A stretch of 64,000 nucleotides of DNA from Halorutilales archaeon Cl-col2-1. Lineage in GTDB: Archaea > Halobacteriota > Halobacteria > Halobacteriales > Afararchaeaceae. Positions 1 through 64,000 of the stretch are shown piece by piece. How positions within the stretch are numbered: position 1 is the stretch's first letter; the number at the start of each line of letters is the position of its first letter. A program made the translations under genes and the position numbers. Location: positions 320,001 through 384,000 of the forward strand of contig CP169074.1 of NCBI GenBank assembly GCA_041891055.1, read 5' to 3'. The notes under the pieces were generated by a model, which saw only the letters and a program-made list of their open reading frames with translations, was not told where the DNA came from and made no database searches.

Positions 1-229
1 GCACGACTGGTCGAGAACCTCGGAGGTCGTACGTGAGGTCGACGTCCCCGTAGTCCTAGCCGGCGGTCTCAGACCCGGCAACGTCAAGGAGGCAGTCGAA
101 GCCGTCGAGCCCTACGCAGTCGACGTCGCCTCGGGAGTCGAGTCGTCGGACGGAGGTAAGGACGCCCAACTCGTCGAGAGCTTCGTCGCCGAGTCACGGA
201 GTCGGACGGAGGTGGAGACACGTGTCTGA
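1..229 (+). CDS. trpF: Phosphoribosylanthranilate isomerase, C-terminal part (truncated by window edge)
   Basis: Frame from base 2 reads HDWSRTSEVVREVDVPVVLAGGLRPGNVKEAVEAVEPYAVDVASGVE...RV*, with the LAGGL and VDVASGVE TrpF motifs; overlaps the trpE start. Confidence 0.9.
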   Translation, partial: HDWSRTSEVVREVDVPVVLAGGLRPGNVKEAVEAVEPYAVDVASGVESSDGGKDAQLVESFVAESRSRTEVETRV

Positions 230-1823
230 GTTCTTCGACGTCTCTGAGGACGAGTACGTCGAGAGGATCGAGTCAGGCGCGGACGTCGTGAAGCTGTCGG
301 CGGAGGTCGAGACCGACGCGAAGCCCTTGGAGGTCTACTCTGCCCTGAGGGGCGACTACTCTTTCCTCCTCGAAAGCGCCGACAAGAACATATCAGCTCT
401 GAGACAGGTCTCCGACGACGACTCCGGAGCCGACACGGGAGCGAGGTACTCGTTCGTGGGATTCGACCCCGTCGCTGTCGTACGTATAGACGGCAGGTCG
501 GTAGAGGTCGAGAGTCTGTCTGACGTCTCCGATCCGATAACTCCTGACACCGACGTAGTCGAAGACGGTGAGGTGAAAGAGGGACACGATCCCTTGGACG
601 CTCTGAGAGCGGTCGCTCCCGACGTCGAGACTGCGGGCTTCGACGGCGAAGACAGACAGGCTTTCGAGGGAGGTCTGATGGGGTATCTCGCCTACGACGT
701 CGTAGACGAAGTCTGGATAGACGGACGTGACAAGGAGTCGTCGACACCCGACGCCGAGTTCGTCGTCTCGACACACAACGTCGTCTTCGACCACGCCGAG
801 GATCAGGTCTCGGTCGTCTTCACACCACTCGAGACCGACTCGCCGCGACAGAGTTACAGACGTGAGGCGGAGAAGGCACGCGAGGCGGTCTCAGCTATCG
901 AGGAACACGAGCCGCGTTCTCCTCAGGGATTCGAGGTACTCGACTCACGTTCGGGCGGCAGGGACGTCTTCGAAGAGGCAGTCGATGAGACACGTGAACA
1001 TATACTCGACGGCGACATCTACCAGGCTGTCGTGTCACGTCAGCGCGAGATCGACGTGAGAGGCGACATACGTGACTTCTACTCTAAGCTCCGCGAGATA
1101 AACCCGTCCCCGTATATGTATCTCGTCGAGTTCGACGGAAGGAGTGTCGTGGGTTCGAGTCCCGAGACACTCCTGAGCGTCCACGGAGACAGGGTCAAGA
1201 CGAATCCGATAGCAGGAACGTGTCCAAGAGGCGAGACAGCCGTCGAGGACAGGAGGCTCGCGGGTGAGATGCTTTCCGACGAGAAGGAGCTATCCGAACA
1301 CGTCATGCTAGTCGACCTCGGGAGGAACGATGTCAGACGTGTCTCCGAGTCGGGAAGCATAGACGTCGAGGAGTTCATGAGCGTAGTCCAGTACTCCCAC
1401 GTCCAGCACATAGAGTCTACGGTCGCGGGCGATCTACGTGACGGGAAAGACGCATTCGACGCCACGAGGTCGATATTCCCCGCGGGGACGCTGTCGGGGG
1501 CTCCGAAGATACGTGCGATGGAGATAATCGATAGACTGGAGACTTCTCCGAGAGACGTCTACGGAGGAGGTGTCGGATACTACTCATGGACAGGAGATGC
1601 CGACCTCGCAATAGCGATACGTACGGCGACCTTCGAGGAGAGAGAGAACCACGACACGAAGACGATGACAGTCCAGGCGGGGGCTGGTATAGTCGCCGAC
1701 TCCGACCCCGAGAGCGAGTTCGACGAGACCGAGGGTAAGATGGACGCCCTCCTCACTGCACTCGACGACCTGTCGGTGTCTGGGAGCCGAGATAAGACCG
1801 AAACACAGGAGGTGACGAAATGA
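222..1823 (+). CDS. trpE: Anthranilate synthase component I
   Basis: FLLES, GDIYQAVVS, NPSPYMY, PIAGTCPRG, EHVMLVDLGRND and FPAGTLSGAPK motifs; lies between trpF and trpG. Confidence 0.95.
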   Translation: MSEFFDVSEDEYVERIESGADVVKLSAEVETDAKPLEVYSALRGDYSFLLESADKNISALRQVSDDDSGADTGARYSFVGFDPVAVVRIDGRSVEVESLSDVSDPITPDTDVVEDGEVKEGHDPLDALRAVAPDVETAGFDGEDRQAFEGGLMGYLAYDVVDEVWIDGRDKESSTPDAEFVVSTHNVVFDHAEDQVSVVFTPLETDSPRQSYRREAEKAREAVSAIEEHEPRSPQGFEVLDSRSGGRDVFEEAVDETREHILDGDIYQAVVSRQREIDVRGDIRDFYSKLREINPSPYMYLVEFDGRSVVGSSPETLLSVHGDRVKTNPIAGTCPRGETAVEDRRLAGEMLSDEKELSEHVMLVDLGRNDVRRVSESGSIDVEEFMSVVQYSHVQHIESTVAGDLRDGKDAFDATRSIFPAGTLSGAPKIRAMEIIDRLETSPRDVYGGGVGYYSWTGDADLAIAIRTATFEERENHDTKTMTVQAGAGIVADSDPESEFDETEGKMDALLTALDDLSVSGSRDKTETQEVTK

Positions 1824-2407
1824 GAGTCCTCCTAGTCGACAACTTTGACTCGTTCACGTGGAACCTCGTCGACTACGTCTCGGTCGTACTCGACGACGAG
1901 AGCGACGTCTTAGTCGAGAAGAACACCGTCACGGTCGAGGAGGTCGAAGAGATCGACCCCGACGCCGTAATCATATCGCCGGGTCCGGGACATCCCGCGA
2001 AGGAACGTGACATAGGAAACACTGTAGAGATCATACACGAGTTCTCGGACACGCCTATACTCGGAGTATGTCTCGGTCACCAAGCCTTAGCCGAGGCTTA
2101 CGGCGGCGAGGTCGGACGCGCTCCCAAGCCCGTACACGGGAAGTCTTCGGAGATCGACCACGACACCGAGTCAGTCTACGACGGTCTGCCACAGGGATTC
2201 CCAGCGGGACGTTACCATTCTCTGATAGTCAGCCAAGTCCCCGATGTCTTCGAGGTCACCGCCGAGTCGAGGTCGAACGGAATAGTCATGGGAATGCGCC
2301 ACCGCGAGAAGCCCTTAGAAGGCGTTCAGTTCCATCCCGAGAGCGTACTCACCGCACACGGACACGAGATAATAGACAACTTCCTAGAGAAAGCGAGAGA
2401 CGACTAG
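1820..2407 (+). CDS. trpG: Anthranilate synthase component II (class I glutamine amidotransferase)
   Basis: DNFDSFTWNL, ISPGPG, LGVCLGHQ, RYHSL and QFHPES motifs; ATGA overlap with trpE. Confidence 0.95.
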   Translation: MRVLLVDNFDSFTWNLVDYVSVVLDDESDVLVEKNTVTVEEVEEIDPDAVIISPGPGHPAKERDIGNTVEIIHEFSDTPILGVCLGHQALAEAYGGEVGRAPKPVHGKSSEIDHDTESVYDGLPQGFPAGRYHSLIVSQVPDVFEVTAESRSNGIVMGMRHREKPLEGVQFHPESVLTAHGHEIIDNFLEKARDD

Positions 2408-3543
2408 TGGAAGGTCTCGCCGCTTTCTGCCTTCTGTCTCAGGAGGTCGGAGGCTTCGTACCTCTGTGCTCCGTACTCCTCTTCGAGACTGTCTAGCTCC
2501 TCGACGACCTCATCGAGACCGCGTTCGTCGGCGTACTCCATCGGACCCTCGGAGAAAGCCGCGCCGAGCTTCATCGCGGTGTCTATTCTCTCAGGGTCAG
2601 CGACGTTGTTGTCGACGAGCTTCGCGCCCTCGTTTACCGCGATACACATAACACGGAGCGGGTCGACTCCCTCGTCGGGGATCTCGACCTCCTCGTCGTA
2701 GTCGTAGAATCCCTCGCCCGTCTTCCTGCCGAGCTTCTCGTCCTCGACCTTCTGTTCGAGAAGAGGACAAGGCTCGTAGGAGTCGTCTATCTCCTCCTGG
2801 AGGTACTCGAGTATGTCGAGGTTGATGTCGTTGCCTATCTGATCCGAGAGCTCAAATGGTCCCATCGGGAGTCCGAGGTCGTTCTTGACCGCGTCGACCT
2901 CTCCGAGGGACGCCTCGCCTTCCTCGACAGTCCAGCACGCCTCGTTGATGTAGGGTATGAGGAGGCGGTTGACTATGAATCCGGGCGAGTCCTTCGAGAC
3001 CCTAACAGGCGTCTTCCCGAGATCCTCAGCGAGCGCCTCTGTCTTCTCCACCGTCTCGTCGGAGGTGTGGTCTCCACGTATGACCTCGACGAGATCCATT
3101 ATGACGGGAGGGTTGAAGAAATGCATCCCGACGAAGCTCTCGGGTCTGTCGGTAATCTCGCTGAGACGTGTGATCGAGAGCGACGAGGTGTTCGAGGCGA
3201 AGACGGCGTCGTCGGGTGCCTCTTCGTCTGTGGCTCCCCAGACGTCCTGTTTTATCTCCATCTTCTCGGGGACAGCCTCTATTACGTAGTCGGCGTCTCC
3301 GACTGCCTCGCCCATGTCGACGAGGGGTGTTATACGGCTCATGACCTCGTCGGAGTCGTCTATCTTGCCCTTCTCGTCTAAGCTCTCGACGCTGTCCTCG
3401 ACGGCGTCGTAGCCGTTCTGGACGAACTCTTCCTTTATGTCACGTAGGTTGACGTCGTAGCCAGCGAGTGCGGCGACCTCGGCTATTCCGTGTCCCATGG
3501 TTCCGGCTCCGAGAACAGCTATGGTTTCTACGTCTTCTATCAT
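2404..3543 (-). CDS. 3-hydroxyacyl-CoA dehydrogenase family protein
   Basis: GAGTMGHGIA Rossmann motif, EAVPEK, SNTSSL, GMHFFNP, PGFIVNRL, PMGP; start moved to MIEDVET (ATG at 3543). Confidence 0.9.
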   Translation of the reverse strand: MIEDVETIAVLGAGTMGHGIAEVAALAGYDVNLRDIKEEFVQNGYDAVEDSVESLDEKGKIDDSDEVMSRITPLVDMGEAVGDADYVIEAVPEKMEIKQDVWGATDEEAPDDAVFASNTSSLSITRLSEITDRPESFVGMHFFNPPVIMDLVEVIRGDHTSDETVEKTEALAEDLGKTPVRVSKDSPGFIVNRLLIPYINEACWTVEEGEASLGEVDAVKNDLGLPMGPFELSDQIGNDINLDILEYLQEEIDDSYEPCPLLEQKVEDEKLGRKTGEGFYDYDEEVEIPDEGVDPLRVMCIAVNEGAKLVDNNVADPERIDTAMKLGAAFSEGPMEYADERGLDEVVEELDSLEEEYGAQRYEASDLLRQKAESGETFH

Positions 3544-3639
3544 GTAGAATTCGTCGCCTGCTATCTGTTTTAAACTTTCGGAACGGTCGGCGTGATTCAC
3601 GTGACACGGAGGTGTTGACTCGCGGCTCTCCTCCCAAAC

Positions 3640-4340
3640 GGTAGTGTTCAGATAAGATGATTCCAAGCGAAGGCGAACGACTTTAGCCAGTCGTCGGCTG
3701 TCTGAAGGTGAGCGTTGCTGAAGCTGTTTGAGAAGGCTTGCGTACGGCGTTTTAATTCTCTAAAGACGCGTTCTACGGAGTTCCGATTTCCATGTTTAGT
3801 GACCCGAAATCGGAGTGAGTGGTACCGACAAGCATCATGAAGCGACAGGTTACCGTCAACGAGAAACAGACTCTCGTCCAAGTCGTGTTTCTCGATTAGT
3901 TCACTCATGAAATCTTTTGCCGTATAGTGGTTTCTCGTTGGTTGAAGCTTTGTGTGGAGGATGTCGTTAGTGTCAGGATCTACAGCCATGTACAGCCAGT
4001 ACCACCTCCCGTTGAACCGAATCATGGTTTCGTCAACTGCTACCTGATTCGGACTGCCGCCGCTGTCTGGCTGTAGATCGGCTTTATGCACCCAGTTGTG
4101 AATTGTTGAACGCACTCGCTCGACACCCAAGGACTCCAGTACAGAGGCGGTATTCGATAGCGATAATCCAGCCAAATGCATCTGAATACCTACCTTCATC
4201 GCAAATTGGGGTGTCGCTTCTCGTTCCATAAAACCTAATTCGATTGCGTCTATACCTCTACTGAGGCAGGCGTTTTTGGACATGGACACTCTCAAAACGC
4301 CCCGCCTCATCCTTCATTCATTCCTTATCTGAACACCGCC
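3640..4340 (-). mobile_element. IS6-family insertion sequence, apparently intact (~701 bp)
   Basis: 17-bp terminal IRs GGTAGTGTTCAGATAAG (3640-3656) and CTTATCTGAACACCGCC (4324-4340), 15/17 match, enclosing a DDE transposase; no target duplication seen. Confidence 0.9.
3648..4283 (-). CDS. IS6-family DDE transposase
   Basis: RSTIHNWV HTH, VAVDET, WLYMAVDP, FLVDG and NRNSVERVFRELKRRT motifs; stop lies inside the IR; probable start MSKNAC at 4283. Confidence 0.9.
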   Translation of the reverse strand: MSKNACLSRGIDAIELGFMEREATPQFAMKVGIQMHLAGLSLSNTASVLESLGVERVRSTIHNWVHKADLQPDSGGSPNQVAVDETMIRFNGRWYWLYMAVDPDTNDILHTKLQPTRNHYTAKDFMSELIEKHDLDESLFLVDGNLSLHDACRYHSLRFRVTKHGNRNSVERVFRELKRRTQAFSNSFSNAHLQTADDWLKSFAFAWNHLI

Positions 4341-4390
4341 GATAATCCCAACACAAGATATTTATCTGTGTAAATTAATGATAAACCGTG

Positions 4391-4528
4391 ATGTATACTC
4401 CACGCGAGCACAGGCACGGCAATATACTCCTACTTCTCCTCGTAGCCTTTACTGGTGTCGGAGTACTTCTCACGGCTAATCCCGAGAGGGGAGCCGAGAT
4501 ACTCGATGCCATGACCCTCTACGTCTGA
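4391..4528 (+). CDS. Putative 45-aa single-pass membrane protein
   Basis: MYTPREHRHGNILLLLLVAFTGVGVLLTANPERGAEILDAMTLYV*, one hydrophobic segment, AT-rich upstream; below the ORF-track cutoff. Confidence 0.45.
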   Translation: MYTPREHRHGNILLLLLVAFTGVGVLLTANPERGAEILDAMTLYV

Positions 4529-4536
4529 TTTTTCAG

Positions 4537-4550
4537 CGACAGATTTATAA
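4537..4550 (+). promoter_or_regulatory. Candidate BRE/TATA promoter for the release-factor transcript
   Basis: TTTATAA at 4544-4550 preceded by a purine-rich stretch, ~22 nt upstream of an ATG at 4572. Confidence 0.5.
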
Positions 4551-4683
4551 GTTCGAGTTCCTAATATATAAATGTATTCATCAACGACGGTGTTGTCGAC
4601 GGTTAACTACCGAAGACAGTATACGTAACCGTCACGAATAACTGAGTAAGTAACCAGTACGAGAGGTTCATCTGTCACAAAAT

Positions 4684-5733
4684 ATGAAAGCGAAAGAGTA
4701 CGAAAAGAAGAAGGAGTTCGAGAGGCTCTCCGAGATAAAAGGGGGCAACACGGAGTTAGTCTCGCTCTACATCTCTCCGGGTAGCAACATCGCCGACTAC
4801 AGGGACAGGATACGTACCGAGATTTCGGAGGCGGACAACATAAAGAGCAAGGAGACGAGACAGAACGTCAAGTCGGCTCTCCAGTCGATACTCGATGTCC
4901 TCGGCAACTACAGACAGACGCCCGAGAACGGTCTCGTGATATTCTCCTCGAAGGACGAAACTTACGTCTTCGACGACCTCGAAACCCCGATAGACTCGTC
5001 ACGTTACCACTGTGACTCCGAGTTCCTCATAGATCCCTTGGAGACGTCGCTCGACAGCTCGACGACCTATGGTCTCGTCATAATCACGGAGAACGAGGCG
5101 AGCATAGGCGTCTTGGAGGGCAACACAGTGAGGGAGAGGAAGCACATGGAGAGTAACCTCCACGGTAAGCACAAGGCTGGAGGTCAGAGTGCCCAGCGTT
5201 TCGCGCGTGACAGGAGGGAGAAGAAGAAGAGATTCTTCAAGGAGGTCGGAGAAAGTGCGGGTAAGATACTCGACGCCGACGAGATAGACGGCGTGATAGT
5301 CGGAGGAACCGAGATCACGAGAAAGGACTTCCTCGACGACGGATATCTCCACCACGAGCTCGACAAGATGGTCATAGGCAGGTTCGCTGTCTCTTACGCA
5401 GGCGAGAGCGGTCTGAGACAGCTCGCCGACGCCGCCGACGAGGTCATCTCTGAACAGAGAATAAACGAGGAGAAAGAGCTAATCGAACGTTTCTACTCCG
5501 ACCTGCGTGAGGGCAAGAACGCCTATGGTATCGACCGAGTCGAGGATCTCGTCGAACACGGCAGGGTCGAGACACTCCTAATATCGGAGGATGTCGAGGG
5601 AGAAAGATACGAAGAGCTCGCCGAGAAAGCCGACGAGATGGGAGGAGATACCGAGTATATCTCGACTGACTTCGACAAGGGCGAGCAGTTCTACCAGAGC
5701 TTCGGCGGAGTCGGAGCTATTCTGAGATGGTAA
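4684..5733 (+). CDS. Peptide chain release factor aRF1/eRF1 family (short, 349 aa)
   Basis: TELVSLYI, NIKS (DNIKSKETR), YxCxxxF (YHCDSEF), GGQ (HKAGGQSAQRF) and C-terminal FGGVGAILRW. Confidence 0.9.
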   Translation: MKAKEYEKKKEFERLSEIKGGNTELVSLYISPGSNIADYRDRIRTEISEADNIKSKETRQNVKSALQSILDVLGNYRQTPENGLVIFSSKDETYVFDDLETPIDSSRYHCDSEFLIDPLETSLDSSTTYGLVIITENEASIGVLEGNTVRERKHMESNLHGKHKAGGQSAQRFARDRREKKKRFFKEVGESAGKILDADEIDGVIVGGTEITRKDFLDDGYLHHELDKMVIGRFAVSYAGESGLRQLADAADEVISEQRINEEKELIERFYSDLREGKNAYGIDRVEDLVEHGRVETLLISEDVEGERYEELAEKADEMGGDTEYISTDFDKGEQFYQSFGGVGAILRW

Positions 5734-6161
5734 TACGAAAACAGTAGGTCTGACGTATATTCCTTTTCCCCATTCCCCCACGAACAGGTATACGGTGTCA
5801 CCCCTTCTATGCCCTCCCGTTCCCCCTGTGAGAGAGCACATATAATCCGTAGACGCGGTGTCTTAAACCATTAACTATCATTAGGATAGTACCACACGCG
5901 TAGTCGCTGCTTTATCTTCTACAGTAAATCCACTACATATGGACACGTTTCCAATGTATATACTCTATTTACGGAATATAGAATTAAAAGAATCTGAACT
6001 GTAAGGGGATTAAGTACCGTGTATATTTCGGTAAAGCATAAATAAGTAGGTGTATTTGTAGTATATGTGCCGATAAAAAGAAGTATGTATGGTATAGACA
6101 GAACCGAAGTTGATGAAGTAAAGTCTGGACGGACGTCTTTCGAAAATCCTAAGGTGGTAGT

Positions 6162-7490
6162 ATGACGACCGCCGAGGAGGTACTCGAAGAAATAGACGAG
6201 GAGGACGTGGACTTTCTGCGTCTCCAGTTTACGGACATCTTAGGGGTCGTGAAGAACGTCTCGGTACCCGCCGACCAAGCGGAGAAGGCGTTCGAGGAAG
6301 GTATCTGGTTCGACGGATCGTCGGTAGACGGATTCGTGAGGATACAGGAGTCGGACATGCGTCTCGACCCAGATCCCGAGACATTCGCAGTCCTGCCGTG
6401 GAGGGACAAGGACGGCTCGAAGACCGCACGTCTCATCTGTGATGTGACCGACACCGACGGAACACCCTTCGAGGGCGACCCGAGGAACGTCCTCAAACGC
6501 GCCCTCTCGAAGGCTGACGAGATGGGATACGACGTCAACGCGGGTCCAGAGCCCGAGTTCTTCGTCTTCGAGACTGACGACGGAGACCCGACTATGACTC
6601 CCCACGACTCGGGAGGCTACTTCGACCTCGCGCCGAAGGACATGGCGAGTGACCTCCGACGTGACATCATACTCGCTCTCGAAGAGATGGGATTCGACGT
6701 CGAGGCTAGCCACCACGAGGTCGCTGAAGGACAGCACGAGATCGACTTCAAGTACGACGACGGTCTGACCACGGCGGACAACGTCGCTACCTTCCGTTCG
6801 GTCGTGAGGGCGGTCTCGGAGCTAAAGGATCTCCACGCGACCTTCATGCCTAAGCCGATATCCGAGATCAACGGAAGCGGAATGCACACACATCTTTCGC
6901 TCTTTGACGACGATGGAAACGCATTCCACGACCCCGACGACGACTTCAACTTATCTGACACGGCGAAGTCGTTCCTCGCCGGACTTCTCGAACACGCACC
7001 AGCGATCACGGCAGTCACGAATCCGACAGTCAACTCGTACAAACGTCTCGTCCCGGGATACGAGGCTCCCGTCTACGTCGCTTGGAGCGACACCAACCGT
7101 TCGGCTCTGATACGTAAGCCCGCCGCGAGAACTCCCGCAGCGTCACGTATAGAGCTGCGTTCTCCCGATCCGTCGTGTAATCCCTACCTTGCCTTCGCAG
7201 TCATACTCCAGGCGGGACTCGATGGGATCGAGAGAGGTCTCGAAGGTCCTGAGCCGGTGCGCGAAAACATCTATGACTTAGACGAGGACGAGCGCGACGA
7301 GTACGGCATAGACACACTGCCGAGTAACCTCGACGAGGCGATCGACGCGCTCGAAGAAGACGACGTCATACTCGACGCTCTCGGTGACCACGTCGCCGAG
7401 AAGTTCGTCGAGGCGAAGAGAGCCGAGTGGAATGAGTACAAGGCATACGTCTCCGACTGGGAGACGGAGAGGTACTTAGAGAAGTTCTGA
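6162..7490 (+). CDS. glnA: Glutamine synthetase type I
   Basis: [64 protein letters not shown]. Confidence 0.97.
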
Positions 7491-7556
7491 GGTGATTAGA
7501 GAATGATAACTACATCTAAACACGACACAGAAGAAACACAGAGAGAGGTGGCATAG

Positions 7557-9214
<1,658 letters not shown>

Positions 9215-9215
9215 T

Positions 9216-10058
9216 ATGAGAGTGAGCATGAAGGGGAAGTCCGAGACTGAGACAGCCACCGAGTTTGAGACGCGTCTCGATCCCGAAGCCACGACCAACG
9301 AGATAACCTCGTTCATCCGGAGTTACGTAGAGGACGCGGGAGCCGACGGAGTCGTCGTGGGTCTGAGCGGAGGCATAGACTCGACAGTAGCGGCGACAGT
9401 CGCGGTCGAAGCCCTCGGCTCCGAGCGGGTCTTGGGTCTCGTACTACCGACCGAGTCGACGACCGAGTCGAATACCGAGGACGCAGTCGGAGTTGCTGAG
9501 TCACTCGGGATCAACTACGAGATGATTGATCTCCAGCCAGTCGTCGATAGCTTCACGGACGCGATGGGGGGACTCGATGAAGCGGACGACAACGACAAGA
9601 AAGCCGTCGGAAACTCGAAGGCAAGACTCAGGATGGCTTCCCTCTATTACGTCGCCAACGCACGAGACCTACTCGTCCTCGGCACGGGAAACCGAACCGA
9701 GCTACTCCTCGGATACTTCACGAAGTACGGCGACGGAGGTGTCGATCTCCTACCCATCGGCGATCTCTACAAGACCGAGGTGCGTGAGTTAGCGCGCCAC
9801 GTTGGGGTTCCCGACCGGATAGTCGAGAAGACCCCCACAGCGGGTCTGTGGGAGGGTCAGACAGACGAGGCGGAGCTAGGCGCGCCCTACGAGACTGTCG
9901 ACGAGATACTGCGTCTGATGGTCTCGTCGGACGTAGACCTCGATGACTCCGAGATTGCCGAGTCGATCGACACCGATGTCGATACCGAGACGGTCTCGGG
10001 CTTACGTCGGATGTACGAGTCAGCCGAACACAAGAGGACAGTACCCCCTACGCCATAA
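9216..10058 (+). CDS. nadE: NH3-dependent NAD+ synthetase
   Basis: GLSGGIDS, GNSKARLRM, GTGNRTE, GYFTKYGDGG, PIGDLYKTEV, PTAGLWEGQTDE; no glutaminase domain; start at 9216 or 9228. Confidence 0.93.
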   Translation: MRVSMKGKSETETATEFETRLDPEATTNEITSFIRSYVEDAGADGVVVGLSGGIDSTVAATVAVEALGSERVLGLVLPTESTTESNTEDAVGVAESLGINYEMIDLQPVVDSFTDAMGGLDEADDNDKKAVGNSKARLRMASLYYVANARDLLVLGTGNRTELLLGYFTKYGDGGVDLLPIGDLYKTEVRELARHVGVPDRIVEKTPTAGLWEGQTDEAELGAPYETVDEILRLMVSSDVDLDDSEIAESIDTDVDTETVSGLRRMYESAEHKRTVPPTP

Positions 10059-10702
10059 TGGAAATGGAAGAGATAGCCCAGAACCTCTACTTCGTGGAGG
10101 CTGACAAGCCCGGGAGCCACACCTACGTCTTCGAGGGAGAGTCGAGAACCGCCGTCATCGATCCGGGTCTTAGCTCGAACTACGAGAGGGTCGTCTCGGA
10201 GGTCGGAGAGCCCGACATACTCGTGAACACGCACGAGCATTTCGACCACATAGGTGCTAACCCGAGGTTCCAGGACGACTGTCTCGTCGCAGCACACAGG
10301 TACTCCGCCGTCAAGATGGTCACAGGAGACGACGACGTAATGAAGTGCAGAGCGAACGGACAGCCCGAGGAGTACGAGGTCGACCTCTGGCTCGAAAACA
10401 ACGCCTTATTCGACCTGGGTGGTAAGAGGCTCAAGATACTCCACACTCCCGGGCACACATCGGGGTCGCTGTGTGTCTACGACACGTCGACGCGCGCACT
10501 CGTCACTGGCGACACCGTCTACGCATACGGCACAATCTCCGACATCTACAAGTCGGGGAGCTACGGAGAGTACGCCAACTCGCTCCGGCGTCTCAACAAC
10601 TTCAGAGTAGACGTTATATGTCCGGGACACGGACATCTGTCGTATGAGCCCGAGGAGACACTCGAAAAATCGATCACAAAAGCCGAGGAGCGGATAGCTT
10701 AG
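10058..10702 (+). CDS. Metallo-beta-lactamase fold hydrolase
   Basis: THEHFDHIG, HTPGHT, TGD and PGHG motifs. Confidence 0.9.
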   Translation: MEMEEIAQNLYFVEADKPGSHTYVFEGESRTAVIDPGLSSNYERVVSEVGEPDILVNTHEHFDHIGANPRFQDDCLVAAHRYSAVKMVTGDDDVMKCRANGQPEEYEVDLWLENNALFDLGGKRLKILHTPGHTSGSLCVYDTSTRALVTGDTVYAYGTISDIYKSGSYGEYANSLRRLNNFRVDVICPGHGHLSYEPEETLEKSITKAEERIA

Positions 10703-10703
10703 G

Positions 10704-11753
10704 ATGGAACCGAGAAAGATACAGCAGGTCGGCAAGAGCACACTCACTGTCTCTCTCCCGAGCGACTGGGCTGAGAGGTACGGCGTCGAGAAAGGCGACC
10801 ACGTCTATCTCTTCAGTGGAAACGACTCGTCGCTCACTATATATCCGTCGGTCTCGGGGTCAGTCTCGGTCACTAAGGTCACGGTCGACGCCGAGGGAAG
10901 ATCTCCGATAGTCGTCGAGAGGTCGATAGTCGGGAGTTACGTCTTAGGCAGGAAGGAGATAGTGATAGAGTCGGAGGAAGGTCTCACAGACGCACAGACC
11001 GACGCGATATACAGAGCCGAGAGACAGCTTATGGGCGCGGGCGTGATAGAGGAGCGTCCAAGTAAGGCGGTTCTGAGGTTCTCGGTCAATCCCTCAGAGT
11101 TCTCAGTCAACGACCTCTTGACACGTCTCAACTCGACCGCCGAGACGATGAGATCGGAGGCTGTCGACTCCCTGAGGGAGGCGGACACCGACGTTTCGAG
11201 AAGGGGCGCTGACCGCGAGAAACACGCCAACAAGGTCTTCGTTCTCATACTTCGCCTACTACTCACCGCACAGCAGAATCCGGTTCTCGTCGACAAGATC
11301 GGTCTCGACAGCCCCCTCCACATAGTCGGTGCGAGGGCGGCTGCAAAAAGCTTGGAGAGATGTGCCGACTACGCAGCTGAGATGTCGGAGAACGCCGAGG
11401 CGACGGTCGAAGACGGCGGCGTTGAAGACCTCGACTCCGACCTAATTGACAGCCTCGAAGATCTCGTCGACCTCACCGACTCGGCGTGCCGCCAGGCTCT
11501 CGACGGTCTTAGACAGGGCGACATCGACACAGCAACACAGACGCGCGACCTCTTCGACGACGTCAAAGAAAAACAGGAGGAGACCGTCTCGTCGGCATTT
11601 GAGGAGTTCGACGGTGACGACGTCAAGAGACTCATGAGGTTCAACGACACCGTATCTGCGGTGGTACAGTCGGCGAAGGAAGCCGTTGAGATAGCCGAGG
11701 TCGGCTCGAACAGGGCGTTGGAGTCGTCGGGTAACGGCATAAGACTCGACTGA
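10704..11753 (+). CDS. AbrB-domain / PhoU-family regulator
   Basis: N-terminal RKIQQVGKSTLTVSLPSDWA (AbrB-like) followed by helical PhoU-like repeats (LERCADYA). Confidence 0.8.
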   Translation: MEPRKIQQVGKSTLTVSLPSDWAERYGVEKGDHVYLFSGNDSSLTIYPSVSGSVSVTKVTVDAEGRSPIVVERSIVGSYVLGRKEIVIESEEGLTDAQTDAIYRAERQLMGAGVIEERPSKAVLRFSVNPSEFSVNDLLTRLNSTAETMRSEAVDSLREADTDVSRRGADREKHANKVFVLILRLLLTAQQNPVLVDKIGLDSPLHIVGARAAAKSLERCADYAAEMSENAEATVEDGGVEDLDSDLIDSLEDLVDLTDSACRQALDGLRQGDIDTATQTRDLFDDVKEKQEETVSSAFEEFDGDDVKRLMRFNDTVSAVVQSAKEAVEIAEVGSNRALESSGNGIRLD

Positions 11754-11801
11754 GACTCCGACACCACAACCTCTTTCTATAACGCGAGAATACGACGGGT
11801 A

Positions 11802-13118
11802 ATGAGTACTTCCCAAGACGAGAGTCTTCTAAGATACGTCTCCGATCTCGGACCCTCATGGCTCGCGGGCGCGATAGCCGCGGGTCCCGCGACGATGGCG
11901 AGTCTTCTGACGGCGGGAGCCTCGTTCGGCTACGACCTCCTCTGGATAGTCGTCCTCTCTGCGGCTCTCGGATCACTGTCGCAGTACCTCGCGATGCGTC
12001 TCGGACTTCTAACTGAGGAGGGCATAGTATCGACCGTCGAGAAAAATCTCGGCGAGGGCTGGGCGTGGCTACTCGTCGTAGACGCCGTCTTAGCCGCAGG
12101 TCTCGCACAGCTCGTGATAATGAAGACTGTTGCAGACGTGAGCGCGACGATTACGGGAGTCGACGCGAGAATCTGGGGTGTCGCGTGGGCGGTGATACTA
12201 GCGGTAGGTCTCGCGGGAGGCGGATACAGGATTGCCGAAATCGGTGCGAAGATTCTCGTCTCGGGAGTCGTACTCGCCTTCGTCGCCTCTGTCTTCGTCG
12301 TCCCGATAGACCCGGGGGCTGCCATATCGGGAGCCGTTCCGAGTCTTCCCGGAGGCTTAAGCGGTGCGGTGACCGCTGCGGGTGTCCTCGGAGGTGCGGT
12401 ACATATAACCCTCATAACGATGCAGTCGTACACTATGAGATCGCACGGCTGGCGACGCGGCGACTACGGCGTGGCGACCTTCGACATAATTACCTCGATG
12501 CTCGTCGCCTTCGGAGTATACAGCTTAGCTATATTCGTCGTCGCGGCGTCCGTCCTCCACTCACCCGACATCGACGCCGCCCAACTCACGGCGACCTCGG
12601 CGGCGCGTGCTCTCGAACCCATCGCAGGAGCCAACGCGAAATGGATATTCCTGATGGGACTCTGGGGTGCGGCGGTCTCGACCCTCGGCGGAAATACAGT
12701 CGTGCCGCCCTACCTCGTCGCCGACAAGCTCGGCTGGGAGAAGGACGTCTCCGACGTGCGTTACCGTATACTCCTAGTCTTCGTCGCGGGGATAAGCGCA
12801 CTCGGTGCCTTCCTAGGTGGAAGTTTCTTCCCTCTCCTGGTTCTCGTCCTCGCATTCGGACTCGTCGGAACCCCCTTCGCTCTCGCCATCGTACTCTATC
12901 TACTCAACTCCGACGCAGTCGAGGAGCCTAATCCGACGGTTCTCAACCTCGGTGGCTTAGTTCTGATAGGAATAACGTTTCTGACTGCGACTTCGTTCGT
13001 GAGGGAACAGATCGGAGGTGGCTTCGACAATCCACTCGGGATATTCGTTGGACTCTACACGGTAGTTCTGACAACTGCGGTACTTGTGCTCGGAGCCTTT
13101 GCAGTGGAGGGAGAATGA
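11802..13118 (+). CDS. NRAMP-like divalent metal cation transporter
   Basis: LGPSWLAGAIAAGPATMASLLTAGASFGYDLLW N-terminus; about 11 hydrophobic segments. Confidence 0.8.
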   Translation: MSTSQDESLLRYVSDLGPSWLAGAIAAGPATMASLLTAGASFGYDLLWIVVLSAALGSLSQYLAMRLGLLTEEGIVSTVEKNLGEGWAWLLVVDAVLAAGLAQLVIMKTVADVSATITGVDARIWGVAWAVILAVGLAGGGYRIAEIGAKILVSGVVLAFVASVFVVPIDPGAAISGAVPSLPGGLSGAVTAAGVLGGAVHITLITMQSYTMRSHGWRRGDYGVATFDIITSMLVAFGVYSLAIFVVAASVLHSPDIDAAQLTATSAARALEPIAGANAKWIFLMGLWGAAVSTLGGNTVVPPYLVADKLGWEKDVSDVRYRILLVFVAGISALGAFLGGSFFPLLVLVLAFGLVGTPFALAIVLYLLNSDAVEEPNPTVLNLGGLVLIGITFLTATSFVREQIGGGFDNPLGIFVGLYTVVLTTAVLVLGAFAVEGE

Positions 13119-13690
13119 GTCGAAGTCTCAGTGTCTCATTTTCGGGGTCTATCCTGGTCTCGGGCGGTCTCAACGTCGGAAAGACACGTCTTACGGCTGA
13201 GACCCTCGTGAGGTACGCCGATAAGTATCCCGAAGCCGAGACGGTACTTCTTGACTTCGCCCCCGAGTTAATGAAGGACGGAGACCTCGTCGGGGGACAC
13301 GTCTCACGTTTCGTCGATGTCCCCGAGACTGTCTCGGAGTACGTACTCGAAGCGAACGCTCCGCGTCTGGAGAGCGACACAGAAGACGGGGCGGTCGAAT
13401 TAGCACGTGAGAACCATGATAAGGGAGTCGGGTTAGTAGAGTCGGCACCCCACGATCCTGACGCTGTCTTCGTGAATGACGCCACGATACCCTTCCAGTA
13501 CCCCGACTCTGATTCCGGGACTCTCGTCGAGTACTGTGAAAGAGCCGACGACTGTCTTCTCAACGTCTACGACCCGCGCTCCGGCGGCGACACCGAGACA
13601 GTTCTGTCGGACTCGGGAGTATTAAACAGTCCGGAGGCGGCGACAGTTGAGAGTCTGAGAGGATGGGCGGATGTCGAGATCCATCTCTGA
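13115..13690 (+). CDS. Hypothetical protein with Walker A-like motif
   Basis: GGLNVGKT near the N-terminus; ATGA overlap with the NRAMP gene; acidic composition. Confidence 0.65.
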   Translation: MSRSLSVSFSGSILVSGGLNVGKTRLTAETLVRYADKYPEAETVLLDFAPELMKDGDLVGGHVSRFVDVPETVSEYVLEANAPRLESDTEDGAVELARENHDKGVGLVESAPHDPDAVFVNDATIPFQYPDSDSGTLVEYCERADDCLLNVYDPRSGGDTETVLSDSGVLNSPEAATVESLRGWADVEIHL

Positions 13691-13698
13691 TCCTTACT

Positions 13699-14610
13699 CT
13701 ACTCGACGAGACGTGACACGAGGTCTGCAGCCTCGACTGCGGTCTCACCGAAGACGTACGTGATCGGCTCTACGCCGAATCCGCCTTCGTGGTAGGCTAT
13801 ATCGGGTACTTCGTCGTTATCGTCGAATACCTCGAAGAGATCAGAGCTGAGGCTGTCGTAGGTCGCGTCGAACTCGACGACGTCTAAGCAGAGTTCGTCT
13901 GCGGCTTCCAAAAGTCGGTTCGATGTCGCTATGTTGACACAGCCCTTCACGTCGGCGTCGACACGTTTAGCCGCTAGGACGGCTCTCGCAACGTGCTGTG
14001 ACGCACCGAACTCGGGGTTCGCGGGTATGTTGATACGTCCTCTCATCGTGTAGATGCGCCCGGGGACTGCCGCGACATCAGTCTCGTCGTCTGCGTCGGG
14101 GAGCGCGGTCACGACATTGGTACCGACGTTCGGGACATGGTCAGATACTCCTCGTGTGTTGGCAAGCCTCCTCGCTCCCTTTCTGACAGAAGAGAGCGCG
14201 GTTCTCTCGGCGAGAAGCTCCTCGTCCGATCCTCTCACGCACAGGTCACAGCCGAGACCTTCGAGAGACGGCATCTCGTCCTCGTGTACCTCACATATGG
14301 GTCCCCTGTCCTCGAACTCACGCACGAGGCTCAGAAGCTCCGATAGTATCTCGTAACCGCCTATGCCGTCGTCGTCTATCCTACGTGCTATCCTTCCCAC
14401 AGTCTCCTCCATCCTCGGATCGTTCTCGAAACGCTCCTCCGTACCTCCCTCACCGCTCATGTACTTGCTCACAGCCGACTGAGTGACACCGAGATGACTC
14501 GCTATCTCCTGCTGTGTGAACCCCCTCTCGCTGAGCTCAGATGTCAGCATCGACCTCGCAGTCGGAAGGAACCTCTCGACAACTATCTCGCTCGGGAAAC
14601 GTAACGCCAT
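13699..14610 (-). CDS. HTH + ThiN-domain protein (ThiR-like thiamine regulator / thiamine-phosphate synthase family)
   Basis: N-terminal HTH (FTQQEIASHLGVTQSAVSKY); ThiN-like VPNVGTN, VAAVPGRI, PEFGASQHVA, HEGGFGVEP. Confidence 0.85.
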   Translation of the reverse strand: MALRFPSEIVVERFLPTARSMLTSELSERGFTQQEIASHLGVTQSAVSKYMSGEGGTEERFENDPRMEETVGRIARRIDDDGIGGYEILSELLSLVREFEDRGPICEVHEDEMPSLEGLGCDLCVRGSDEELLAERTALSSVRKGARRLANTRGVSDHVPNVGTNVVTALPDADDETDVAAVPGRIYTMRGRINIPANPEFGASQHVARAVLAAKRVDADVKGCVNIATSNRLLEAADELCLDVVEFDATYDSLSSDLFEVFDDNDEVPDIAYHEGGFGVEPITYVFGETAVEAADLVSRLVE

Positions 14611-14650
14611 AGACGTTCTTCGGGAGAATGAGTTATTAACCTAACTCAAC

Positions 14651-14965
14651 TCAGTCCATCTTCTCCTCTACCTCATCTATTCTCTTCTTGACGTTCTCGA
14701 CCATCTCTTCCATCTCTTCCCTCTGTTCCTCTATACTCTTCTCGAACTCGTTCTGTATCTCGTCGACCTCCGACCTCAGGTTACTGACCGCCTTCTTCCT
14801 CTTCCTGTCCTCTTTCTTCTCGGATATCTTCTTTTCGAGGCTGTCGACCTCCTGCTTCACACGCTGTGTCAGCTCGGACGCCTTCTTCTTCCCCTCTGAC
14901 TCCATTTTCTCCTCAAGATCGTTGACGACTGACTTGAGCTTATTTACTGACTCTCTCTGTGTCAT
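14651..14965 (-). CDS. Hypothetical charged coiled-coil protein
   Basis: 104 aa, K/E-rich heptad pattern; TATA-like AGTATAAA upstream on the minus strand. Confidence 0.65.
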   Translation of the reverse strand: MTQRESVNKLKSVVNDLEEKMESEGKKKASELTQRVKQEVDSLEKKISEKKEDRKRKKAVSNLRSEVDEIQNEFEKSIEEQREEMEEMVENVKKRIDEVEEKMD

Positions 14966-15017
14966 ACCAATTAGATAGAACCGCGAGTAACTTTATACTG
15001 TCGGCGGAAAACACTCT

Positions 15018-15468
15018 TTGACATCCTCACCCGCCTGAAGTCGGGTGAATCCCACATTGGGAATTTAAGGTTTCCAACCAACACAACCTTGTCAGGAGTT
15101 TCCCCCATTCACGGTTATATCGGCTGAAGGCTGTGCCAAACAGCCGTTACTCCTATCCTCTCGGACTCGGAGTTATCTCTGAACTTCGTTCAGAGGTTAA
15201 CGAAGCTTTGCTTCGTGATATCTTTCTACCTACCTTCTGTGGGGTTTTCACAACACACTTTTTAATGCATTTTCACAACCCTTCCGTATATTACCTCGTT
15301 ACTTTGGGCGGGTAAACCGCCTACGTAGGTTGATTGACCCATACAAAGATTCGTTGTGGTACTACTAAACTTTTACTGAAATTCCGGTATAGTCACCGAA
15401 ATAGTAAGTTGAGTACTTCGACGGATTCATCCCGCACCTAAAGGTGCGGGTATTCTCCTGTGCTATCT
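15018..15468 (-). mobile_element. Non-autonomous IS200/IS605-family (IS1341/tnpB-derived) element
   Basis: Subterminal hairpins at both ends (CCCGCACCTAAAGGTGCGGG ~15431-15450; CACCCGCCTGAAGTCGGGTG ~15028-15047). Minus-strand right end ...GAGGATGTCAA; left end follows TTAT. Retains tnpB 3' remnants (RKITPSP, DRSNGCLAQP); no full ORF. Confidence 0.8.
15174..15223. repeat. 45-nt twin-hairpin insertion with TATCT direct repeats
   Basis: TATCT (15174-15178, 15219-15223) flank CTCTGAAC-TTC-GTTCAGAG and ACGAAGC-TTT-GCTTCGT. Confidence 0.85.
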
Positions 15469-15485
15469 ATAACTGTATACAGTAC

Positions 15486-15915
15486 GTTGAGGAGAGTAAG
15501 CCCCCTTCTGTTCGTCACGGCATTCAGCTGAGCACCGACTATCGAGGCAGGGCTTACCACAGTCGGCTTGCACCCACGGGGATTCGCCGTTCCACCGTTC
15601 CCTCGCCGTCGTGTCTCGGGCGGTTAACTCGTCGACGTCTGTAAATCTCTGATTTTCAAGCATGCGAATCTTCGGATTCGCGAATGTTGAGTTGCTGTCG
15701 AGTTCGCGTCCCTCATCGATCGGGCGAGGACGTGTCGTTTCTGTTCCAGAGCCGCCGGTCTCCCGACCTCGGCTTGCTTCGTGGTTTTACTTACCACGAG
15801 CCCTCTGAGACTGAGAGTTTCTCAGCGGACGCCGAGCCGTGTGCCCTGCGGTGGGGGGACTTTCCTCGTGTGGTACGTCTTAAAAATGTACCCACGGGAG
15901 CCGTGCTTCCTCTAC
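15486..15915 (-). ncRNA. rnpB: RNase P RNA (archaeal type A-like) with two probable insertions
   Basis: Minus strand contains GAGGAAAGUCCCCCC, GGAACAGAAACG, GGAACGGCGAAUCCCC..GGUGCAAG and AACAGAAGGGGGCUUA; the 5' and 3' ends are complementary (P1). Ends approximate. Confidence 0.93.
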
Positions 15916-16029
15916 GTGTTACAAGGTAGACTCGCTACTCTTAAACGGTTTCGGGTTAGTATCCGAGACACGTGGAAACGTACCAAAAGATTATATTAAA
16001 TGCGGTGTATATTAAATACGTACTAACTC

Positions 16030-16659
16030 ATGGCGGCTCAGAACAGTTTTCTAAGTCACGAGAAGGGGAAGGCTGCCATCGACCTAGCGCGCGAGGCGAT
16101 GGAGTCGTACGTCTTGAACGGGCAGAGGGAACATCCCGGGAGCATGGAAGACGTCTTCTACGAGAGGACAGGTGTTCTCATAAAGCTCAGTTCGACGCGG
16201 GGACGGGGATCGGTGAGGGGTAGCGCGGGATCGTACCACAGGGACAAGCAGTTCTCGGAGGCGATAATCGACGCCGTTATAGAGGCATCCGAGCCGAGTT
16301 CGGGAACCTCAGAGATAGAGGAGTCGGAACTCGGAAGCATAGAGATTACACTGTGTGCGCTCGATTCGATAGACGAGGTCGACAATCCACGCGCCGAAGT
16401 CGAAGTGGGGCGACACGGTCTGATAGTCGAGACCTCTGACGAGTCGGGCTGGATGCTTCCGACGATGCCCGTCGAACACGGCTGGAGCTCCGCTGAGTTC
16501 CTCGATAGGGTATGCTGTAAAGCCGGCTCTTGTAACAACGGTCAGATGGGACGCGGGTCGTGGAAGGAGGACAGCGTCAACGTCTATATCTTCGAGGGAA
16601 GGGTTTTCAGGGAGAGAAACCCGGGAGGTGGGGTCGAAGAAGTCAGCCTACCTGAGTAG
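16030..16659 (+). CDS. AMMECR1-domain protein (TIGR00296-like)
   Basis: GKAAIDLAREAMESY, VEVGRHGLIV, SGWMLPTMPVEHGWSSAEFLDRVCCKAG. Confidence 0.85.
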   Translation: MAAQNSFLSHEKGKAAIDLAREAMESYVLNGQREHPGSMEDVFYERTGVLIKLSSTRGRGSVRGSAGSYHRDKQFSEAIIDAVIEASEPSSGTSEIEESELGSIEITLCALDSIDEVDNPRAEVEVGRHGLIVETSDESGWMLPTMPVEHGWSSAEFLDRVCCKAGSCNNGQMGRGSWKEDSVNVYIFEGRVFRERNPGGGVEEVSLPE

Positions 16660-17820
16660 GCTCGTGTCACCATCACTTTCTCTGACTCTCTCAACTCCTT
16701 CGTTTACTCTACGTCTCGCGTCCTCTATCGAGAAGTCGGCGACTATCTCGCCGTCGTCTATGACGGGTTCCATGAGTCTCTCGGCTTCGTCGGGAACCTC
16801 ACCGTCGCCGCCTGTATACACGACGGTGTCTTCCATCCTGTCGTAGTCACGGTGGATTTCCTTCGCGCCGCTCTTAGTTCCCCTCTTAGCCGCGAACTCG
16901 CAGTCGACCTCTACTATGTCTAGAGAGAAGTCCACGGGGTCGGCGTTGGCTACGTATCCCCCGACACCGAAGCCGTCTACGACGTCTCTGAGTTCGAGTA
17001 TCTCGTCGGCGTCGACACCGCCGCTCACGAAGATACCCACGTCTTCGTGTCCGCGCGCGTCTAACTCCCACCTGACCTCCTCAGCGATCTCTCTCATGTC
17101 GCCGCGTCTGCTCGACGTAGTGTCGAGACGGACGCTGTCTACGTTATCGAGGAGCTCGACGGCTCTCGTCGCCTCTTTCTTCTCGTCCTCGTATGTGTCA
17201 CACAGAAGAACCCGCGGCACCGACTCGTCGAGTGCTTCGTCGTACGCGAGCCAAGCCTCCTCTTGGTCGCCCATCGAGATAACGAATGCGTGGGGCATCG
17301 TACCTCCGGCTTCGACGCCTATCGCCTCTCCTCCTGCGATGTTCGAGATGCCGTCCATACCTCCTATCAAGGCGGATCTCTCTATCATCCCCGCGGTCGC
17401 GGGATGCTGTCTGCGTGTCCCGAAGCTCAGAACTGTCCTGTCTCCCGCGGCGGCTTTAGCTCTCATCGCCTTCGTGGCGACGCCGCTCGCCTTACAGATG
17501 AATCCGAGGAGAGCAGTCTCGTATCTCCCGAAATCGAGGTACTTGCCCTCTATACGCATCACGGGCGAGTTCCTGAAGAGGGTGCCCTCGGGGACTGAGT
17601 AGACGTCGACGGGCTTTCCTTCGAGAAGCTGGGCGACGTCCTTGAGACCCGCGAAGACGTGCCAGTCGTCGGTTTCCTCGCCAACTTCGGCGACGACTTC
17701 GGGGTTTCTGTCGGAGTATTCGAGTACCTCCTCTGTCGTCTCGAAGTAGGCGTCGGTCACCCGCCCGTCGTCTATGTCGTCGGGAGTGAGTATGTCGTAC
17801 TTCCTGTCGGTCTCGTCCAT
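16648..17820 (-). CDS. pncB: Nicotinate phosphoribosyltransferase
   Basis: TDAYF, ETALLG, SFGTRRQHP, GTMPHA, LCDTY, VRLDT, FVSGG, FGVG; start set at MDETDRKY. Confidence 0.9.
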   Translation of the reverse strand: MDETDRKYDILTPDDIDDGRVTDAYFETTEEVLEYSDRNPEVVAEVGEETDDWHVFAGLKDVAQLLEGKPVDVYSVPEGTLFRNSPVMRIEGKYLDFGRYETALLGFICKASGVATKAMRAKAAAGDRTVLSFGTRRQHPATAGMIERSALIGGMDGISNIAGGEAIGVEAGGTMPHAFVISMGDQEEAWLAYDEALDESVPRVLLCDTYEDEKKEATRAVELLDNVDSVRLDTTSSRRGDMREIAEEVRWELDARGHEDVGIFVSGGVDADEILELRDVVDGFGVGGYVANADPVDFSLDIVEVDCEFAAKRGTKSGAKEIHRDYDRMEDTVVYTGGDGEVPDEAERLMEPVIDDGEIVADFSIEDARRRVNEGVERVRESDGDTSLLR

Positions 17821-17868
17821 ACCGAAGTATTCTCGTCGTCTCACCTTATTTACTCGGTCTTTTGTCTC

Positions 17869-18444
17869 TTACTCGTACTCTATCTCGGTCGAGTCGACTA
17901 CCTCACCGAAGAGCCAGTCGGCGTGTTCGAGAGAGTACTCCTTGTCCGACTCGTCGATATAGCCGACTGCGTCCTCGACTAAGACGGGACGGTAGTCACG
18001 CAGACCCGCGCTGCTCGCTGTGTGTAGGACACAGACGTTAGAGAGTGTGCCACAGATCACGAGGTTGTCTATGCCGTGGCTGTCGAGGAAGCCCTCCAAC
18101 TCGGTCTCGTAGAAGGCGTCGTAGGTGTGTTTGACGACTACGTGATCCGACTCGTGTACGTCGATGTCGTCGACTATCTCGGAGTCCCAGGACCCCTCGA
18201 TGACGTGCTCGCCCCATCTCTCGAACTCGTCGTAGTAATGGTTTCCGTCGAACTGTCCCTCGGGATGTACGTCTCTCGTGTAGATTAGCTGGACGCCGTT
18301 GGCGCGCGCCTCCTCGACGACGTCTTGTACGCCGACTATCGCAGTCTCGCTCGGCTCGGCGTAGAGACTGCCGTCGGGATGACAGAAGGCATTCTGCATG
18401 TCGACGACCACGACGGCGGTCGAGTCGGGGTTTAGCTCTACCAT
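17869..18444 (-). CDS. Isochorismatase/nicotinamidase-family cysteine hydrolase
   Basis: VVVDMQNAFC, TRDVH, WGEH, KHTYDAF, CGTLSNVCVLHTA; directly upstream of pncB, so probably pncA. Confidence 0.85.
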   Translation of the reverse strand: MVELNPDSTAVVVVDMQNAFCHPDGSLYAEPSETAIVGVQDVVEEARANGVQLIYTRDVHPEGQFDGNHYYDEFERWGEHVIEGSWDSEIVDDIDVHESDHVVVKHTYDAFYETELEGFLDSHGIDNLVICGTLSNVCVLHTASSAGLRDYRPVLVEDAVGYIDESDKEYSLEHADWLFGEVVDSTEIEYE

Positions 18445-18504
18445 GTTGGGCTCTACACAGTCATAAAAAATCAGACTTTTGACCACGCGTTCCGTCTTTG
18501 GCGT

Positions 18505-19257
18505 ATGTTAAGCTTCGTTGGTCTAGGACTCTACGACGAGCGCGACATAACCCTCAAGGGGAGGGACGCGATTGCCGACGCCGACTCCGTCTACGCCGAG
18601 TTCTACACGAGCGTACTCTCGGGGACGTCACTCGAAGAGCTAGAGGAGTTCCACAGCGTCGAGATAAACAGGCTGTCAAGGGAGGAAGTCGAGTCAGACC
18701 CAGAGTTCTTAGACGAGGCGCGTGAGAATAACGTCGTCTTCCTCTCGGGAGGCGACGCGATGGTGAGTACGACACACGCCGACCTGCGTCTCCGTGCCCA
18801 CGAGAAGGGGATAGAGACACGTGTGATACACGCGCCGAGCATACAGACCGCCGTCTCGGGTGTCACCGGACTCCAGAACTACAGGTTCGGACGTTCGACG
18901 ACTCTTCCGTTCGAACACGACGGCTGGAGACCTGACTCGCCCTACGAGGCGATACTCGAGAACCTCGAAAGAGATCTCCATACACTCGTCTTCCTCGACA
19001 TAGAGGTCGAGGGCGAGGAAGGGAGATACATGACTGCCGACGAAGGCGCGAGGATACTCGGCGAGACCGGCGACTCCGGTGAGATAGACACTGTTGTCGG
19101 CATAGCGCGCGCGGGGAGCGAGTCGCCCGAGGTCTTCGCGGGAACCCCCGACGAGGTCTCGAACCACGACTTCGGACCTCCTCTCCATATACTCGTCGTG
19201 CCCGCGTCTCTACACCACATAGAGGAGGAGTCGCTCCGAGAGATAGCGAACCTGTGA
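18505..19257 (+). CDS. dph5: Diphthine synthase
   Basis: MLSFVGLGLYDERDITLKG, YAEFYTS, GDAMVSTTHADL, GLQNYRFG, LHTLVFLDI, DFGPPLH. Confidence 0.95.
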   Translation: MLSFVGLGLYDERDITLKGRDAIADADSVYAEFYTSVLSGTSLEELEEFHSVEINRLSREEVESDPEFLDEARENNVVFLSGGDAMVSTTHADLRLRAHEKGIETRVIHAPSIQTAVSGVTGLQNYRFGRSTTLPFEHDGWRPDSPYEAILENLERDLHTLVFLDIEVEGEEGRYMTADEGARILGETGDSGEIDTVVGIARAGSESPEVFAGTPDEVSNHDFGPPLHILVVPASLHHIEEESLREIANL

Positions 19258-19319
19258 TACTACTTCTCTGATACGTCCACGCCGACCTCCTAAGTCTAAG
19301 TCTACGGCTACGGATTAAG

Positions 19320-19790
19320 CTAAGCCTCGAACTCCGCGCCACAGTCGGGACATCTCATCCCCGGCTCTCCGTCGATAACTGTGAACTCCATGTAGTCGGC
19401 TTCACCACAGTCGCGGCAAGGTGCCGCAATACGGATATCAGTCGACTCCTGAGGAGTGCCGAGTGCGAGGGCTCGGACGGTCTCGTCCGACTCGTTCCGT
19501 CCCTGTAGATACTCGCCCGGGTCGAATCTAACCATCTGTCCCTGAGTCACAGTGACAGTCTCAGTTTCGGCGTCTAACTCGGGCTTTGTCTCGAAGGTAG
19601 CCTCGCCTTCGAGAACGAAGAAGGTCTCCTCCTGGTCGAGATGGCTGTGTACAGCATCGGCGAAGTTCTCTCCCGGCTCAAGCACGTAGTAGTTCATCGA
19701 GAAGTCCTGAGCACCCAGCGGCTCCGAGACGCTCTGTCTGTTCCGGGGGTCTTCCTCCGGAGTCATACTGTTAAGGTCGATCTTCTGCAT
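19320..19790 (-). CDS. Cupin-domain protein with C-terminal zinc ribbon
   Basis: HSHLDQEETFFVLEG cupin motif; CRDC and CPDCG at the C-terminus. Confidence 0.85.
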   Translation of the reverse strand: MQKIDLNSMTPEEDPRNRQSVSEPLGAQDFSMNYYVLEPGENFADAVHSHLDQEETFFVLEGEATFETKPELDAETETVTVTQGQMVRFDPGEYLQGRNESDETVRALALGTPQESTDIRIAAPCRDCGEADYMEFTVIDGEPGMRCPDCGAEFEA

Positions 19791-19846
19791 ACAGCCACAG
19801 ACGTGTCCTCAGTGACGAAAAAGATACTGGTGCTTTTAAATCAAAT

Positions 19847-21181
19847 TCAGTCTATCTCGCTCTGGACGTCGAGTTGGTTCATGCTGTCGACTTCTTCACT
19901 GATTCCCTCTACCATAGCCTCCTGTTCCTCGTTCGAGGCGGCGATGTCCTCAGCCTTGTCGGAGACCCTCTCAGCTTTCTCGGATGCCTCGTCTACCATG
20001 CTCGCTATCTCCTCGGAGCTAGATGCCTGCTGGTTCGTGGCACTCGAAACTTCCTCGACGCTCTGGGAGACCTCCTCGACCATCTCGGCGATCTCCTTGA
20101 AGTTCTCGCCCGCGGTCTCGACCTTGTCGGCACCCTCGTCGATAAGCTGGTTGTTGTCTTCGAGGCTCTCGACGGTCTCCATCGCGTTGTCCTGTATCGT
20201 CTCGACGATCTCCTCTATCTCGCTCGCGTGGCTCTGTGACTCCTCTGCTAGCTGTTTTACCTCGTCTGCGACGACAGCGAATCCTTCGCCTGCCTCTCCT
20301 GCGCGCGCCGCCTCTATGTTGGCGTTGAGTGCGAGGAGGTTAGTCTGGTCTGCTATGTCGTTTATGACCTCGACTATCTCGTTTATCTCCTCGACGCTCT
20401 TCCTGAGGTCTTTGACGTCCTCCGAGACCTCGTGAGACGACTCCTCTATCCTCTCCATCATCTCGACTGCCTCATCGGCTGACTCCTCTCCCTCCGCAGC
20501 TTTGTCCCTCGCGGTTTCGCTTCTCTGGCTGACCTCGTCGGTGCTAGAGGCGATCTCCTCGACGGTCGCACTCAGATTCGAGACCTCGCTCGATATCTGT
20601 TCCATTGACTCCGACTGTTCCTCGGTGAGATGGCTGATCTCCTGTGAGTTCTGAGCCACGTGCTGGGAGACTTCCTTGAGGTCGTCGACCGAGTCCTTGA
20701 CGTTGCCCACAGTCTCCTTCTCGTCTGTGAGGTCTCTGAAGGTTTCGGCGATACCTATAATGTCGCCCTCCGAATCACGAACCGGGCGGCAGATGAGTTC
20801 GGTGGGTATTACCTCGCCGTCGTAGCTTTCCTTGTTTACTTCGACACGGATCTCGTCCTTGCCGTGGTCGACTATCTGGTTGAGAGTGCAGTTATCCGTG
20901 CCACATACGTCGGGGTTCGAGAACTGGTCGAAGCATTTGACGCCTTCGACGCCTTCGGCTTCCACATCCCCCATCTCCTTCATCTGCTGGTTTTCGAGTA
21001 TGACATTGAAGTCGGTGTCGAGAATCCTCATCGCAGCCCCCGTCGACTCCATCACTGTCCTTATGTTGTTGCCGAGCTCTTCCTTGAACTCGTCCTCAGT
21101 CAGGCTCTTACCCCCTGATATCTCTTGAGACAGGTCGGCGTCGGAGCTTCCGTGGGTCGGGAGACTCTTATCAATAGACAT
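19847..21181 (-). CDS. Soluble methyl-accepting chemotaxis protein with N-terminal PAS domain
   Basis: [34 protein letters not shown] signalling hairpin; no TM segment; PAS-like N-terminus with three Cys. Confidence 0.9.
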   Translation of the reverse strand: MSIDKSLPTHGSSDADLSQEISGGKSLTEDEFKEELGNNIRTVMESTGAAMRILDTDFNVILENQQMKEMGDVEAEGVEGVKCFDQFSNPDVCGTDNCTLNQIVDHGKDEIRVEVNKESYDGEVIPTELICRPVRDSEGDIIGIAETFRDLTDEKETVGNVKDSVDDLKEVSQHVAQNSQEISHLTEEQSESMEQISSEVSNLSATVEEIASSTDEVSQRSETARDKAAEGEESADEAVEMMERIEESSHEVSEDVKDLRKSVEEINEIVEVINDIADQTNLLALNANIEAARAGEAGEGFAVVADEVKQLAEESQSHASEIEEIVETIQDNAMETVESLEDNNQLIDEGADKVETAGENFKEIAEMVEEVSQSVEEVSSATNQQASSSEEIASMVDEASEKAERVSDKAEDIAASNEEQEAMVEGISEEVDSMNQLDVQSEID

Positions 21182-21309
21182 ATGCCTATACTGGCTTCAT
21201 CACATGGCTATATATACTTGTATATGTAGGAATTTTGCAAGATTCTCACACAGTAAACCCCACTAAAAATCCGGATATACAGAAGAGTCAGACCGCCTTC
21301 ATCTCAGCC

Positions 21310-22875
21310 TCAGCCTATCTGCTGTCTAATCTCGTCTATGTCGACGGCTGCCTCGGATATCAGGTTGTCAAGTGCCTCGGTTATCAGAACGAAGTCCTCT
21401 AGCTGTTCGTTGGTCTTCTCCTTCATCTCGTGAGTCTTACGTGTCGCAGACTCCGCCTTAGTGCTGACTTCGTCGACCATTCCGGCGACCTCCTCGGTGC
21501 TCGTCGCCTGGTCTTCGGTTGCCTCGGCGACTTCGTTAATTCCGTCGGACGCCTCCTCGACTGCGGAGTTGACCTCCTTGAATGTCTCCGCAGCCGTGTT
21601 CACGACGGAGATGCCCTCACCGACGTCTTCGTCCATCTCCTCAAGGCTGTCGAGGGTCTCATCAGCAGTCTCCTGAATACTCTCGACAATCTTCTCTATC
21701 TCGGTCGCACGTTCCTGCGACTGTTCGGCGAGATCCTTGACCTCGTCGGCGACGACAGCGAATCCCTCGCCTGCCTCTCCCGCCCTCGCAGCCTCTATGC
21801 TCGCGTTGAGTGCGAGTAGGTTGGTCTGGTCGGCTATGTCGTTTATGACCTCGACCACCTCGTTTATCTCGTCCATCATGCTGTGGAGGTCTTCCATGTT
21901 CTGTCTGACCTCGTCGTTGGCGTCACGTATGTTACGGATCGATCCCTCGGCTCTCTCAGCTTTACGTCTCCCGTCAGTCCCTTTCTGACTAGCCTTGTCG
22001 GCTGCGAGGGATACCTCGTCGGCACTCGCGGCTATCTCCTCTACCGAAGCACTCAGACTGGATATCTCGGATGCGATCTCGTCTATGTCCTCCTTCTGTT
22101 CCTTCACTGTCTCCTCTGTCTCCGACGCGATTTGGTTGACCTCCTGACTTGTGTCCTTGACTACCTCAGTAGAGTCCTCAACGCCTTCCGCCATTCTCTC
22201 CATGGCTTCTATGTTTTCGATCTCGTTTAGGAAAGAATGCTGATATGTGTCGACTGCAACCTGCATGTCGAGGTTAGTTATCTTGAGAACCGACATCACG
22301 GTCTCGAAACTGTCGGAAAGCTCCGACTCAATTACTGACTCCACACCGCGCTTGAGATCTTCCTTGGATTCGTAGTCAGAGTCGTATACCTCGTCGGCGA
22401 CCCTCTCGGCTATCCCGTCTTCGGCACGTCTTCTTATCTCGGGAAGTATGTTTCTGTAATAGAGTATGTACGCCCCGAAGTAATACTTCGGAGGCATATT
22501 TATCATGTCGTGTAGCTTCCCTATCCGTGCGCGGTCTGCGAAGTACTCCGTACTGTAGCTACCGTTTCCGAGAGACAGAAGATACTCCTTCTGTGTCTTC
22601 TTGAGTTCGGAGACGGGACGTGACGAGCGGCGTAGTATCTCGTCAGTCTCGTCGAACGACTCTAACGTGGCGTAGAAGTCGTCGACGGCTTCGTCCTTTA
22701 TATCCTCCAACACAGGAGTAATCTCCCGGAGATTCCGGGCGTCCTCACCGTCGAATCCGAGTATCTTCTTTCTGAACTCTATCTCGCTTTCGTCTATTCC
22801 TAACTCGTCTATGAGACTACTGCCGTCAACTTTACTTCCTCTCCCCCCAGAAGAGGACTTTTCCCCCAGGCTCAT
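21310..22875 (-). CDS. Globin-coupled sensor chemoreceptor (HemAT-like)
   Basis: Sensor globin ([50 protein letters not shown]) plus MCP hairpin; start MSLGEK. Confidence 0.9.
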
Positions 22876-23001
22876 GCGCCTGTCTTCAGCACGGTAACTT
22901 ATATCTTTTTGGGCGGAGATGGGGATACAGTGAAAAACAGTCCCTTGTGCTGAAGATACGGGGTTCCGTCCTTTTTTGACCCGCGGACGCGTCGTACGTT
23001 T

Positions 23002-23658
23002 ATGCAAGACCTGACCCATCGCATCGAGAACGACGTCCAGACGTACCCGGGAGATCCCGACGTCGAGATTGAGTCCGACTCGGTCTACTCGGAGGACGGG
23101 TGCAGGGTTTCACGTCTGTCGCTCGGAAGCCACACCGGAACACACGTCGACGCGCCGTCCCACACAGAGCCCGACGGAGACTCGCTCGGGTCGTACGGAG
23201 TAGAGTCGTTCGTCTTTGAGACCGTACGTGTCGACTGCCGTGACCTGGGCTCGCGCGAGAGTATAGGTCTCGAACGTCTCCCTGACCTCAGTGCCGACAC
23301 CTGTGTCGACTGCCTAGTCTTCTGGACGGGCTGGGACAGACACTGGAATACCGACAGATACCTCGACCATCCGTATCTGTCGTGCGAGGCGGCTGAGTAC
23401 TGTGCCGAACACGGGGTCGCAGTCGGAACCGATACACTCAGCCCCGATCCGACACCCTCCGAGGAGCCTCACGACACGAGCTTCGACGCACACAGTGCTC
23501 TTCTCGGCGAGGGATGTCTTATCTTCGAGAACCTCACGAACCTCGGAGAACTCCCCGATAGATTCGAACTCCGAGCCTATCCATTACGTCTCGATACTGA
23601 CGGGTCGCCCGTGCGCGCTGTCGGGGTTAGACTCAGTAAGACAGATGGAACTGTGTGA
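23002..23658 (+). CDS. Cyclase / kynurenine formamidase family
   Basis: [42 protein letters not shown]. Confidence 0.9.
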
Positions 23659-23669
23659 ACCGGGTTGGG

Positions 23670-24914
23670 CTACTCGTACCTGAGAGCGTCTATGGGGTTT
23701 ACCTTCGATGCCCTCCAGGCGGGATATATGCCGGCGACCACACCGACTGTGACTCCCATGAATACCGAGAAGACGACCCATCCGACTGCGGGAGTGAAGC
23801 CGACGCCCGCATAGACCGTAGCACCCCAGGCTATTCCGAGACCGATGGGTATTCCGATTACCGACCCCGCGGTGCTCAGTAGGACAGCCTCGGTGAGGAA
23901 GAGCTTCACGACGTCGCGGTTGGTGGCTCCGACTGACTTCATTATTCCAATCTCCTTCGTACGTTCGGTCACGCTCACGAGTGTGATGTTAGCTATTCCG
24001 ACCGCTCCGACTACGAGTGATATAACGGCTATCCCCGTCACGAACTTGGTTATCCTGTCTATGACGTCCTCTATCTCGTCTATTATGTCGCCGCTCGTCT
24101 GAACCGTGAATCCACTGTTGTCGGGAACCAGATCTGAGGCGGCGGAGCTCTGTCTTAGGTACTCCTCGATACCGTCGCCCGTCTCTCCGATGCGTTCGGT
24201 GTCAGCGACGACAGTCATCTGTGGGTAGGCTTTCTGGTCGTATCCGAGACCCGGTACCGTCACTGTCGTGGTGTAGAAAGGATCTGAGGGTAGGTAGAAA
24301 CGTGGGACAGCGTCGCCGAATCCCGTGACGAACTCTCCCTGTGTCGACGACACTACTCCGACGACTCTTAACTCGGTCTCCTCGCCCGACGAGTCTGTCA
24401 TAACCACCGTCGAGCCAACTGTGACGTTCTCCCCGAACGCCTCCGCCCCAGCCCTGTTCATGACTATCTCGTCGGACCCAGACCTGAATCCACGCCCCTC
24501 CAAGACGGATTCCTGGCTAAACGTCTCGGGAACCGTGGCGATCACTGTCTGTTGTGCGACCGTCCGGTTAGCATACGACAGGGACGACACCGGAATTATT
24601 CCTCTCGGTATCACCTTCCTGACCCCCTCTATCTCCGAGATCTCCTCTACGTCACCCGTCGTAAACACGGGGTTTATCGAGGATCCGAAGTCGGTCGGGG
24701 CACCGTGTTCGTCCTCGCCCGGAAATACATAGATGTTGTTGGCGTTCGTCGTGCCTATCTGACCCACGACGTCAGCCCTTACACTCGCGCCGAAGGTCGA
24801 GAAGACTATCACAGACGCGATACCGATCACGACACCTAAGACTGTGAGAGAAGACCTCAGACGGTGGGCACGTATCGAACGTCCGGATATACGTAGTATC
24901 TCCCTCAGCTTCAT
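23670..24914 (-). CDS. MacB/FtsX-type ABC permease
   Basis: RSSLTVLGVVIGIASV, VGAVGIANITLVSVTERTKEIGIMKSVGA, GIYPAWRASKVNPIDALRYE. Confidence 0.92.
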   Translation of the reverse strand: MKLREILRISGRSIRAHRLRSSLTVLGVVIGIASVIVFSTFGASVRADVVGQIGTTNANNIYVFPGEDEHGAPTDFGSSINPVFTTGDVEEISEIEGVRKVIPRGIIPVSSLSYANRTVAQQTVIATVPETFSQESVLEGRGFRSGSDEIVMNRAGAEAFGENVTVGSTVVMTDSSGEETELRVVGVVSSTQGEFVTGFGDAVPRFYLPSDPFYTTTVTVPGLGYDQKAYPQMTVVADTERIGETGDGIEEYLRQSSAASDLVPDNSGFTVQTSGDIIDEIEDVIDRITKFVTGIAVISLVVGAVGIANITLVSVTERTKEIGIMKSVGATNRDVVKLFLTEAVLLSTAGSVIGIPIGLGIAWGATVYAGVGFTPAVGWVVFSVFMGVTVGVVAGIYPAWRASKVNPIDALRYE

Positions 24915-25660
24915 ACTCTATCCCCTTTTCTGAGATCTTCGACCCTCTCAACGTCGCCGTCACGGATATGTACGATTCTCTCGGCGTGTTCGGCAATACG
25001 GCGTGAGTGTGTCACGAGGAGAACCGTGTTTCCGTCGTCGTGAATCTCCGAGAGTAGAGCCATTATCTCGTCGCCCGTCTCGGTGTCTATGTTTCCCGTG
25101 GGCTCGTCGGCGAGAACCACCGACGGATCCGGGGCAAGCGCGCGTGCTATCGCAACACGCTGTCTCTGTCCGCCGCTAAGCTGGGTCGGCTTGTGGTCGT
25201 ATCTGTCTCCTAAGCCGACGTCGTCGAGGCTCTGTCTCGCGCGTTCGAGCCTTTCTTCCTTTCCCCATCCGGCGAAAGCCAGAGGCAGTGCGACGTTCTC
25301 GACGGCTGTGAGACGAGGCATTAGGTTGAAAGTCTGAAAGATGAAACCGACCTCTGTACCTCTCAGGGACGCACGTCTGTCCTCGGTAACCGACCCGATC
25401 TCCTCGTCACGTATCCTCACTTCACCCTCGTCGGGGACATCGAGACCGCCTATGAGGTTCAGAAGAGTGCTCTTACCCGATCCGCTCGGACCCATGACTG
25501 AGGTGTACGACCCCTCACGCAGACTCACCGAGACCCCGTCGAGAGCCTTTACGGTGCCGCCGAGGTCGTACCTCTTGACCACGTCAGCGACCTCGACTAC
25601 TGCTTCCGTGTCGGAGTCCGACAGACCCTCGTGGTTTGGAGCTGAGTTAGCGTGTGTCAC
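24911..25660 (-). CDS. ABC ATP-binding protein (LolD/MacB type)
   Basis: [42 protein letters not shown]. Confidence 0.93.
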
Positions 25661-25779
25661 TGCTCAAGATAGAGTCCGAGACCGTATATACCTTTGTCCT
25701 ATCCGCTGTACGGCAGTGGTACGACTCTCTAGAACGTCGAACACGCACAAGCCATTTAACCGTACAGTGTGTATGAATC

Positions 25780-27111
25780 GTGATGGATAAGAGAGAGAGT
25801 CCCACCGACACTGACACCGACGACGCAGCCGACGACGCGGAAAGCCGGGGTATCACGGACAGCTTCGGTCTACTTGCGATAGCCCTACTCGTAATAGGTG
25901 TCGTAGGAGCGGGTCTTACTATAGCTCAGACCCCGATGGGGGACAACACTGACACGCGAGACGCCGAGACAGTCACTGCAGACGGTGTCCTCGAAGGGGT
26001 ACACGAAAGATACAACTCCTCCGAGACTCTCGCCGGAAACGCGACTGTTGAGGTCAGTAAGGAGGATGAAACCAGAAGCTACTCTGTCTCGTTTGCCGTG
26101 GCTGACGAGAACGAGTCACGTGTCTCGGTCGACAGCGAAAACCGATCAGCCGTCTTGGGATCGAACGGTTCGGCAGTCTGGCTACATTCCGAGAAAGAAG
26201 GCGTCACACGTGTTTACAGCCGTGACGAGATACGTGACGCAAAGGAAGGCGACATAGAGCCGTTCGGCTTCGGTAGACAGCCGTTCGACCACAACCACAG
26301 CCGTGACGGTGAGTACGAACACCTGTGGGGATCGGTCGACGCTAACGAGACGAATCCTAAGCCTTGGGACATCGACGCCGTTCACGACCACGGCTACGAC
26401 CACAGCCAAGCCTCGAACCACACCATAAACACGACGTCTGAGTACGTCGGAAGACAGAGTCTCCGTGGCACCGAAGCACACGTAGTTGAGATAACTCTCA
26501 GAGATGAGAACCAGAGCCGACATCCGGAGACCCTCGTGACCTACTGGGTCTCGAACGACGACGTAGTTCTGAGACAGGAGGTGGAGACCCCGAACGCGAC
26601 TGTCACAGTCGACGTGACTCAGACGAGGTTCAACGTGAGTATAGCCGACTCAACCTTCGAGCCTCCGACGGGTGAAGACACCACACAGTTCGCGACTTCG
26701 ACCTTCGACTCCTTCGACGGTCTACAGGACTCGACCGATTTCGAGCTACTCCGCCTAGGCTCGAACTACAGCTTCGACGAGGGACGGAAGGTCGTCTACG
26801 CGGGTGAGACAGCCGCAGTACAGGAGTACGTAGACGACGGATCGCGTCTCAGAGTCGTCTCAGCCGAAGACACCAGCCGAAGCTTCGGCTTCGCTGATCG
26901 GCACACGAGTACCAGCGTAAACAAGACATCGACTCAGGAGACTGAGGTCGTTATAGACGGAGTCAACACGACAGTCACTGTCTCGGAGACGAGCCGAGGA
27001 GCCGCAGTCTCTTGGACTCACGAGACAGACGGAGACGAACTCAGACACGCAGTAGTCTCCGAGACGGAGTCTGCCGAGACGGTCTTAGAGGTCGTCGAGA
27101 AGATCGGCTGA
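25780..27111 (+). CDS. Membrane-anchored extracellular protein, LolA-like fold suspected
   Basis: One N-terminal TM helix; SNGSAVW, TYWV and FNVSIADSTFEPP resemble LolA-like proteins; many N-x-S/T sequons. Confidence 0.65.
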   Translation: MMDKRESPTDTDTDDAADDAESRGITDSFGLLAIALLVIGVVGAGLTIAQTPMGDNTDTRDAETVTADGVLEGVHERYNSSETLAGNATVEVSKEDETRSYSVSFAVADENESRVSVDSENRSAVLGSNGSAVWLHSEKEGVTRVYSRDEIRDAKEGDIEPFGFGRQPFDHNHSRDGEYEHLWGSVDANETNPKPWDIDAVHDHGYDHSQASNHTINTTSEYVGRQSLRGTEAHVVEITLRDENQSRHPETLVTYWVSNDDVVLRQEVETPNATVTVDVTQTRFNVSIADSTFEPPTGEDTTQFATSTFDSFDGLQDSTDFELLRLGSNYSFDEGRKVVYAGETAAVQEYVDDGSRLRVVSAEDTSRSFGFADRHTSTSVNKTSTQETEVVIDGVNTTVTVSETSRGAAVSWTHETDGDELRHAVVSETESAETVLEVVEKIG

Positions 27112-27446
27112 GGCTTAAGTTTACCATCAGAAATGCTTAATAGACAGCCCTACTGTGACCATATGCACCGTCCTAACAGACGGTGAGCCCGCCGTCCCCT
27201 TCCCTGTGCCTCTGTCTTGCCAGCCCTCTCCTATCCTATTTTGACCTCTCTTCGACATAACCACGAGATCAGGCTTAGACTCAGACAGACGCGGCTCCTA
27301 AGTCTAAGCCGAAATGACCCAGGGTAATCAACCCCTTTCGCGTCTCTAACCCGAAGATGTCAGCAGCCGTGATTTTTCATATATTGCACATATATATCAT
27401 GAAAGTATGCCATAGACTTATTTCAGTCGGAGTAGTAAGGCGTCCC

Positions 27447-27858
27447 ATGCTTGTGAGGGATGTCATGTCGGACGAAGTCGTAAAAGCGGGCTGTGACGAG
27501 ACAGTTCACGACGGGATCGAGAAGATGCTCAGAAACTGCGTCGGATCTGTGGTAGTCACACGTAAGGGCGATCCCATGGGAATAGTAACCGAGACAGACA
27601 TCCTCAAACACGGCTACAGGTCAAGAGGCAGGTTCACCGAGACTTCTCTTTCGAAGATAAATGAGTTCTCCCCTGGTCAATATACAGCCCGAGAAGTCGA
27701 TAAGGGAAGCAGCCGAAACTATGAGGGCGGAGTCAGTGAAGAAGGTTGCCGTCATGGATCATCTCGATCTAATGGGTATAATCACTCTGAGTGACATAGT
27801 ATACAGTCACTCTGACATCCTGAAGGAGGCCCACCGTCTCGACACTCCTGACGTCTGA
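27447..27858 (+). pseudogene. CBS-pair protein split by a single +1 frameshift
   Basis: MLVRDVMS...GIVTETDI...SLSKI then an extra A at ~27660; the other frame continues MSSPLVNI...GIITLSDIV. Confidence 0.8.
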
Positions 27859-27998
27859 GATGTTTAAAGCCGCGTTTAGTTTTGGTCTTTCGATACCCCC
27901 TGTTGTTCTCTTCACTGTGGTACGGAGATCACAGCTGCCACTTCTGACACATACTCATCAAGTCTAAAGTCGAACCACCGGGATTTGGAGTCGTATAC

Positions 27999-30959
27999 TC
28001 AGTCGGACGTTGTCCTGGGAAGTTCGACTACGAAGACGGCTCCCTCGGGTTCGTTGTCCTCGACCCATACCTCGCCTCCGTAGCTCTCGACGAGAGTATG
28101 GACTAAGTAGAGACCCATTCCCGTACCTTCGCTTTCGATCCCTTTTTCTCCCTTGCCGAATATCTCGTCCTTCTTCTCATCGGGTACTCCAGATCCGTTG
28201 TCTGCGACTCGGACAGTCACACTGTCTCGTGTTTCCGTCGCGGAGACAGTAACCTCCGGAGTGTTCTTGTCGTTGTGCTCGACGGCGTTCTTTAGTAAGT
28301 TCCTGAAGACTGAGCCGAGCATACTGTTTGCCATCACCGTCTCGTCGGGTAGACTCTGGTGTCTTACTTCCGCGTCAGTATACGCCGACTCTATCTCGTC
28401 GATCTCCGAGAGGAGAACTTCCTTAAGACTCTTCTCCTCAAGGTCGTCTTCGGTCGACATCATCGTGTCGGCTATGTCACGCGCCGTCATCGTAAGCTCG
28501 ATAGCGCTTTCGGCGTTTTCGAGAACCGTCTCTATATAATCTCTCTTCTCGCCCTCGTCGTACATGTCTATGAGAAGCTTGCTGTACGACTTCACTATCT
28601 GAAGATCGTTGCGTATGTCGTGACGTACCATCTGGTTGAGGACTTCGAGGTTGTCTCTCTGGTTCTTGATCTTCCTCTCGTACTCTTTCCTCTCGGTGAT
28701 GTCTCTCACGAGTCCATGTAGGACTGGCTTACCCTCGTACTCGAACCTGCTAAGTTTGACCTCTGCGGGGAACTCGGTACCGTCCTCACGTTGGTGAGTG
28801 TACTCGAAGAAGGCTTCGCCCTCTTCAAACCCTTCCTCTATCCTCGAAAGTGCCACTTCCTTTGAGTCGGAGCCGTCGGGCTGCGTCGGGGGTGCGAGCT
28901 CCCACGGGGTGTAATCGAGGAATTCCTCGACTGAGTCAACGCCGAACAGGTCGAGCGCCCTCTGGTTACAGTCGATGTACCCATCGCGGTCGAACAGCAT
29001 GAGAGCGTCCCTGCTATCCTCGAAGAGACTACGGTACTTGGCTTCGCGGTCTCTGATCTTCTGTTGCCTCTCTTTCCTCTCAGTGATATCCCTCACGAGC
29101 GCGTGTAACGCTGGCTCGCCCTCGTACTCGAACCTGCTGAGTTTGACCTCTGCGGGGAACTTGGTGCCGTCCTCGCGGCAGTGTGTCCACTCGAAGAAGG
29201 CTTCGCCCTCCTCAAAAGCCCTCTCGATGTGGGACATAGCTGCTTGAACCGAGTCTGAGCCATCGGGCTGTGTCGGAGGTGAAAGCTCCCACGGAGCGTA
29301 ATCTATGAACTCCTCTACCGAGTCGATATCGAAGAGATTGAGGGTCGTCTCGTTACAGTCGAAGAAGCCGTCGCGGTCTAGGAGCATAAGAGCATCACGC
29401 GTGTTCTCGAAAAGACTACGGTACTTCTCCTCACGTTTCTCTATCTCAGTAACGTCACGCGCGTATCCGAGGATGGCTCTCTCGCCTCCACTCACCGTCT
29501 CGAAGGGTATCTTGGTCGTGTTTATGCTCTTGGTTATTCCATCGGCTGTGGTCAGACTGTCCTCCGGTATGTGTAGAGACTCTCCGGATTCGAGAACCTT
29601 CTCGTCCTCCCGGCGAAAGTTCTCAGCCTCCTCACTCGACGGAACTACCTCAAAGTCGTGTTTTCCTTCAACTTCCTCGGGGTCGGAGTAGCCGTAGTAC
29701 TCCGCGAGTGTCTTGTTTACCAGAAGGTACTCGCCGTCGCAGTTCTTCGCGAAGACTGGGTCGGGCACTAGGTCGATTATATGGCGTAACTCCTCACGTG
29801 CTTCCTCTGTCTCATCTTTCCGTCTTTCTACTTCACGTATACGACTCTGAAGTGAGTCCCTCATCTCGTCTACTGAGTCATACAGTACTCCAATCTCGTC
29901 GAGACGGCTGTTTGTCACGTCGACGTCGAATTCACCCTCGCTTATACGGCGTGCACGGTTCGAGAGTCGGTTTATGTCTTTCGTGACTGAACGCATCGAG
30001 ACTGCGGCAGTTCCTATCAGAAGCACGAGACCCAGACCGAACGTTATTACGAGGTAAGACAGTATCTGGCTCCTGACTGCAAATACCTCATCCTCGGGTG
30101 CACGTGTGACGACGACTGTTCCGACTGTCGTGTTCTCGTCGTACTCGCCAGCTCTCTCGGCGTTGAGTACGTCGTGGGCGATGACCCTGACGCCAGCCAC
30201 CGTGTCGTTCTGTCCGTCGTGGATCATATGTGTTCCCTCGGATGCTGTCTCGGGGAGTTCGACAGTCTGCTTCGAGGTTTCTCCTATGAGGCGTTCTCCC
30301 TCGAACGAACGCAGTGTACTCTCTGAGCCCTCGAACACGTGTGAGTTCACGAGAGTCGTGTTGACCGGAACCGCAGCTACGAGGAACCTCTCGCCCGAAC
30401 GTGCACCTATCAGCGTCATATTCGGCAGATCCTCTTGGAGTTCGACGGGACTCTGGGATATGAATATCAGGCTGCGCGTAGTCTTTCTGTTCAGACCCGC
30501 GTCGTAGAGGTTTCTGTCGTGGTACTTGACCTCGGTACTTCCGAGTATATCTCCCGTCTCGACACTAGCCACGTGGAGTGAATCTACGTCTGACTCTACA
30601 CCCGTCTTCTCAGCGACGAGCCACTGGTGGATCATGGTGCTTGAGTCGTGCTGAATCTCCTCCGCCCTCGACATCTCGTTTAGAGTGCTCCAGCGTTCTG
30701 TGAGCCAGTTGGCGTATACGGTTGCCTGTGTAGTCGTGTCCGACTCAACTTTGTTCTCTACCTGACTGGTTATACTCTGATTAATCGCGGTGTACGAGAT
30801 GGCTATAACACTACTTGTGATCAGAGATCCCACTAGGAGTAGTATGAGTAGCTTCAGAGTCAGGCTCTGTTTCACACTTTCTGGTGCTAAGACGGCTACT
30901 CTCCTCCGAAGAACTGATCTGCCGTCCGAATTCGATCTGTCCTCTGAATCCGAGGTCAT
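27999..30959 (-). CDS. Membrane sensor histidine kinase (extracellular domain, HAMP, three PAS)
   Basis: Two TM helices, HAMP (DEIGVL), H-box VRHDIRNDL, N-box NLLKNAVEH, DNGSG, GTGMGLYLV. Confidence 0.93.
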   Translation of the reverse strand: MTSDSEDRSNSDGRSVLRRRVAVLAPESVKQSLTLKLLILLLVGSLITSSVIAISYTAINQSITSQVENKVESDTTTQATVYANWLTERWSTLNEMSRAEEIQHDSSTMIHQWLVAEKTGVESDVDSLHVASVETGDILGSTEVKYHDRNLYDAGLNRKTTRSLIFISQSPVELQEDLPNMTLIGARSGERFLVAAVPVNTTLVNSHVFEGSESTLRSFEGERLIGETSKQTVELPETASEGTHMIHDGQNDTVAGVRVIAHDVLNAERAGEYDENTTVGTVVVTRAPEDEVFAVRSQILSYLVITFGLGLVLLIGTAAVSMRSVTKDINRLSNRARRISEGEFDVDVTNSRLDEIGVLYDSVDEMRDSLQSRIREVERRKDETEEAREELRHIIDLVPDPVFAKNCDGEYLLVNKTLAEYYGYSDPEEVEGKHDFEVVPSSEEAENFRREDEKVLESGESLHIPEDSLTTADGITKSINTTKIPFETVSGGERAILGYARDVTEIEKREEKYRSLFENTRDALMLLDRDGFFDCNETTLNLFDIDSVEEFIDYAPWELSPPTQPDGSDSVQAAMSHIERAFEEGEAFFEWTHCREDGTKFPAEVKLSRFEYEGEPALHALVRDITERKERQQKIRDREAKYRSLFEDSRDALMLFDRDGYIDCNQRALDLFGVDSVEEFLDYTPWELAPPTQPDGSDSKEVALSRIEEGFEEGEAFFEYTHQREDGTEFPAEVKLSRFEYEGKPVLHGLVRDITERKEYERKIKNQRDNLEVLNQMVRHDIRNDLQIVKSYSKLLIDMYDEGEKRDYIETVLENAESAIELTMTARDIADTMMSTEDDLEEKSLKEVLLSEIDEIESAYTDAEVRHQSLPDETVMANSMLGSVFRNLLKNAVEHNDKNTPEVTVSATETRDSVTVRVADNGSGVPDEKKDEIFGKGEKGIESEGTGMGLYLVHTLVESYGGEVWVEDNEPEGAVFVVELPRTTSD
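28660..29430 (-). repeat. Tandem internal duplication of a PAS/PAC domain (~387-bp period)
   Basis: KYRSLFE..RDALML.DRDG..DCN and FPAEVKLSRFEYEG.P.LH.LVRDITERKE occur twice with high DNA identity. Confidence 0.9.
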
Positions 30960-31069
30960 TCCTCCTCCTGAGAACCCGCCTGTGCTAATGCCAGTCGGTG
31001 TTTGTGTTTAAGAAACAAGTCAAACTGGAAGTACTTCGCAGTGCTTCTGTGTGTCATCTTTCTGTCCCG

Positions 31070-32191
31070 TTACTGTGGTACTTCTCCCTCAACTGCGTCA
31101 ACATAGCTGTCGACGTTTCGGAAAAGCTGGGTTGTGTCGAACTCCTCGAAACGTGTGCCACCCCATATACTTAGATTACCGTTCTCTATCTCTCTTCTTT
31201 TCGTCTCGACTCTTTCGATGACTTCGTCGGGAACCTCGGAGCCCCAGTCGGAGAGACCTACTATCCCCGACTCGATCCCTTCCCAGTAGAAGTCTGACTC
31301 CCAGTTACCGTCACGTATCTCGTTGACTGCGTCTCCGTAGAAAACCTCCCAGTTCCAGACGGGCGAGGTAACGTAGTTCTCTCCTATCAACTCACCAATG
31401 TCGGAGTTATAACCCGTCGCCCAGATTCCCTCTTCGGCTGCGGTCTCGGCGGCTGCGGGAAAGTTCTGGTGCTGTGCCATCACGTCGACCCCCTCTTCGA
31501 TTAGTCTCTCAGCCGTGTTGCTCTCTATCCCGGCGTCGTTCCACGTCTGAGTGTACTTCACAGACACAGTCACGTCTTCGTTAACTGAAGACGCCCCGAG
31601 AGCGAAGCCATTTATTCCTCTTATGACCTCGGAGATCGGAAAGGCAGCGACGTATCCGAGCCTGTCGGTCTCGGTAAGGAGCCCTGCGGCGACACCTGTG
31701 AGGTATCTTGGTTCGTACATACGTCCGAAGTAACAGCCGAGGTTCCCACGCTGCCTGTACCCCGAACAGTGCTCGAAAGCCACGTCGGGATAGTCGGGCG
31801 CGACCTCGTACATTGGATCCATGTAGTCCCAGGACGTCCCGAAGATTACATCGAAGCCTCGCTCGGCGTACTGTCTGAAACGCGGCTCTGATCCCTCGGG
31901 CGAGACCTTCTCGAACACCTCGGTTTCCACCCAGTCGAAGTCGTCTTCGACGGCACGTCTAGCCTGGTCGTGCGCCCACTGCCAGCCGAAGTCCCCGACT
32001 GCGTCGTGGTAGACGAAAGCTGCCCTCACGGTCTCGTCTGTGTCGGTGTCTTCCCCCTCATCTGTTGTGTCGGATGACTGGGTTCTATCACCGTTCCCAG
32101 ACGTAGGTTTGTGTGTTCGAAGACAGCCGCTTAGACCGGCTAATCCGGCTGTAGCCAGTTGTTTGAGAGTATCCCTTCGTGTAATCTTCAT
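31070..32191 (-). CDS. BMP-family (basic membrane protein) Tat lipoprotein
   Basis: TRRDTLK twin-arginine signal with LSGC lipobox; DFGWQWAHDQ, FEHCSGY, YEPRYLTGVAAG, RGINGFALG. Confidence 0.9.
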   Translation of the reverse strand: MKITRRDTLKQLATAGLAGLSGCLRTHKPTSGNGDRTQSSDTTDEGEDTDTDETVRAAFVYHDAVGDFGWQWAHDQARRAVEDDFDWVETEVFEKVSPEGSEPRFRQYAERGFDVIFGTSWDYMDPMYEVAPDYPDVAFEHCSGYRQRGNLGCYFGRMYEPRYLTGVAAGLLTETDRLGYVAAFPISEVIRGINGFALGASSVNEDVTVSVKYTQTWNDAGIESNTAERLIEEGVDVMAQHQNFPAAAETAAEEGIWATGYNSDIGELIGENYVTSPVWNWEVFYGDAVNEIRDGNWESDFYWEGIESGIVGLSDWGSEVPDEVIERVETKRREIENGNLSIWGGTRFEEFDTTQLFRNVDSYVDAVEGEVPQ

Positions 32192-32381
32192 TTTGACTCA
32201 GTCTATCCCCAGAGGCTAACATAGTTTCTCTGGAATCCTGTATCTATAATTGTTTAAATTATAAGTAAATTAGGGTGCCTGGACAGTCCTCAGACTACAT
32301 CGTCTAACTAAGTAACTAAGGAGAAGCTCCAGGTTTGGTCGGAAGTAGTACTCGTCTCAGAGGATAAGAGTTCAGACGGAG

Positions 32382-33611
32382 TTAAGCGAACATCCTGCCC
32401 GACTCGCCGTCGGAGCTCTTGTCGTCGCGCACCTTGTCGTAGGCGTCGAGGAAGTCACCCATCTCGACAGTCTCTCTCCGGTCACGTATAGCGAACATAC
32501 CCGCCTCGGTACAGACCGCCTTTATATCGGCTCCACTCATTCCGTCGGTGAGACGCGCGAGCCTCTCGTAGTCGATGTCGTCTGTCTGCATGTTGCGCGT
32601 GTGTACCTTGAATATCTCGGCACGTCCCTCCTCGTCGGGAGGCGGAACCTCTATCAGACGGTCGAACCTTCCGGGTCGGAGTATGGCTCGGTCGAGCATG
32701 TCGAACCTGTTGGTCGCGGCTATGATCTTGACATCACCTCTCCTGTCGAAGCCGTCCATCTCGCTCAGGAGCTGCATCATCGTCCTCTGAACCTCGGCGT
32801 CACCGCTCGTCTTCGAGTCAGTACGTTTCGAGGCGACTGCGTCGATCTCGTCTATGAAGATCACGCTCGGCGACTTCTGGCGCGCGACCTCGAAGAGATC
32901 ACGGACGAGACGCGCTCCCTCTCCGATAAACTTGTGGACGAGTTCGCTTCCCGCCATCTTGATGAAGGTCGCGTCGGTTCTGTTGGCGACTGCCTTTGCG
33001 AGCATCGTCTTACCTGTGCCGGGCGGACCGTGTAGGAGTATGCCACCGGGGGGCTCGATACCCGCGTTCTCGAAGAGCTCGGGCTCATCTAGTGGCATCT
33101 CGACCGTCTCGGAGACCTCCTGTATCTTATCGTCGAGACCCCCTATGTCCTCGTATCCTACCTCGGGGTTCTCGGAGACCTCCATCACGCGTGCCCTCAT
33201 GTCGGTCGAGTCCTCGAGTGTCTCTACGACCGAGAGCGAGTTGTTGACCGCGACACGTGTGCCTATCTCGATCTCGTCACGCATCCTCTCGGGAACTTCA
33301 GTAAGTGCCTCTTGGTTGTTCCCGTGCTGTCGGATGATGACGCCCTCGTCGGTAATCTCCTCTACCGTAGCCACGAATAAGGGCGACTGCTTGAGCTTCT
33401 CGTTCTCGTGCTTGAGACGCTGTACCTTCTGCTCGTACTTGTTCTTCTCCGCGTTGGCGTCGAGAAGATCGTCACGTACCTTCTCGTTCTTACGCTGTAG
33501 GTTCTTGACCTCCTCTTGTAACTCCTCTATGCGTTCCTGTGGAGTCTTATCGCTGTCGACAGGTGAGTCAACATCGTCCGCGTCTGCAACGTCGTCCGAG
33601 AAATCACTCAT
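32382..33611 (-). CDS. pan: Proteasome-activating nucleotidase
   Basis: Coiled coil plus OB fold, YEDIGGL, GPPGTGKT, IFIDEIDA, AEVQRTMMQLL, LRPGRFDR; start MSDFSDD. Confidence 0.95.
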   Translation of the reverse strand: MSDFSDDVADADDVDSPVDSDKTPQERIEELQEEVKNLQRKNEKVRDDLLDANAEKNKYEQKVQRLKHENEKLKQSPLFVATVEEITDEGVIIRQHGNNQEALTEVPERMRDEIEIGTRVAVNNSLSVVETLEDSTDMRARVMEVSENPEVGYEDIGGLDDKIQEVSETVEMPLDEPELFENAGIEPPGGILLHGPPGTGKTMLAKAVANRTDATFIKMAGSELVHKFIGEGARLVRDLFEVARQKSPSVIFIDEIDAVASKRTDSKTSGDAEVQRTMMQLLSEMDGFDRRGDVKIIAATNRFDMLDRAILRPGRFDRLIEVPPPDEEGRAEIFKVHTRNMQTDDIDYERLARLTDGMSGADIKAVCTEAGMFAIRDRRETVEMGDFLDAYDKVRDDKSSDGESGRMFA

Positions 33612-33673
33612 ACAGCCACGAGTAGTATCTCCTAATAAAAAGGGGTTTGGGTTATTGTCACAAGGACTCGGCT

Positions 33674-34300
33674 TCAGGGCTTCTCGCTCGACCAGACCTT
33701 GAGATCCGACCTCGGCATCGCGACACACGTGAGAGCGTATCCCTCTTCCTCGTCCTCCTCGCTTATCGAGTTAGCGCGCGGCTCGTCTATCTCGCCCTCG
33801 ACACGCGCCGCACAAGCGACACATTCCCCCTCACGGCAGGCGAATGGAAGATCGAGGTCGGCTTCCTCTCCGGCGTCGAGTATGTACTGATCGCCCTTAA
33901 CCTCGACAGTCTTACCTTCCTTGACGAACTCGATCTCGTAGGTCGCCTCGCGCTCCTCCTCGGGGACGTCTTCCTCGACTCCTCCTTCTTCCTCGGCGGC
34001 TTCTTCCTCTTCTTCCTCTTCCTTTATCTCGAACGACTCGGGGTTTCTGAAGACAGTACGTGAGACATAGCCCGAATCGGGAGAGACGAGAGACATTCTG
34101 TACATCTCGTCGCCAGCGTGTATAGTCGCCTGATAGACCTCGTTCGATCCCTCACGTGCCCTCAGTCTGACGCGTTTTATGTTTCGCCCGCGCTCTTCGA
34201 GATACTCGATCTCCTCGTCGACCGCCTCTCTCAGCTCGTCGGGTATCTCGAAGTTGCCCGCCCTCTCAAGGCGATCCGGATCGACCGTCTTGCTCTCCAT
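33674..34300 (-). CDS. 2Fe-2S ferredoxin with long N-terminal extension
   Basis: C-terminal LPFACREGECVAC...LTC preceded by an acidic linker and an ~90-aa domain. Confidence 0.85.
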   Translation of the reverse strand: MESKTVDPDRLERAGNFEIPDELREAVDEEIEYLEERGRNIKRVRLRAREGSNEVYQATIHAGDEMYRMSLVSPDSGYVSRTVFRNPESFEIKEEEEEEEAAEEEGGVEEDVPEEEREATYEIEFVKEGKTVEVKGDQYILDAGEEADLDLPFACREGECVACAARVEGEIDEPRANSISEEDEEEGYALTCVAMPRSDLKVWSSEKP

Positions 34301-34366
34301 GGGCTTTGTAGACGTCCCACATAGATAATAACTTTTCTTTATGTCTCGACACGAACGACACTATGA

Positions 34367-35254
34367 CTACGTTTCGACGCCGAGGTACTCGCCTAAGCTC
34401 GTGAGTTCGTCGTCGGTGTAGCCGAACTCCGGGGCGTCGTTCGACTCGGTAGTGTTGTCGAACTTGAGCGACCTGTACTGGTCGACTCCAACGGGGACGA
34501 AAGGAATCAACTCGGCGACCGAGAGACCCGCCTTCGCCGCAATCATTGGAACGGGTACGAAACGCGGCTTCTTGTCGTTGTACCGGAATGCTTGGCTCAC
34601 GACTTCTTTGAGAGTCAGAACCTCGGGTCCACCTATCTCATAGACTCCGTCGGCTTCTACCTCTCCGGTCGCGGCGTCTGCCATCATCTCGGCGAGATCT
34701 TCGACATAGACTGGCTGAAAACGTGTCCTACCGCCTCCGACGAGTGGGAAGAAGGGTGCCTTTGAGGTCACGTCCTTGAACTGGCTTATGAACTCGTCTC
34801 CGTCGCCGAAGATCACCGACGGCTTGAAGATGTGGTAGTCGAGGTTCGAGTTTTTGACGTAGTTCTCCGCAACCCCCTTAGTACGTATGTACTCGGTACT
34901 TCCACCGGGGTCAGCTCCGAGCGCGCTCATATGGACGTATCTCTCGACCCCGGCGTCCTCCGCCGCCTTCACGACGTTCTTCGTCCCCTCGACGTGTACC
35001 TGGTGGTAGGACACTCCGCCCGGGGTGAAGAGGGGTGACAGACCCACGAGGTTGACTACGGTCTCGTAGCCGTCGAACTCCAGGCTGTCGGGGTCTGAGA
35101 CGTCTGCGCGCACGCTTCCGACTGATTCGGGGACATCGGTGTTCGTGGTCTCGGGATGGCGCGACGCGGCGTCGACGTCGATGCCTCTCCCGGCAAGCGC
35201 GGATACGAGGTACGAGCCTACGAAGCCCGTGCCTCCGAGGACTATGACGGACAT
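34367..35254 (-). CDS. NDUFA9-like NAD(P)-binding SDR/epimerase
   Basis: GGTGFVGS, HMSALGA, YIRTKGVAE, PSVIFG, FQPVYVEDLA, YEIGGPE. Confidence 0.9.
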   Translation of the reverse strand: MSVIVLGGTGFVGSYLVSALAGRGIDVDAASRHPETTNTDVPESVGSVRADVSDPDSLEFDGYETVVNLVGLSPLFTPGGVSYHQVHVEGTKNVVKAAEDAGVERYVHMSALGADPGGSTEYIRTKGVAENYVKNSNLDYHIFKPSVIFGDGDEFISQFKDVTSKAPFFPLVGGGRTRFQPVYVEDLAEMMADAATGEVEADGVYEIGGPEVLTLKEVVSQAFRYNDKKPRFVPVPMIAAKAGLSVAELIPFVPVGVDQYRSLKFDNTTESNDAPEFGYTDDELTSLGEYLGVET

Positions 35255-35327
35255 AAGTTAAGAAACGTGATAGAGATGGATAAAACCCGAGGCTGATGCC
35301 GTCTTTCCAGCAAGTCGCGACCGTAAG

Positions 35328-36062
35328 TCAGACCGTCAGACTCTCACCGTCGTCGGGTATACTCACGTCGCCGTTGAACTCGTCGGCTACTTTACGTCTC
35401 ATCTTCCTCTCTTTCCCTCTCGTCTGGGGATAGAGATGTGTTAGATAGATCTCTCCGACGTCGAGGTCGGGGGCTATCTCGGCTATGTCCGACGGACGGC
35501 TGTGTCCCGTGACGTCAACCCCGTCAGGGAAAGCACATTCGTGTATGAGTAGGTCACAGCCCTCGGAGAACTCGACTGTCTCGTCTATGACCTCGGTGTC
35601 ACCCGTGTAGACGACGTCTCCTATCCGGAACCCCATTGACTCGTCGGTGTGTGATGTCTCGTAAGTCTCGATCTGTCTTCCGCCCGCCTTGAAGCTCTCA
35701 CCCGGCTGTATCTCCTCGATTTCGAGATCTATGCGTCCCTTCATGTAGTCGTAGGCATCCAAGAGGCTCTCGACCGTCTCACGTGTACCCGGTGGACCGT
35801 GGATGGTGAGAGATGTCTTCCCGACTATCCAGTCTGCCTTCATCAGAGCCGGAATGTCAGAGACATGGTCGATATGAGTGTGTGAGACTAAGATGTCCTC
35901 TATCTCGTCGAAAGAGGTCGCATCGTCTTCCCTCTCCGCCTGTCCGAGACGGTGGAGGACACCGCTTCCGCAGTCCACGAGTATGTCGTCGACTAAGACG
36001 CCGCTCTGTACCCTTTCCGACGGAACTGCCGCTCCCGTACCTAGAAATCTAATCTCCGCCAT
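35328..36062 (-). CDS. MBL-fold metallohydrolase, RNase Z-like
   Basis: FLGTG, VDCGSG, SHTHIDHVSD, YTGDT, LIHEC, LTHLYP; start MAEIRF. Confidence 0.85.
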   Translation of the reverse strand: MAEIRFLGTGAAVPSERVQSGVLVDDILVDCGSGVLHRLGQAEREDDATSFDEIEDILVSHTHIDHVSDIPALMKADWIVGKTSLTIHGPPGTRETVESLLDAYDYMKGRIDLEIEEIQPGESFKAGGRQIETYETSHTDESMGFRIGDVVYTGDTEVIDETVEFSEGCDLLIHECAFPDGVDVTGHSRPSDIAEIAPDLDVGEIYLTHLYPQTRGKERKMRRKVADEFNGDVSIPDDGESLTV

Positions 36063-36189
36063 ACACGGAGTTCGAACGTCGGACTTGTGTCTCTTCTGTT
36101 CTCTTCTTTTCTTCTCCGGACAGATGAACCAAACCAAACCCTGACGAGGCTTAGAAAACGTTTTACGAACACGCGGGTTAGAACCCACT

Positions 36190-39075
36190 ATGACCGAAGG
36201 TCTCGAAGACGGGTTCGACCACGACACCGACGCCGACGGCGGGAGGGAGTCAACTCAGAACTCCGCCGGAGGCGGGGATAACGGTGATGGCGGTGACATA
36301 TCCGATCTTCTCCGTCTCGACTACTTCGAGGAGAACGGCTTCGAACGTAAGAAATGCCCCGACTGTGGACGTTTCTTCTGGACGCGCGACTCTTCGAGGG
36401 AGGTCTGTGGCGAACCTCCGTGTGATGACTACTCTTTTATCGACAACTCTCCATTCGACGACGAGTACAGCTTAGAGGAGATGCGTGAGGAGTTCCTGTC
36501 CTTCTTCGAGGAACACGACCACGAACGTATAGAGCCGTATCCAGTCGACGCTTCAAGGTGGCGTGACGACGTTCTTCTGACACAGGCGAGCATCTACGAC
36601 TTCCAGCCTCTCGTGACAAGCGGTAAGACGCCGCCTCCCGCGAACCCGCTGTGTATCTCCCAGCCGTGTATACGTATGCAGGACATCGACAACGTCGGCA
36701 AGACGGGACGCCACACACTCGCCTTCGAGATGATGGCACACCACGCCTTCAACTCGCGAACTGAGGGGGGTGCGTACGAGGGTGAGGTCTACTGGAAGGA
36801 AGAGACAGTCGAGTACTGTGACACCTTCCTCGAATCACTTGGTGCACCCTTGGACGAAATTACGTACGTCGAGTCGCCGTGGGTTGGTGGCGGAAACGCA
36901 GGACCGGCATTCGAAGTAATCCTGAGGGGGGCAGAGGTTGCCACTCTCGTCTTCATGAACCTCGAACGTGATGACGACGGCGAGTACGTCATGAAGGACG
37001 GCAACCGTTACTCCGAGATGGACAACTACATAGTCGATACGGGGTACGGTCTCGAACGTTTCACGTGGGTGAGTCAGGGAACTTCGACCGTCTACGAGGC
37101 TATCTATCCCGAGATGATAGAGTACCTCACCGACGAGGCTGGGATAAAACACGCCGACAACGAGGAGGAGATACTCTCTGACGTCGCGCGTCTCGCGGGA
37201 AGACTCGACGCCGACGAGGTCGACGACCTGAGCCATGTCAGGGAACAGGTTGCCGACGACGTCGGAATCACACTCGACGAACTCGACAGGATACTCACGC
37301 CTCTCGAAAACATCTTCGCTATCTCGGACCACTCGCGCGTACTCGCTTACATGCTCGGCGACGGCATAGTCCCGAGCAACGTCGGCACGGGATACCTCGC
37401 CCGCCTCGTTCTGAGACGCACCGTACGTCTCATCGATGATGTAGGACTCGACACCCAACTCTCCGAACTCGTCGACAGACAGGCGAAACGTCTCGGATAC
37501 GGAGACCGCGACACTATACGTGATATAGTCGACACCGAGGTCGAGAAGTACCGCGAGACACTCGAAAGGGGAGAACGTCTAGTGAGAAGGACGACGCGCG
37601 AGTACGCGGGTACGGGAGAGTCTGTTCCAGTCGACGACCTCATAGAGCTCTACGACTCCCACGGAATACAGCCAGAGACGGTCGAGGAGATAGCCGAGGA
37701 GCAAGACGTAGACGTAGATATACCTGACGACTTCTATTCGCGCGTCGCAGAGCGCCACGAGGAGAGGGGTGGTGAGGCTCCCGAGGCGGCACACGAGACA
37801 GACGACGATATTATCGAGGACAGGGTCGAGGGACTCCCCGAGACTGAGACACTCTACTACGATAACCCCGAGCGTACGGAGTTCGAGGCTGTGGTTCTAG
37901 ACGTCTTCGAGGATGAGTCCGGAGAGGGCTACGACGTCGTCCTCGATCAGACGCTCTTCTACCCCGAGGGAGGAGGACAGCCCGCCGATCACGGGATCAT
38001 AAGGAACGGCAAGACCGTACGTGTCGACGACGTTCAGAAGGTCGACGGTGTGATAATCCACCACACCGACGGGAACCCGGGGAAGGGCGACGTAGTCAAG
38101 GGACGTATAGACTCCGACAGGAGACGGTCGCTGATGCGTCACCACACCGCGACCCACATAGTCATAGACGCAGCGCGTGACGTTCTGGGCGACCACATAC
38201 GTCAGGCGGGCGCACAGAAGGGTGTCGAGAGCTCACGTATAGACGTAACACATTACAGACGTATCACCGACGAAGAGGTCAAGGAGATCGAGACCGAGGC
38301 TAACAGAAGGGTGATGGAAAATATCCGTGTCGACGACGAGTGGATCGACAGACACGAGGCGGAGGACGAGTACGGATTCGACCTCTACCAGGGAGGAGTT
38401 CCGCCCGGCGAGGAGATACGTATAGTCGAGGTCGGCGAGGACATACAGGCGTGTGGAGGAACCCACGTAGACAGGACAGGAGACGTAGGCGTAATAAAGA
38501 TACTCGGAACCGAACGCGTACAGGACGGCGTCGAGAGGATAGAGTTCTCTGCGGGAGAGGAGGGTGTCAAGTCGATCCAGAAAGAGAACGAGCTTCTCGA
38601 CGAGACCGCCGACGTCTTAGGCGTCTCGCCCGACGAAGTCCCCGAGACAGCCGAGAGGTTCTTCGACGAGTGGAAGGAGAGAGGGAAAGAGATAGACCGT
38701 CTCAAGAAGGAGATAGCGGAGCTACGTGCGTCGGGAAGCGGCGGGGACACAGACGAGACCGAAGTCGAGGGAGTCACAGTTGTGACACAGAAGATAGACG
38801 GTGACATAGACGCTCTCCGCGCCTCGGCTAACTCGTTCGTCGAGGACGGCAAGGTAGCAGTCGTTGCAAGTACAGACGGAGACGCCCAGGTCGTCGTGGG
38901 ATCGCCCGAGGACGTCGATGTAGATGCCGGAGAGATAGCCTCACGTCTCTCTGAGTCTCTCGGAGGCGGAGGAGGGGGATCCCCCGAGTTCGGACAGGGC
39001 GGAGGACCCAGAAAGGAGAAACTTGACGAGGCTCTCGACTCTGTTGTAGACATGGTCAAGGAGGATCTGTCATGA
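36190..39075 (+). CDS. alaS: Alanyl-tRNA synthetase (archaeal type)
   Basis: N-terminal [27 protein letters not shown], editing HHTATH and QACGGTH, C-terminal GGGGG. Confidence 0.97.
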
Positions 39076-40256
39076 GCTGGCTAGAGTGTATCGAGTGCGG
39101 CGAGACGTACAAGGGAGACAAGCCGCGTTACACGTGTGACTGTGGGGCTCTCTTAGACGTCAAGTACGATGTGACGCCTTCCAGAACCGACTTCTCGGGT
39201 TCCCTCGGTGTCTGGAGGTACTCGTCACTTCTCCCCGTCGACAGCCACTCAACGTTACAGGAAGGCGGTACTCCCCTCTACGACGCCGACAAGCTCTCCG
39301 GAGAGCTCGGTGTCGACCTACATATAAAACACGAGGGGATGAACCCCACCGGGAGCTTCAAGGACAGGGGGATGACCGTCGGAGTCTCGAAGGCGATAGA
39401 GCTCGGCATAGAGAGAGTCGCGTGTGCCTCAACGGGTAACACGAGCGCCGCGCTCGCCGCATACGGCGCGGGAGCCGACATACCCGCGGTGGTTCTCTTG
39501 CCCCAGGACAAGGTCGCTATGGGTAAGATAGCACAGGCACTGATGCACGGAGCCGAGGTTCTCGAACTTGACGGCAACTTCGACGACTGCCTCGACATCG
39601 TGAGGTCTCTCGGCGAGAAGGAGTACTTCTACGTCCTCAACAGCGTCAATCCCTACCGCTTAGAGGGACAGAAGACGATAGCCTTCGAGGTTCTCGAACA
39701 GCTCGACTGGGAGATTCCCGACAGGGTTGTTCTTCCCGTCGGAAACGCGGGCAACATAAGCGCGCTCCACAAGGGATTCCGTGAGCTCTACAACGCCGAG
39801 GTCATAGACGAGCTTCCGAAGATGACAGGAGTACAGGCGAAAGGAGCCTCGCCGTTCGCACACGCAGTCAAGAAAGGCGGTCCGCTCGAACCCTTCAACG
39901 AGCCCGAGACGAAGGCAACCGCGATACGTATAGGCGACCCGGTCAACGCGCCTAAGGCGAGGAGGGCGATAGAGGACACCGACGGAACCGCGACTTGGGT
40001 CGACGACGAGACTATCGCGGAGTTCCAGTCGAAGCTCGCCTCCGAAGAGGGAATAGGCGTAGAGCCCGCGAGCGCGACCTCGGTCGCTGGAGTCGCCGAC
40101 CTCATTGAGGCGGGCGAGATAGACGAGGGCGAGACTGTGGTCTCGGTCGCGACGGGACATCTCCTCAAAGACCCCGATGCCGCCCTCGAAGCCTCGGGAC
40201 GTCCGACTCAGGCAGACGCCACCGACGAGGCAGTCATCGAGGCTCTCGAAGAGTAG
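39072..40256 (+). CDS. thrC: Threonine synthase
   Basis: CIECG/CDCG N-terminus, [46 protein letters not shown]. Confidence 0.93.
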
Positions 40257-40305
40257 AAGAGCAGTAGACCGACGGAGTTTTTGTCTTTCTCAGCGTATAT
40301 ACGGC

Positions 40306-41289
40306 GTGGAATCGTTAGTCGAACTCGTACTCACGAGGGTTGTTCCACGTGTTCTCAAGATAGCCCTTCTGATAGGCGTAGGAGTGTCTCTCGCTAACAT
40401 AGCCGTTGAGTTCGGTGCTGTAAAACGCATAGCATCGGTGGCGCGTCCCATAACTAAGGCGGCGAACCTCCCCGAGGAAGTCGGGACTGCTATACTCGCC
40501 ACCGCCGCCTCTACGACTGCTGGCTACGGAATGCTCGCCGAGTACCGCGAGTCGGGGAAGATAGACGACACGGAGACGCTGATCGCTGTCACTATAAACA
40601 CCTTCTTCGGCTTCGCACAGCATATACTCACTTTCTACGCTCCCGTTCTGATACCTATACTCGGTCTCAAGGTGGGACTGATGTACGTCGGAGCGCGTGC
40701 GGCGATCAGCCTCTCGATTACATTTGTCGGAATCGCAGCGGGAGCACTACTCCTCTCCGATGTATCTCGGGAGAACGAGACAGAGGTCACTGGTTCGAAA
40801 GTAGATACCGACGCTGACACCGATGTCGACGATGACACGAGGACACCCAAAGAAAAAACACGCGAAGCCCTCGGATCGAGTACCTCGACACTCAGGAGTA
40901 TACTCCCTCGTCTCGCGGTGATCTATACCGTAGTCGTCGTCTTGACAGAGAACTACGACGTCAGGTCTCTCACCTCTTTCGGACAGCCTATCGCCGAGGT
41001 CACGGGTCTGCCGAGCGAGAGTATTCCTGTTATAGCCGTCTATGCTATCGATACCACGAGCGGGACTCTCACACTCGCGCCGATGCTCAATACCGCCTTC
41101 ACGTCTAGGCAGGCGGTCGCGACTATGCTGATAGGCGGTATCGTCTCTTTTGCAGTCACGACATTCAGACGGTCGATCCCTTTCCAGTACGGTATGTGGG
41201 GAGCGAAGTTCGGCTCGAAGGTCATCATACTCAACACGACTCTCAAGGTAATCTTTATATCGTTGACAGTCGCTCTGCTTCTCTACTGA
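40306..41289 (+). CDS. Nucleoside-recognition (Gate) domain membrane protein
   Basis: Polytopic, two halves joined by an acidic linker; GTG start at 40306 inferred. Confidence 0.7.
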   Translation: MESLVELVLTRVVPRVLKIALLIGVGVSLANIAVEFGAVKRIASVARPITKAANLPEEVGTAILATAASTTAGYGMLAEYRESGKIDDTETLIAVTINTFFGFAQHILTFYAPVLIPILGLKVGLMYVGARAAISLSITFVGIAAGALLLSDVSRENETEVTGSKVDTDADTDVDDDTRTPKEKTREALGSSTSTLRSILPRLAVIYTVVVVLTENYDVRSLTSFGQPIAEVTGLPSESIPVIAVYAIDTTSGTLTLAPMLNTAFTSRQAVATMLIGGIVSFAVTTFRRSIPFQYGMWGAKFGSKVIILNTTLKVIFISLTVALLLY

Positions 41290-41332
41290 GACACGTCGGT
41301 GGTTTTTATACGTGAGTCGCCGTATCTCAGAC

Positions 41333-42403
41333 ATGGACGACGACTCCTTAGACTTCCTCAGAAGACTCGTAGAGACTCCAAGCCCGTCAGGTTTCGAGAT
41401 TCCCAACCTCGAAAACTGGCGTGAGAGGGTCGGGGACTTCGCCGACGAGATCGAGACAGACGCCTACGGCAACACGACGGCGACCCTAAACCCCGGCTGT
41501 GACACCTCGGTCGTTGTGACTGGACACGCCGACGAGATCGGCTTCATGGTGCGTTATATCACCGACGACGGCTACATATACGTCGAACGTATCGGTGGGA
41601 TAGACCCCGGTGTCGCCGAGGGACAGCGCGTCACTGTACACACGCGCGACAACGGAGAAGACATCAAGGGCGTCGTCGGACGTAAGCCGATACATCTCCA
41701 GGAGGACGAAGACAGGGAGAAGGTTCCCGATCTCGAAGAGCTCTGGATTGACATAGGTGCCGACGACAGAGAGGATGTCGAGGACGCGGGTGTCTCAGTC
41801 GGTGACCCCGTGACCTACGATGTCGGTTTCGAAAGGCTCCAGGGCGACGTAGTCGCGGGACGCGGCATAGACAACCGTATAGGCATCTGGGTCGCCGCGG
41901 AGGTTCTGAGAGCCGTCGATCCCGAAAAACTCGATGTTACACTCCACGCCGTAGCGACCGTACAGGAGGAGGTCGGTCTCAAGGGCGCACAGATGGTGGG
42001 ATACGACCTCGACCCCGACGTCGCACTCGTCGTCGATGTCACATTCGCCACCGACATGCCCGGTCTGAGCGGCAAGAAACACGGCGAGATAAACCTGGGT
42101 GAGGGACCTGCACTCAAACACGGGAGAGAGAACCATCCCCGTGTCCTCGAACACCTCCAGACAGTCTCCGATAGCCGAGGTATAGAACTCCAGAACGAGC
42201 CTATGATGACACGTGGAGGAACCGATGCCGACGCCTTCTACGTCTCGCGTGGCGGAATAGCTTCTGCCTCCGTCGGAGTTCCGAACCGTTACATGCACAC
42301 CCCCTCCGAGGTCGTGAGCCTGACCGACCTCGAAGACGCGCGTGACCTCTTTGCGGGCTTCGTAGAGGAGCTAGATCCCGACGAGAGCCTGAGACGTATC
42401 TGA
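41333..42403 (+). CDS. M42-family metallopeptidase (TET-like)
   Basis: PSPSGFE, GHADEIG, DNRIG, VQEEVGLKGA, VDVT, GGTDA, RYMHTPSE. Confidence 0.93.
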   Translation: MDDDSLDFLRRLVETPSPSGFEIPNLENWRERVGDFADEIETDAYGNTTATLNPGCDTSVVVTGHADEIGFMVRYITDDGYIYVERIGGIDPGVAEGQRVTVHTRDNGEDIKGVVGRKPIHLQEDEDREKVPDLEELWIDIGADDREDVEDAGVSVGDPVTYDVGFERLQGDVVAGRGIDNRIGIWVAAEVLRAVDPEKLDVTLHAVATVQEEVGLKGAQMVGYDLDPDVALVVDVTFATDMPGLSGKKHGEINLGEGPALKHGRENHPRVLEHLQTVSDSRGIELQNEPMMTRGGTDADAFYVSRGGIASASVGVPNRYMHTPSEVVSLTDLEDARDLFAGFVEELDPDESLRRI

Positions 42404-42532
42404 GGCGAGAACGACACGACGCAGTCTGACACCGAACGGAGGGACGGAAGACCGGATACAGATCTTAAACAGGTCTGCCCCCGGTATGAAACCAAAGTAT
42501 TCAAGGTCTGACACCCGTAAGTATGGGGTAGA

Positions 42533-42604
42533 GGGCTCGTAGATCAGGGGTAGATCACTCCCTTGGCATGGGAGAGGCCCCGGGTTCAAATCCCGGCGAG
42601 TCCA
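42533..42604 (+). tRNA. tRNA-Ala(GGC)
   Basis: Acceptor GGGCTCG/CGAGTCC with G3:U70, anticodon arm CTCCC-TTGGCAT-GGGAG, T-arm GGTTCAAATCC. Confidence 0.97.
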
Positions 42605-42781
42605 TACTGTTTGTTCGGTCATAAGGAGTGAGGTAAAAACACCAGACAGCGTAGAGTTCGTCGCTAAAATCCGCATTTCTGAGAGGAGAGTTCAATTACA
42701 TCGTAATTGCGGGTCTACGCTGTCTTGCGATGACGAGGAGGGAATATTCTTACCAGTAGTATTTCAAGGAGGTGAGTCGTC

Positions 42782-43070
42782 TTGAGCGAGGACTCACAGA
42801 CCCAGAAAATCTACTGCGAAGACTGCAGCCTACATATCGACGCCGAGATCTGGGAGACCCACCTCAGAAACAGACACCCCAGAGAATACGATCCCGCCAC
42901 GTTCGGAAATCTCTAATTTCCGAGCCATCAAAATCATAGATTTTGAGACGTTCGACCTCAACGACTACCTAGACGTCGACGATAGTAGCGGAGGCGGCAA
43001 AGAAAGTGTCGACAAGTCACGCGTCCTCGAACCTTTGAGACGGCGGTCGAGTACTACCACGACCAACTCG
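42782..43070 (+). pseudogene. Small C2H2-zinc-finger ORF truncated by a twin-hairpin insertion
   Basis: AGGAGGTGA ribosome-binding site then TTG. YCEDCSLHIDAEIWETHLRNRH. The current stop (42914-42916) lies inside the insertion; removing it restores ...PATFDLNDYLDVDD. Confidence 0.6.
42899..42954. repeat. 49-nt twin-hairpin insertion with ACGTTCG direct repeats
   Basis: ACGTTCG at 42899-42905 and 42948-42954 flank CGGAAATC-TCT-AATTTCCG and TCAAAATC-ATA-GATTTTGA, with a GAGCCA-type linker. Confidence 0.88.
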
Positions 43071-43165
43071 ACACATAACTCCCCCGGGGGTGAGATGTCC
43101 CTACCGTAATTGATCTCGGTACGACGCATATCTGAGCTAACCAACATTTCTTACTCTGATTTCGC

Positions 43166-44260
43166 TCAAGGCTTCCGTAGATAGACAGACACTACTGTTC
43201 CTTCAGGTTCCTGAGTTCGGAACTCGACCTCTCCCTCGGACTTGGATACTATCCATTTCACGATCCAAAGACCTACTCCACTCATATGCCTGAGGGGTGT
43301 CTCTTCCTCCTGATTTAGAACCTCCGTAGTGGTCTCTGGAATACCGGATCCGTTATCCTTCACCTGTATCTCTACTTGGTCGTCAACAGTGTCGAGTTCC
43401 ACGTCAACACGAGGGGACGGTTTATCGTTGTGCTCGATAGCGTTTTCTATCAGGTTCTCAAACGCGAAGTCTATCAAGGGAACTGCAAGGACTTCCTCAG
43501 AATCGGGTAACGTAGTTTGGATCTCAGCTTCCGGATAGTCCTGACTCATCTCCTCAACACAGTCCTGAATTACATCAACTATCTCGATAACGTCTCTCTC
43601 AGATTCGTCTTCGCGGAATATCTCCTCTCCAACACGTATCTTTTCACTAATTCTTAGAAGACTCTCCATCTTCTCCTGTATATCTCCTATGTGTTCGGTG
43701 CCTGAGGGGCAGGTTTCCTCTAGAAGTGCGGCTCTTCCCTTAACCACAGTCGCAGTATTCCTGAGATTGTGGCGGAGAATACGGTTTAGAACTGAGAGCT
43801 GTTGGTTTAGATTTTTAACATGCGACTTTTCTTCCCTCAGATTGTCAGACGCCATCTTACTCCGACTCTCATAGATACCTGTTATCATACCCACAACTGC
43901 TCCCCCTGTCATTGGGTTTACAACCATAGGAACCTGGTGCGCCATTACTACACTATGTACCTCTTGATGTAAAATAGTCAGAACCGACTCGAACCCGAAT
44001 ATCATTGAGATTATTAGAGACCACTCCGCGACACGTAACGTGTAACCGGGCGTTAGGTCACTCAGCATGATCCAGACTCCGCTCATAAGGAGAATTACTG
44101 ACAGAACTGAGGGGGCTAGTATCCCCGAGAAGAAGCTCAACATCGGTTTCTCAGCCTGAGAGAAATGGTATACTTGAAAGGCCAAGTATAGGATTCCTTG
44201 ACCAAGGATGACTGATAAGCCGGCAATGGATTTCAGGTCATCTGAGAAACGAAGATTCAT
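43166..44260 (-). CDS. Membrane sensor histidine kinase
   Basis: About four N-terminal TM helices, LRHNLRN, NLIENAIEH, DNGSGIP, GVGLWIV; start MNLRF. Confidence 0.88.
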   Translation of the reverse strand: MNLRFSDDLKSIAGLSVILGQGILYLAFQVYHFSQAEKPMLSFFSGILAPSVLSVILLMSGVWIMLSDLTPGYTLRVAEWSLIISMIFGFESVLTILHQEVHSVVMAHQVPMVVNPMTGGAVVGMITGIYESRSKMASDNLREEKSHVKNLNQQLSVLNRILRHNLRNTATVVKGRAALLEETCPSGTEHIGDIQEKMESLLRISEKIRVGEEIFREDESERDVIEIVDVIQDCVEEMSQDYPEAEIQTTLPDSEEVLAVPLIDFAFENLIENAIEHNDKPSPRVDVELDTVDDQVEIQVKDNGSGIPETTTEVLNQEEETPLRHMSGVGLWIVKWIVSKSEGEVEFRTQEPEGTVVSVYLRKP

Positions 44261-44719
44261 CCCCTGATGTGTCTTTTCCCCCTGGGCTAATAAATCAGGG
44301 GGAGATAGTATACTATACCTATATTGACAGCTCTCCTCACAACTCAAGGAATTTGTGAATCATAAACTACTTCGCTCGTCCTGAGGACTCGCTCCAAGGA
44401 GAGTTCAGAAATCTTTGATGGATGTGTCCTTGAAAATGCTCCGCGTCTCGTCATGCCCTGTAAACCGAAGATTTGCATATGAACCCGTCAGGTCGAGCGA
44501 GTAGGAGGAGTTCACCTATTCTCTGGTGAATCTGTCCATCGATTTTCGATAGGGGTTCCGAAATAAACATGAGCGTAGCTGGAATATGAGTATTCATTAC
44601 TTAGACGAGCGTTTTTCTCAAGTATGAAAACGCTGTGACCAGTACTATTTTGGTCACAGTATGTATATCAAATATATGATGATAGCAGTAACTTCTATAG
44701 ACGTCCGGGAGGAGACAAA

Positions 44720-45586
44720 ATGAGCTATGAGGAGTGGACGGAGAACCAGTCATCGACGACTCTAACTGTAGATGATCACGACCTCGAAGTCGCCTACTAT
44801 GAGAACGGCGAAAGTAATGGCGAGTCAACACCTGTCGTTTTCCTCCACGGTATTCCAACATGGTCATATCTATGGCGGGAAGTAGCTCCTGAACTTGCTA
44901 CCAAGCGCCATGTAGTGGCACCGGATCTTCTCGGCTATGGAAACTCCGCAAAGCATGATGGCTTCGACAGATCGATACGTGCCCAAGAAGAAATGGTCGA
45001 TAAGCTCCTCGATCACCTCGGTATCGACGAGGTTTCATTCGTTGCACATGATATCGGAGGTGGTACTGCTCTCCGGTATGCTGTCCACAACCCCGATATG
45101 GTCGAAAGCCTTGTGCTCTCGAATTCGGCGTGTTATGACTCGTGGCCTGTCGAGTTCATCCATAGTCTCGCACTGCCCAGTATGGTAGATGAACTCTCCG
45201 ACGACGAGGTTCTAGAAGATAAGATGTCCTTCGTGTTCGACGAGGGTCTTTACGACGACGATACTGAAAGCCACTCGGAGTTCTGTGAAGGAATGCGAGC
45301 ACCCTGGCAGTCAGAAGAAGGAAGGCTTTCTCTAGTCCGGAATGCTTCTTCGACAAATACCAACCATACCACTGAACTCGACTACAGTAAACTAAAGGCT
45401 AACATTCTCCTACTGTGGGGGGAAGACGATATCCTACAGTCAGTCAACTATGCCAAACGTCTCCAGTCCGACGTGAGTGGTGACGTGAAGCTCGTAACCT
45501 TGGAAGATTCCTATCACTGGGTTGTCGAGGATCGTCCCGATGCCTATCGAAACGAGGTCATGAAGTTCTTCGAAAATAGCTCGTAA
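44720..45586 (+). CDS. Alpha/beta-fold hydrolase (epoxide hydrolase/dehalogenase-like)
   Basis: FLHGIPTWSYLW, APDLLGYG, nucleophile elbow AHDIGGG, LWGEDD, catalytic His in YHWV. Confidence 0.9.
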   Translation: MSYEEWTENQSSTTLTVDDHDLEVAYYENGESNGESTPVVFLHGIPTWSYLWREVAPELATKRHVVAPDLLGYGNSAKHDGFDRSIRAQEEMVDKLLDHLGIDEVSFVAHDIGGGTALRYAVHNPDMVESLVLSNSACYDSWPVEFIHSLALPSMVDELSDDEVLEDKMSFVFDEGLYDDDTESHSEFCEGMRAPWQSEEGRLSLVRNASSTNTNHTTELDYSKLKANILLLWGEDDILQSVNYAKRLQSDVSGDVKLVTLEDSYHWVVEDRPDAYRNEVMKFFENSS

Positions 45587-45682
45587 TCTCGTTAAGCCAT
45601 CAGTAGTGAACACTCTCCCCATCTCAAATAGACGGCTTAGAAAACCCTGTATACATTCTCGTTGCCATTAGAATCTGTCTCT

Positions 45683-45702
45683 GTATGGCGATTCACCAAA
45701 AC
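45683..45702 (+). mobile_element. Isolated IS5-family right-end sequence
   Basis: GTATGGCGATTCACCAA is a 17-nt exact inverted match to the IS5 remnant end at 48606-48622. Confidence 0.65.
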
Positions 45703-45763
45703 TATTTAGGAGAGTGTATCAATAGATTAAATAGATATAAACCCATTATATACATAGAATAGA

Positions 45764-48385
45764 GTGTTCGACGTTATTATCCACTCGCTTGAGCATAGTT
45801 ATATTCTTATTTTTGGACTAGCCGCCGTTGTTTGTATTGGGGGAGTGATGGGTGTTCAAACATTTGACCACCCGGACATACGTCGCAGCCTTAGTGGGCT
45901 ACTCCTCCTCAACGGCGTCTGGTCACTCGCAACTGCGTTTCAGCTTTTCGTGACGACCTACGCGATGAAAAGTTTCCTTCATATTGTTGGACTCATTGCG
46001 GGAATCTCGACTGTCTTTGCTTGGCTCTCATTTGCCTCGGCTTACTCAGGTCGTCATTACCACCGAAAGCGTTCTCTTCAGGTAGTCAGTCTGGTATTTC
46101 TAGGCTTTATTTGTCTCCTGAAGCTGACAAATCCGCTCCACGGCTTGTACTTCAGTACGTCAGCTGCTACTGAACCATTCAGTTACCTGAAGATAAATTA
46201 TGGCCCAATACACTGGTTTGTAACCGGATTCGCCTACACAGCGTCAGCAGTTGGGTTTCTCTGGCTATTTGAGTCGTTCGAACGGAGTCTATCCAAGGAT
46301 AAATCGAGACCGACTACTCTCTACGCCCTCGTACTCGTGACTGGGCTTCCAGTAATCCCTTATGTTCTTTCGACATACTCAAATCTACTTCTCAGAATAA
46401 ATTATGAGCCACTCGGGGTCGCTATCTTCGCAGTCGGGGTTGTCTTCTACGCACGTTCGGAGTTTGTGAACCATAGTTCACCCGAGAAGGCCGCTCTCGC
46501 CAAGAACTTCTCGGAGGCGGGTCTAGTTCTCGACAAGTTCGGGGTAGTTATCAATTATAATGACCGAGCAGCCAGAGTTCTGAACACCCCGGGGATACCC
46601 CGTGAACCCTTAGAGGAGATCGACACAGAACTTGCTTCACTTGCGGCTGGGGAGACTAGACACATCAACTACGAGGTTGAAGGGAGAGAACGTGTCTACG
46701 AAGCCCGGCGTTCCCAAGTCACAGAGAGCCTCATCGCTGACGAAGTCATCATTCTGAAAGACATAACGAGGGCGACTCGTCTTGAACAGCTAGTCCGGTT
46801 CTACCAAGATATTAACGAAGCTCTCATCGAGGTGACTGATCCCTGGGATATAATACAGGATATCCCTGAGAGGTTTGCTCAGATTGATGTGTATGATCTT
46901 GTCTGGCTGTATCCGGTTCCTACTGAGGATCAGATCCAACCAGCTACAAGTAACATTGTAAGCAACCAAGAATTAATTAGCGGGGAGGGTACTGTACCTG
47001 GGCTCGTCGCGGGAAAGGCGGACGAGTACGCTACGTGGGCATCTTCGAATGCGGGATTAGAAGAGCCCGTAACTGCCGCAGCACGTCAGAAGCAGAAACA
47101 ACACGTTGCTGTCAGCTCCGATGAGTCTAACACCGAATCTGAATGGAGGCACAGAGCGGGCGAGTATGGTATAACTGACACTTTCGCGGTTCCGATGACC
47201 TTCAGTAATCAGCAGACGTATATCCTCGGGGTATTCAGTACCGCACCCGACGGATTTGACTCAGCTGAAAGAAGGGTGATTGAAGAGATAAGTAAGGGAA
47301 TACCTCAAGCTATCGAGTCGATAGAGACCCACAAGGAGGCGTTACAGTACAAGGAAGCAATCAGACAAGCGGGAGCAGCAATCAGTATAACGGACAATGA
47401 CGGAGTGATCCGGTATGTGAACCCCGCATTCGAGGATCTCACAGGTTATTCAGAGGAGGAAGCAGTTGGTTCCACTCACCAAATTCTAAAATCGGGCGAG
47501 ATGGATGAGGAGCATTACGAGAGCCTGTGGAACACGGTTCTGTCAGGAGATATATTTGAGGAACAGATCATCAATAAAACGAAAGACGGAGACAGGTACA
47601 TCGCCCGACAAACTATATCACCAGTTACTGACGAGGATGGCGATCCAGAGGCGTTCGTGGCTATTCAGCTTGATATCACCGACAAGATTTTGCGCGAACA
47701 ACGTCTCTCTGTACTCAACAGAGTACTGCGCCACAATCTTCGGACAGCCGTCAACGTTATCACCGGAAACACAACGCTACTCAAAGAACGGGTTCAAGAT
47801 GTCATCGGATCGGAAGAACTCCCTCCTGAGATCGAGAGTTCTGTCGAAACCATCCGGAGTAAGGCTGAAGAGATGTCTGATCATGCAGAGACAGCTCGCG
47901 AGATAGAGGAGAAGATCTCGAAGAGTCAGACGGATCAGGTTCGAGTACCTATTGAAAAAGTAGCTCAGAAAGCGGAGAAGGCTGCGGAGTCATTCGATGC
48001 GAATCACTCGGTTGAAGTTAGTGATAATATAGACGAGTATCAAGTCGATGTTGAGACAGTACAAATAATTGAGGAGCTGGTCGAAAACGCGGTGGTTCAC
48101 AATGATAGACCCCTATCCGAGATCAAAGTTGAGATCGAGCTTTCGAGAGCCGACAACGATCTAGTTCTCACTGTCAAGGACAACGGTCCGGGGCTTTCCG
48201 ACCAAGAGCTCGTAGTCGTGGAGGAAGGTACTGAAGAATCTCTTCAGCACAGCAGTGGCTTAGGTCTGTGGATGGTCAACTGGCTAGCGATATCTCTTGG
48301 CGGATCGATTAGTGCTACTACGAGCGGAGACGGAACTACAGTTAGGGTAGTAATTCCTCTTCGAGGGGAGTCAACTCCCTCGTAG
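45764..48385 (+). CDS. Histidine kinase with N-terminal 7TM domain, GAF-like and PAS domains
   Basis: 7TM region (TNPLHGLYF), PAS (YVNPAFEDLTGYS), LRHNLRT, ELVENAVVH, DNGPG, GLGLWMV. Confidence 0.9.
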   Translation: MFDVIIHSLEHSYILIFGLAAVVCIGGVMGVQTFDHPDIRRSLSGLLLLNGVWSLATAFQLFVTTYAMKSFLHIVGLIAGISTVFAWLSFASAYSGRHYHRKRSLQVVSLVFLGFICLLKLTNPLHGLYFSTSAATEPFSYLKINYGPIHWFVTGFAYTASAVGFLWLFESFERSLSKDKSRPTTLYALVLVTGLPVIPYVLSTYSNLLLRINYEPLGVAIFAVGVVFYARSEFVNHSSPEKAALAKNFSEAGLVLDKFGVVINYNDRAARVLNTPGIPREPLEEIDTELASLAAGETRHINYEVEGRERVYEARRSQVTESLIADEVIILKDITRATRLEQLVRFYQDINEALIEVTDPWDIIQDIPERFAQIDVYDLVWLYPVPTEDQIQPATSNIVSNQELISGEGTVPGLVAGKADEYATWASSNAGLEEPVTAAARQKQKQHVAVSSDESNTESEWRHRAGEYGITDTFAVPMTFSNQQTYILGVFSTAPDGFDSAERRVIEEISKGIPQAIESIETHKEALQYKEAIRQAGAAISITDNDGVIRYVNPAFEDLTGYSEEEAVGSTHQILKSGEMDEEHYESLWNTVLSGDIFEEQIINKTKDGDRYIARQTISPVTDEDGDPEAFVAIQLDITDKILREQRLSVLNRVLRHNLRTAVNVITGNTTLLKERVQDVIGSEELPPEIESSVETIRSKAEEMSDHAETAREIEEKISKSQTDQVRVPIEKVAQKAEKAAESFDANHSVEVSDNIDEYQVDVETVQIIEELVENAVVHNDRPLSEIKVEIELSRADNDLVLTVKDNGPGLSDQELVVVEEGTEESLQHSSGLGLWMVNWLAISLGGSISATTSGDGTTVRVVIPLRGESTPS

Positions 48386-48601
48386 AAATCGATTCATAGA
48401 AAAGCACGGGAAGTAGGGCAGGGTGCTAAAAATAGTCGAACTTGATAACGTTATCTTCCAAATGCTGATAGAGTTAAAGTTACTATACTCTCAATCCGGT
48501 CTCAACACCGAGTTGAGATATCTCCTTCCCATGGAATACCTCAGGTATACGCAAGTCTACACAAGCTAACTAACATTTCTGAGGGTTTCATAGAACTGTT
48601 C

Positions 48602-49259
48602 GGCGTTGGTGAATCGCCATACGAAGCTTGATTTACTGTTTTACGGCATGTTTGATGTTGTAGACAGAGCAGATCAGGATGAGTTCACGAAACTCTCTGT
48701 ACCAGGCACGCTCACGCACGGCTTCACGAAGCACAGCTTCGTTAGCTGAAAATCTTCGATTTTAAGCTGTGCCGAGCGTGCGCTTGATGTTTGAGAAGAC
48801 GGTTTCAGACATGGATCTTTGACCATAGAGAGACCCATCGATTCTGGTGTCGCAAATCTGAGATTTGCGTACATCCAAAAATCAGAGATTTTTGAATACG
48901 TTATGCGCCTGATCGATGGGTCGGAACTCACGGTGTTTGGTGAGTGGTGCTTATCCGTAGACAGTGGAGAGAAACGATGGCGTAATCCGCGAAGCCGCCA
49001 CCCTGCTCTGGGGTGGCGGCTTCGCTCCGACCACCGACATCATGAACTCCGTTCATGAGCCTCAAAGCTCCGCTTTGAGACAGCGTTTTTAGCTAATGTC
49101 ACGACTCTATCAGTGATGTGTTGTGAATCTTTGATTCACATACGTTGGAACGCAAGCGTTCCAAAACGGGAGATTTTGGATATGTCATCGAAAACTTCCC
49201 GCTTCATCTCCTTTGCATTAGTGGCTTAATCCAACGCAGTCTAGTGATTCACCAAAACC
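48602..49259 (-). mobile_element. Degenerate IS5-family (ISH1-like) element with central deletion and four hairpin insertions
   Basis: IRs GGCGTTGGTGAATC and GATTCACCAAAACC. After removing the insertions the minus strand reads SKISRF-TDRVVTLAKNAV-GGRSEAATPEQGGGFADYAIVSLHCLRI [deletion] PLTKHREFRPIDQAHNA-RIDGSLYGQRSMSETVFSNIKRTLGTA-VRERAWYREFRELILICSVYNIKHAVKQ*. Confidence 0.88.
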
Positions 49260-49304
49260 AATTGAGGAAAGTAAGATTGGTCTAGAAGATCAAAACTGGA
49301 AGGA

Positions 49305-50234
49305 TTAGGATGACGAAGAAGAGACGTTTTCGATCTCTAACTCACCTTCCATTCCGTTCTTCTCTATCTCGATCTCAAACTCCTCTTCAGGTACCTGAAC
49401 AGTGATTCTCCCGGTTTCGTTCGTTCTACCAACATCTTCGTCGTTCACACTCACGCTAGTGTTTGTAACAGCCGAGCCGTTTACTGTAGCTGTGACTGTC
49501 ACATTTTCGCCAGCCGTGACATTTCCTTCAACATTAATATTGACTCTCTGTTGACTGTCTCCATCCTCGTCGTCTTTGTCGTCTTTGTCGCCTTCATCCC
49601 TCACTCCGCGTTCGTCTTCTTCTTCATCTTCCTCATGTTCATCATCTTCTCTATCTACCTGATTCATGGGGACATCAGTACCTGACTCACTGACTACTGG
49701 TTTGAGTATGTACTTGCCGCTCTTTCCAGCTTTGTGTACTGAGATATCGAACACGAAGTCAATGGACTCGTTGTTGCCTACTGTGAAGTTCTTGTTGACG
49801 TGTAGCTTTTCGCTCGGGAGCTTGACGTTGACCTGTTCTCCATTGTCAAGTGTGGCGTTAATCTCATCAACGTACACGAATACCTTACTGTAGGTGCCGT
49901 TGGGGACGTCGTACTCGTCGATCATGGTTGCGTTCTCCCCCTTTAGCTTGGTCAGGTCGACAGTCACATTGTCGACCTCGTGAGTCTCCCAGTTAGACTG
50001 ATTCGACGACTCGTTTACGTTTACGCGATTAAATCCGACTTCAGTAACTGTGACATTTAGGTGCTCGAAGTCGTCAATTGCGTTCGGCTGATCACTTATG
50101 TATAAGTTGACTGTGCCAAGATTGGTGTCTTCTCCGTCATCTGTTCCAGCATCTCCTCCATTCATGCCGCCGGTACAGCCGGCGAGCGCTACTAAGCCTA
50201 CGACCGCTACTATACCGAGTGTTTTCGTTCTCAT
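49305..50234 (-). CDS. DUF4382-like lipoprotein
   Basis: LAGC lipobox, YISDQPNAIDDFEHLNVTV, VDLTKL, VKLPSEKL, FVFDISV..GKYILKP; acidic linker and extra C-terminal domain. Confidence 0.8.
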   Translation of the reverse strand: MRTKTLGIVAVVGLVALAGCTGGMNGGDAGTDDGEDTNLGTVNLYISDQPNAIDDFEHLNVTVTEVGFNRVNVNESSNQSNWETHEVDNVTVDLTKLKGENATMIDEYDVPNGTYSKVFVYVDEINATLDNGEQVNVKLPSEKLHVNKNFTVGNNESIDFVFDISVHKAGKSGKYILKPVVSESGTDVPMNQVDREDDEHEEDEEEDERGVRDEGDKDDKDDEDGDSQQRVNINVEGNVTAGENVTVTATVNGSAVTNTSVSVNDEDVGRTNETGRITVQVPEEEFEIEIEKNGMEGELEIENVSSSSS

Positions 50235-50470
50235 TTTCTATTGCTCCGGTTCCTCCTTAGTACCCGTGTGTACTTTAGTACCCGTAGAAGTCCGACTAAA
50301 TCCAACTGTCTGTGATTAGTTTTCAGTAGTTTTCACTCGTTTTTATCGTCCGGGAAACGTACAAACGACTGAAAAAGACTGCAAGAGGGTCAAAAAGAAA
50401 CAGAAAGGCGTGAAAACCACTCGGAGTTTCTTCTGCTTTTATTGCCGGTGGGGGTGTACATAGGACTACG

Positions 50471-51223
50471 ATGAAACAGAAAATAATAGCGACCTCGGCT
50501 TTAGTCATACTCCTCATGTCCGTAATGACACTCCCGGCGGTGTCCGCGCAGGAAAACAGTACTGACTCAGAAGTAAGGGAAAACTCAGGACTTTCGTTAG
50601 GACATCAGATCCAGGTAGTCGTCGAGTCACAGAGAAGTAAGGTCGTCGGAGACATCGAAAGAGAGGTGTTCAAACACTCGGTTGAGAACGCGAGCAATAA
50701 GTCCAGAGTAGTCAACCAAAAGGTCGAAGAAATACATAAGAGAACCACGGAAGCAGAACACGAACGCCAGAGACTTCTGGAACAGCTCCACAACGGATCT
50801 ATACAGCCACAGGAGTTCGCCGTCAAGATGTCAGATATAAATAATCAGATATCAGTGGCAGCGAGGGATATGAGAAAAGTGAACGAGACTATACAGAAGA
50901 AGGATATCAACAACGTAAGCCGAGAAGAGATGAATAGTTTCGAGAACAAAACACCGGTGAGTCCCGGGGTTCTTAGAACTGCGAACCAGGCACTTGATCT
51001 TGCACTAAATGCCGTTAACATGAGTGGTCAAGAGATTGCCCAAAAGGCAAGAAATATAGGGGGACAGAACGCTCCGGAAGATCTCATAACTGACAACTCG
51101 GGTAAGCCTAATAATGTATCCAGAGGAGTTCCTTCTGATGAAAAGCAGCCTAGTAAAGTTCAGGATCAGACCCAGGGAATGAGTGAGGCGGGTGAACTAC
51201 CCAGAGGTCAAGTTAAGCGATAG
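50471..51223 (+). CDS. Secreted hypothetical protein (helical)
   Basis: Signal peptide MKQKII...PAVSA; divergent from the DUF4382-like gene. Confidence 0.7.
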   Translation: MKQKIIATSALVILLMSVMTLPAVSAQENSTDSEVRENSGLSLGHQIQVVVESQRSKVVGDIEREVFKHSVENASNKSRVVNQKVEEIHKRTTEAEHERQRLLEQLHNGSIQPQEFAVKMSDINNQISVAARDMRKVNETIQKKDINNVSREEMNSFENKTPVSPGVLRTANQALDLALNAVNMSGQEIAQKARNIGGQNAPEDLITDNSGKPNNVSRGVPSDEKQPSKVQDQTQGMSEAGELPRGQVKR

Positions 51224-51369
51224 GTCTCTGGTGGCACTCTGCGACCATTTGCCGTTGTTTTTCCAGTTCGAAGAACGATGTTTTTTCTGGAAGAGTTTCC
51301 GTTGCTCCCGTTCAACTTGCAGTAGCGCGGAGTCCCCCTTGAGGGAGAAGGCTTAGCGCCTGCTATCAG

Positions 51370-52011
51370 CTAAACGAACTTTATTCCGAGATCCTTGAGA
51401 CCGTTCTTTATGCCTATATTTATAAGGAGGGGTGTTACGCTCTCTATCTGTGCGGCGTTTCCGAGGCTTCCGGCGTCGAGTGCGTTGACGCCTTCCACCG
51501 ACTCGACGACCTCGACTGCGGTCTGTTTCGCGTCTGCCTCCCCGAAGACGGCTATGTCGACTCCGAGTTCGGCGTCAGGGTCGGCGAGACGTCCCGCGGC
51601 TATGTTGTGGAAAGCACCCGCGACGCCGACCGAGTCAGGAAGACCGTCACGCACGATCTGTGCCGCGCTTCCCTCTTCGGGTCTGTCGTACTTGAAGCCG
51701 TCCTCGTCACGTTTCATGCTCGTGACGGGGGATATGACTGTCTTTTCTTCGTCTGCGACCTCGGCGACCTGATCCACGACGTCAGGGAGGGAGCCGAAAG
51801 GAACCGCGAGGACGACGACCTCGGCTTTAGCTGCGTCGGCGTTCGATCCGCTCTTGACTTCGACTCCCGTCCTCTCGGAGTACTCGTCGGCGGCTTCTGA
51901 TGCTCTGTCCTCATCCCTGCTTCCGACTACGACTTCGTGCCCAGCCTGAGCGAGACGCACTGAGAGACCGCCTCCGAAGTCACCCGTGCCTCCTATTATT
52001 CCTATTCTCAT
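51370..52011 (-). CDS. npdG: NADPH-dependent F420 reductase
   Basis: IIGGTGDFGGGL, VGSR, VLAVP, GSAA, AFHNIAA, IESVTPLLINI. Confidence 0.88.
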   Translation of the reverse strand: MRIGIIGGTGDFGGGLSVRLAQAGHEVVVGSRDEDRASEAADEYSERTGVEVKSGSNADAAKAEVVVLAVPFGSLPDVVDQVAEVADEEKTVISPVTSMKRDEDGFKYDRPEEGSAAQIVRDGLPDSVGVAGAFHNIAAGRLADPDAELGVDIAVFGEADAKQTAVEVVESVEGVNALDAGSLGNAAQIESVTPLLINIGIKNGLKDLGIKFV

Positions 52012-52120
52012 ACTTACTTAGTATGACGCCGTGGGAGTCGTTATAGATTGCGTTATACAGACGCAAGGCGGAGTCAAAGCACAATTCTTATACTTGTACC
52101 GCGATACTGTTAGAATGCGC

Positions 52121-52192
<72 letters not shown>

Positions 52193-52195
<3 letters not shown>

Positions 52196-52388
52196 AATTT
52201 CTCTGAAATTTGCACGGAACAGAATTGTAGATTCTGTGACGTTCGCTAATCTCTGATTAGCGTGCAAGCAAATCTTCGATTTGCGAACGTATGCAAATCA
52301 AAGATTTGCGAGCCTGCGAGATCAGAGATCTCGGAACGTTCGGAAATCTTCGATTTCCGAGCCAGCGAGAACGGAGTTCTCGGAACGG
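52193..52388. repeat. Array of eight triloop hairpins, 23-25 nt period
   Basis: Loop centres at ~52203, 52228, 52253, 52276, 52301, 52325, 52350 and 52374; stems differ and linkers alternate. Confidence 0.92.
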
Positions 52389-52484
52389 GAGAAAAACTCG
52401 TTCCCTCCTTGTGGGATTTTTCTATTTCTTCAGAGTCTTCCACTTTCGACGTATTTATCCAGGAACTGTGGTTACTTCCAATAG

Positions 52485-54425
52485 ATGTCTGACTCTGACG
52501 AGCATGGAGGATTCGAAAGTATACGTGAGGAGGTCAAGGGCAATCCTATCGTGAGATTGCTTGGCTACACCCGTCCCTACAAACTACGTCTGATCACTGG
52601 GGTATTGATGTCGTTCTGTACCCGTCTCGCACGCCTCGCACCCCCCGTAATCATAGCCACAGCGATAGATAGGATCATCTTCCAGCGTGGCGAACCGGGT
52701 TTACTTGCTCGGATAGGTTTAGTTCCCTCTGACACCGTCACTAATCTAAATGCCCGGGCTGAGCTGCTGGAAACCTTGGTAATCATAGCTGTTGTTGCCT
52801 ATCTCGTCCGGTCAGTGACACGGTTTCTTTCGCGGTATCTCATCCAGTCAGCCGCACAGAAGATACAACGCGACCTACGGAACGACACGTATGACCATCT
52901 CCAGCATCTTTCGATGAGCTTCTTCACTAACCATCAGACAGGCGGTATGATGTCGATTCTTAACAGTGACATCAACCGACTCGAACAGTTCCTCAACACC
53001 GAGTTCCGCCAGTTCCTCCGTGTGATAGCTATGGTCGGCGGGATTAGCCTAATCCTGTGGTACTATTCGCCTACTCTAGCCCTAATTGCTCTCGCACCTG
53101 TTCCTGTAGTAGGAGTTGCGAGCGGTGGATTCCTCCGTTGGATCGAGCCTCGGTACCAGTCCATCCGAGAGACTGTCGCACGTTTGAACACCCGTTTGGA
53201 GAATAACCTGGGCGGCGTTGCAGTCGTGAAAGCCTTCAACCGTTATGATTTCGAACGTGCCCGTGTAGAGAACCAGAGCCAGAGATACCACGACGAGAAG
53301 GTCGGTGCACTACGTATACGACGTGCTTTCTTCGCCGGTCTACGTTTATTAACGGGAGTGGTATTTGTCGTGGTGCTATACGTAGCTGGCAAGGACTTTA
53401 TAGCTACGCCTACGGGCAAAGAGCCGATAATCTCTGCAGGTGCCTTTGCGGCTTTCTTCATGCTGTTGAGACGTCTCTACTCGCCAATGCGACGAGTGGG
53501 GAAATCAGCTAATAAATATCAGCTTGCGAAATCGAGTGCAGAGCGAGTGTTCGGACTACTTGCAACTCAACCCAGTATGACTAGCCCGTCCGATCCGTAT
53601 CAACCACAGGAGATCGATGGCGACGTCGTGTTTGATTCTGTGTCTTTCGGGTATAACGACAGCAAAAACGAGAAAGTCATCGAGGATCTATCCTTAGAAG
53701 TGCCTGCAGGCACCACCATCGGTCTCGTAGGGGAAAGCGGAGCCGGAAAATCGACCCTGCTTAAACTCATACCGAGGCTCTATGACGTGGATTCCGGATC
53801 GGTCAAAGTTGATGGAACTGATGTACGTGAGTACGGTGTAGAGGCACTACGTGATAAGATAGCTGTAGTCGAACAGAATCCATATCTGTTCTCCGGAACG
53901 GTGGCAGAAAACATAGCCTATGGCAACAGAGAAATCCTCCGAGCCGAGAGTAGCCAGACTGCCACGGACAAAGAGGACGAAGATGAGGTTCGAAAACGGA
54001 TAACCGACGCAGCCCAGGCTGCTGAAGCCCACGGTTTCATACGCGATCTTCCGGACGGATATGACACACAGATAGGCGAACGAGGGGTTAAGCTCTCGGG
54101 AGGACAGCGTCAGCGGGTCGCAATCGCTAGAGCACTACTCAACGACCCCGATATAATAATATTCGACGAGGCGACGAGTGATGTCGATACTGAGACGGAG
54201 GATCTCATACAGCAGAGCCTCGAACGTCTCATTCACGACAGAACTGCTTTCATCATTGCTCACCGTCTTGCTACAACCAAGAATGCCGACCGGATAATTG
54301 TATTAGAGGACGGCGAAATAGTTGAATCGGGCACGCATAAAGAACTCGTACAGACCGAAGGAGTCTACGCATCGTTGTGGAACGCCCAAGCGAATATGAA
54401 TGAACCCATCGGATCGATAGGATAG
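52485..54425 (+). CDS. ABC exporter, fused permease/ATPase (MsbA-like)
   Basis: TM domain plus [37 protein letters not shown]. Confidence 0.93.
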   Translation: MSDSDEHGGFESIREEVKGNPIVRLLGYTRPYKLRLITGVLMSFCTRLARLAPPVIIATAIDRIIFQRGEPGLLARIGLVPSDTVTNLNARAELLETLVIIAVVAYLVRSVTRFLSRYLIQSAAQKIQRDLRNDTYDHLQHLSMSFFTNHQTGGMMSILNSDINRLEQFLNTEFRQFLRVIAMVGGISLILWYYSPTLALIALAPVPVVGVASGGFLRWIEPRYQSIRETVARLNTRLENNLGGVAVVKAFNRYDFERARVENQSQRYHDEKVGALRIRRAFFAGLRLLTGVVFVVVLYVAGKDFIATPTGKEPIISAGAFAAFFMLLRRLYSPMRRVGKSANKYQLAKSSAERVFGLLATQPSMTSPSDPYQPQEIDGDVVFDSVSFGYNDSKNEKVIEDLSLEVPAGTTIGLVGESGAGKSTLLKLIPRLYDVDSGSVKVDGTDVREYGVEALRDKIAVVEQNPYLFSGTVAENIAYGNREILRAESSQTATDKEDEDEVRKRITDAAQAAEAHGFIRDLPDGYDTQIGERGVKLSGGQRQRVAIARALLNDPDIIIFDEATSDVDTETEDLIQQSLERLIHDRTAFIIAHRLATTKNADRIIVLEDGEIVESGTHKELVQTEGVYASLWNAQANMNEPIGSIG

Positions 54426-54578
54426 CAGGATGTGAGAGGGAGCCGGAGTTTTGATGTGCGAGCTTACACACACGGGTCGAGTCACTGTTACTTGTCAGGA
54501 CATTTGTTTACTCTTCCACCATCTTCAGAAAACAGATGGGGAAGACTTACCCGTCTGCAGTTATTATGTTAATCTGTA

Positions 54579-54779
54579 ATGACGAACGGTAAGGTTGATT
54601 TCTTCAACGACACAGGCGGTTACGGTTTCATAGAGACTGACGCTACTGACGAAGGCGAGGACGTTTTCTTCCACATGGAGGACGTCGGCGGTGACGATCT
54701 CACAGAAGGCACAGAGATAGAGTTCGATATCGAAGAGGCTCCGAAAGGACCTCGTGCGACGAACGTCGTCCGCGTATAA
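54579..54779 (+). CDS. Cold-shock protein
   Basis: GKVDFFNDTGGYGFI, DVFFH, KGPRATNV. Confidence 0.95.
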   Translation: MTNGKVDFFNDTGGYGFIETDATDEGEDVFFHMEDVGGDDLTEGTEIEFDIEEAPKGPRATNVVRV

Positions 54780-54896
54780 GCGAGAGATCGTTACACGCCG
54801 GTACGATAGATACTACTTTCCTTTATTTGGCTAAATAACTTAGAGAGAGTCTTAATTATCTTTCCGGAGGATCGGAGTCCTGTGTATCAGTTCTGA

Positions 54897-55187
54897 TTAC
54901 TCGATTTCCAACTCGCCGCTGCTGCCGTCTCCTCCCCCACTGGCGTTCTCTTCCCATTCGAGTTCGAACTCGATACTTAACTCACCGGGTTGATCCGTAG
55001 CACCCTCGCGTTCGGCTTTGACCTCGAACGTCGGGCGGGCTGGAGGCTCCATAGTCACAGACTCGGAGCCGGATTTTAGCGTGATCGCGCTCCCTTGTTC
55101 GAGCTTATCAGCCACACTGCGAAGGTAGGCTGCGATATCCTTTCGACTCTGGTCGCCCTCTGATTTGAACAGAACTTCTTCAGGCAT
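54897..55187 (-). CDS. Amphi-Trp domain protein
   Basis: MPEEVLFKSE..SRKDIAAYLRSVADKL..ELSIEFELEW; start at 55187. Confidence 0.85.
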   Translation of the reverse strand: MPEEVLFKSEGDQSRKDIAAYLRSVADKLEQGSAITLKSGSESVTMEPPARPTFEVKAEREGATDQPGELSIEFELEWEENASGGGDGSSGELEIE

Positions 55188-55245
55188 GTAGAAGCCTACG
55201 TTACCCACACCGATAAGTTCATCCCACCTATCTACAACTCCTCCA

Positions 55246-55413
55246 TCAACTATTGGCTTCGATAGCCCGTCCTTGTTTCTTAGCCTTCTCCTTAGCCCGT
55301 TCTCTTTCCTCGTCGTCGCCTGGGGGATAGATATACATCTTCCCCGAGTCACCCCATCGATAGTATCCTTTCTTTTCGCCATCCCGTGTTGTATAGCCTT
55401 GTTGCAACGGCAT
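55246..55413 (-). CDS. Small basic hypothetical protein (55 aa)
   Basis: MPLQQGYTTRDGEKKGYYRWGDSGKMYIYPPGDDEERERAKEKAKKQGRAIEANS*; starts 1 nt after the upstream stop. Confidence 0.6.
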   Translation of the reverse strand: MPLQQGYTTRDGEKKGYYRWGDSGKMYIYPPGDDEERERAKEKAKKQGRAIEANS

Positions 55414-55414
55414 A

Positions 55415-55771
55415 TTAAGAGACTTCCAGGTCGTAGTACAGAATATTTTCCGTGCTTTCATCGCTCTTTTTTATTCTTACCTCGTCAGGGGATACCCCAT
55501 AGAACTCAGATACCGTCTCTTTGATCTGTCTCATGATACCGTGTCTTTTGTCGTCAGGTAAAACATCGTTTAACGAGCTAGCTAGATAGCCTTCAGGCTC
55601 TATACGGATGTAGATATCCGACTCTCTGTCCTTTACCAGGGCAACCTCTATCGACTTCCCGTTTCTGTCGAAGCTCGCTATCTGTCTTTCGGTATGTTCG
55701 GGCTCCACCTCTTCCTTGTACTGCTCCCTCTCGTAGGCTTCTATTATATCTGATATTTTCTGTGTGTCCAT
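55415..55771 (-). CDS. Hypothetical protein (118 aa)
   Basis: Acidic ORF with TATA-like CTTAAG upstream; no motif recognised. Confidence 0.65.
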   Translation of the reverse strand: MDTQKISDIIEAYEREQYKEEVEPEHTERQIASFDRNGKSIEVALVKDRESDIYIRIEPEGYLASSLNDVLPDDKRHGIMRQIKETVSEFYGVSPDEVRIKKSDESTENILYYDLEVS

Positions 55772-55921
55772 GGTATGTATTAGTTTGTCTGCCGAACTTA
55801 AGTCAACTGGCTATATACTTGAGACTCTGTTACCGCCCCCGTCAGAAAACGTAGTCCCTCAAGGATCTTGTTCGCGCGTATATACGCCAGACGTATTAAA
55901 CTCGGGGGCTAAGAACTACTA

Positions 55922-56260
55922 ATGACAGACTCAGACTCGGACTCAAAGAAGAAAGCCGATCTGAAAACCGAACCGGGCTCCGACCCTAACTCGGGAGCCG
56001 ACCTTACCGAGAAGACGAACAGGTACAGACGTCTCCTGTCACGTGCTCTCGACTCGGTCGAGGTCGTAGAGGAGTCCGACGAAGCCGACGAGTTCCTGGA
56101 GATGGCGGAGTCTTACTACGACGACGGCGAACACTTCCTCGAAAACGACGACGAGGTCAACGCTCTCGCCGCATTCTCGTACGGACACGCGTGGCTCGAC
56201 GCGGGTATGAGGTCGGGGGTCTTCGACGCAGACGACAACAGGGAACTGTTCACAGTATGA
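55922..56260 (+). CDS. DUF357-domain protein
   Basis: EFLEMAESYYDDGEHF..VNALAAFSYGHAWLDAG. Confidence 0.88.
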   Translation: MTDSDSDSKKKADLKTEPGSDPNSGADLTEKTNRYRRLLSRALDSVEVVEESDEADEFLEMAESYYDDGEHFLENDDEVNALAAFSYGHAWLDAGMRSGVFDADDNRELFTV

Positions 56261-56910
56261 CGGGAGCGGTCAGCCTCTTCTCAGGAGGAAAGGACTCGAC
56301 CTACGCCCTCTACAAGGCACAGGAGGAGTACGACGTCGATACTCTCGTCTCGGTACACGCAGAGGAGGCGTCGAAGATGTACCACGTCCCTGCGATAGAA
56401 CTCACGTCTCTTGCCGCTGACGCAATGAAGGTCGACAGGGATCTCGTGACTGTCGAGACACGAGACGACGAGATACCCCCTCTGAGATGTGAGCTAGAAG
56501 ACCTCTCGCCCGATGCGGTCGTCGTGGGTGCGGTTGAGAGCGAGTACCAGAGGTCACGGATACAGAATGTCTGTGACGAGATAGGAGCCGAGCTCGTCGC
56601 CCCGCTCTGGCACTGTGACACCTCCGAGACTATGAGGGAGATAGTCGAGGAGTTCGAGGTCATGGTGATAGGAGTAGCCGCACATGGACTCGACGAGACT
56701 TGGCTCGGACGCGTCCTCGACTCAGAAGACATCGACGAGCTCGAACGTCTCAACGACGAGTACGGCGTCCATGTTATGGGCGAGGGCGGCGAGTTCGAGA
56801 CGATGGTTCTCGGAGGACCACACATGAGCTCGGAGATAGAAGTCAAGTACGGGAAGGAATGGGACGGAATGAGGGGGGAGCTACATATCGACGACGCGCG
56901 TCTGAGGTAG
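56257..56910 (+). CDS. dph6: Diphthine--ammonia ligase (Dph6-like PP-loop)
   Basis: SLFSGGKDS, GAVESEYQ, APLW, HVMGEGGEFETMV; ATGA overlap with DUF357. Confidence 0.88.
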   Translation: MTGAVSLFSGGKDSTYALYKAQEEYDVDTLVSVHAEEASKMYHVPAIELTSLAADAMKVDRDLVTVETRDDEIPPLRCELEDLSPDAVVVGAVESEYQRSRIQNVCDEIGAELVAPLWHCDTSETMREIVEEFEVMVIGVAAHGLDETWLGRVLDSEDIDELERLNDEYGVHVMGEGGEFETMVLGGPHMSSEIEVKYGKEWDGMRGELHIDDARLR

Positions 56911-57002
56911 GATAGACTTCTTCCGTTTCCAACACATTGGAGTCTGTCTATCTGTGTTATCGACGACAGAGTTATAAGCCGTCCTTCTGATACTCAAGCG
57001 AG

Positions 57003-58712
57003 ATGGATCTTCTCGTCTGGTATGTTCTGGTTTTTGTCGTCTCTGGAGTTGTCTGTTTAGGCACCGTACCGCGTGCGAGAACCGTACAGCACCGTGGCAC
57101 GCGCGAGGGACTCGTAGTATTCCTCATCTCGGTCGCCGTCTGGTCGTGGGGATACGTCGGATACCTACTCGCGCCGACGGCACGTTTGAGGGTCACCTTC
57201 TACATACTCGGATTTGTCTTCGCCTTCGTCGCTGTCGGGTCTTGGGTCTACTTCTGTGCCGCCTACACGGGACGGTCACCGCGCCAGATGCCCTACAGGA
57301 ACGCCGTTCTCGGAGTCTTCGCCGTCTTCGTCGTTCTCAAGATCACGAATCCTCTCCACGGTCTCTACTTCACCACCGAGTGGACCACCGAGCCGTTTCC
57401 CCATCTCGCCGTCCACCACAACCTACTCTACTGGGTACTACTCGGTCTCTCGTATGCCGCCATCTCGGTGGGATTCTTCATGCTCTTCGAGCGGTTCTAC
57501 CATACGGGGACAGACAGCCGTCCACTCGTCTTACTCGCCGGGGTCACGGCTGTCCCCGCAGTGTTCACGATACTCAGCGGCGAGCTCGGAGGACTCCTGC
57601 CGTTGATGTACGAGCCCCCGGGTGTCGCAGTCTTTGCTGTTGGGACACTCTTCGTCTACTTCGAGAGGTTCGAAGCCGTCCGTCTCACAGCCGGAACTGA
57701 CGACCCCGCAGTATTCGTCGACCCAAGCGGCTGTCTGCGTGAGTATAACCGAGCCGCAGAAGAGATATTTCCGAGCCTCAGTGGCTCGATAGGCAAGCCG
57801 TTGGAGTCGTCGGTTCCGTCAGTCGCCGAGGCTCTCTCGGGGTCTGAGTCGGGAGTAGGCTCGGAAGTAGTCGAGGTCTCACGCGGGTTCAACGGCGACG
57901 GTGAGGAAGCCACCAAGAGGTTCTACGAGGTATCGGCTGCACCTTTCGTGTCGGGCGAGGTTGTGACGGGGAAGATTATCACCGCGAGAGATGTGACCGA
58001 CAGAGAGACATACCGTCGGAGGCTTGAGGAGAAGACCGAACAGCTTGAGGCACTCAACCGGGTGGTTCGCCACGACATACGTAACGACATGACCGTGGTT
58101 CTCGGATGGGCTGAGACACTCGAAGACCACGTTGACGACGAAGGGCGCGACGCTCTTGAACACGTCTTAGAGAAGTCGCGCCACGTCGTCGGTATCACGA
58201 GGGTAGCGCGCGACTTCATCGAATCCCTCGGCGAAGGAGAGAGTACGGATCTGAAACGTGTCGACTTACGCCACCACCTCAAAGCCGAGATGGACGCAGT
58301 CCGAGAGTCGTATCCCGACGCCGAGTTCGAAGTCTCGGGCGAGATACCCGATGTCTCTGTCGAAGCGAATGAGATGGTCTCTTCGGTCTTCAGGAATATA
58401 CTCGGTAATGCCATACAGCACAGCGACGAGGAGACTCCCGAGGTCATAGTATCGTGTGAAAACCGCCCCGAGACGGTCTTGATCCGGTTCGCGGACAACG
58501 GTCCTGGTATCCCCGACGAGAAGAAAGACGAGATTTTCGGTAAGGGTGAGAAGGGTCTCGAAAGCGGAGGATCGGGAATCGGTCTCTATCTCGTCAATCT
58601 CCTCGTTGAGTCGTACGGCGGAGAGGTCTGGATAGAAGAAAACGATCCGAAGGGCACCGTCTTTAACGTCGAACTCTCTAAGTCCGACAGTGATCCTCAG
58701 AAGACTTACTGA
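57003..58712 (+). CDS. Histidine kinase with N-terminal 7TM domain
   Basis: TNPLHGLYF 7TM region, VRHDIRNDM, NILGNAIQH, DNGPG, GSGIGLYLV. Confidence 0.9.
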   Translation: MDLLVWYVLVFVVSGVVCLGTVPRARTVQHRGTREGLVVFLISVAVWSWGYVGYLLAPTARLRVTFYILGFVFAFVAVGSWVYFCAAYTGRSPRQMPYRNAVLGVFAVFVVLKITNPLHGLYFTTEWTTEPFPHLAVHHNLLYWVLLGLSYAAISVGFFMLFERFYHTGTDSRPLVLLAGVTAVPAVFTILSGELGGLLPLMYEPPGVAVFAVGTLFVYFERFEAVRLTAGTDDPAVFVDPSGCLREYNRAAEEIFPSLSGSIGKPLESSVPSVAEALSGSESGVGSEVVEVSRGFNGDGEEATKRFYEVSAAPFVSGEVVTGKIITARDVTDRETYRRRLEEKTEQLEALNRVVRHDIRNDMTVVLGWAETLEDHVDDEGRDALEHVLEKSRHVVGITRVARDFIESLGEGESTDLKRVDLRHHLKAEMDAVRESYPDAEFEVSGEIPDVSVEANEMVSSVFRNILGNAIQHSDEETPEVIVSCENRPETVLIRFADNGPGIPDEKKDEIFGKGEKGLESGGSGIGLYLVNLLVESYGGEVWIEENDPKGTVFNVELSKSDSDPQKTY

Positions 58713-58742
58713 CATCCTCACGCGCCTAAAGGTATGTGACTT
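58710..58742 (-). mobile_element. Degenerate IS200/IS605 right-end remnant
   Basis: TGACATCCTCACGCGCCTAAAGGTATGTGA closely resembles TGACATCCTCACCCGCCTGAAGTCGGGTGA at 15019-15048. Confidence 0.65.
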
Positions 58743-58748
58743 AGATCC

Positions 58749-58781
58749 AACTCCTCACTAATCAGAGATTAGCGAACTCCT
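58749..58781. repeat. 26-nt single-hairpin insertion with AACTCCT direct repeats
   Basis: AACTCCT at 58749-58755 and 58775-58781 flank CTAATC-AGA-GATTAG. Confidence 0.8.
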
Positions 58782-58801
58782 AAAACGGTGTATGCGCTCG
58801 A

Positions 58802-59371
58802 CTATGTATCAGCCTCAATCCATTTTATAGAGCATCCACGTGACGGGATCTCCTCGACTTCAACTTCGTCGCCTCCGAGAACCGAGTCTATCGCGTCGCG
58901 CATCTCGTGTTGTGTCGGCTCGTCGTCGGGGTTCTGGGCGTCGTCGAGACGTCCGTGGTAGACGAGTCGGAAATCACCGTTTTCGTTCTCGAAGAGGAAG
59001 GGGTCGGGTGTACAGACGGCACCGTACTCGTCGGCGACCTCCTGTGTCTCGTCCCTGAGGTAGGCGTCGTACCTCACCTCGCCGTCTTCAACTAACTCCT
59101 GCATCCTCTCGTACGAGTCGTCGGGGTACTCATCGGCGTCGTTGGGGTTTATCCCGACGACTCCTACGTCGTCGTAGTCGTCGGCTATCGAGTTTAGGAC
59201 GGGTATCTTCGCCTTCGCGTACGGACAGTGGTTACACGTAAAGACTACGAGTAAGGCGTCGTACCCCGTGAAGTCTTCGAGTGACTTCTCGTCGCCGTTG
59301 GTGTCTCTCAGACTGAAGTCGGGGGCTGTGTCTCCTCTTTCGAGGTCGCTGTCTGACTCCTTGAGTACCAT
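58802..59371 (-). CDS. Thioredoxin-fold AhpC/TSA-like protein
   Basis: APDFSL, FTCNHCPYA, GINPND, YGAVCTPDPF, YHGRLDD, GCSIKW; start MVLKES. Confidence 0.9.
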   Translation of the reverse strand: MVLKESDSDLERGDTAPDFSLRDTNGDEKSLEDFTGYDALLVVFTCNHCPYAKAKIPVLNSIADDYDDVGVVGINPNDADEYPDDSYERMQELVEDGEVRYDAYLRDETQEVADEYGAVCTPDPFLFENENGDFRLVYHGRLDDAQNPDDEPTQHEMRDAIDSVLGGDEVEVEEIPSRGCSIKWIEADT

Positions 59372-59462
59372 ACCTGGGGATGTCGGGGGAGACACTAATC
59401 TTTTTTCTTGCTCAACCCACCCGAACTCTTTTGACCACACAAGACGACAAAGCCGTGAGAAG

Positions 59463-60464
59463 ATGGAGAACCATTTGAGTCCGAGTAGACGTAACGTTCT
59501 GATAGTCCTCGCAGGGCTGACGCTTCTCGGAGTCGTGGTTCTATTCGACGTTATCAACACAGTCTTCTTCGCCATCACCGTCGCGTACATACTCACTCCT
59601 CTCCACAAGAGGCTCATAAGACACGGGCTTCCGTCGTGGTCGGCGAGTCTCATCTCGACAGTCGTCGGATTCGTGAGTATACTCGTCGTATTCGGCTACG
59701 TCGGTGTTCTGATATACCTGAGACGCGGTGCGATAGTCGAAGTAGTCACCGGCTTCCCTTCGACTACGACGGTCGAGGCTCTCGGAATCACGTACACACT
59801 CGACGCCACGGATTTCAGGAACAGCTTCGTGGCGTATCTGACACAGATAGCCGTCGAGTTTGCACGCAGAACCCCTGTTCTCGCCCTAAAGCTCACACTC
59901 TTCACGCTTCTGATATTTTCGCTCACACACAATAGAGAGAGAGTAGGTGACGCGATGTGGCGCGCCGTACCCTCGAAGTACCACGACATAACACTTCTCG
60001 TCGAGGAGAAGGTTGAGTCGACTCTCTTCTCCCTCTACGTCCTACAGGCGTCTGTCTCGGCTGTGACCTTCGTACTCTCCTTCGTCGTCTTCTCCTTCTT
60101 CGGATACGACTACTCGGGTACTCTCGCAGCAATCTCGGGACTCCTTCAGTTCTTCCCCATCGTAGGACCCAGCGTCCTCGTCATGGGACTCGTAGTCTAC
60201 GAACTCTTCGTTGGGAGCCTCACCAAGGCTGTCGCACTCGGCGTAGTCGGCGGGATCGTACTAGCGTGGCTCCCCGACGCCGTCATAAGAGTCCATCTCG
60301 CCGACGAGAGACTACCGGGGAGTCTCTACTTCATAGGATTCACAGGAGGTCTCCTCAGCATAGGTCCGATAGGAGTCATAGCCGGACCCATAGTCGTGGT
60401 TCTGATAGCTGAGATGGTCAAACAGCTCGCAGATTCGAACGACAGAACGACTACGAATACTTAG
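59463..60464 (+). CDS. AI-2E family transporter
   Basis: FAITVAYILTPL, LQFFPIVGP, GFTGGLLSIGPIGVIAGP; start MENHLS. Confidence 0.85.
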   Translation: MENHLSPSRRNVLIVLAGLTLLGVVVLFDVINTVFFAITVAYILTPLHKRLIRHGLPSWSASLISTVVGFVSILVVFGYVGVLIYLRRGAIVEVVTGFPSTTTVEALGITYTLDATDFRNSFVAYLTQIAVEFARRTPVLALKLTLFTLLIFSLTHNRERVGDAMWRAVPSKYHDITLLVEEKVESTLFSLYVLQASVSAVTFVLSFVVFSFFGYDYSGTLAAISGLLQFFPIVGPSVLVMGLVVYELFVGSLTKAVALGVVGGIVLAWLPDAVIRVHLADERLPGSLYFIGFTGGLLSIGPIGVIAGPIVVVLIAEMVKQLADSNDRTTTNT

Positions 60465-61824
60465 GCTCAGCACCGGTTGTCTCGTAGACGTCATCGAGAA
60501 GACTGTCACGTTCCTCCTGCCAGTCCTCGAAGCCGTCGCGCGACTCGGGGTACTCCTCGTAATGGTCGAGCACCTTCTCGGCGCTCTTCTTCGCCTTGTA
60601 GAAGCTGTAGACGGTGTCCCAGTGTCCGAAGCTCGAGATCGCCATACGTAGCTTAAGTGTTAGGGGTATCGATGTCTTGCCCTCGTAGAGTGCCTCACTG
60701 ATCTTGTCACCCGGGAGTGACGACAGGAGGCTGATTATCTCGTCGGTGTCGTAGGCTGTCACGAAGATGTTGTAGACATCGAGTGTCGCATAACGCGCCC
60801 CGAACTCGTCCATGACGTCGACGTTGTATCCCCAGAGAGACTCCTCTGAGACATCTTCGTTTTCTATCGCCTCGACCGCCTTCTCGCCCGCGTACTGCCC
60901 CGCGAACGCCGCGGTCGATATTCCTCCTCCCGTAGTAGGATTTACGTGTCCTGCGGCGTCGCCTACGGCGATGAAGCCGTCTGCGACTGCTGAGTCGTAG
61001 GGACGTCTCGTCGGAAGAGCCGCGCCTAACTTGTCCTTGACCTCGGCGTTCTCGAACTCGTCCCTCTCCTCTAAGTCGTCTCTCAGAACCTCGACGAGTT
61101 CCATCGGCTCCTCGTTCATCTGGAAGCCGAGTCCGGCGTTGATCTCTGTCGGCGTCCTCGGGAAGTACCAGAGGTATCCAGCCGAGATCTCGACGGGCTT
61201 GAAGACGAGAGCGTCGTCCCAGTCGACGGGCTCGTCGACCTCGATGACTTCGCGGTAGGCGGAACAGAACTGACTGTACGAGACGTCGGTGTCGAATGTT
61301 GAGTTCGAGGCGTCGAGGTCGTCCTGTAAGACGGAGAGTGCACCAGCGGCGTCTATCGTGAGGTCGGCGTGGTACTCGACGACCTCGCCGTCGTGTTTGG
61401 CTCTCACGCCCTCGACCTTGCCGTCGTCGTCCTGTATCACTCCGTTGACAACTGTCTCGTAATGTATGTCGACTCCCGCCTTCTCTGCTTCTTCGAGAAG
61501 AATATTACCGTACTCCCATCTGTCTATGACGGCGAGCTCTCCGGGTATGGGAATGTCGAGGCTATCGCCGTCGGGGAACTCGAACCTGCCGTGGTCAACT
61601 CCCGTGTTAGTAAACGACTCCTCGACCCTCTCTATGGGTATGGCGTTGGGAAAGGCGTCGGAGCCCTTGAGGGCGTCGCCGCACGCTATGTGTCCCGCCT
61701 CGTCCTCCGTCTTTCTCTCGATTAGGACGACATCGAGACCCTCACGTGCGACCGCCGCGGCGGCGTAACATCCGCCCGTGCCGCCGCCCACGACTACTAC
61801 GTCGGCGTTTTCCTTCTTGCTCAT
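60451..61824 (-). CDS. Geranylgeranyl reductase family flavoprotein
   Basis: VVGGGTGG, ACGDA, IDAAG, GYLWYFP, GDAAGHVNPTTGGGI. Confidence 0.9.
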   Translation of the reverse strand: MSKKENADVVVVGGGTGGCYAAAAVAREGLDVVLIERKTEDEAGHIACGDALKGSDAFPNAIPIERVEESFTNTGVDHGRFEFPDGDSLDIPIPGELAVIDRWEYGNILLEEAEKAGVDIHYETVVNGVIQDDDGKVEGVRAKHDGEVVEYHADLTIDAAGALSVLQDDLDASNSTFDTDVSYSQFCSAYREVIEVDEPVDWDDALVFKPVEISAGYLWYFPRTPTEINAGLGFQMNEEPMELVEVLRDDLEERDEFENAEVKDKLGAALPTRRPYDSAVADGFIAVGDAAGHVNPTTGGGISTAAFAGQYAGEKAVEAIENEDVSEESLWGYNVDVMDEFGARYATLDVYNIFVTAYDTDEIISLLSSLPGDKISEALYEGKTSIPLTLKLRMAISSFGHWDTVYSFYKAKKSAEKVLDHYEEYPESRDGFEDWQEERDSLLDDVYETTGAEPKYS

Positions 61825-61883
61825 AAGTAGAGTTTTACGAGGGGTAAGAAAAGAGTTTTGAGCGTTCCCGACGAGGTTCCGAC

Positions 61884-62210
61884 ATGGACACGGAGACTCC
61901 CGAAGCCGAGTCTAAGTCTACGTATACTGTCAGATTCACCGACGGAGAGGAGGTCGAGGTCTCGGACGGACAGACTATACTCAACGCGTGTATAGAGGAC
62001 GGCGTCAACCACGAGTACTCGTGCCGAGTCGGTATGTGTCTCGCGTGTGTCGGAAAGATAGTCGAGGGCGATGTCAAACAGCCCGGCGCGAGAGGGTTGA
62101 GCGACGAGGAGCGTGAGGACTACGTACTGACGTGTATGGCACGTCCCGCCTCCGACATGGTAATAGACCGCGGCGAGTACCCGCCGTCGATAGAGGACGG
62201 GGACGAGTAG
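61884..62210 (+). CDS. 2Fe-2S ferredoxin
   Basis: YSCRVGMCLAC...LTCMARP. Confidence 0.9.
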   Translation: MDTETPEAESKSTYTVRFTDGEEVEVSDGQTILNACIEDGVNHEYSCRVGMCLACVGKIVEGDVKQPGARGLSDEEREDYVLTCMARPASDMVIDRGEYPPSIEDGDE

Positions 62211-62213
62211 ACG

Positions 62214-63302
62214 ATGGACGAATCACTCATAGAAGACGCGCCGATAGAGGAGAGGTCGCTCCTGCCGAAGCCGGGATTCTTCGTCCCCGACTCGGTACGT
62301 GAGAAGAGGAAGGAGGAGAAGATACGTGACGGACTTTCCGAACACTCTACTGTGATGATAGTCGACGGCGACCCCGACGGTCTCGCGGCGGTCGCTGTTG
62401 CCGAGACGGTCTTCGACGACCTCGGCTATGTCTATACCTCGCCCAACGACCTCGACGAGACACTCGAAAGAGCCGTCGACTACGTCGAGGAAGGCGCGAC
62501 GGTCTACGTAGTGGATCTCGCGCTCGACTCCCTCGAAGAAGTCGACGACGAGTACGAGACACTAGAGGTTCTGACGGAGGTCGCCGACATCTACTGGTAC
62601 GACCACCACGAGTGGGACGACGAGACCGTCTCGGCTCTCAGAGGCTTCGGAGTCGACGTAGTAATCGGGGACAGCGACGAGGTCTGTTCGGCGGACGTCG
62701 TCCTCAGCGAACTTGAGAACGAGGGGTATGTCTTCGGTGACTGGGTCTACGAACTCGTCGACGTCACCCGCGACCACGACCTCTGGATAAAGGAAGATCC
62801 CCGATCGGACGACTTAGCCGACTTAGGTGTCTATCTCTCGCCCGACGACTACCTCGAAGTCATACGTGACGGTCCCGAGATAGGCGACGAAGAGGAGGAT
62901 CTTCTGAAGGAGAAACGAGAGGAGAAGGAGAAACTCATACAACTCGCAGTCGAGAGGGCGGAGTTCGAAGACATCGGGGAGGTCTCGGTCGCACTGACTT
63001 ATGGGAGATGCTCACAGAATGAGGTCTCGGAGAGCCTAAGGCAGGAGGGAGCCGACGCTGCAGCCGTCATAAAGCCGTCCGGCGGCGTCTCTCTCAGAGG
63101 GAGCGACGGCTTCGAGAGATGCCACGAGGTCGCGAAGCTTCTCGGTGGCGGCGGTCATCCTCGCGCAGCAGGCTGTAAGCCCGACATCTTCGACACGATG
63201 TTCGACTACCTCAGACACTGGACACAGGAGGGCGACGAGTCCAAGTCGGAGATACTCGGGGCTTTCGAGGAGGTCGTCTCGGACTCCGTGACACACGACT
63301 GA
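62214..63302 (+). CDS. DHH/DHHA1-family phosphoesterase
   Basis: DGDPDG, VVDL, YDHH, GGGGHPRAAG. Confidence 0.9.
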   Translation: MDESLIEDAPIEERSLLPKPGFFVPDSVREKRKEEKIRDGLSEHSTVMIVDGDPDGLAAVAVAETVFDDLGYVYTSPNDLDETLERAVDYVEEGATVYVVDLALDSLEEVDDEYETLEVLTEVADIYWYDHHEWDDETVSALRGFGVDVVIGDSDEVCSADVVLSELENEGYVFGDWVYELVDVTRDHDLWIKEDPRSDDLADLGVYLSPDDYLEVIRDGPEIGDEEEDLLKEKREEKEKLIQLAVERAEFEDIGEVSVALTYGRCSQNEVSESLRQEGADAAAVIKPSGGVSLRGSDGFERCHEVAKLLGGGGHPRAAGCKPDIFDTMFDYLRHWTQEGDESKSEILGAFEEVVSDSVTHD

Positions 63303-63386
63303 GGAATCCCACAGCCGTCCGAGAGTTTCACACGATGAAACTCTGGTTTCGTATTTAACTACTTTCGGCTGTATCTTCGAAACACG

Positions 63387-63650
63387 ATGTCACCCACTGC
63401 TAAGAGAAGACTCAACGACGACCAGAAGGCTATACTTGAGTACCTCAAGGAAGTCTCAGAGGACGGCGTCGTATTCCTGAAGAGCAAGGATATATCACGT
63501 GAGATTGGTATATCAACGAAGAAAGTCGGAACTAACCTCGGACGTATCTCCGACTCCGCGGACGTGACCATAGAGAAATGGAGTGACAGCAACGCGACGA
63601 CCTGGAAGGTCGAGAGCGAGTCTACGTCGGATTCGAGGCACACGGCATAG
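63387..63650 (+). CDS. Small winged-helix protein
   Basis: ILEYL..FLKSKDISREIGISTKKVG..IEKW..ATTWKV. Confidence 0.75.
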   Translation: MSPTAKRRLNDDQKAILEYLKEVSEDGVVFLKSKDISREIGISTKKVGTNLGRISDSADVTIEKWSDSNATTWKVESESTSDSRHTA

Positions 63651-63709
63651 CACAGGAGATACAAGGTAGTGCGGGATATTTTAGTTTAGTAGGTACAGTG
63701 ATCTGACCG

Positions 63710-64000
63710 ATGGACGCCGACAGACACGAAGAGGTGATAGATGCCGTCCACAACGACCACGCGCGTGAGATTCTCGTCCGCGCCTCCGAGGAGCCGGTGT
63801 CGGCGTCATGTCTCATTGAGGAGATGAACGCCTCGAAGCCGACCGTCTACCGACAGCTCGACGACCTAGAGAATCTGGGTCTGGTCAGGTCACACAAAAA
63901 GCCCGATCCCGACGGACACCACCGTGACGTCTATATCACAGCCGTCGAGGAAGTCCGTATACGTATAGAGTCGGGAGAGTACTCTGTCGACGTCGAAAAA
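63710..64000 (+). CDS. ArsR-like winged-helix regulator (truncated by window edge)
   Basis: MDADRHEEVIDAVHNDHAREIL..ASKPTVYRQLDDLENLGLV..DPDGHHRDVY; open to the end of the window. Confidence 0.8.
   Translation, partial: MDADRHEEVIDAVHNDHAREILVRASEEPVSASCLIEEMNASKPTVYRQLDDLENLGLVRSHKKPDPDGHHRDVYITAVEEVRIRIESGEYSVDVEK

What the first reader, a model, noticed from the sequence alone, without database searches (positions are those of the whole stretch)
15174..58781. A structure-defined family of tiny mobile triloop-hairpin insertions concentrated in dead mobile DNA and at stable-RNA loci
Seen: 23 clear hairpins of 17-21 nt at six loci (15174, 15634, 42899, 48721-49168, 52193, 58749). Outer stems differ (GCAAATC, GCTAATC, CGAGATC, CATGAAC, CTCAAAGC, ACGAAGC, TGTGAATC, CTCTGAAC and others), but most share an inner consensus R-A-D-C-NNN-G-H-T-Y. 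By hand count, 21 have 3-nt loops and 20 of those read R-N-A on one strand (GAA, AAA, AGA, GGA, GTA, ACA, ATA), against about 1 in 4 expected by chance. They come as ~26-nt singlets or 43-51-nt doublets, often flanked by 3-7 nt direct repeats, and removing them restores interrupted reading frames. Established: C(GNA)G triloops form exceptionally stable single-stranded DNA mini-hairpins, and HUH enzymes (IS200/IS605 TnpA, REP-associated RAYT/TnpA-REP) recognise DNA hairpins. From memory, short mobile repeats and palindrome-associated elements were reported in Haloquadratum walsbyi and must be compared. Inference: this is a REP/REPIN-like, ssDNA-level mobile system in an archaeon in which structure rather than sequence is inherited. 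It may be spread by an unidentified trans-acting enzyme and may silence mobile elements. No candidate enzyme is encoded in this window.
Basis: partly seen in the sequence, partly recalled or inferred. Interest (0 to 1): 0.92.

Follow-up and report, generated by a model that had tools for sequence, protein, structure and literature searches.

The report
Mobile two-hairpin REP-like archaeal repeats
The window carries many copies of a roughly 48-base mobile DNA element made of two perfect mini-hairpins, an archaeal counterpart of bacterial REP repeats that inserts into dead transposons, beside tRNA genes, inside the RNase P RNA gene and even in frame into protein genes, moved by an enzyme that is still unknown.

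Summary
All 23 hairpins are at the six stated loci. Genome-wide there are 285 perfect C-NNN-G hairpins with R-N-A/T-N-Y loops, against 14-22 in shuffles. The mobile unit is a 43-51 nt doublet. Its main type reads CG | T-TCGNNAATC-loop-GATTNNCGA-GCC(N)-hairpin B-(G)A-CG. Mobility is shown by empty sites in paralogs, in a congeneric genome (at least 14 unit indels in 734 kb) and in metagenome contigs. Units lie in IS200/IS605-type ends, a dead DDE insertion sequence (4 units; the intact copy has none), tRNA 3' flanks, the RNase P RNA gene, and in frame in an M24 peptidase. Stem positions co-vary and loops flip between paralogs. Tags, tail and the AATC core are nevertheless conserved, so sequence is inherited as well as structure. 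The architecture (outward CGTY tags, inward GCC(A) tails, heterodimers, intragenic copies, no dedicated transposase) matches bacterial "CGTC-tagged REP" head-to-head dimers. I found no report of these from Archaea. The enzyme is unresolved. The genome has one IS200-type Y1 TnpA. A flanking dinucleotide repeated on both sides argues against a pure no-duplication HUH mechanism. This is a new archaeal variant of a known kind.

The parts
15008..15483 (-). 476-nt transposase-less IS200/IS605-type remnant (PATE-like) carrying doublet 1. It is absent from the congener G001.
   Evidence: GC-rich tetraloop end hairpins at both ends. G001 has 13 nt in place of window 15008-15483. The same doublet lies 3' of a full-length tnpB at C1:464703.
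15174..15218 (+). Doublet 1 (45 nt): CTCTGAAC-TTC and ACGAAGC-TTT hairpins, flanked by a TATCT direct repeat.
   Evidence: The paralogous copy C1:464703 has an empty counterpart at C2:36559.
15485..15916 (-). Archaeal RNase P RNA gene, host of doublet 2.
   Evidence: Rfam RF00373, 171.5 bits, E 3.9e-49.
15644..15689 (-). Doublet 2 (46 nt; GCGAATC-CGAA and TGAAAATC-AGA-type hairpins on the RNA strand). It lies in the apical part of a long variable helix of RNase P RNA.
   Evidence: The 46 nt are absent from the G001 ortholog, whose flanks are about 95% identical. The cmscan alignment places the extra sequence in the apical insert of the helix at model positions about 115-176.
42533..42604 (+). 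tRNA gene about 290 nt upstream of doublet 3.
   Evidence: Rfam RF00005.
42902..42950 (+). Doublet 3 (49 nt, canonical type I, closing pair of hairpin A mutated). It interrupts a small zinc-finger-like ORF.
   Evidence: Removing 49 nt restores a roughly 95-aa frame. The paralog at C1:1671774 and its G001 counterpart lack exactly these 49 nt. One metagenome contig carries a further unit after 42954.
48608..49253 (-). Dead copy of a DDE (PF01609) insertion sequence with GGTGAATC terminal repeats, a 466-nt internal deletion and four doublets.
   Evidence: Alignment with the intact copy C1:304610-305461 (283 aa, DDE_Tnp_1 E 1.6e-21, no doublet) and with the C2:71400 copy (3 doublets).
48721..48765 (+). 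Doublet 4 (45 nt) in the dead insertion sequence, site 1.
   Evidence: Absent in the intact copy. Metagenome contigs skip 48722-48769.
48848..48898 (-). Doublet 5 (51 nt) in the dead insertion sequence, site 2. On the minus strand it follows ACG and ends in ACA.
   Evidence: Metagenome joint 48847-48901.
49040..49082 (+). Doublet 6 (43 nt) in the dead insertion sequence, site 3, flanked by ACA on both sides.
   Evidence: Absent in C1:304687 and C2:72331. Metagenome joint 49036-49080.
49119..49166 (-). Doublet 7 (48 nt) in the dead insertion sequence, site 4. Both loops are inverted relative to the C2 paralog (TTT/CAAG against GAA/CTTG).
   Evidence: Metagenome joint 49116-49167.
52121..52195 (+). 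tRNA-Glu. The array of units begins inside or at its 3' end.
   Evidence: Rfam and ARAGORN.
52191..52387 (+). Tandem array of four units (52191-52241, 52242-52289, 52290-52338, 52339-52387), each ending in ACG.
   Evidence: G001 shares only the first unit, has another unit inserted before it and different units after it. Metagenome contigs diverge exactly after 52338.
58756..58774 (+). Single imperfect hairpin C(A)CTAATC-AGA-GATTAGCG, flanked by an AACTCCT direct repeat and lying next to a degenerate IS605-type end.
   Evidence: The whole segment 56814-58818 is replaced in G001 and in metagenome contigs.

Best explanation
These are non-autonomous mobile elements of the REP kind. Each is a 43-51 bp head-to-head heterodimer of two tagged mini-palindromes. 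On the strand where its tag reads 5'-CGTY, each monomer is CGTY + 7-9 bp stem + triloop (mostly T-N-Y) + stem + GCC(A). Two monomers share the GCC tail region, so the tags point outward.

Shown:
- Whole dimers are present or absent at otherwise continuous sites.
- They enter at a CG (preferably GACG), and each inserted dimer again ends in (R)ACG. New dimers therefore pile up next to old ones and form arrays.
- They land in loops or arms of the palindromic ends of IS200/IS605-type elements, at tRNA 3' ends, in a variable helix of RNase P RNA, in a dead DDE insertion sequence and in frame in proteins.

Inferred:
- The element is recognised as folded single-stranded DNA by an enzyme supplied in trans. 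This would explain why pairing, the C-G closing pair and the loop class are kept while stem positions 5-6 and hairpin B change by compensated pairs.
- The most likely enzyme class is a Y1 HUH transposase; the genome has one intact IS200-type TnpA. I put that specific step at only about 0.35.
- Perfect palindromy and loop flipping are probably helped by intra-hairpin template switching or gene conversion between copies.
For: Family and statistics.

Unit architecture: 62 type I units in G000 (53 unique) and 19 in 734 kb of G001. Loop polarity in G000: hairpin A is T-N-Y in 31, R-N-A in 13 and other in 9 of 53; hairpin B is R-N-A in 33, T-N-Y in 10 and other in 10 of 53. G001 shows the same polarity: A T-N-Y in 13 of 19, B R-N-A in 14 of 19.

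Empty sites: with at least 14 unit-composed indels in 734 kb of G001 compared. Metagenome joints and breaks fall at unit boundaries.

Target: in my hand tally of about 19 reconstructed empty sites, about 15 are cut right after CG.

Host sites inside palindromic IS605-type ends. Over-representation there and at tRNAs.

Stem variation at one and the same site: TCGCAAATC against TCAGAAATC at C1:130002 and C1:1930876; three different A stems with the same B at the tnpB 3' site.

Loop inversion between paralogs.

Tag plus tail on 62 of 400 candidate hairpins, against 0.8% at random positions.

Known analogue: CGTC-tagged REPs, from passages read in PMC3733652.

One intact Y1 TnpA with the HUH motif, followed directly by six hairpins.
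Against: - The dinucleotide flanking the unit is the same on both sides even when it is not CG. In type I units: CT/CT, CA/CA and TA/TA twice, that is 4 of 8 units with a non-CG left flank. Site 3 of the dead insertion sequence adds CA/CA (partly read by hand). This looks like a 2-bp target duplication, which IS200/IS605 and RAYT chemistry does not make.
- The native ends of the genome's IS200/IS605-type elements are GC-rich tetraloop hairpins unlike these triloops. The resident TnpA therefore has no evident reason to bind them.
- TnpA is not flanked on both sides by the repeats, so there is no REPtron arrangement.
- Y1 genes are found in 204 of 301 Halobacteria sampled, with no visible relation to the loose motif count. 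A genome without any Y1 hit (G190) still has related doublets.
- Loop polarity holds in only about 60% of hairpins.
- Unit orientation against GC-skew replichore is 20:12 and 6:16, but it is not convincing once arrays are counted once.
- Some insertions have long flanking repeats (7 to 12 nt) that fit homology-driven copying better than a transposase.
Confidence: 0.6

Rival explanations
1. A miniature inverted-repeat element moved as double-stranded DNA by a DDE-type (or other staggered-cutting) transposase. The enzyme would make a 2-bp target duplication, usually at the palindromic CG. The outward CGTY/RACG tags would act as short terminal inverted repeats, and the hairpins would be incidental or regulatory.
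For: The flanking dinucleotides match on both sides: CG/CG in about 38 of about 50 independent type I units, plus CT/CT, CA/CA and TA/TA twice, and CA/CA at site 3. Most mismatches are single transitions within CG. The unit has dyad symmetry. The genome has 9 DDE_Tnp_1 hits. One such insertion sequence has the terminal repeat GGTGAATC, which shares a 7-mer with the GTGAATC stems.
Against: There is no IS630 (DDE_3), rve (IS30/IS3) or resolvase gene in G000. No insertion sequence was seen with matching ends; the 7-mer match is expected by chance with p of about 0.3 by my estimate. Compensated stem changes, the C-G closing pair and the triloop class are unexplained by double-stranded recognition. 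In the recent event #13 the flanks are CA on the left and CG on the right, while the empty allele has CA once.
Confidence: 0.2
2. No dedicated transposition. Units spread and change by replication template switching, microhomology-mediated copying and gene conversion from existing arrays into sites that already resemble a unit junction.
For: Several insertions have long flanking repeats: ACGTTCG (7 nt) at 42902, GACGGAGCAAAT (12 nt) at the G001 tRNA-Glu, GGTCC at tRNA-Ala. The RNase P insert reuses a pre-existing TGTA as part of a stem. Hairpins are swapped at a fixed site. Loops flip. New units arise at the borders of old ones (event 19).
Against: Many clean insertions share only CG, or nothing, with the target. 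The same unit types occur at unrelated sites and in distant Halobacteriales with the same tag and tail. The unit length is fixed.
Confidence: 0.12
3. Terminal-only remnants of IS200/IS605-type transposons (left-end hairpin fused to right-end hairpin), like the 52-bp PATEs of Haloquadratum.
For: The published class definition fits: no terminal inverted repeats, near-terminal palindromes, too short for a transposase, and 52-bp forms that seem mobile (PMC3119063, passages read).
Against: In 29 tnpB loci inspected, the elements' own ends are GC-rich tetraloop or long imperfect palindromes, and the doublets are inserted into them as whole units, with empty paralogs. No element has hairpin A at one end and hairpin B at the other.
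Confidence: 0.05
4. Host-selected functional RNA or DNA motifs (terminators, RNA stabilisers, protein binding sites) rather than selfish DNA.
For: Many copies lie just 3' of genes and tRNAs and would be transcribed. Bacterial REPs have such roles (PMC3733652 abstract).
Against: Copies differ between two congeners at the same loci. Copies disrupt a reading frame and a transposase gene. Both orientations occur (18 forward, 19 reverse).
Confidence: 0.03

Closest known systems
CGTC-tagged REP palindromes of bacteria (Di Nocera, De Gregorio & Rocco 2013, PMC3733652; passages read). The class includes Neisseria dRS3 and Rickettsia RPE-4/RPE-6.
   Same: A terminal CGTC-like tag; 8-9 bp stems; a short unpaired tail fitting CCA (here GCC(A)); mostly head-to-head dimers with the tags outside; heterodimers common; partners only a few bp apart in some families; dimers inserted inside other palindromes; intragenic in-frame copies; no dedicated transposase.
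   Different: Here the host is archaeal; that paper lists five bacterial phyla. Loops are 3 nt rather than 4-5. Stems do not start with A-T pairs. One monomer carries CGTT instead of CGTC. The two stems of a dimer are unrelated. I could not see the paper's consensus figures, so sequence homology is untested.
REPIN/RAYT systems (Bertels & Rainey 2011, PMC3116915, search listing only; Quentin et al. 2018, PMC6006769, passages read).
   Same: An inverted pair of tagged hairpins acts as the mobile unit; there are hundreds of copies; the transposase is at single or low copy; the expansion is lineage-specific.
   Different: No RAYT is present. Quentin et al. found only IS200-type subclass 1.1 Y1 proteins in Archaea. 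The tag is not GTAG. The spacer is 2-7 nt, so the two hairpins cannot pair with each other. The Y1 gene is not flanked by the repeats on both sides.
Haloquadratum walsbyi SMR-A and PATE elements (Dyall-Smith et al. 2011, PMC3119063; passages read, supplements closed).
   Same: Transposase-free; no long target duplication; they insert into the near-terminal palindromes of IS605-type elements and PATEs; mobilisation is called enigmatic; 52-bp PATEs are apparently mobile.
   Different: SMR-A elements are about 110 bp with prominent inverted terminal repeats and are highly conserved in sequence. PATEs derive from IS605 ends.
IS200/IS605 family (IS608 paradigm; recalled knowledge).
   Same: Hairpins near both ends; insertion 3' of a short sequence that is repeated at the right end; tandem insertion; single-strand logic.
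   Different: The cleavage sites abut the hairpins (1-4 nt), leaving no room for the known guide sequences. The two hairpins have opposite loop polarity. The flanking dinucleotide behaves like a duplication.
Small dispersed repeats (21-27 nt) of cyanobacteria (Elhai et al. 2008; recalled, not retrieved).
   Same: Very small hairpin-forming mobile repeats that nest in one another and in structured RNA genes.
   Different: A different host domain and different sequences. The comparison is from memory only.

Membership tests
CGTC-tagged REP superfamily | Unpaired terminal CGTC (or TGTC/CCTC) tag at one end of the palindrome | tested here: met
   Type I units read CGT-T before hairpin A and G-ACG (CGTC on the other strand) after hairpin B, in about 38 of about 50 independent units. 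A tag is present on 128 of 400 candidate hairpins, against 15% at random.
CGTC-tagged REP superfamily | Stem of 8-9 bp | tested here: met
   Stems are 7-9 bp.
CGTC-tagged REP superfamily | Loop of 4-5 nt | tested here: not met
   The loop is 3 nt in nearly all copies: 44 of 53 for hairpin A and 43 of 53 for hairpin B.
CGTC-tagged REP superfamily | Short unpaired tail fitting CCA | tested here: met
   GCC, GCCA or GCCC follows hairpin A. Tag plus tail occurs on 62 of 400 hairpins, against 0.8% at random.
CGTC-tagged REP superfamily | A-T pairs at the first and second stem positions | tested here: not met
   The outer pairs of hairpin A are T-A/C-G/G-C (TCG...CGA).
CGTC-tagged REP superfamily | Predominantly head-to-head dimers (tags outside), often heterodimers | tested here: met
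   The inserted unit is always A + B with the tags outside and different stems.
REPIN/RAYT system | A RAYT (class 2 TnpA-REP) gene in the genome, flanked by the repeats | tested here: not met
   There is a single PF01797 hit. It is an IS200-type protein paired with tnpB. Hairpins lie only downstream of tnpA, inside the element's own end palindrome.
REPIN/RAYT system | GTAG tag | tested here: not met
   The tag is CGTY.
IS200/IS605-derived PATE | Ends homologous to those of a resident IS200/IS605 transposon | tested here: not met
   The ends of 29 tnpB loci differ, and the units are inserted into them.
IS200/IS605-derived PATE | No target duplication | tested here: inconclusive
   The flanking dinucleotide is repeated. 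Non-CG left flanks are matched on the right in 4 of 8 type I units, plus site 3.
Haloquadratum SMR-A | About 110 bp, prominent inverted terminal repeats, inserted in near-terminal palindromes of IS605-type elements | tested here: inconclusive
   The target behaviour is met. The size is not (43-51 bp).
MITE of a DDE transposon | Terminal inverted repeats matching an autonomous insertion sequence in the genome | tested here: not met
   No insertion sequence with CGTTCG-type ends was seen. There is only a 7-mer resemblance to one terminal repeat. This was not an exhaustive survey of insertion-sequence ends.

The most novel reading that the evidence does not exclude
Halobacteria harbour a REP-like replicator that works without a RAYT. 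An as yet unidentified activity, or the ordinary IS200-type TnpA acting off-target, recognises any perfect C-(RNA)-G mini-hairpin pair carrying CGTY tags. It inserts the pair at CG with a 2-nt stagger. The palindromes are continually re-made perfect by snap-back or template-switch copying, which would account for the flipped loops and for whole compensated stem swaps at fixed sites. On this reading a structure-plus-tag code, rather than a sequence family, is what replicates. It also seeds new peptide segments in proteins and extensions in RNase P RNA.
Probability: 0.2. Interest if true: 0.85.

Novelty: new variant of a known kind. Interest (0 to 1): 0.62.

Why it matters
REP/REPIN-type repeats and their RAYT enzymes are regarded as bacterial. 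A survey of 172 archaeal genomes found only IS200-type Y1 proteins (PMC6006769, passage read). I found no paper linking REPs with Halobacteria.

This case shows a REP-like family that is active on the time scale of species divergence in a streamlined 2-Mb haloarchaeon. It has about 270 hairpins and clean filled and empty alleles. There are copies inside RNase P RNA and in frame in housekeeping proteins, as with the Rickettsia palindromic elements.

It offers a compact system (48 bp, few candidate enzymes) for a question left open for bacterial CGTC repeats and for the 'enigmatic' Haloquadratum small repeats: what moves them. It also bears on annotation. These units split genes, inflate arrays next to tRNAs and break assemblies.

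Tried and rejected
- Terminal-only PATE origin: rejected after reading the ends of 29 tnpB loci.
- IS607-type serine transposase, IS630 or IS30/IS3 as the mover: no resolvase, DDE_3 or rve gene in G000. G001 has one resolvase.
- Co-occurrence with Y1 across 301 Halobacteria: uninformative. The loose motif RAATCNNNGATTY occurs in 299 of 301 genomes (about 15 in a typical genome by eye, against 152 and 140 in G000 and G001), and Y1 occurs in 204 of 301. I compared the two tables by eye only.
- Orientation against replichore: a suggestive 20:12 and 6:16, but units within arrays and within transposons are not independent.
- Plasmid collection: no match to the tRNA-flank array.
- Viral contigs: no exact type I pattern.
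- Search of papers by 9-mers of the stems: only chance hits.
- RNA evidence: no RNA holder listed among the sequencing runs.
- The metagenome joint 42781-42943 (skips 161 nt) is a larger deletion variant, not a clean empty site.
- The Halorutilus salinus paper mentions no repeats or transposons (0 occurrences). G000 is not that species: only one mobile tnpB locus matches, at 93%.
- An automatic parse of flanking dinucleotides mis-registered several units. The tallies I give were re-read by hand and are approximate.
- Loci L059 and L060 (G305, G078) were fetched but never analysed.
- tblastn with TnpA found no copy on G001 contigs C1-C10, so the surroundings of G001's four Y1 hits were not seen.
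- I did not run the count of structure pairs, a covariance model, structure prediction or the large protein searches.

Full report
WHAT IS THERE. The window is G000:C1:320001-384000 of a 2.06-Mb, four-contig, 55% G+C genome. It is a member of the Halobacteria: it has an archaeal RNase P RNA and its relatives are Halobacteriales. It is not Halorutilus salinus.

MORE THAN CHANCE. Genome-wide there are 514 perfect hairpins with stem >=7 and loop 3. Of these, 347 close with C-G and 285 of those carry R-N-A or T-N-Y loops. Ten dinucleotide-preserving shuffles gave 182-229, 56-66 and 14-22 (a first look was). Hairpins with other closing pairs show no loop bias (40 of 167).

Because that scan demands a stem, I repeated the test on 194 sites that match only AATC-NNN-GATT. 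The four positions outside the motif are Watson-Crick paired in 172, 171, 166 and 153 of 194. Pair 5 uses AT 104, GC 37, TA 19 and CG 12. Pair 6 uses CG 68, TA 45, GC 30 and AT 28. Paralogous copies inflate these counts. Even so, 14 of the 20 distinct 7-nt arms listed recur at least three times, each with a perfect partner.

THE UNIT. Centre-to-centre spacing of neighbouring hairpins peaks at 23-26 nt, and arrays reach 9 hairpins. Orienting pairs by their linker gives 62 'type I' units (53 unique) with one architecture: NCG | T-TCG NN AATC - loop - GATT NN CGA - GCC(N) - hairpin B - (G/A)A-CG |. Hairpin A has 15 distinct inner arms among 53 units and hairpin B has 25.

On the strand written above, loop A is T-N-Y in 31, R-N-A in 13 and other in 9 of 53. 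Loop B is R-N-A in 33, T-N-Y in 10 and other in 10. In 734 kb of the congener G001 the same polarity holds (A T-N-Y 13 of 19; B R-N-A 14 of 19).

The unit is therefore a pseudo-dyad. Each monomer, read on the strand where its tag is 5'-CGTY, is tag + stem + T-N-Y + stem + GCC. Other subtypes have linkers such as TACAT, TACGTA and TGCACA and ends in ACA. As single-stranded DNA the units fold into two hairpins.

MOBILITY.

(a) The 49-nt unit at 42902-42950 splits a small zinc-finger-like ORF. A paralog at C1:1671774 and its G001 counterpart lack exactly these 49 nt.

(b) Self-comparison of the flanks of 187 hairpin clusters found paralogous places with the same flanks but no unit. Eleven pairs are aligned.

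(c) A DDE insertion sequence (PF01609) exists as an intact copy without any unit, a C2 copy with three, and the window copy with four plus a 466-nt deletion.

(d) The RNase P RNA gene has a 46-nt two-hairpin insert that G001 lacks. cmscan places it in the apex of a long variable helix, probably P12; that name is recalled, not tested.

(e) Downstream of the orthologous tRNA-Glu, G000 and G001 share one unit, but each has its own further units.

(f) Over 734 kb of G001 compared with G000, 23 indels contain hairpins. At least 14 of them consist of one to several whole units, in either genome (earlier sample).

(g) Metagenome contigs from three studies skip the four units of the insertion sequence. 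These contigs may be other copies of that sequence. One contig diverges exactly at a unit border (52338). One carries an extra unit after 42954.

WHERE THEY GO. In my hand tally of about 19 reconstructed empty sites, about 15 are cut right after CG, often GACG. Units sit inside the palindromic ends of IS200/IS605-type (tnpB) elements. One example is after GAGCG in the apical loop of the 3' structure of one tnpB family, with the empty state at C2:39649. Another is inside the 3' arm of a left-end hairpin.

Of 202 hairpin loci, 42 lie within 150 nt of an IS605-type end motif (4.3% expected) and 7 abut a tRNA (0.44% expected). About half of the 202 are single hairpins, and part of those are background.

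Units are not restricted to junk. A 48-nt unit adds 16 residues inside the M24 domain of an intact 407-aa peptidase and is absent from the G001 ortholog. Others are in frame in a ThiN protein and a thioredoxin-domain protein.

FLANKS AND MECHANISM. Each unit is bordered by the same dinucleotide on both sides: CG/CG in about 38 of about 50 independent type I units by my reading. When the left flank is not CG, the right one matches it in 4 of 8 type I units (CT/CT, CA/CA, TA/TA twice), and also at site 3 of the dead insertion sequence (CA/CA). Most mismatches are single transitions within CG.

This is what a 2-bp staggered cut or a shared crossover dinucleotide would give. It is not what IS200/IS605 or RAYT chemistry predicts.

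Against a double-strand mechanism stand three things. First, stem pairing is maintained through compensated changes. Second, the C-G closing pair and the loop class are kept; C(GNA)G triloops are the classical very stable DNA mini-hairpins (PMC13037366 abstract in the listing). Third, the genome lacks IS630, IS30/IS3 and serine-transposase genes.

The transposase repertoire I found in G000 is one IS200-type Y1 TnpA, 33 tnpB hits and 9 DDE_Tnp_1 hits. There is also a possible rolling-circle Rep on the 3.3-kb contig C4, with a weak PF23343 match at E 0.0032, below the cut-off.

The TnpA has the HUH motif. It is followed directly by six hairpins nested in its element's end palindrome. A paralogous end at C2:69963 has only the outer two. 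The elements' own end hairpins are GC-rich tetraloops unlike the units. I therefore hold the general model with confidence 0.6: a trans-mobilised element recognised as folded single strands. I hold the Y1 enzyme at about 0.35.

HOW STEMS STAY PERFECT. At one and the same site in paralogous tnpB elements, hairpin A is TCGCAAATC in one copy and TCAGAAATC in another: four coordinated changes, with hairpin B and the flanks unchanged. At another site three different A stems sit next to the same B. Between the window copy and the C2 copy of the dead insertion sequence, both loops of one unit are inverted, TTT/CAAG against GAA/CTTG.

This points to hairpin replacement by conversion, re-insertion at a hot spot, or intra-palindrome template switching. 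I cannot tell these apart.

DISTRIBUTION. The exact type I A-hairpin with tag and tail occurs 37 times in G000, 36 times in G001 and in none of 149 other Halobacteria sampled. Across one genome per species of the public collection, it was found in 23 stretches from eight records: Halorutilus salinus, Halocatena pleomorpha and six Halobacteriales or 'Euryarchaeota' MAGs. In those records it has the same GCC(A) linker and GACG end, and in one MAG it directly abuts a tRNA-Ser 3' end. Related doublets with other tags occur elsewhere (G190, G207).

COMPARISON WITH WHAT IS KNOWN. The closest published description is the 'CGTC-tagged REP' superfamily of bacteria (PMC3733652). It shares the following features: a terminal CGTC tag, 8-9 bp stems, a CCA-like tail, mostly head-to-head dimers with the tags outside, frequent heterodimers, partners 1-2 bp apart in Wolbachia, dimers sitting inside other palindromes, in-frame intragenic copies (Rickettsia RPE-4/-6), and 'no dedicated transposase'.

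The present family meets the tag, stem-length, tail and dimer criteria. It fails on loop length (3 against 4-5) and on the A-T start of the stem. That paper mentions Archaea only in its reference list.

The Haloquadratum paper (PMC3119063) describes small repeats that attack the near-terminal palindromes of IS605-type elements, and 52-bp mobile PATEs. Those repeats are about 110 bp with inverted terminal repeats, and their sequences are in closed supplements.

RAYTs were not found in Archaea by Quentin et al. (PMC6006769).

Seven literature searches found no description of this family. Most subscription journals are outside the library, so this does not prove that none exists.

VERDICT. The family is a new, archaeal, triloop variant of tagged REP dimers. 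Its mobility is demonstrated by comparative evidence, and its mover is unknown.

Noticed in passing
window 52400-55414 and 56814-58818: Two gene islands are absent from the syntenic G001 contig C16. One holds an ABC transporter (646 aa). The other holds a 7TM histidine kinase (569 aa) followed by a degenerate IS605-type end. The second is also replaced by 101 other letters in metagenome contigs.
   Followed up: partly
G000 contig C4 (L054, 3311 bp): A small replicon-like contig whose only long ORF (409 aa) gives a weak, sub-threshold match to the rolling-circle Rep family PF23343 (E 0.0032). It would be a second possible HUH enzyme in the genome. No family hairpin lies on it.
   Followed up: partly
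window 48608-48618 and 49243-49253: The terminal inverted repeat of the DDE insertion sequence (GGTGAATC...) shares the 7-mer GTGAATC with one of the commonest hairpin stems. This is probably chance (my estimate p about 0.3), but I did not test it against all insertion-sequence ends.
   Followed up: no
G000 C1:1621352-1621404, C1:1919106-1919148, C1:1374317-1374356: Units lie in frame inside intact genes (M24 peptidase, ThiN, a thioredoxin-domain protein). Two of them encode a similar peptide (..HQSxIDxPVNQRLTD..). The M24 copy is missing in G001.
   Followed up: partly
G000 C1:979446-979590, C1:533469-533608, C2:51551-51690 against C2:69963-70006: An array of six hairpins is nested inside the end palindrome just downstream of the only tnpA. 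It is present three times in the genome. A fourth copy keeps only the two outer hairpins.
   Followed up: partly
tnpB 3' regions, e.g. C1:1018735-1018823, C1:1161072-1161160, C1:1825309-1825397: One tnpB family carries a conserved pair of C-NNN-G hairpins flanked by CA on both sides, inside the region expected to encode its guide-RNA scaffold. This is either an ancient unit insertion or a native part of that RNA.
   Followed up: no
window 40815 (metagenome run X2): A contig of a related strain has a 24-nt insertion of GACAC-type repeats in a coding region. It is unrelated to the hairpin family.
   Followed up: no
L011 (MAG Ods04) about 300-350 and 424-512: A type I unit lies next to what looks like a second partial copy of the tRNA-Ser 3' end, about 95 nt from the complete tRNA-Ser gene.
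   Followed up: no

Follow-up and report, generated by a model that had tools for sequence, protein, structure and literature searches.

In Halorutilales archaeon Cl-col2-1, a salt-lake archaeon of hypersaline habitat with a genome of 2.06 Mb, the gene for RNase P RNA, an essential ribozyme of tRNA processing, carries two short hairpins side by side within one of its helices. The original prediction had read them as a mobile hairpin doublet tolerated in the distal part of helix P12, and had seen in such doublets a possible mechanism for RNA expansion segments. The window is the whole stretch of DNA that was analyzed, 64,000 nt in length. Positions without a contig name are those of the window, and the others refer to contigs of the genome.

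The gene was identified as an archaeal type A RNase P RNA gene of 432 nt on the minus strand (15485-15916). It matched Rfam RF00373 with 171.5 bits (E 3.9e-49), the gathering threshold being 84, over model positions 1-288 of 288, without truncation. This was the only RNase P RNA match in the genome (4 contigs, 99.47% complete). As the gene lies on the minus strand, its transcript carries the reverse complement of the letters on which the original prediction was based. In the Rfam alignment, the twin-hairpin block appeared as an unaligned insert in the P12 terminal loop, at model positions of about 139-146. The helix assignment, which had been made by eye, was therefore right, and the placement in distal P12 was confirmed. 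The core columns (the P4 strands, J11/12 with ACAGAAA, and the J15/2 region) were aligned with high posterior probability and are intact despite the insert.

The P12 arm was delimited at 15598-15736 (minus strand, RNA positions 181-319) from the Rfam alignment and from ViennaRNA folds of the RNAs of Cl-col2-1 and of G001, a genome of the same genus. A basal P12 stem and a conserved internal loop were common to both folds. The predicted tip was a fork of two hairpins in Cl-col2-1 and a simple loop in G001. The stability of the Cl-col2-1 fold was ordinary (z -1.77), with 10 of 200 shuffled sequences as stable. In the transcript, P12 would end in a fork of two short hairpins, the base of P12, the internal loop and the core regions remaining unchanged. 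No other part of haloarchaeal RNase P RNAs varies as much in length as distal P12, and the additional 46-50 nt at the tip are therefore presumably tolerated. In other archaea, the proteins contact this helix at kink-turns closer to its base, and docking of the L12 loop near P8-P9 is possible, according to PMC5499556, a source in which haloarchaea are not covered. By analogy, the P12 tip may well be free in the RNase P RNA of the present archaeon.

On the plus strand, the block consists of GACGT (15634-15638), a single C, the hairpin TGTAAATC-TCT-GATTTTCA (15640-15658), AGCAT, the hairpin GCGAATC-TTCG-GATTCGC (15664-15681), and GAATGT (15682-15687). The former hairpin has 8 stem positions with one T.T mismatch, and the latter a perfect stem of 7 bp closed by a 4-nt loop. 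Both hairpins, as well as the GACGT and GAATGT brackets, were thus found at 15634-15688 as predicted. In the RNA sense, the unit delimited by covariance model and HMM (15633-15689, minus strand) reads ACAT, hairpin A, TGC, hairpin B, ACGT. Hairpin A (15664-15681, minus strand) comes first in the RNA, as GCGAAUC-CGAA-GAUUCGC with its perfect 7 bp. Hairpin B (15640-15658, minus strand) is UGAAAAUC-AGA-GAUUUACA, with an A.A mismatch among its 8 stem positions. A lone hairpin is commonplace in this genome, where 763 perfect hairpins with a stem of at least 7 bp and a loop of 3-4 nt were counted in 2.06 Mb. The combination of two hairpins with this spacing and these brackets is beyond chance.

Units of this kind form a family dispersed over the genome. 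The consensus unit of about 48 nt comprises (G)ACGT, hairpin A with the pattern TCGnnAATC-N3-GATTnnCGA, a GCC or TGC linker, hairpin B, of which the family has few recurrent types, and G(A/G)ACGT. The original prediction had noted a likeness between the brackets in RNase P and the GAACGT linker of the array at tRNA-Glu; the alignments agree with this, GAACGT being the linker between units of the family. There were 193 perfect hairpins with an ATC-N3/4-GAT core, whereas the 63 other possible three-base cores had a median count of 5 and a maximum of 41. Neighbouring hairpin centres were 23, 24 and 25 nt apart in 41, 53 and 48 cases, i.e., in 142 pairs. A family HMM built from 36 other units, the RNase P copy being excluded, gave 89 loci at E<=1e-3 and 101 at E<=0.01 in the Cl-col2-1 genome, and no match at E<=1 in either the shuffled or the reversed genome. 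The family therefore amounts to about 90-100 units, single or in arrays such as the one behind tRNA-Glu. The 79 arrays fell into length classes of about 48-57, about 99-103 and 151-197 nt, in keeping with integer multiples of the unit. The strict hairpin-A pattern was found 33 times in Cl-col2-1, 30 times in G001 and 1-3 times in each of three other genomes, and was absent from the remaining 26 of the 31 relatives. Among 401 genomes sampled across the class it occurred in 4, and the reversed pattern, used as a control, was found nowhere.

The RNase P copy was compared with this family part by part. Its hairpin centres, at 15649 and 15672.5, are spaced by 22.5-23.5 nt, within the family range of 22-27 nt. 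Both of its cores read AATC...GATT, in agreement with the family pattern (A/G)ATC-N3/4-GAT(T/C), and its linkers in the RNA sense are those of the family, namely ACAT (one change from ACGT), TGC and ACGT. Hairpin B is of the recurrent family type CTGTAAATC...GATTTACAG. Of the canonical 9-bp stem, hairpin A lacks the two outermost pairs, and its loop has 4 nt instead of 3. The HMM built from other units matched 15634-15684 with 17.7 bits and E 0.0054 genome-wide, slightly better in the RNA-sense orientation; this modest E-value is explained by the ACAT linker, the two lost outer pairs, the extra loop base and the mismatch in hairpin B. Among 30 RNase P RNAs, the Cl-col2-1 copy was the sole significant HMM match (E 2.9e-5). 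A covariance model (R1) built from 25 other units gave 33.8 bits (E 2e-7) in sense and 25.9 bits in antisense, with a next best E of 0.4 over 29 loci (96.7 kb), a search set that lacked locus L030 of genome G007. The nearest relative of the RNase P copy, C1:1018886-1018937, has both hairpin types alike and 79% identity.

The doublet family is mobile now or was so recently. Among the 33 pairs of units at least 88% identical, 19 had unrelated flanks, and some of these flank-unrelated pairs were 100% identical between the chromosome and a 116-kb contig. Besides RNase P, four clean 48-nt presence/absence differences were observed between Cl-col2-1 and G001. Two units, in an aminotransferase gene and in an M24 peptidase gene, were present in Cl-col2-1 and absent in G001; the two others, in a Hel308-like helicase gene and at a site directly after tRNA-Glu, were present in G001 and absent in Cl-col2-1. 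Profile membership, identical units at unrelated sites and these differences between species thus bear out the mobility that had been predicted. At the two sites filled in Cl-col2-1, CGT or GACG stands on both sides of the unit, and the empty G001 alleles read CAT or GAAG. From these sequences, a target duplication of 3-4 nt appears plausible, with a proposed target that differs in both empty alleles. Downstream of tRNA-Glu in G001 (L043:2290-2480), the extra 48-nt doublet lies right behind the 3' end of the tRNA, and three successive units each start with GAGCAAA, i.e., the last bases of the tRNA followed by AA. The tRNA end was thus apparently reused as a first hairpin arm.

Most units are intergenic, 32 of 101 lying inside open frames of at least 150 aa, compared to 1725 of 2000 random segments. 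Units read in frame were inspected in 12 open frames, 5 of which received Pfam names. These hosts, each with an in-frame unit of about 16 residues, were MetRS (C1:1751583-1753664), archaeal AdoMet synthetase (C1:43751-45094), a Hel308-like helicase (C1:1725265-1727565), a class I/II aminotransferase (C1:1773752-1774960) and an M24 peptidase (C1:1620737-1622023); TnpB genes were hosts as well. In three of the five named host genes, the difference from G001 was exactly 48 nt. The 16-residue insert of MetRS is shared with G001, and a gap of 10-16 residues stands at its place in 8 of 10 other families, the remaining two having different inserts of their own. This site is therefore a variable loop of the protein.

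Several units of the family lie near tRNA genes, 5 of 43 tRNA genes having a unit within 400 nt (raw count). In the window, an array of about eight family hairpins trails tRNA-Glu (52121-52195) from its 3' end, at 52196-52400 on the plus strand. Its HMM doublets are at 52238-52290, 52293-52340 and 52336-52388, two of which were in the HMM training set. A single doublet from outside the training set (42898-42952, plus strand, HMM E 9.6e-13) was found about 290 nt downstream of tRNA-Ala (42533-42604). Between tandem genes, 15 of 19 units were oriented with transcription, a weak result that depends on a crude gene model. The 16S and 23S rRNA genes were of normal lengths, with no doublet match within them, and a blastn search of a plasmid collection with the tRNA-Glu array gave no match. 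In G001, contigs end at or within doublet arrays by tRNA genes (C45 at tRNA-Ala, and also C39 and C42), which indicates that the family fragments short-read assemblies at such loci. As short-read assemblies are interrupted by the element at tRNA and RNase P loci, it deserves attention when haloarchaeal metagenome bins are annotated.

A perfect closing stem of at least 6 bp surrounds 13% of the 79 arrays, compared to 5% of 1580 random placements, a hint that units may insert into hairpin loops. The clearest hairpin-enclosed units were observed at four TnpB paralogues, between ACCGAGAAC...GTTCTCGGT. These units are located at C1:129989-130041, 219447-219499, 1844290-1844342 and 1930863-1930915, and each has CGTTC at its two junctions. 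The first three lie in frame inside a TnpB open frame, and the fourth has the same flanking context. Among these copies, hairpin A varies by changes on both arms and hairpin B is constant.

RNase P RNA was found in all 31 genomes searched, with lengths of 292-468 nt. The G001 gene has 382 nt and corresponds nearly base for base to that of Cl-col2-1 outside P8. In the comparison with close relatives that had been proposed, G001 turned out to be 46 nt shorter at the RNase P copy: the MAFFT alignment of the two genes left 15645-15690 (minus strand, RNA 227-272) without a counterpart. The RF00373 scores were nearly equal, at 171.5 bits with the block and 170.7 bits without its 46 nt. The same 46 nt are skipped by a joint from 15643 to 15690 in a 10,198-nt contig of an independent salt-lake metagenome (run X2). 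Working RNase P genes exist naturally with and without the block, whichever the direction of the event. In another run (X4), a 172-nt contig spans 15581-15752 with about 85% identity, 26 differences and 4 gaps, a sequence which hints that a more distant relative also has an insert of like length. According to the original prediction, the same helices across distant haloarchaeal RNase P RNAs would count against a mobile insert. The search for them gave no doublet in the other 29 RNase P RNAs with the HMM (genomes of 28 other families and the congener), nor in 28 other loci with the covariance model (best E 0.4). A 21-nt P12 pattern had no record in the genome contigs and occurred at one metagenome locus (L031), which is without RNase P.

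We consider it likely that the block at 15634-15688 derives from a non-coding doublet unit of about 48 nt, now worn, belonging to a mobile family with putative (G)ACG entry. Its most probable history is an insertion before the two species split, decay in Cl-col2-1 and a deletion in G001. The four other polymorphisms between the two genomes are in register with the unit. The 46-nt difference in RNase P is off-register, as it takes five flank bases and leaves TTACAG and ACG. The sequence TTACAGACG retained in G001 corresponds to the last 9 nt of hairpin B and linker in the MAFFT alignment, and this remnant disfavors a recent insertion in Cl-col2-1. The off-register 46 nt, together with the X4 contig, favor an insertion before the species split followed by a deletion in G001. 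The unit would have entered P12 before the divergence of the two sequenced species. It would then have decayed in Cl-col2-1, with loss of two outer pairs, gain of a loop base, a mismatch and ACAT for ACGT, and the G001 lineage would have undergone an imprecise, off-register deletion of 46 nt.

The same 9-nt sequence can be read the other way round. If gene conversion or replication template switching at short homology brought a unit from elsewhere in the genome into P12, without a transposase, TTACAGACG would be the pre-existing homology that guided it, and it is indeed exactly the last 9 nt of hairpin B and linker that stand at the G001 junction. The stems of the family change on both arms together and the loops occur in both orientations, which fits a templated repair of palindromes. 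However, the four other polymorphisms are clean 48-nt units with canonical boundaries and no homologies of this length, and the X4 contig hints at an insert of the same length in a more distant relative. A copying event of this kind is thus rather unlikely as the origin of the RNase P block.

According to a further reading, P12 itself gave rise to the two hairpins as a branch native to this lineage, which may have a function, for example in a protein or tertiary contact; their likeness to the family would then be a coincidence or a convergence. Distal P12 is hypervariable in haloarchaea, and other haloarchaeal RNase P RNAs have lineage-specific inserts of 51-163 nt at the same place. For two of these, in G019 (176-nt query) and G028 (106 nt), only self-matches were found in their own genomes, and the Cl-col2-1 copy itself is diverged, its 79% identity to the nearest relative being consistent with such an origin. 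However, profiles from which the RNase P copy was excluded recognise both hairpins with their spacing, TGC linker and 3' ACGT, and hairpin B is a recurrent family type. Also, G001 and the metagenome contig do without the 46 nt, at an unchanged Rfam score in G001. Taken together, we regard a native branch as improbable.

Removal of the block from the mature RNase P RNA after transcription, in an intron-like manner or by trimming, is still harder to defend, and nothing was observed in its favour. By-eye inspection of the minimum-free-energy structures revealed no bulge-helix-bulge (two 3-nt bulges and a 4-bp helix), a cut at the helix tip would leave an RNA in two pieces, and in the precedents the P12 repeats belong to the gene, as far as the title of Vioque (1997), cited in PMC2858038, tells. 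Finally, a repeat misjoined into the RNase P gene during assembly is extremely improbable: although the contigs of run X1 (79% of sampled words) break at 15608-15659 and leave the bin 15624-15650 uncovered, such breaks are expected at short repeats in short-read graphs, a 295-nt X1 contig without differences runs from 15660, inside the block, to 15954, the X4 contig spans the block from 15581 to 15752, and the genome, at 99.47% completeness, is in 4 contigs.

The worn doublet copy remains our preferred reading of the RNase P block. The wider idea that such elements are a general source of RNA expansion segments did not fare as well, as three other haloarchaeal lineages with large P12 inserts gave it no support. 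One of them, the 131-nt P12 insert of G007 (L030:1650-1790, 141-nt query), had one weak extra match in its genome (G007:C27:67073-67155, 73% over 83 nt, E 1.8e-5), and on this sequence likeness it may be a second case of a repeat in P12.

Another part of the same RNA is expanded in this genus. The P8 tetraloop of Cl-col2-1 bears an extension of 53 nt (15778-15830, minus strand, RNA positions 87-139), which is genus-specific and folds into two hairpins. In G001, the extension is of about 50 nt, with a very different interior sequence. The segment from CR-I to J11/12 thus measures 112 nt in Cl-col2-1 and 108 nt in G001, compared to 52-61 nt in 28 other relatives, in all of which P8 is canonical, with 6 bp and a GNRA-like loop. 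A reading of the extension as a decayed doublet was not supported by the profiles, the best HMM match being 3.6 bits (E 0.84) in antisense, with no covariance model match in Cl-col2-1 or G001. It agrees with the doublet only in size (53 and about 50 nt) and in its two-hairpin shape.

Regarding the mechanism, units would enter at (G)ACG sites and leave a short sequence on both sides. Because entry at (G)ACG makes the 48 nt equal to 16 codons, tandem arrays and in-frame insertions would both follow from it. The candidate movers are a single IS200/IS605-type Y1 transposase, or template switching between copies. Only one PF01797 (Y1) gene was detected in the genome (C1:979038-979397), beside a TnpB gene as in an IS200/IS605 element, and a family-type array of six hairpins starts 10 nt downstream of it. 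The hairpin block, which together with the Y1 gene spans C1:979038-979602, is enclosed by the inverted repeat CCCCGCCC...GGGCGGGG. This 200-nt block occurs three times in the genome, the other two copies being at C1:533429-533624 and C2:51511-51706. TnpB zinc-ribbon family matches numbered 33.

The RNase P gene is also abutted directly at its 3' end by a block of 476 nt (15008-15483, no strand assigned), in place of which G001 has 13 nt. Parts of this block are like TnpB-adjacent sequences, with 91% identity over 104 nt to C1:464650-464753 and several matches of 50-70 nt elsewhere in the genome. Judging by these likenesses, it looks like a transposase-free IS-end element of PATE-like type. Its part at 15408-15461 had very high summed depth in each of the four metagenome runs, an indication of a widespread repeat.

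The two sister species provide a natural before/after pair of RNase P RNAs, which differ by the presence of about 46 nt at the P12 tip. As such a pair exists and the piece is traceable to a dispersed repeat, the way in which a peripheral RNA helix gains a branch becomes directly testable. Housekeeping enzymes of the same genome have gained 16 residues from this element, a behaviour best known from Rickettsia. More tentatively, the doublets may represent an undescribed class of archaeal 48-nt mobile elements, with (G)ACG entry and a length of 16 codons, by which the RNase P RNA would have been remodelled twice, the P12 fork being one event and the P8 extension an older, decayed copy; we hold this to be possible, though doubtful as a whole. 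If true, archaea would possess in the doublets an active source of both loop insertions in proteins and expansion segments in RNAs, able to colonise essential protein genes (MetRS, AdoMet synthetase, helicase) as well as the tips of RNA helices. A limited literature search revealed neither 48-nt twin-hairpin units nor in-frame palindromic elements described from archaea.

Among known systems, the cyanobacterial STRR reportedly lie in helix P12 and are tandem heptamers that lengthen this helix. Like the present doublet, they are short genome-wide repeats found within an RNase P RNA gene. However, they are bacterial, whereas the present case is archaeal and consists of one discrete 48-nt unit whose two separate hairpins fork the tip. 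To judge from its title as cited in PMC2858038, Vioque (1997) constitutes the cyanobacterial precedent for a repeat inside the RNase P RNA gene, and PMC2858038 describes P12 as dispensable in cyanobacteria.

The Rickettsia palindromic elements (RPE) are palindromic sequences of about 150 bp located in frame in unrelated housekeeping genes, as described in PMC10969869. The present units resemble them as small palindromic repeats without a transposase gene, which lie in frame in unrelated protein genes and add a short peptide. Compared by description, RPE are bacterial and of about 150 bp, whereas the present units are archaeal, measure 48 nt, have two independent hairpins and occur in tandem arrays.

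The REP, BIME and REPIN elements of bacteria, which RAYT (Y1) transposases mobilise, are likewise short extragenic hairpins with conserved flanking tetranucleotides, arranged in pairs or clusters and mostly intergenic. A REPIN doublet consists of two inverted REPs forming one long hairpin. In the present doublet, by contrast, the hairpins stand side by side and are unlike each other. No RAYT was identified in the Cl-col2-1 genome, which has one IS200/IS605-type Y1 transposase.

Within haloarchaea, the SMR-A of Haloquadratum walsbyi are of about 110 bp, with terminal inverted repeats and no target duplication, and they insert into near-terminal palindromes of IS605-type elements, their mode of mobilisation being given as unknown (Dyall-Smith et al., 2011; PMC3119063). 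Like SMR-A and PATE, the present units are small haloarchaeal repeats free of transposase, and they also occur inside hairpins in or beside TnpB elements. Unlike SMR-A, again compared by description, they measure 48 nt, have short direct repeats at their junctions, and are found also in host genes and in an RNA gene.

Follow-up and report, generated by a model that had tools for sequence, protein, structure and literature searches.

A family of small two-hairpin units in a Halorutilales archaeon, and the very probable insertion of one of them into a zinc-finger gene remnant

Among haloarchaea, the closest described systems are those of Haloquadratum walsbyi, for which Dyall-Smith et al. (2011; PMC3119063) reported PATEs, terminal-only PATEs of 52 bp and a group of repeats of about 110 bp called SMR-A. 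In the part of that paper concerned with these repeats, SMR-A comprises HqIRS42, HqIRS43 and HqIRS55, which are transposase-free, occur in many copies, make no target duplication and show a strong tendency to enter the near-terminal palindromes of IS605-type elements and PATEs, and their mobilisation is called 'enigmatic' (PMC3119063). The terminal-only PATEs are there described as the ends of HqIRS46 / ISHwa23 fused into 52 bp, with the suspicion that they move in this form, and elements of the IS605 type are given near-terminal palindromes, no duplication and a targeting word of 4-6 nt (PMC3119063). A second group of relevance, the CGTC-tagged REPs of Di Nocera et al. (2013; PMC3733652), is described with a CGTC tag (or TGTC/CCTC), stems of 8-9 bp, loops of 4-5 nt and a tail that is mostly CCA; in the sections of that paper devoted to them they form dimers and clusters, have intragenic copies and no dedicated transposase, and are reported in bacteria only, archaea being named just among the references. 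The Rickettsia palindromic elements (RPE), which appear in the same source, are small palindromic units that can sit in frame within protein genes (PMC3733652). For small palindromic repeats without a transposase, namely the haloarchaeal SMRs and the bacterial CGTC REPs, the problem of mobilisation has been unsolved for over a decade, and how SMR-A/PATE and the CGTC REP dimers are mobilised is unknown or disputed. Two other kinds of mobile DNA are also of use for the comparison: IS608, which has a TTAC target, guide tetranucleotides 5' of its hairpins and a lagging-strand bias, and the DDE-type MITEs, which bear terminal inverted repeats matching a transposon and a target duplication of fixed length.

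In this study we analyse a locus of Halorutilales archaeon Cl-col2-1 at which 49 nt with two hairpins interrupt a zinc-finger reading frame, and we hold it very probable that these 49 nt are a mobile unit inserted into a gene remnant. The window, i.e. the whole stretch of DNA that was analysed, has a length of 64,000 nt (contig CP169074.1, positions 320,001 to 384,000), and its features are collected in Table 1. An earlier note on this DNA had called the locus the clearest single insertion event, and the event is genuine: it is an unusually clean pair of a filled and an empty site with an uninterrupted paralogue, it lies outside any insertion sequence, and the genome itself (G000) together with a genome of the same genus (G001) adds 18 independent target sites. 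Two-hairpin mobile units of 43-58 nt in haloarchaea found no description in the literature that we searched.

Table 1. Positions of the features in the window (position 1 is its first letter)
Feature	Position	Strand	Basis or remark
tRNA-Ala (GGC)	42533..42604	+	ARAGORN; Rfam tRNA 65.6 bits
C2H2 zinc-finger ORF, present form, 44 aa, TTG start	42782..42916	+	ORF translation
ACGTTCG, left copy: target ...ACG and the element's first bases	42899..42905	+	
Inserted two-hairpin unit, 49 nt	42902..42950	+	absent from the paralogue and its G001 orthologue
Hairpin 1, 8-bp stem, 5-nt loop, TCGGAAAT ctcta ATTTCCGA	42903..42923	+	inverted-repeat search
Unpaired linker GCCA	42924-42927		
Hairpin 2, 8-bp stem, 3-nt loop, TCAAAATC ata GATTTTGA	42928..42946	+	inverted-repeat search
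ACGTTCG, right copy: the element's own terminal ACG and host TTCG	42948..42954	+	empty site in the paralogue
Remaining downstream part of the broken gene	42951..43076	+	homology to primase-like gene of G001:C75; 1-nt deletion after 43031
Four two-hairpin units	48726-48763, 48851-48894, 49040-49079, 49122-49164	.	in a repeat of roughly 650 nt
Eight-hairpin array directly at the 3' end of tRNA-Glu (tRNA 52121-52195)	52193..52382	+	

The unit is laid out as T, hairpin 1, GCCA, hairpin 2 and GACG, and its placement is ambiguous within 42896-42954 owing to junction homology. Hairpin 1 is the common TCGGAAATC tct GATTTCCGA with one base decayed, and hairpin 2 has, relative to the common form TCAAACTC gta GAGTTTGA, one altered loop base and a compensated change in the stem. 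The predicted single-stranded DNA fold of the unit has -13.5 kcal/mol (z = -5.0; 0 of 200 shuffles were as stable) and is a three-way junction with the closing helix ACGT/ACGT. The arrangement ACGTTCG-[hairpin-linker-hairpin]-ACGTTCG given by the earlier note is present, and the insert does supply the stop codon, a TAA in the loop of hairpin 1 at which the 44-aa ORF terminates; of the linker reported as GAGCCA, GCCA is indeed unpaired, but GA are the last two stem bases of hairpin 1. The copies of ACGTTCG are spaced 49, and the 7-nt repeat on its own is not beyond chance; exact repeats of 8 and 9 nt are also found in the same 451 nt. What was taken as a perfect 7-nt repeat is the element's own ...ACG end together with a target mimicking the linker between units.

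That the insertion is real follows from the empty site in the paralogue. A tblastn search with the 44 aa against the same genome found this uninterrupted paralogue at C1:1671773-1671874, with 91% identity over 34 aa. At the nucleotide level, the window agrees with it (G000:C1:1671774-1671895) at 92 of 102 nt up to ...ACGTTCG and, past the 49 nt, at 29 of 30 nt from GAGACGTTCG on, and these two matching blocks are contiguous in the paralogue, overlapping by 10 nt. Both the paralogue and its same-genus orthologue read ...CCCGAGACGTTCGACCTC... where the window has 49 extra bases, the orthologue in G001 having the same uninterrupted form. G001 as a genome shows 95% nucleotide identity across the neighbouring peptidase gene. 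Past the insertion point the homologues read on as ...ETFDLNDYID... and do not stop at ...FGNL. A search of 5.8 billion proteins left one homologue of the zinc finger among 227 candidates, which is the same-genus orthologue in the long form, and a search of genome contigs returned no related zinc-finger loci. The paralogue is an ORF of 661 aa with an N-terminal finger followed by DUF7845 (E = 6.5e-62), and it is the first gene of an 18-kb island with type I cas genes and two tyrosine integrase genes, whose borders are direct repeats of more than 100 nt starting in the 3' end of another tRNA-Ala gene. One irregularity is found on the left flank, where the window has GCC-ACG and the paralogue GAG-ACG, i.e. 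two extra differences exactly at the junction; this is either an ordinary paralogue difference (10% overall) or an imprecise left junction. In G001, contig C45, which holds the orthologous site of the window locus, ends at the tRNA.

Regarding the host sequence, the event is not the single cut of an intact gene by the doublet which the earlier note had supposed. The unit sits in the coding 5' part of a zinc-finger gene from an element integrated beside tRNA-Ala, and of this gene a decayed remnant is left, with a further 1-nt deletion and an end of homology near 43076. The remnant begins 177 nt downstream of the tRNA-Ala (GGC) gene, and the intact paralogue is likewise placed after a tRNA-Ala gene. 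The 44-aa translation, MSEDSQTQKIYCEDCSLHIDAEIWETHLRNRHPREYDPATFGNL, gives C-x2-C-x11-H-x4-H by direct reading and matches no Pfam family; a Shine-Dalgarno-like GGAGGTGA stands 7 nt 5' of the TTG, in agreement with the ribosome-binding site and the motif reported earlier. Resemblance to the paralogue covers the finger and about 10 further codons and is then lost. The gene was considered as a DUF7845 zinc-finger protein and this was rejected, the shared part being followed by a primase-like N-terminus: at its end, G001 contig C75 bears a large primase-like ORF whose N-terminal part is matched at 85% by positions 43008-43072, and this ORF has DnaG_N and Toprim_3 matches slightly under the Pfam cut-offs. 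This homology lies in the frame regained by taking out the 49-nt unit, and its alignment shows a 1-nt deletion after 43031 and is gone after about 43076. The proposal that excision restores an acidic frame is thus correct for about 25 codons, but not beyond them, where the separate deletion intervenes. Metagenome contigs from three runs of two studies carry the window locus at 98-99% identity without 42782-42942, as a 161-nt gap between 5-nt repeats TTGAG, and some contigs of one run have an extra G at 43031 which is absent from the window. Since these contigs are without 42782-42942 and the G at 43031 varies, the region is decaying and dispensable; the window's allele with the 49-nt unit is absent from them, the 161-nt deletion standing in its place, and therefore they give no dating of the insertion.

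The 49-nt insert belongs to a family that is abundant in the genome. Perfect hairpins (stem of 6 bp or more, loop of 3-7 nt) were scanned in the first 500 kb of C1, which gave 846 hairpins against 534 in the shuffled control, 44 clusters of at least two adjacent hairpins against 9, and a largest cluster of 8 hairpins against 2. Among the 756 hairpins whose stem has 7 bp or more, 160 show the stem top AATC-nnn-GATT. Family A, the type of the insert, has the form CG|T-[hairpin with AATC top]-GCCA-[hairpin]-GACG| and was found by structural search at 48 loci, among at least 114 hairpin clusters genome-wide. CGT stands 5' of hairpin 1 at 37 of the 48 loci and ACG 3' of hairpin 2 also at 37, with both borders at 33, and the unit length, measured from the base after the left CG to the end of the right CG, is 48-49 nt in 31 of these 33; the insert is of the modal unit length of family A. 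The linker after hairpin 1 is GCCA, GCC or GCCCA at most family-A loci, and hairpin 2 is without a CCA tail of its own. Units overall measure about 43-58 nt (mode 48-49), with stems of 7-9 bp, which vary between copies by paired changes, and loops most commonly of 3 nt; neighbouring units inside arrays are not copies of each other. Across the order, the hairpin top AAATC-N3-GATTT occurs in 132 of 151 genomes (the reversed control being mostly 0) and is richest in this genus, with 104 and 105 per strand, or about 50 per Mb in this organism. The exact pattern of hairpin 1 plus linker was met in 24 stretches among 185,579 species genomes, 21 of them under the titles Halobacteriales archaeon, Euryarchaeota archaeon or Halorutilus salinus, and in 5 of 41 relatives, the window's own genome counted. 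Rfam over positions 40000-55000 of the window reported two tRNAs and nothing else, and the tRNA-Glu array had no match in a plasmid collection. This array includes the stretch at 52336-52364 which had been said to begin like the 49-nt insert, and the two do begin with the same ACGTTCGGAAATC...ATTTCCGAGCCA.

To follow mobility, 229 hairpin clusters with 220-nt flanks were compared to their own genome and to 26 loci from G001, and filled/empty pairs were counted at 40-60 nt with at most 4 mismatches. This yields 30 filled/empty events, paralogous or orthologous, behind which stand 24 different inserts and 18 different target sites. Larger inserts of 97-105, 151-155 and 189 nt correspond to two, three and four units. 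Indels of a single hairpin number only two, both with 7-nt homology inside the stems, and look like recombination. From 303 adjacent hairpin pairs we obtained 204 near-identical unit pairs, of which 37 have both flanks unrelated, and the loop was flipped between otherwise identical copies once in 32. Given the whole-unit differences, the rarity of single-hairpin indels and the near-identical units at unrelated loci, the moving quantum is the two-hairpin unit. Within the window, the four units of the roughly 650-nt repeat are all missing from its paralogous copy at C1:304.5-305.5 kb, and the tRNA-Glu array has one unit more in G001, at the tRNA end (event L028:2828). Units also lie near contig ends of the draft G001, with matches at C2:367, C6:41 and C8:622.

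The junctions do not show a duplication of fixed length. Over the 18 target sites, the junction homology is 0, 0, 0, 0, 1, 1, 2, 2, 3, 3, 3, 3, 3, 4, 4, 6, 12 and 17 nt, and the value of 7 nt at the zinc-finger site falls in the upper part of this range; the direct repeat is no target-site duplication. Homology of at least 3 nt is nevertheless found at 10 of the 18 sites, where the same inserts placed at random would give 5% (P = 3e-9). A fixed 2-nt duplication of CG was tried and, as a general rule, rejected: it fits exactly 6 of 24 inserts, no better than the dinucleotide AC (7 of 24), and CG at the junction, over all unit families, occurs at 12 of 18 against 8.8 expected (P = 0.09). Other unit families have flanks unlike the CG(T) of family A seen at 37 of 48 loci. 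In the simplest reading, a family-A unit T-[H1]-GCCA-[H2]-GACG goes in 3' of a word ending in CG, and examples of such targets are GAGACG|TTCG in the zinc-finger gene, CCCAGACG|GAGC at the tRNA-Glu end in G001, CTCAACGAGCG|A in the loop of the right-end hairpin of one tnpB element family, and array linkers at C1:914987 and L012:2091. Of the copies of the hotspot in the tnpB elements, 4 are empty and at least 7 carry a unit, and the 7 units of type F3 found at it all share one orientation.

The earlier note had further proposed that the linker ACGTTC may be the preferred target and that units could grow into arrays by integrating there. In favour of the first point, the empty target GAGACGTTCG and the junctions between units in arrays have the same 10 nt, e.g. 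at C1:1018884, 259814 and 1837346; against it, this word occurs 83 times in the genome (31.8 expected), 8 times at unit borders and 75 times without a unit, and as a sufficient (or necessary) target it is rejected. On the second point, the events at C1:914987, L012:2091, L025:2024 and L028:2828, in which units enter linkers or come to lie beside resident units, are compatible with it; arrays can therefore grow in that way. Recombination of units at their own linker, the route suggested there, is a possible mechanism, one of two that are live. Concerning the structure of the targets, the empty sites have a median 60-mer folding energy of -11.4 kcal/mol, compared with -6.4 kcal/mol at 1000 random positions (P = 1.3e-4), the zinc-finger site being a weakly folding exception, and a measure of enclosing pairs gave no separation of targets from random positions. 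Association with tnpB is pronounced: 49 of 114 clusters lie in or at most 450 nt from a tnpB frame, such DNA being 3.2% of the genome, and several targets are in subterminal hairpins of tnpB elements, either in a loop or in a stem. Two copies of TnpB are lengthened by 16 aa from a 48-nt unit that lies immediately before the first RuvC motif.

With respect to a moving enzyme, the genome contains about 30 tnpB genes (34 matches), one single Y1 (HUH) transposase gene at C1:979038-979397, and tyrosine integrase genes. The Y1 gene belongs to a tnpA-tnpB element of the ordinary kind. Three units have entered the loop of this element's left-end hairpin, and the resulting block of 211 nt recurs at two other places; the element's own end hairpins are GC-rich and unlike the units. 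A gene with a Resolvase domain (serine recombinase, IS607-like) was found nowhere in the genome, which is 99.5% complete, and no recombinase is linked to the units. In 22 intervals between clusters the long frames are mostly TnpB-like, and by their first residues no other transposase is apparent. Across the order, Y1 genes are not enriched in hairpin-rich genomes (9 of 21 with at least 15 copies, vs 71 of 151), several of the negatives being incomplete genomes. The orientation of family A relative to the replichores, which were inferred from GC-skew extremes at 0.12 and 1.50 Mb and from the sole chromosomal orc1/cdc6 gene at 1.519 Mb, is 13:7 against 5:9 (P = 0.16).

Our best guess, which we rate slightly above even, is that the unit is a non-autonomous mobile element moved by a single-strand, hairpin-dependent transposition with an enzyme supplied in trans. 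In such a process, like that of IS200/IS605 and REP elements, a single strand folded into its hairpins would be the mobile form; cleavage would fall behind the terminal ...ACG of the unit, which would then be joined to the 3' side of a short word that matches, at this locus the ...ACG of GAGACG|TTCG, in target DNA that is transiently single-stranded or itself hairpin-forming, and no target duplication would be made. The nearest candidate for the enzyme would be the product of the only Y1 gene. Head-to-tail arrays would be expected because the preferred word equals the 3' end of the element, so that a resident unit would offer a target directly behind itself. A Y1/HUH-type enzyme is favoured by the absence of a duplication, the subterminal hairpins at both ends, the strand-specific orientation at the hotspot, the short identity between target and element end, and the location of targets in hairpin-forming DNA. 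We put the step of a single-strand, Y1-type mechanism somewhat below even. The left border is only 1 nt from hairpin 1, which leaves no room for an IS608-like guide tetranucleotide 5' of the hairpin and makes a poor fit. Also counting against our best guess are the lack of Y1 enrichment in hairpin-rich genomes, the orientation against the replichores, which is not significant, the 4 of 18 events without junction homology, the insignificant excess of CG, the 75 of 83 empty GAGACGTTCG words, the GC-rich end hairpins of the tnpA-tnpB element and the GCC/GAG differences at the left junction.

Next in order comes a site- or structure-specific recombination, in which an excised or folded unit would join the target through a short core (...ACG/T...) by means of a tyrosine recombinase or a junction-resolving enzyme, as integron cassettes enter G|TT via a folded attC, and the flanking repeat would be the shared core. 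We consider it unlikely. It would account for the 10 of 18 sites with at least 3 nt of junction homology, for a closing helix ACGT/ACGT that joins both borders and for insertions at the linkers of resident units, and it agrees with the presence of tyrosine integrase genes and with hairpin-rich genomes not being Y1-enriched. However, no recombinase is linked to the units and no Resolvase-domain gene is found in the 99.5% complete genome; moreover, the length of the homology is not constant and drops to zero in 4 of 18 events, and at the IS-end hotspot the orientation is fixed although CG and ACGT are palindromic.

A process that needs no transposase is less probable still, and we regard it as a rather poor candidate: replication would switch templates at stalled forks, giving templated insertions mediated by microhomology, with the hairpins setting the switch points. 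Microhomology that varies from 0 to 17 nt, targets in strongly folding DNA, inserts of 2, 3 and 4 units and the lack of any dedicated enzyme found are what it would predict, and the one flipped loop in 32 fits a strand switch within palindromes. It has difficulty with the constancy of the borders (31 of 33 units of 48-49 nt) and with identical, sharp-ended units at unrelated loci; the four cleanest events have 0 nt of homology, which is rarely given at both junctions, and adjacent array units are not copies of each other. Finally, that there was no insertion at all, the 44-aa protein being native, the hairpins a terminator or 3' structure and the paralogue a product of fusion or of a 49-nt deletion, is very improbable: the C2H2 motif is intact behind the Shine-Dalgarno-like GGAGGTGA and small zinc-finger proteins are common in haloarchaea, but the homology of the paralogue picks up exactly behind the 49 nt (29/30), the same type of unit stands at 48 loci, the downstream primase-like homology in G001 is in the frame restored by removal of the unit, contigs of three metagenome runs are without 42782-42942, and no orthologue ending in ...FGNL plus hairpins exists among the 227 candidates, the only homologue being of the long form.

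The present data set constraints for a biochemical search of the mobilising activity: a unit of 48-49 nt, no duplication, a short identity between element end and target, and a preference for hairpin-forming DNA. The units also matter for the genome, as they break genes, add in-frame peptides to TnpB, and invade the ends of TnpB elements and the flanks of tRNA genes.

Several known classes can be set aside by comparison. The units are short, non-coding and multi-copy like DDE-type MITEs; such a membership is rejected, since they have neither terminal inverted repeats matching a transposon nor a target duplication of fixed length. REPINs fold into one long hairpin, which the two unlike hairpins of a unit cannot do, and membership in a REPIN-RAYT system was also rejected, the only Y1 gene being in an ordinary tnpA-tnpB element and not a repeat-flanked RAYT, and the hairpins of the units being unlike. 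With the terminal-only PATEs, as they are described for Haloquadratum, the units share a size of about 50 bp, two near-terminal palindromes and the absence of a duplication, and such a PATE is a model for the use of an IS200/IS605 transposase by the unit. However, the unit hairpins match none of the terminal hairpins of 29 tnpB elements, which are GC-rich (e.g. CCCCGCCG...CGGCGGGG); that the units are fused ends of local tnpB elements is rejected accordingly, as they sit inside these elements as guests. The 48-nt unit that adds 16 aa in frame to two copies of TnpB recalls the RPE as that source characterises them, whereas the zinc-finger unit of 49 nt breaks the frame.

Closer likenesses are with SMR-A and with the CGTC-tagged REPs, both compared by description. 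Like SMR-A in the published account, the units are transposase-free and multi-copy, make no target duplication and enter near-terminal palindromes of IS605-type elements, with 49 of 114 clusters at tnpB elements; SMR-A differs by its length of about 110 bp and its 'prominent' inverted terminal repeats, in place of which the units of 43-58 nt have CGT/ACG ends and two unlike hairpins, and by size the two-unit inserts of 97-105 nt could correspond to it. With the CGTC-tagged REPs, within what their description covers, the units have in common a tag CGT(T/C), with the ...GACG 3' of hairpin 2 (37/48) being CGTC on the other strand, stems of 8-9 bp, dimers and clusters, copies in genes and the orphan status; the linker after hairpin 1 contains CCA and may correspond to their tail, hairpin 2 having none; they differ in that loops are of 4-5 nt there and mostly of 3 nt here, and that head-to-head dimers predominate there while the units carry their tags outward. 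A bolder view, which we offer as a tentative possibility and hold to be distinctly less than even, is that the units represent, in archaea, a branch of the orphan 'tagged REP' elements; at about 48 nt they would rank with the smallest mobile DNA units known, their movement would depend on an enzyme or a structure-dependent process new to small palindromic repeats, and they would find targets by an identity of a few bases to their own end within hairpin-forming DNA. If true, it would explain the self-built arrays and the invasion of TnpB element ends, including the guide-RNA region, and the organism would be a workable system for finding the activity that mobilises CGTC-type REPs and haloarchaeal SMRs, with its roughly 50 AAATC-top hairpins per Mb and the many differences that separate the two congeneric genomes. 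In view of all these comparisons, the units are a smaller variant of the haloarchaeal small mobile repeats and tagged REPs, the closest known elements being SMR-A/PATE and the dimers of CGTC-tagged REPs.

Two-hairpin units were found within coding sequence and within larger repeats (coordinates are collected in the table), and in several cases a related copy is without them. In the genome of the window organism (contigs C1 and C2), the tnpB ORF at two loci contains a 48-nt unit that keeps the reading frame, and two full-length copies of TnpB thereby gain 16 amino acids (SRSGSFDGSQIEDLRT) directly ahead of the VLGVDL RuvC-I motif, an insert which is absent from four related TnpB proteins. Another copy of this unit is located close to a tnpB fragment. 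The unit at window 15177-15216 has an identical counterpart on C1, and a paralogous tnpB element on C2 lacks the latter. The sole tnpA (Y1) gene of the genome is divergent to a 457-aa tnpB, and the left-end hairpin of this tnpA-tnpB element (CCCCGCCC/GGGCGGGG) holds six hairpins, that is, three units, in its loop; the 211-nt block with the six hairpins is found again at two sites with 98% identity, and shorter versions with two hairpins occur at two others.

The repeat of about 650 nt in the window carries four two-hairpin units at fixed positions, and one paralogous copy has none of the four. Further copies were seen on both contigs and elsewhere, and the repeat in the window also includes a perfect hairpin of 15 bp (GCGAAGCCGCCACCC...).

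Units are likewise associated with tRNA genes. The last base of tRNA-Glu is the start of an eight-hairpin array, and in the same-genus draft genome (G001) one extra 48-nt unit, with the 12-nt repeat GACGGAGCAAAT on both sides, is placed between the tRNA and the array, past which the sequence continues at the equivalent of window position 55415 without about 3.2 kb. At a tRNA-Ala gene, an 18-kb island containing the ZnF-DUF7845 gene, cas6, cas7, cas5, cas3, cas4, cas1 and two tyrosine integrase genes is bounded by direct repeats of more than 100 nt which start within the 3' end of the tRNA gene; a two-hairpin unit is present within this bounding repeat, and G001 lacks it beside its tRNA. In two studies, contigs from three metagenome runs (X1, X2, X3) pass from window 42781 straight to 42943. 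They represent a deletion allele of the zinc-finger remnant, in which 161 nt lying between 5-nt TTGAG repeats are gone.

The hairpin top AAATC-N3-GATTT is present in 132 of the 151 genomes of the order, with 1 to 105 copies per strand, while the reversed control mostly gave 0. A count of 72 was reached in one genome from a different family. Copies that are identical in other respects sometimes differ in a 3-nt hairpin loop, one having the reverse complement of the other (GAA/TTC, gta/tac). Of 32 copies whose flanks and stem are identical, 1 shows this, and such flips hint at strand switching or inversion inside the palindromes.

Coordinates of two-hairpin units and of the elements related to them
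Feature	Location	Detail
48-nt unit in tnpB	C1:129993-130035; C1:219451-219493	
Copy near tnpB fragment	C1:1930867	
Two-hairpin unit	window 15177-15216	[CTCTGAAC ttc GTTCAGAG]gtta[ACGAAGC ttt GCTTCGT]
Identical unit	C1:464703-464742	
Region of tnpA-tnpB element	C1:977538-980897	L002
211-nt block	C1:533432; C2:51514	
Two-hairpin versions	C1:113559; C2:69929	
~650-nt repeat	window 48600-49256	
Further copies	C1:1015996-1016674; C1:1299291-1300400; C2:71430-72501	
Copy without units	C1:304563-305493	
tRNA-Glu and array	window 52121-52382	
G001 region with extra unit	L028:2828-3026	
18-kb island	C1:1671516-1689750	L001, L053
Deleted segment	window 42782-42942	
Loop-flip comparisons	L014:2059 vs window organism's genome (G000); L025 vs C1:1421090-1421188

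Follow-up and report, generated by a model that had tools for sequence, protein, structure and literature searches.

A dead insertion sequence (IS) in the Halorutilales archaeon Cl-col2-1 carries four inserted pairs of adjacent hairpins, and these twins are real insertions of a family of tiny mobile DNA units of 43-51 bases. The element was analysed in a window of 64,000 nucleotides, which is the whole stretch of DNA under study. Taken jointly, the evidence makes it likely that the inserts belong to a transposase-less family of mobile twin hairpins that is mobilised in trans by a structure-specific enzyme, is targeted to hairpins and is purged elsewhere.

Four inserts in an IS5 element

The host is an IS5-family insertion sequence with a DDE transposase, terminal inverted repeats and a target duplication. 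In the intact, insert-free paralogue (C1:304555-305493 of genome G000), the 283-aa IS5 transposase is a single open frame whose product scores 250.5 bits against the IS5 transposase model NF033579 (cut-off 140) and 77.4 bits against PF01609. The 16-nt ends of this copy pair at 14 of 16 positions, as counted by eye, and the copy is bracketed by the 8-bp target duplication TATAATAC. The window copy (Table 1) is 92-95% identical to five other copies and retains transposase remnants only; a target duplication was looked for around it and none was visible. The pieces that flank its internal deletion sit 464 nt apart in the full-length copy C1:1299291-1300400.

Table 1. Features of the IS5 element and of its inserts (window coordinates).
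Feature	Position	Strand	Remark
Dead IS5-family insertion sequence, deletion derivative	48602..49259	-	658 bp; transposase remnants on the minus strand
Left terminal inverted repeat of the IS	48602..48617	+	Start common to all copies
Insert 1, twin hairpin	48721..48765	.	45 nt; boundary ±2 nt, GC repeat
Insert 2, twin hairpin	48851..48901	.	51 nt; boundary ±2-3 nt, (C/T)GT repeat
Internal deletion junction of the IS	48948..48953	.	464 nt of the transposase gene gone relative to full-length copies
Native 15-bp perfect palindrome of the IS	48989..49025	.	No insert; also in the insert-free copy
Insert 3, twin hairpin	49040..49082	.	43 nt; ACA repeat at the junction
Insert 4, twin hairpin	49119..49166	.	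48 nt; intact copy lacks it
Right terminal inverted repeat of the IS	49244..49259	-	From alignment of the copies

Junctions were read from an alignment of the window element with six paralogues and with the insert-free copy. The earlier note had located the four inserts from the letters of the window alone, and its positions hold to within 1-3 nt, the offset being due to the ambiguity of the junction repeats. The alignment to an intact element that it had called for gave exact junctions by way of C1:304555-305493, and the resulting lengths (45 + 51 + 43 + 48 nt) confirm its figure of 187 inserted nucleotides out of 658. All eight stems do differ, as had been stated, and the claim that removal of the inserts restores the transposase frame is borne out by the one open frame of the insert-free copy. 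As single-stranded DNA, each insert forms two hairpins at -12.2 to -14.0 kcal/mol, with z scores of -3.7 to -5.7 (insert 1, -12.2 kcal/mol and -3.7; insert 2, -13.2 and -5.7; insert 3, -13.0 and -5.0; insert 4, -14.0 and -4.8), and none of the 200 shuffles made for each insert folds as well. Two intergenic pieces that the note had named as free of such hairpins served as controls and gave z scores of 0.1 and 0.9.

The inserts entered the element one after the other. The paralogues carry 0, 1, 3, 4, 4 and 4 of them in a presence/absence matrix, which implies four successive events in one full-length lineage. All four are common to the window copy, C1:1015996-1016674 and C1:1299291-1300400, so that it was this lineage that was struck and not, as first proposed, the window copy. 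Insert 1 is present in five copies and absent from C1:304555-305493 and C1:1293817-1294064. Insert 2 is absent solely from the intact copy and must be the oldest of the four because it is carried even by the 5′ fragment C1:1293817, while insert 3 is the youngest, since it is missing from C2:71430-72501 as well as from the intact copy. The order of insertion was insert 2, then inserts 1 and 4, then insert 3. Regarding the possibility, raised beforehand, that all inserts belong to one amplified lineage, three copies indeed share the four, but the states with 0, 1 and 3 inserts represent separate events; the description of the inserts as different twin hairpins stands, since they are independent insertions of different units.

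Stop codons in the transposase frame lie within insert 1 and within insert 2, and these broke the IS5 transposase. Copying of the dead element went on, presumably in trans through the sole copy that is intact and free of inserts, and a later loss of 464 nt gave the window copy. For comparisons between paralogues, precise excision of inserts from the copies that now appear "empty" is an alternative.

Each insert lies close to a structure that the IS already had. Insert 1 entered a native 17-nt inverted repeat 3 nt off its centre, and insert 4 entered a native 16-nt inverted repeat within its right arm. Insert 2 went into the middle of the loop of a native hairpin whose outer arms are perfect over 11 bp; without the insert, this site folds at -17.6 kcal/mol. 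Insert 3 is separated by 14 nt from the foot of the native 15-bp palindrome. All four sites are thus in, or at most 14 nt from, four of the seven native inverted repeats, and six control stretches of equal length contain 1-6 weaker repeats. The association between hairpins and targets is statistically modest. By our own binomial arithmetic, three of four sites in repeats covering 26% of the IS give p ~0.06, and 17 empty sites fold at a mean of -8.97 kcal/mol versus -6.9 for controls (Mann-Whitney p 0.047 and 0.026), with 5 of the 17 below the 5% tail.

Architecture and genomic location of the family

The whole genome contains 118 clusters of adjacent perfect hairpins. On contig C1, 106 clusters of at least two adjacent perfect hairpins were counted, versus 3, 9, 5, 6 and 6 in five dinucleotide-type shuffles, an excess well outside chance, and cluster sizes rise in steps of one unit (44, 93, 140 and 190 nt). 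This unit of 43-51 nt comprises two perfect 7-11-bp hairpins with 3-nt loops, separated by a linker of 2-6 nt; in the main subfamily the layout is CG|T-(TCGNNAATC nnn GATTNNCGA)-GCC(A)-(second hairpin)-GA-CG. A covariance model yielded 129 matches in the genome. The structure of its alignment was set by hand, MAFFT/RNAalifold having misaligned the second hairpin, and the covariation figures are circular and no evidence because the 40 input sequences were picked for perfect stems. An Rfam search of window positions 48000-53000 returned only tRNA, Clostridiales-1 being sub-threshold (23 bits versus a gathering score of 48).

The family is modular, with 128 distinct stems. Its loops are almost exclusively R-N-A or the complement T-N-Y, the stable type of DNA triloop, which speaks for a single-stranded or folded form. 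In 20 pairs versus 3, the hairpin with T-N-Y is the 5′ one and that with R-N-A the 3′ one; each subfamily has its own polarity, the two being opposite in GCC-linked and in ACG- or GTAC-linked pairs. At the ends of the unit, only CGT...ACG is complementary (3 nt). Of the 50 unit pairs with an identity of 95% or more, only 2 lie in unrelated flanks, which means that most units are unique combinations of modules and, consequently, that plain copy-and-paste is an inadequate account of them. One 43-nt unit occurs at two unrelated loci with 43/43 identity. After insertion, the units decay by ordinary point mutation without compensation.

It is highly improbable that the hairpin pairs are immobile and were made in place when fragile palindromes underwent repair, through template switching or snap-back synthesis. 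The uniqueness of most combinations, the use of native palindromes as targets and the loops of insert 4, which are TTT/AA in the window copy versus GAA/TT in the other copies and hence inverted, are compatible with such an origin. Neither arm of any insert, however, stems from flanking sequence, the same stems, linkers and flanks (CGT...GCC...GACG) are repeated across the genome and across genera, identical 43-nt units lie at unrelated loci, and each subfamily has its own loop polarity.

The clusters are concentrated in mobile DNA, which holds 71 of the 118 in 7.5% of the genome (with the hairpins themselves masked), mainly at the ends of TnpB (IS200/IS605) elements. By our own arithmetic, the density is 4.6 clusters per 10 kb of mobile DNA versus 1.5 per 10 kb of unique intergenic DNA, an approximately threefold difference that includes paralogous duplicates. 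TnpB is the sole recurrent neighbour family (24 of 214 ORFs), and a search for a recurrent non-TnpB neighbour gene returned none. Units are found inside IS605 end hairpins and in nested arrays, and many occupy the guide-RNA-coding 3′ region of TnpB genes; the same element is present in the TnpB 3′ region of three other genera. In genome G011, units lie in TnpB ORFs and in an IS end hairpin.

Outside mobile DNA, the window contains an array of eight hairpins 3′ of a tRNA, and further arrays, read as tolerated 3′ sites, lie ~30-100 nt downstream of three class II aminoacyl-tRNA synthetase genes and ~480 nt from a fourth. In coding genes only in-frame, stop-free insertions were seen, with 16-18 extra residues produced by read-through. 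They occur in genes for SAM synthetase, an M24 peptidase, ThiN, a phosphodiesterase and an integrase, and in another genus a twin lies within a dehydrogenase ORF that is intact. In SAM synthetase (insert at C1:44172-44218 of G000), 18 extra residues are shared by G000 and G001 and are absent from 4/4 other families aligned. The frame is open in 6/6 housekeeping-ORF copies with a family match and in the dehydrogenase, a count subject to the ascertainment that broken genes would be scored as intergenic clusters. A scan for split genes covered one of the 28 intergenic clusters, whose same-strand flanking ORFs turned out to be two separate genes.

The earlier note had proposed preferential insertion into IS DNA, either as parasitism of IS elements or as host silencing. 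The preference is real in that 71 of 118 clusters lie in 7.5% of the genome, but it amounts to roughly a threefold excess over unique intergenic DNA and extends to housekeeping genes. What the data do support is parasitism, with parasites accumulating inside other parasites. That a host-encoded mechanism plants hairpin pairs in IS DNA for silencing has become very hard to sustain. The only intact IS5 transposase copy is the insert-free one and inserts 1 and 2 supply stop codons, yet most TnpB ORFs near inserts are still open (360-470 aa). Mobile DNA does hold most clusters, yet the same units lie in frame in housekeeping and integrase genes and after tRNA and aminoacyl-tRNA synthetase genes, and the bias against unique intergenic DNA is only about threefold. 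The inserts also give homology for deletions, as at C2:68491-68768, where the deletion lies between the hairpins of insert 1 and insert 4; no non-transposon gene, on the other hand, repeatedly adjoins the clusters. Ordinary intergenic and in-frame sites, the lack of a linked host gene and open TnpB ORFs together argue against a dedicated silencing system. Because all IS5 targets lie in or adjoin native inverted repeats, hairpin-seeking combined with tolerance is a better explanation of the IS bias than silencing.

Nor is it at all probable that the units act in RNA, whether as mini-introns taken out of transcripts or as building blocks of the guide (omega) RNA of TnpB. Every copy in a housekeeping ORF keeps the frame open, which is needed for translation and not for splicing, and on inspection the ends give just a 3-bp helix and no bulge-helix-bulge. 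Tolerance by essential genes and the recurrence of many units at the same position of the TnpB 3′ guide-RNA region in three genera would suit a role in RNA, but the IS5 transposase stays broken by its copies and the Rfam search of window positions 48000-53000 matched no unit.

Junctions and mobilisation

Mobility is indicated by polymorphism among paralogues, sister species and environmental relatives. The M24 peptidase gene has a 48-nt insert in G000 that is absent from the sister species G001, and G001 carries one extra unit at the tRNA site. In metagenome contigs from one study (runs X2 and X3), which share ~96% identity with G000, hairpins are missing at three places within 19.9 kb. The units insert as pairs: an examination of 296 solitary hairpins revealed no single-hairpin insertion, and both filled/empty pairs recovered were twins. 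The single hairpin is not supported as the mobile unit.

Junctions usually show a direct repeat of 2-4 nt that contains CG: the left flank and the insert end in the same 2-4 nt, most often CG. These repeats are not uniform and range from 1 to 5 or more nt; insert 4 fits a CG duplication only if one copy has mutated to TG, and in three inter-strain comparisons 3-5 letters of the target were replaced and not duplicated. The junction repeat fits a 2-bp duplication or an IS605-like logic alike. As possible sources of a 2-bp repeat, a serine recombinase and an IS630-type DDE_3 transposase were sought in the genome (99.5% complete), and neither was found. GCC-type units on C1 number 13 forward and 16 reverse, in runs independent of the cumulative GC skew, a comparison that gives no usable evidence for or against lagging-strand insertion.

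A distant-mode search of a plasmid collection with the tRNA-side array gave no match. In a pattern scan of all species, only repeated hits in a few named haloarchaeal records looked real among the matches listed; ~280 chance matches are expected by our own arithmetic, and the scan was not used to judge distribution.

In the mechanism that the joint reading implies, a putative structure-specific enzyme would see the folded hairpins, in single-stranded or cruciform DNA, and mobilise the units in trans. The units would insert in or beside pre-existing hairpins, which would account for their accumulation in IS elements, in the end hairpins of IS200/IS605 elements, in one another as arrays and at the 3′ end of the tRNA, and purifying selection would clear most insertions elsewhere. 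The sole Y1 (HUH) TnpA of the genome (C1:979038-979397 of G000) may tentatively be named as the leading candidate for this enzyme. A six-hairpin array lies 50 nt downstream of its gene, inside the IS end hairpin, and the same end hairpin is also found twice without the gene. Because of this position within the end hairpin, the arrays near TnpA are guests and not the IS end itself. The presence of TnpA and the abundance of units do not go together in 12 relatives, which have TnpA but no AATC-type units, and the two-fold symmetric loop rule is more in keeping with a dimer that contacts both strands than with IS200/IS605 TnpA, which recognises its hairpins on the same strand.

That the twins are terminal-only remnants of IS200/IS605 elements (left plus right end hairpin), i.e., minimal PATEs moved single-stranded by Y1 TnpA, is unlikely. 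Like such remnants, the twins are made of hairpins and lack long terminal inverted repeats, they are tightly associated with TnpB elements, and the one TnpA of the genome has its array close by. Terminal-only PATEs of 52 bp, possibly mobile, are also described in PMC3119063. Resident IS605 end hairpins, however, are GC-rich with 2-6-nt loops, unlike the AT-cored hairpins of the twins, the arrays near TnpA are guests, CG alone is found where a conserved 4-5-nt target would be expected, and the loop polarity is dyad-symmetric. IS608-type ends require a guide sequence, and there is no space for one 5′ of the first hairpin.

A further possibility, rather doubtful at present, is that shape and not sequence is what is recognised in the twins, which would make them an archaeal mobile element of a new kind. 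A dyad-symmetric pair would be cut out and pasted into other extruded hairpins by an enzyme so far unconnected with transposition. Any two neighbouring hairpins of a nested array could then be picked up as a new unit. If true, shape recognition would account for the 128 stems, the shared modules, the opposite polarities and the self-nesting, and IS elements would be disabled only incidentally.

Relation to known elements and implications

The twins resemble small mobile repeats (SMR), double-hairpin, REP and RPE-like elements. REP, BIME and REPIN sequences are short palindromic units, often paired or clustered and mostly extragenic at gene 3′ ends, whose mobilisation is attributed to a single-copy Y1 HUH transposase (RAYT). 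REPs share one sequence per genome and the halves of a REPIN are inverted copies of each other, whereas the two hairpins of a twin are mutually unrelated and the sole Y1 gene here belongs to an IS with TnpB. Rickettsia palindromic elements (RPE) are selfish DNA of bacteria, 100-150 bp long and conserved in sequence, and lie in frame in protein genes as a tolerated extra peptide; the twins share with them the in-frame palindromic DNA in coding genes and differ in that RPEs are longer, bacterial and sequence-conserved.

Two other candidates were rejected. For MITEs, the complementary ends are limited to CGT...ACG and the junction repeats are of 1-5 nt versus the 8 bp of IS5. For an archaeal bulge-helix-bulge intron (two 3-nt bulges and a 4-bp helix), there is only a 3-bp outer helix and the frame is open.

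The SMR-A of Haloquadratum walsbyi (HqIRS42/43/55) are said to "target other MGEs" (Dyall-Smith et al. 2011, PMC3119063). As described there, they insert within near-terminal palindromes of IS605-type elements and PATEs, their mobilisation is called enigmatic, and they form sequence-homogeneous families of ~110 bp with prominent inverted terminal repeats. On this description, the twins are similar in being transposase-free and numerous, with ends unrelated to any transposon and no regular target duplication; the twins in IS605 end hairpins, and the 44 of 118 clusters that lie at most 500 bp from a TnpB ORF, are a further likeness. SMR-A are known here by their published description, relative to which the twins differ in their size of 43-51 nt, in having two unrelated hairpins with CGT/ACG ends and in being combinatorial (128 stems) where SMR-A are sequence-homogeneous; insertion into coding genes is seen for the twins and is not among the SMR-A features drawn from PMC3119063 for this comparison. 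The PATEs of the same source have IS605-like palindromes, a 4-6-nt targeting sequence and 52-bp "terminal-only" forms. Judged by that account, twins and PATEs are alike hairpin-based, IS200/IS605-associated and without inverted terminal repeats, but twin hairpins are unlike the resident IS605 ends and CG alone recurs at the target.

In fungal mitochondria, the DNA contains double-hairpin elements (DHEs; Paquin et al. 2000, summarised in PMC10085805 and PMC2800124), which also consist of two adjacent hairpins and are small, putatively mobile and found both between and in genes (rRNA in the case of DHEs). In these summaries neither a flanking duplication nor a mechanism is described for DHEs. 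The twins show the same paired-hairpin unit, with presence/absence polymorphism indicating mobility. DHEs are, per the summaries, organellar, GC-rich and present at 1-14 per genome, whereas the twins are chromosomal and archaeal, form more than 100 clusters, have modular stems and prefer the hairpins of other elements.

With 43-51 nt, the units are among the smallest mobile units whose junctions are exact and repeatedly documented. They present a case of mobile elements targeting mobile elements at single-nucleotide resolution, in which four successive hits killed an IS5 transposase. A rule that "hairpins seek hairpins" is suggested, and it could explain the choice of IS605 palindromes by the small mobile repeats of haloarchaea. 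In-frame inserts in archaeal housekeeping genes, comparable to the Rickettsia palindromic elements, can give rise to new loops in proteins and to errors in annotation, and the units in the guide-RNA regions of many TnpB genes are relevant to the mining of archaeal TnpB. Finally, a diversity that is modular and conserves shape calls for an enzyme that reads structure.

The dead IS5 element and its four inserts

The window contains a 658-bp element with insertion-sequence ends, and related copies in the genome of Halorutilales archaeon Cl-col2-1 (G000; 2.06 Mb, four contigs, including C1 and C2, the window being C1:320001-384000) number six. The intact copy has one uninterrupted frame encoding a 283-aa protein, which matches the IS5 transposase model NF033579 with 250.5 bits (cut-off 140) and PF01609 with 77.4 bits. 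Its 16-nt inverted ends, matching at 14 of 16 positions, are bordered by an 8-bp duplication, TATAATAC. Alignment to this copy defined the extra blocks of the window element, ins1 to ins4, which sum to 187 nt, exactly as counted in an earlier note. Folded as single-stranded DNA, each forms two hairpins (-12.2 to -14.0 kcal/mol, z -3.7 to -5.7); two pieces of the intergenic regions previously described as hairpin-free gave z values of 0.1 and 0.9. Because the 15-bp perfect palindrome of the window element is also present in the insert-free copy, it is not an insert. The inverted ends of the window element contain GGTGAATC, and the 7-mer GTGAATC also forms an arm in ins4 and in a hairpin that ranks among the family's commonest (CGTGAATC/TCGTGAATC), a sharing that may be coincidental.

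Location of the IS5 copies, inserts and hairpin units (C1 and C2, contigs of G000)
Feature	Position	Length (nt)	Inserts carried
Intact IS5 copy	C1:304555-305493		none
5′ fragment	C1:1293817-1294064		ins2; ins1 absent
IS5 copy	C2:71430-72501		ins1, ins2, ins4
IS5 copy	C1:1299291-1300400		all four
IS5 copy	C1:1015996-1016674		all four
Window copy	window 48602-49259	658	all four
Copy with further deletion	C2:68491-68768		
Inverted ends	window 48602-48617, 49244-49259		
Palindrome	window 48989-49025		
ins1	window 48721-48765	45	
ins2	window 48851-48901	51	
ins3	window 49040-49082	43	
ins4	window 49119-49166	48	
ins4, other copy	C2:72371-72413		
Twin shared with TnpB ORF	window 15177-15216		
Same twin, within TnpB ORF	C1:464703-464742		
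Twin beyond minus-strand ORF	window 42903-42946		
Its paralogous empty site	C1:1671850-1671891		
tRNA	window 52121-52195		
Array resembling Clostridiales-1	window 52204-52352		
SAM synthetase twin	C1:44172-44218		
Intein-region twin	C1:645164-645208		
Arrays near aminoacyl-tRNA synthetase genes	C1:246235, 1509327, 1615263, 1634088		
Y1 transposase gene region	C1:979038-979650		

The copies form a graded series of inserts, and in both full-length filled copies ins1 brings one stop codon into the transposase frame and ins2 another. Four separate insertions thus struck one lineage: ins2 came first, ins1 and ins4 followed, and ins3 was the last. The mid-gene is missing from the window copy, which is short of 464 nt, and from C1:1015996-1016674. 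A further deletion, at C2:68491-68768, runs from ins1 to ins4 and joins hairpin two of the former to hairpin one of the latter; these two hairpins have an AATCTTYGATT core in common. Hence the proposal that a 658-bp dead element was hit four times holds for one IS, but not literally for this 658-bp copy; likewise, the inserts arose independently, yet three copies have all four in common. The dead element continued to be copied after it was filled, and the transposase would have come from the intact copy. The ins4 loops read TTT/AA in the window and GAA/TT in the C2 copy, both inverted on the same stems, which looks like a small hairpin-loop inversion.

A modular hairpin family and its genomic setting

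Scanning G000 for perfect hairpins with a stem of 7 bp or longer and a loop of 1-5 nt yielded 118 clusters in which at least two hairpins adjoin: 85 pairs, 11 triples, 13 quadruples and larger arrays of up to nine. Contig C1 has 106 clusters, compared with 3, 9, 5, 6 and 6 in five shuffles. Cluster lengths of about 44, 93, 140 and 190 nt are multiples of one unit, most frequently laid out as CGT-[ TCGNNAATC nnn GATTNNCGA ]-GCC(A)-[second hairpin]-GACG; further subfamilies have the linkers GC, GTAC/TAC (similar to ins2 and ins4) or TGTGCA. Nearly all loops are R-N-A or its complement T-N-Y (TTC 46, GAA 44, AAA 33, TCC 31, GGA 30, TTT 25, TCT 24, AGA 19, TAC 16, GTA 14), and GNA with a C-G closing pair is an especially stable DNA triloop. 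With GCC-type linkers, a T-N-Y 5′ hairpin is followed by an R-N-A 3′ hairpin in 20 pairs and the reverse holds in 3, while with ACG-type linkers the figures are 2 and 14. This non-random polarity means that the unit appears the same read from either strand.

The family is modular, with 128 distinct stems among 186 adjacent pairs and 12 different partner hairpins for TCGGAAATC. Fifty pairs of units are at least 95% identical, only two of them with unrelated flanks; the units at C1:78756 and C1:915039 are identical over 43/43 nt in unrelated flanks. A window twin (CTCTGAAC / ACGAAGC) is identical to one within a TnpB ORF, and its ACGAAGC hairpin and linker also occur in ins1.

With hairpins masked, mobile DNA (repeated DNA plus elements of the IS200/IS605 protein TnpB; 154.5 kb, 7.5% of G000) holds 71 of the 118 clusters, unique intergenic DNA (191 kb) 28 and long ORFs (1,719 kb) 19; by our own arithmetic from these counts, the densities are 4.6, 1.5 and 0.11 per 10 kb. 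TnpB, with 33 domain matches and 29 ORFs mapped for distances, is the sole recurrent family beside clusters (24 of 214 neighbouring ORFs). Forty-four clusters lie within 500 bp of a mapped TnpB ORF, in the 3′ guide-RNA-encoding region, in element end hairpins or within the ORF itself.

Six ORFs with a family match stay open across a unit: SAM synthetase, PolB intein, phosphodiesterase, M24 peptidase, integrase and ThiN. The SAM synthetase twin is read in frame as 18 added residues, present in G000 and its sister species G001 and missing from all four other families aligned. In the family-B DNA polymerase gene, a twin in the intein region leaves the 1672-aa ORF open. Four genes for class II aminoacyl-tRNA synthetases also have arrays nearby, in three cases ~30-100 nt downstream and in the fourth ~480 nt away. 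The window tRNA (Rfam, 53.7 bits) is directly followed by an array of eight different hairpins reaching 52382, the first overlapping the tRNA 3′ end. Part of this array resembles Rfam Clostridiales-1 below threshold (23 bits, gathering score 48), probably owing only to its tandem-hairpin shape.

Movement, target sites and a candidate enzyme

Set against paralogous sequences, the clusters yielded 29 filled/empty rows at 17 empty sites. What was inserted is a single pair (40-51 nt), two pairs or, once, three hairpins, and the 296 solitary hairpins with stems of 8 bp or longer included no case of a hairpin inserted alone. An insert usually ends in the same 2-4 nt as its left flank, by far most commonly CG. 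The repeat is GC at ins1 and CA or ACA at ins3 and a related unit in TnpB elements; the ins2 and ins4 junctions fit CG provided that the left copy mutated to TG. Just past the 3′ end of a minus-strand ORF, which groups with a sensor-kinase-like paralogue family, the window has a canonical GCCA-type twin with a paralogous empty site.

The G001 gene for the M24 peptidase (96% identical) is missing 48 nt that G000 has, and in G001 the window's tRNA has one additional 48-nt unit, delimited by a 12-nt repeat that takes in the tRNA tail. Metagenome contigs ~96% identical to G000, from two runs (X2, X3) of one study and possibly from the same organism as G001, lack hairpins at three places within 19.9 kb, where 3-5 different letters occupy the hairpin position. 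These differences between close relatives are evidence of recent movement. After insertion, hairpins decay by point changes without compensation, so that perfect stems signal young copies rather than local function.

Of seven inverted repeats in the insert-free IS5 copy, four coincide with the four target sites; six control stretches of the same length have 1-6 weaker repeats. For ins1 the site is 3 nt off the centre of a 17-nt repeat, and for ins4 it falls within one arm of a 16-nt repeat. The ins3 site is separated by 14 nt from the foot of the 15-bp palindrome, and ins2 sits at the loop centre of a hairpin whose outer arms are perfect over 11 bp (empty site, -17.6 kcal/mol). Genome-wide, the 17 empty sites fold at a mean of -8.97 kcal/mol versus -6.9 for random sites (p 0.047, 0.026), five lying past the 5% tail of folding energies, and units are also nested in linkers between hairpins of other units. 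IS elements are rich in hairpins. Taken together, these modest statistics suggest that the IS bias sums a preference for sites within or next to hairpins, tolerance in selfish DNA and hitch-hiking with IS copies. The suggested preferential insertion into IS DNA is borne out as an enrichment over unique intergenic DNA, but read as this sum.

The most likely mechanism is structure-specific mobilisation in trans, in which units would insert at CG within or beside hairpins. The transposase genes of G000 comprise one Y1 (HUH), about 30 TnpB and a few IS4/IS5; neither a serine recombinase nor an IS630-type transposase was found in this genome. Beside the sole Y1 gene is an IS end hairpin (CCCCGCCC...GGGCGGGG) with six hairpins, that is, three nested units, in its loop; this 211-nt end recurs at two other places that lack the gene. 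A hairpin-reading enzyme such as TnpA (Y1/HUH) could act in trans on folded single strands, as the triloops, the absence of long inverted ends and the life-long association of units with IS200/IS605 elements would fit. However, the end hairpins of resident IS605 elements look different from the units, the loop polarity is dyad-symmetric and TnpA presence does not predict unit abundance, which leaves TnpA a tentative candidate, more probably not the enzyme.

Related systems and distribution among relatives

REP/REPIN and RPE elements are near systems to the twins. The nearest described also include the small mobile repeats (SMR-A) and PATEs of Haloquadratum, compared from their main-text description (PMC3119063), and the double-hairpin elements of fungal mitochondria, as presented in parts of PMC10085805 and PMC2800124. 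Full-text literature searches on these kinds of element, and on hairpins with TnpB in Halobacteria, brought up no description of 43-51-nt twin-hairpin elements in archaea.

An AATC-cored pattern has 30 occurrences in G000, 25 in G001 and, across 29 further genomes from the order, 0-3 per genome. Within the class, 14 of 201 good genomes contain it, the 12 outside the genus having 1-4 each; the reversed control pattern gave 0 in every genome scanned. A covariance model of the unit has 129 matches in G000 and, considering the best 37 candidates per genome at E <=1e-5, at least one in 37 of 150 genomes and 28 of 57 genera, with 1-5 per genome outside the genus among those candidates. To the four best-scoring matches outside the genus, three genera contribute one each, the same GCCA unit at a single position in a TnpB 3′ region, and the fourth match lies within an intact short-chain dehydrogenase ORF. 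Another genome (G011) has units both within TnpB ORFs and within an IS end hairpin. The sparse matches across the class, often with TnpB, point to an old family, sparse in the class and expanded in this genus, which, judged from where its copies lie, travels with IS200/IS605 elements.
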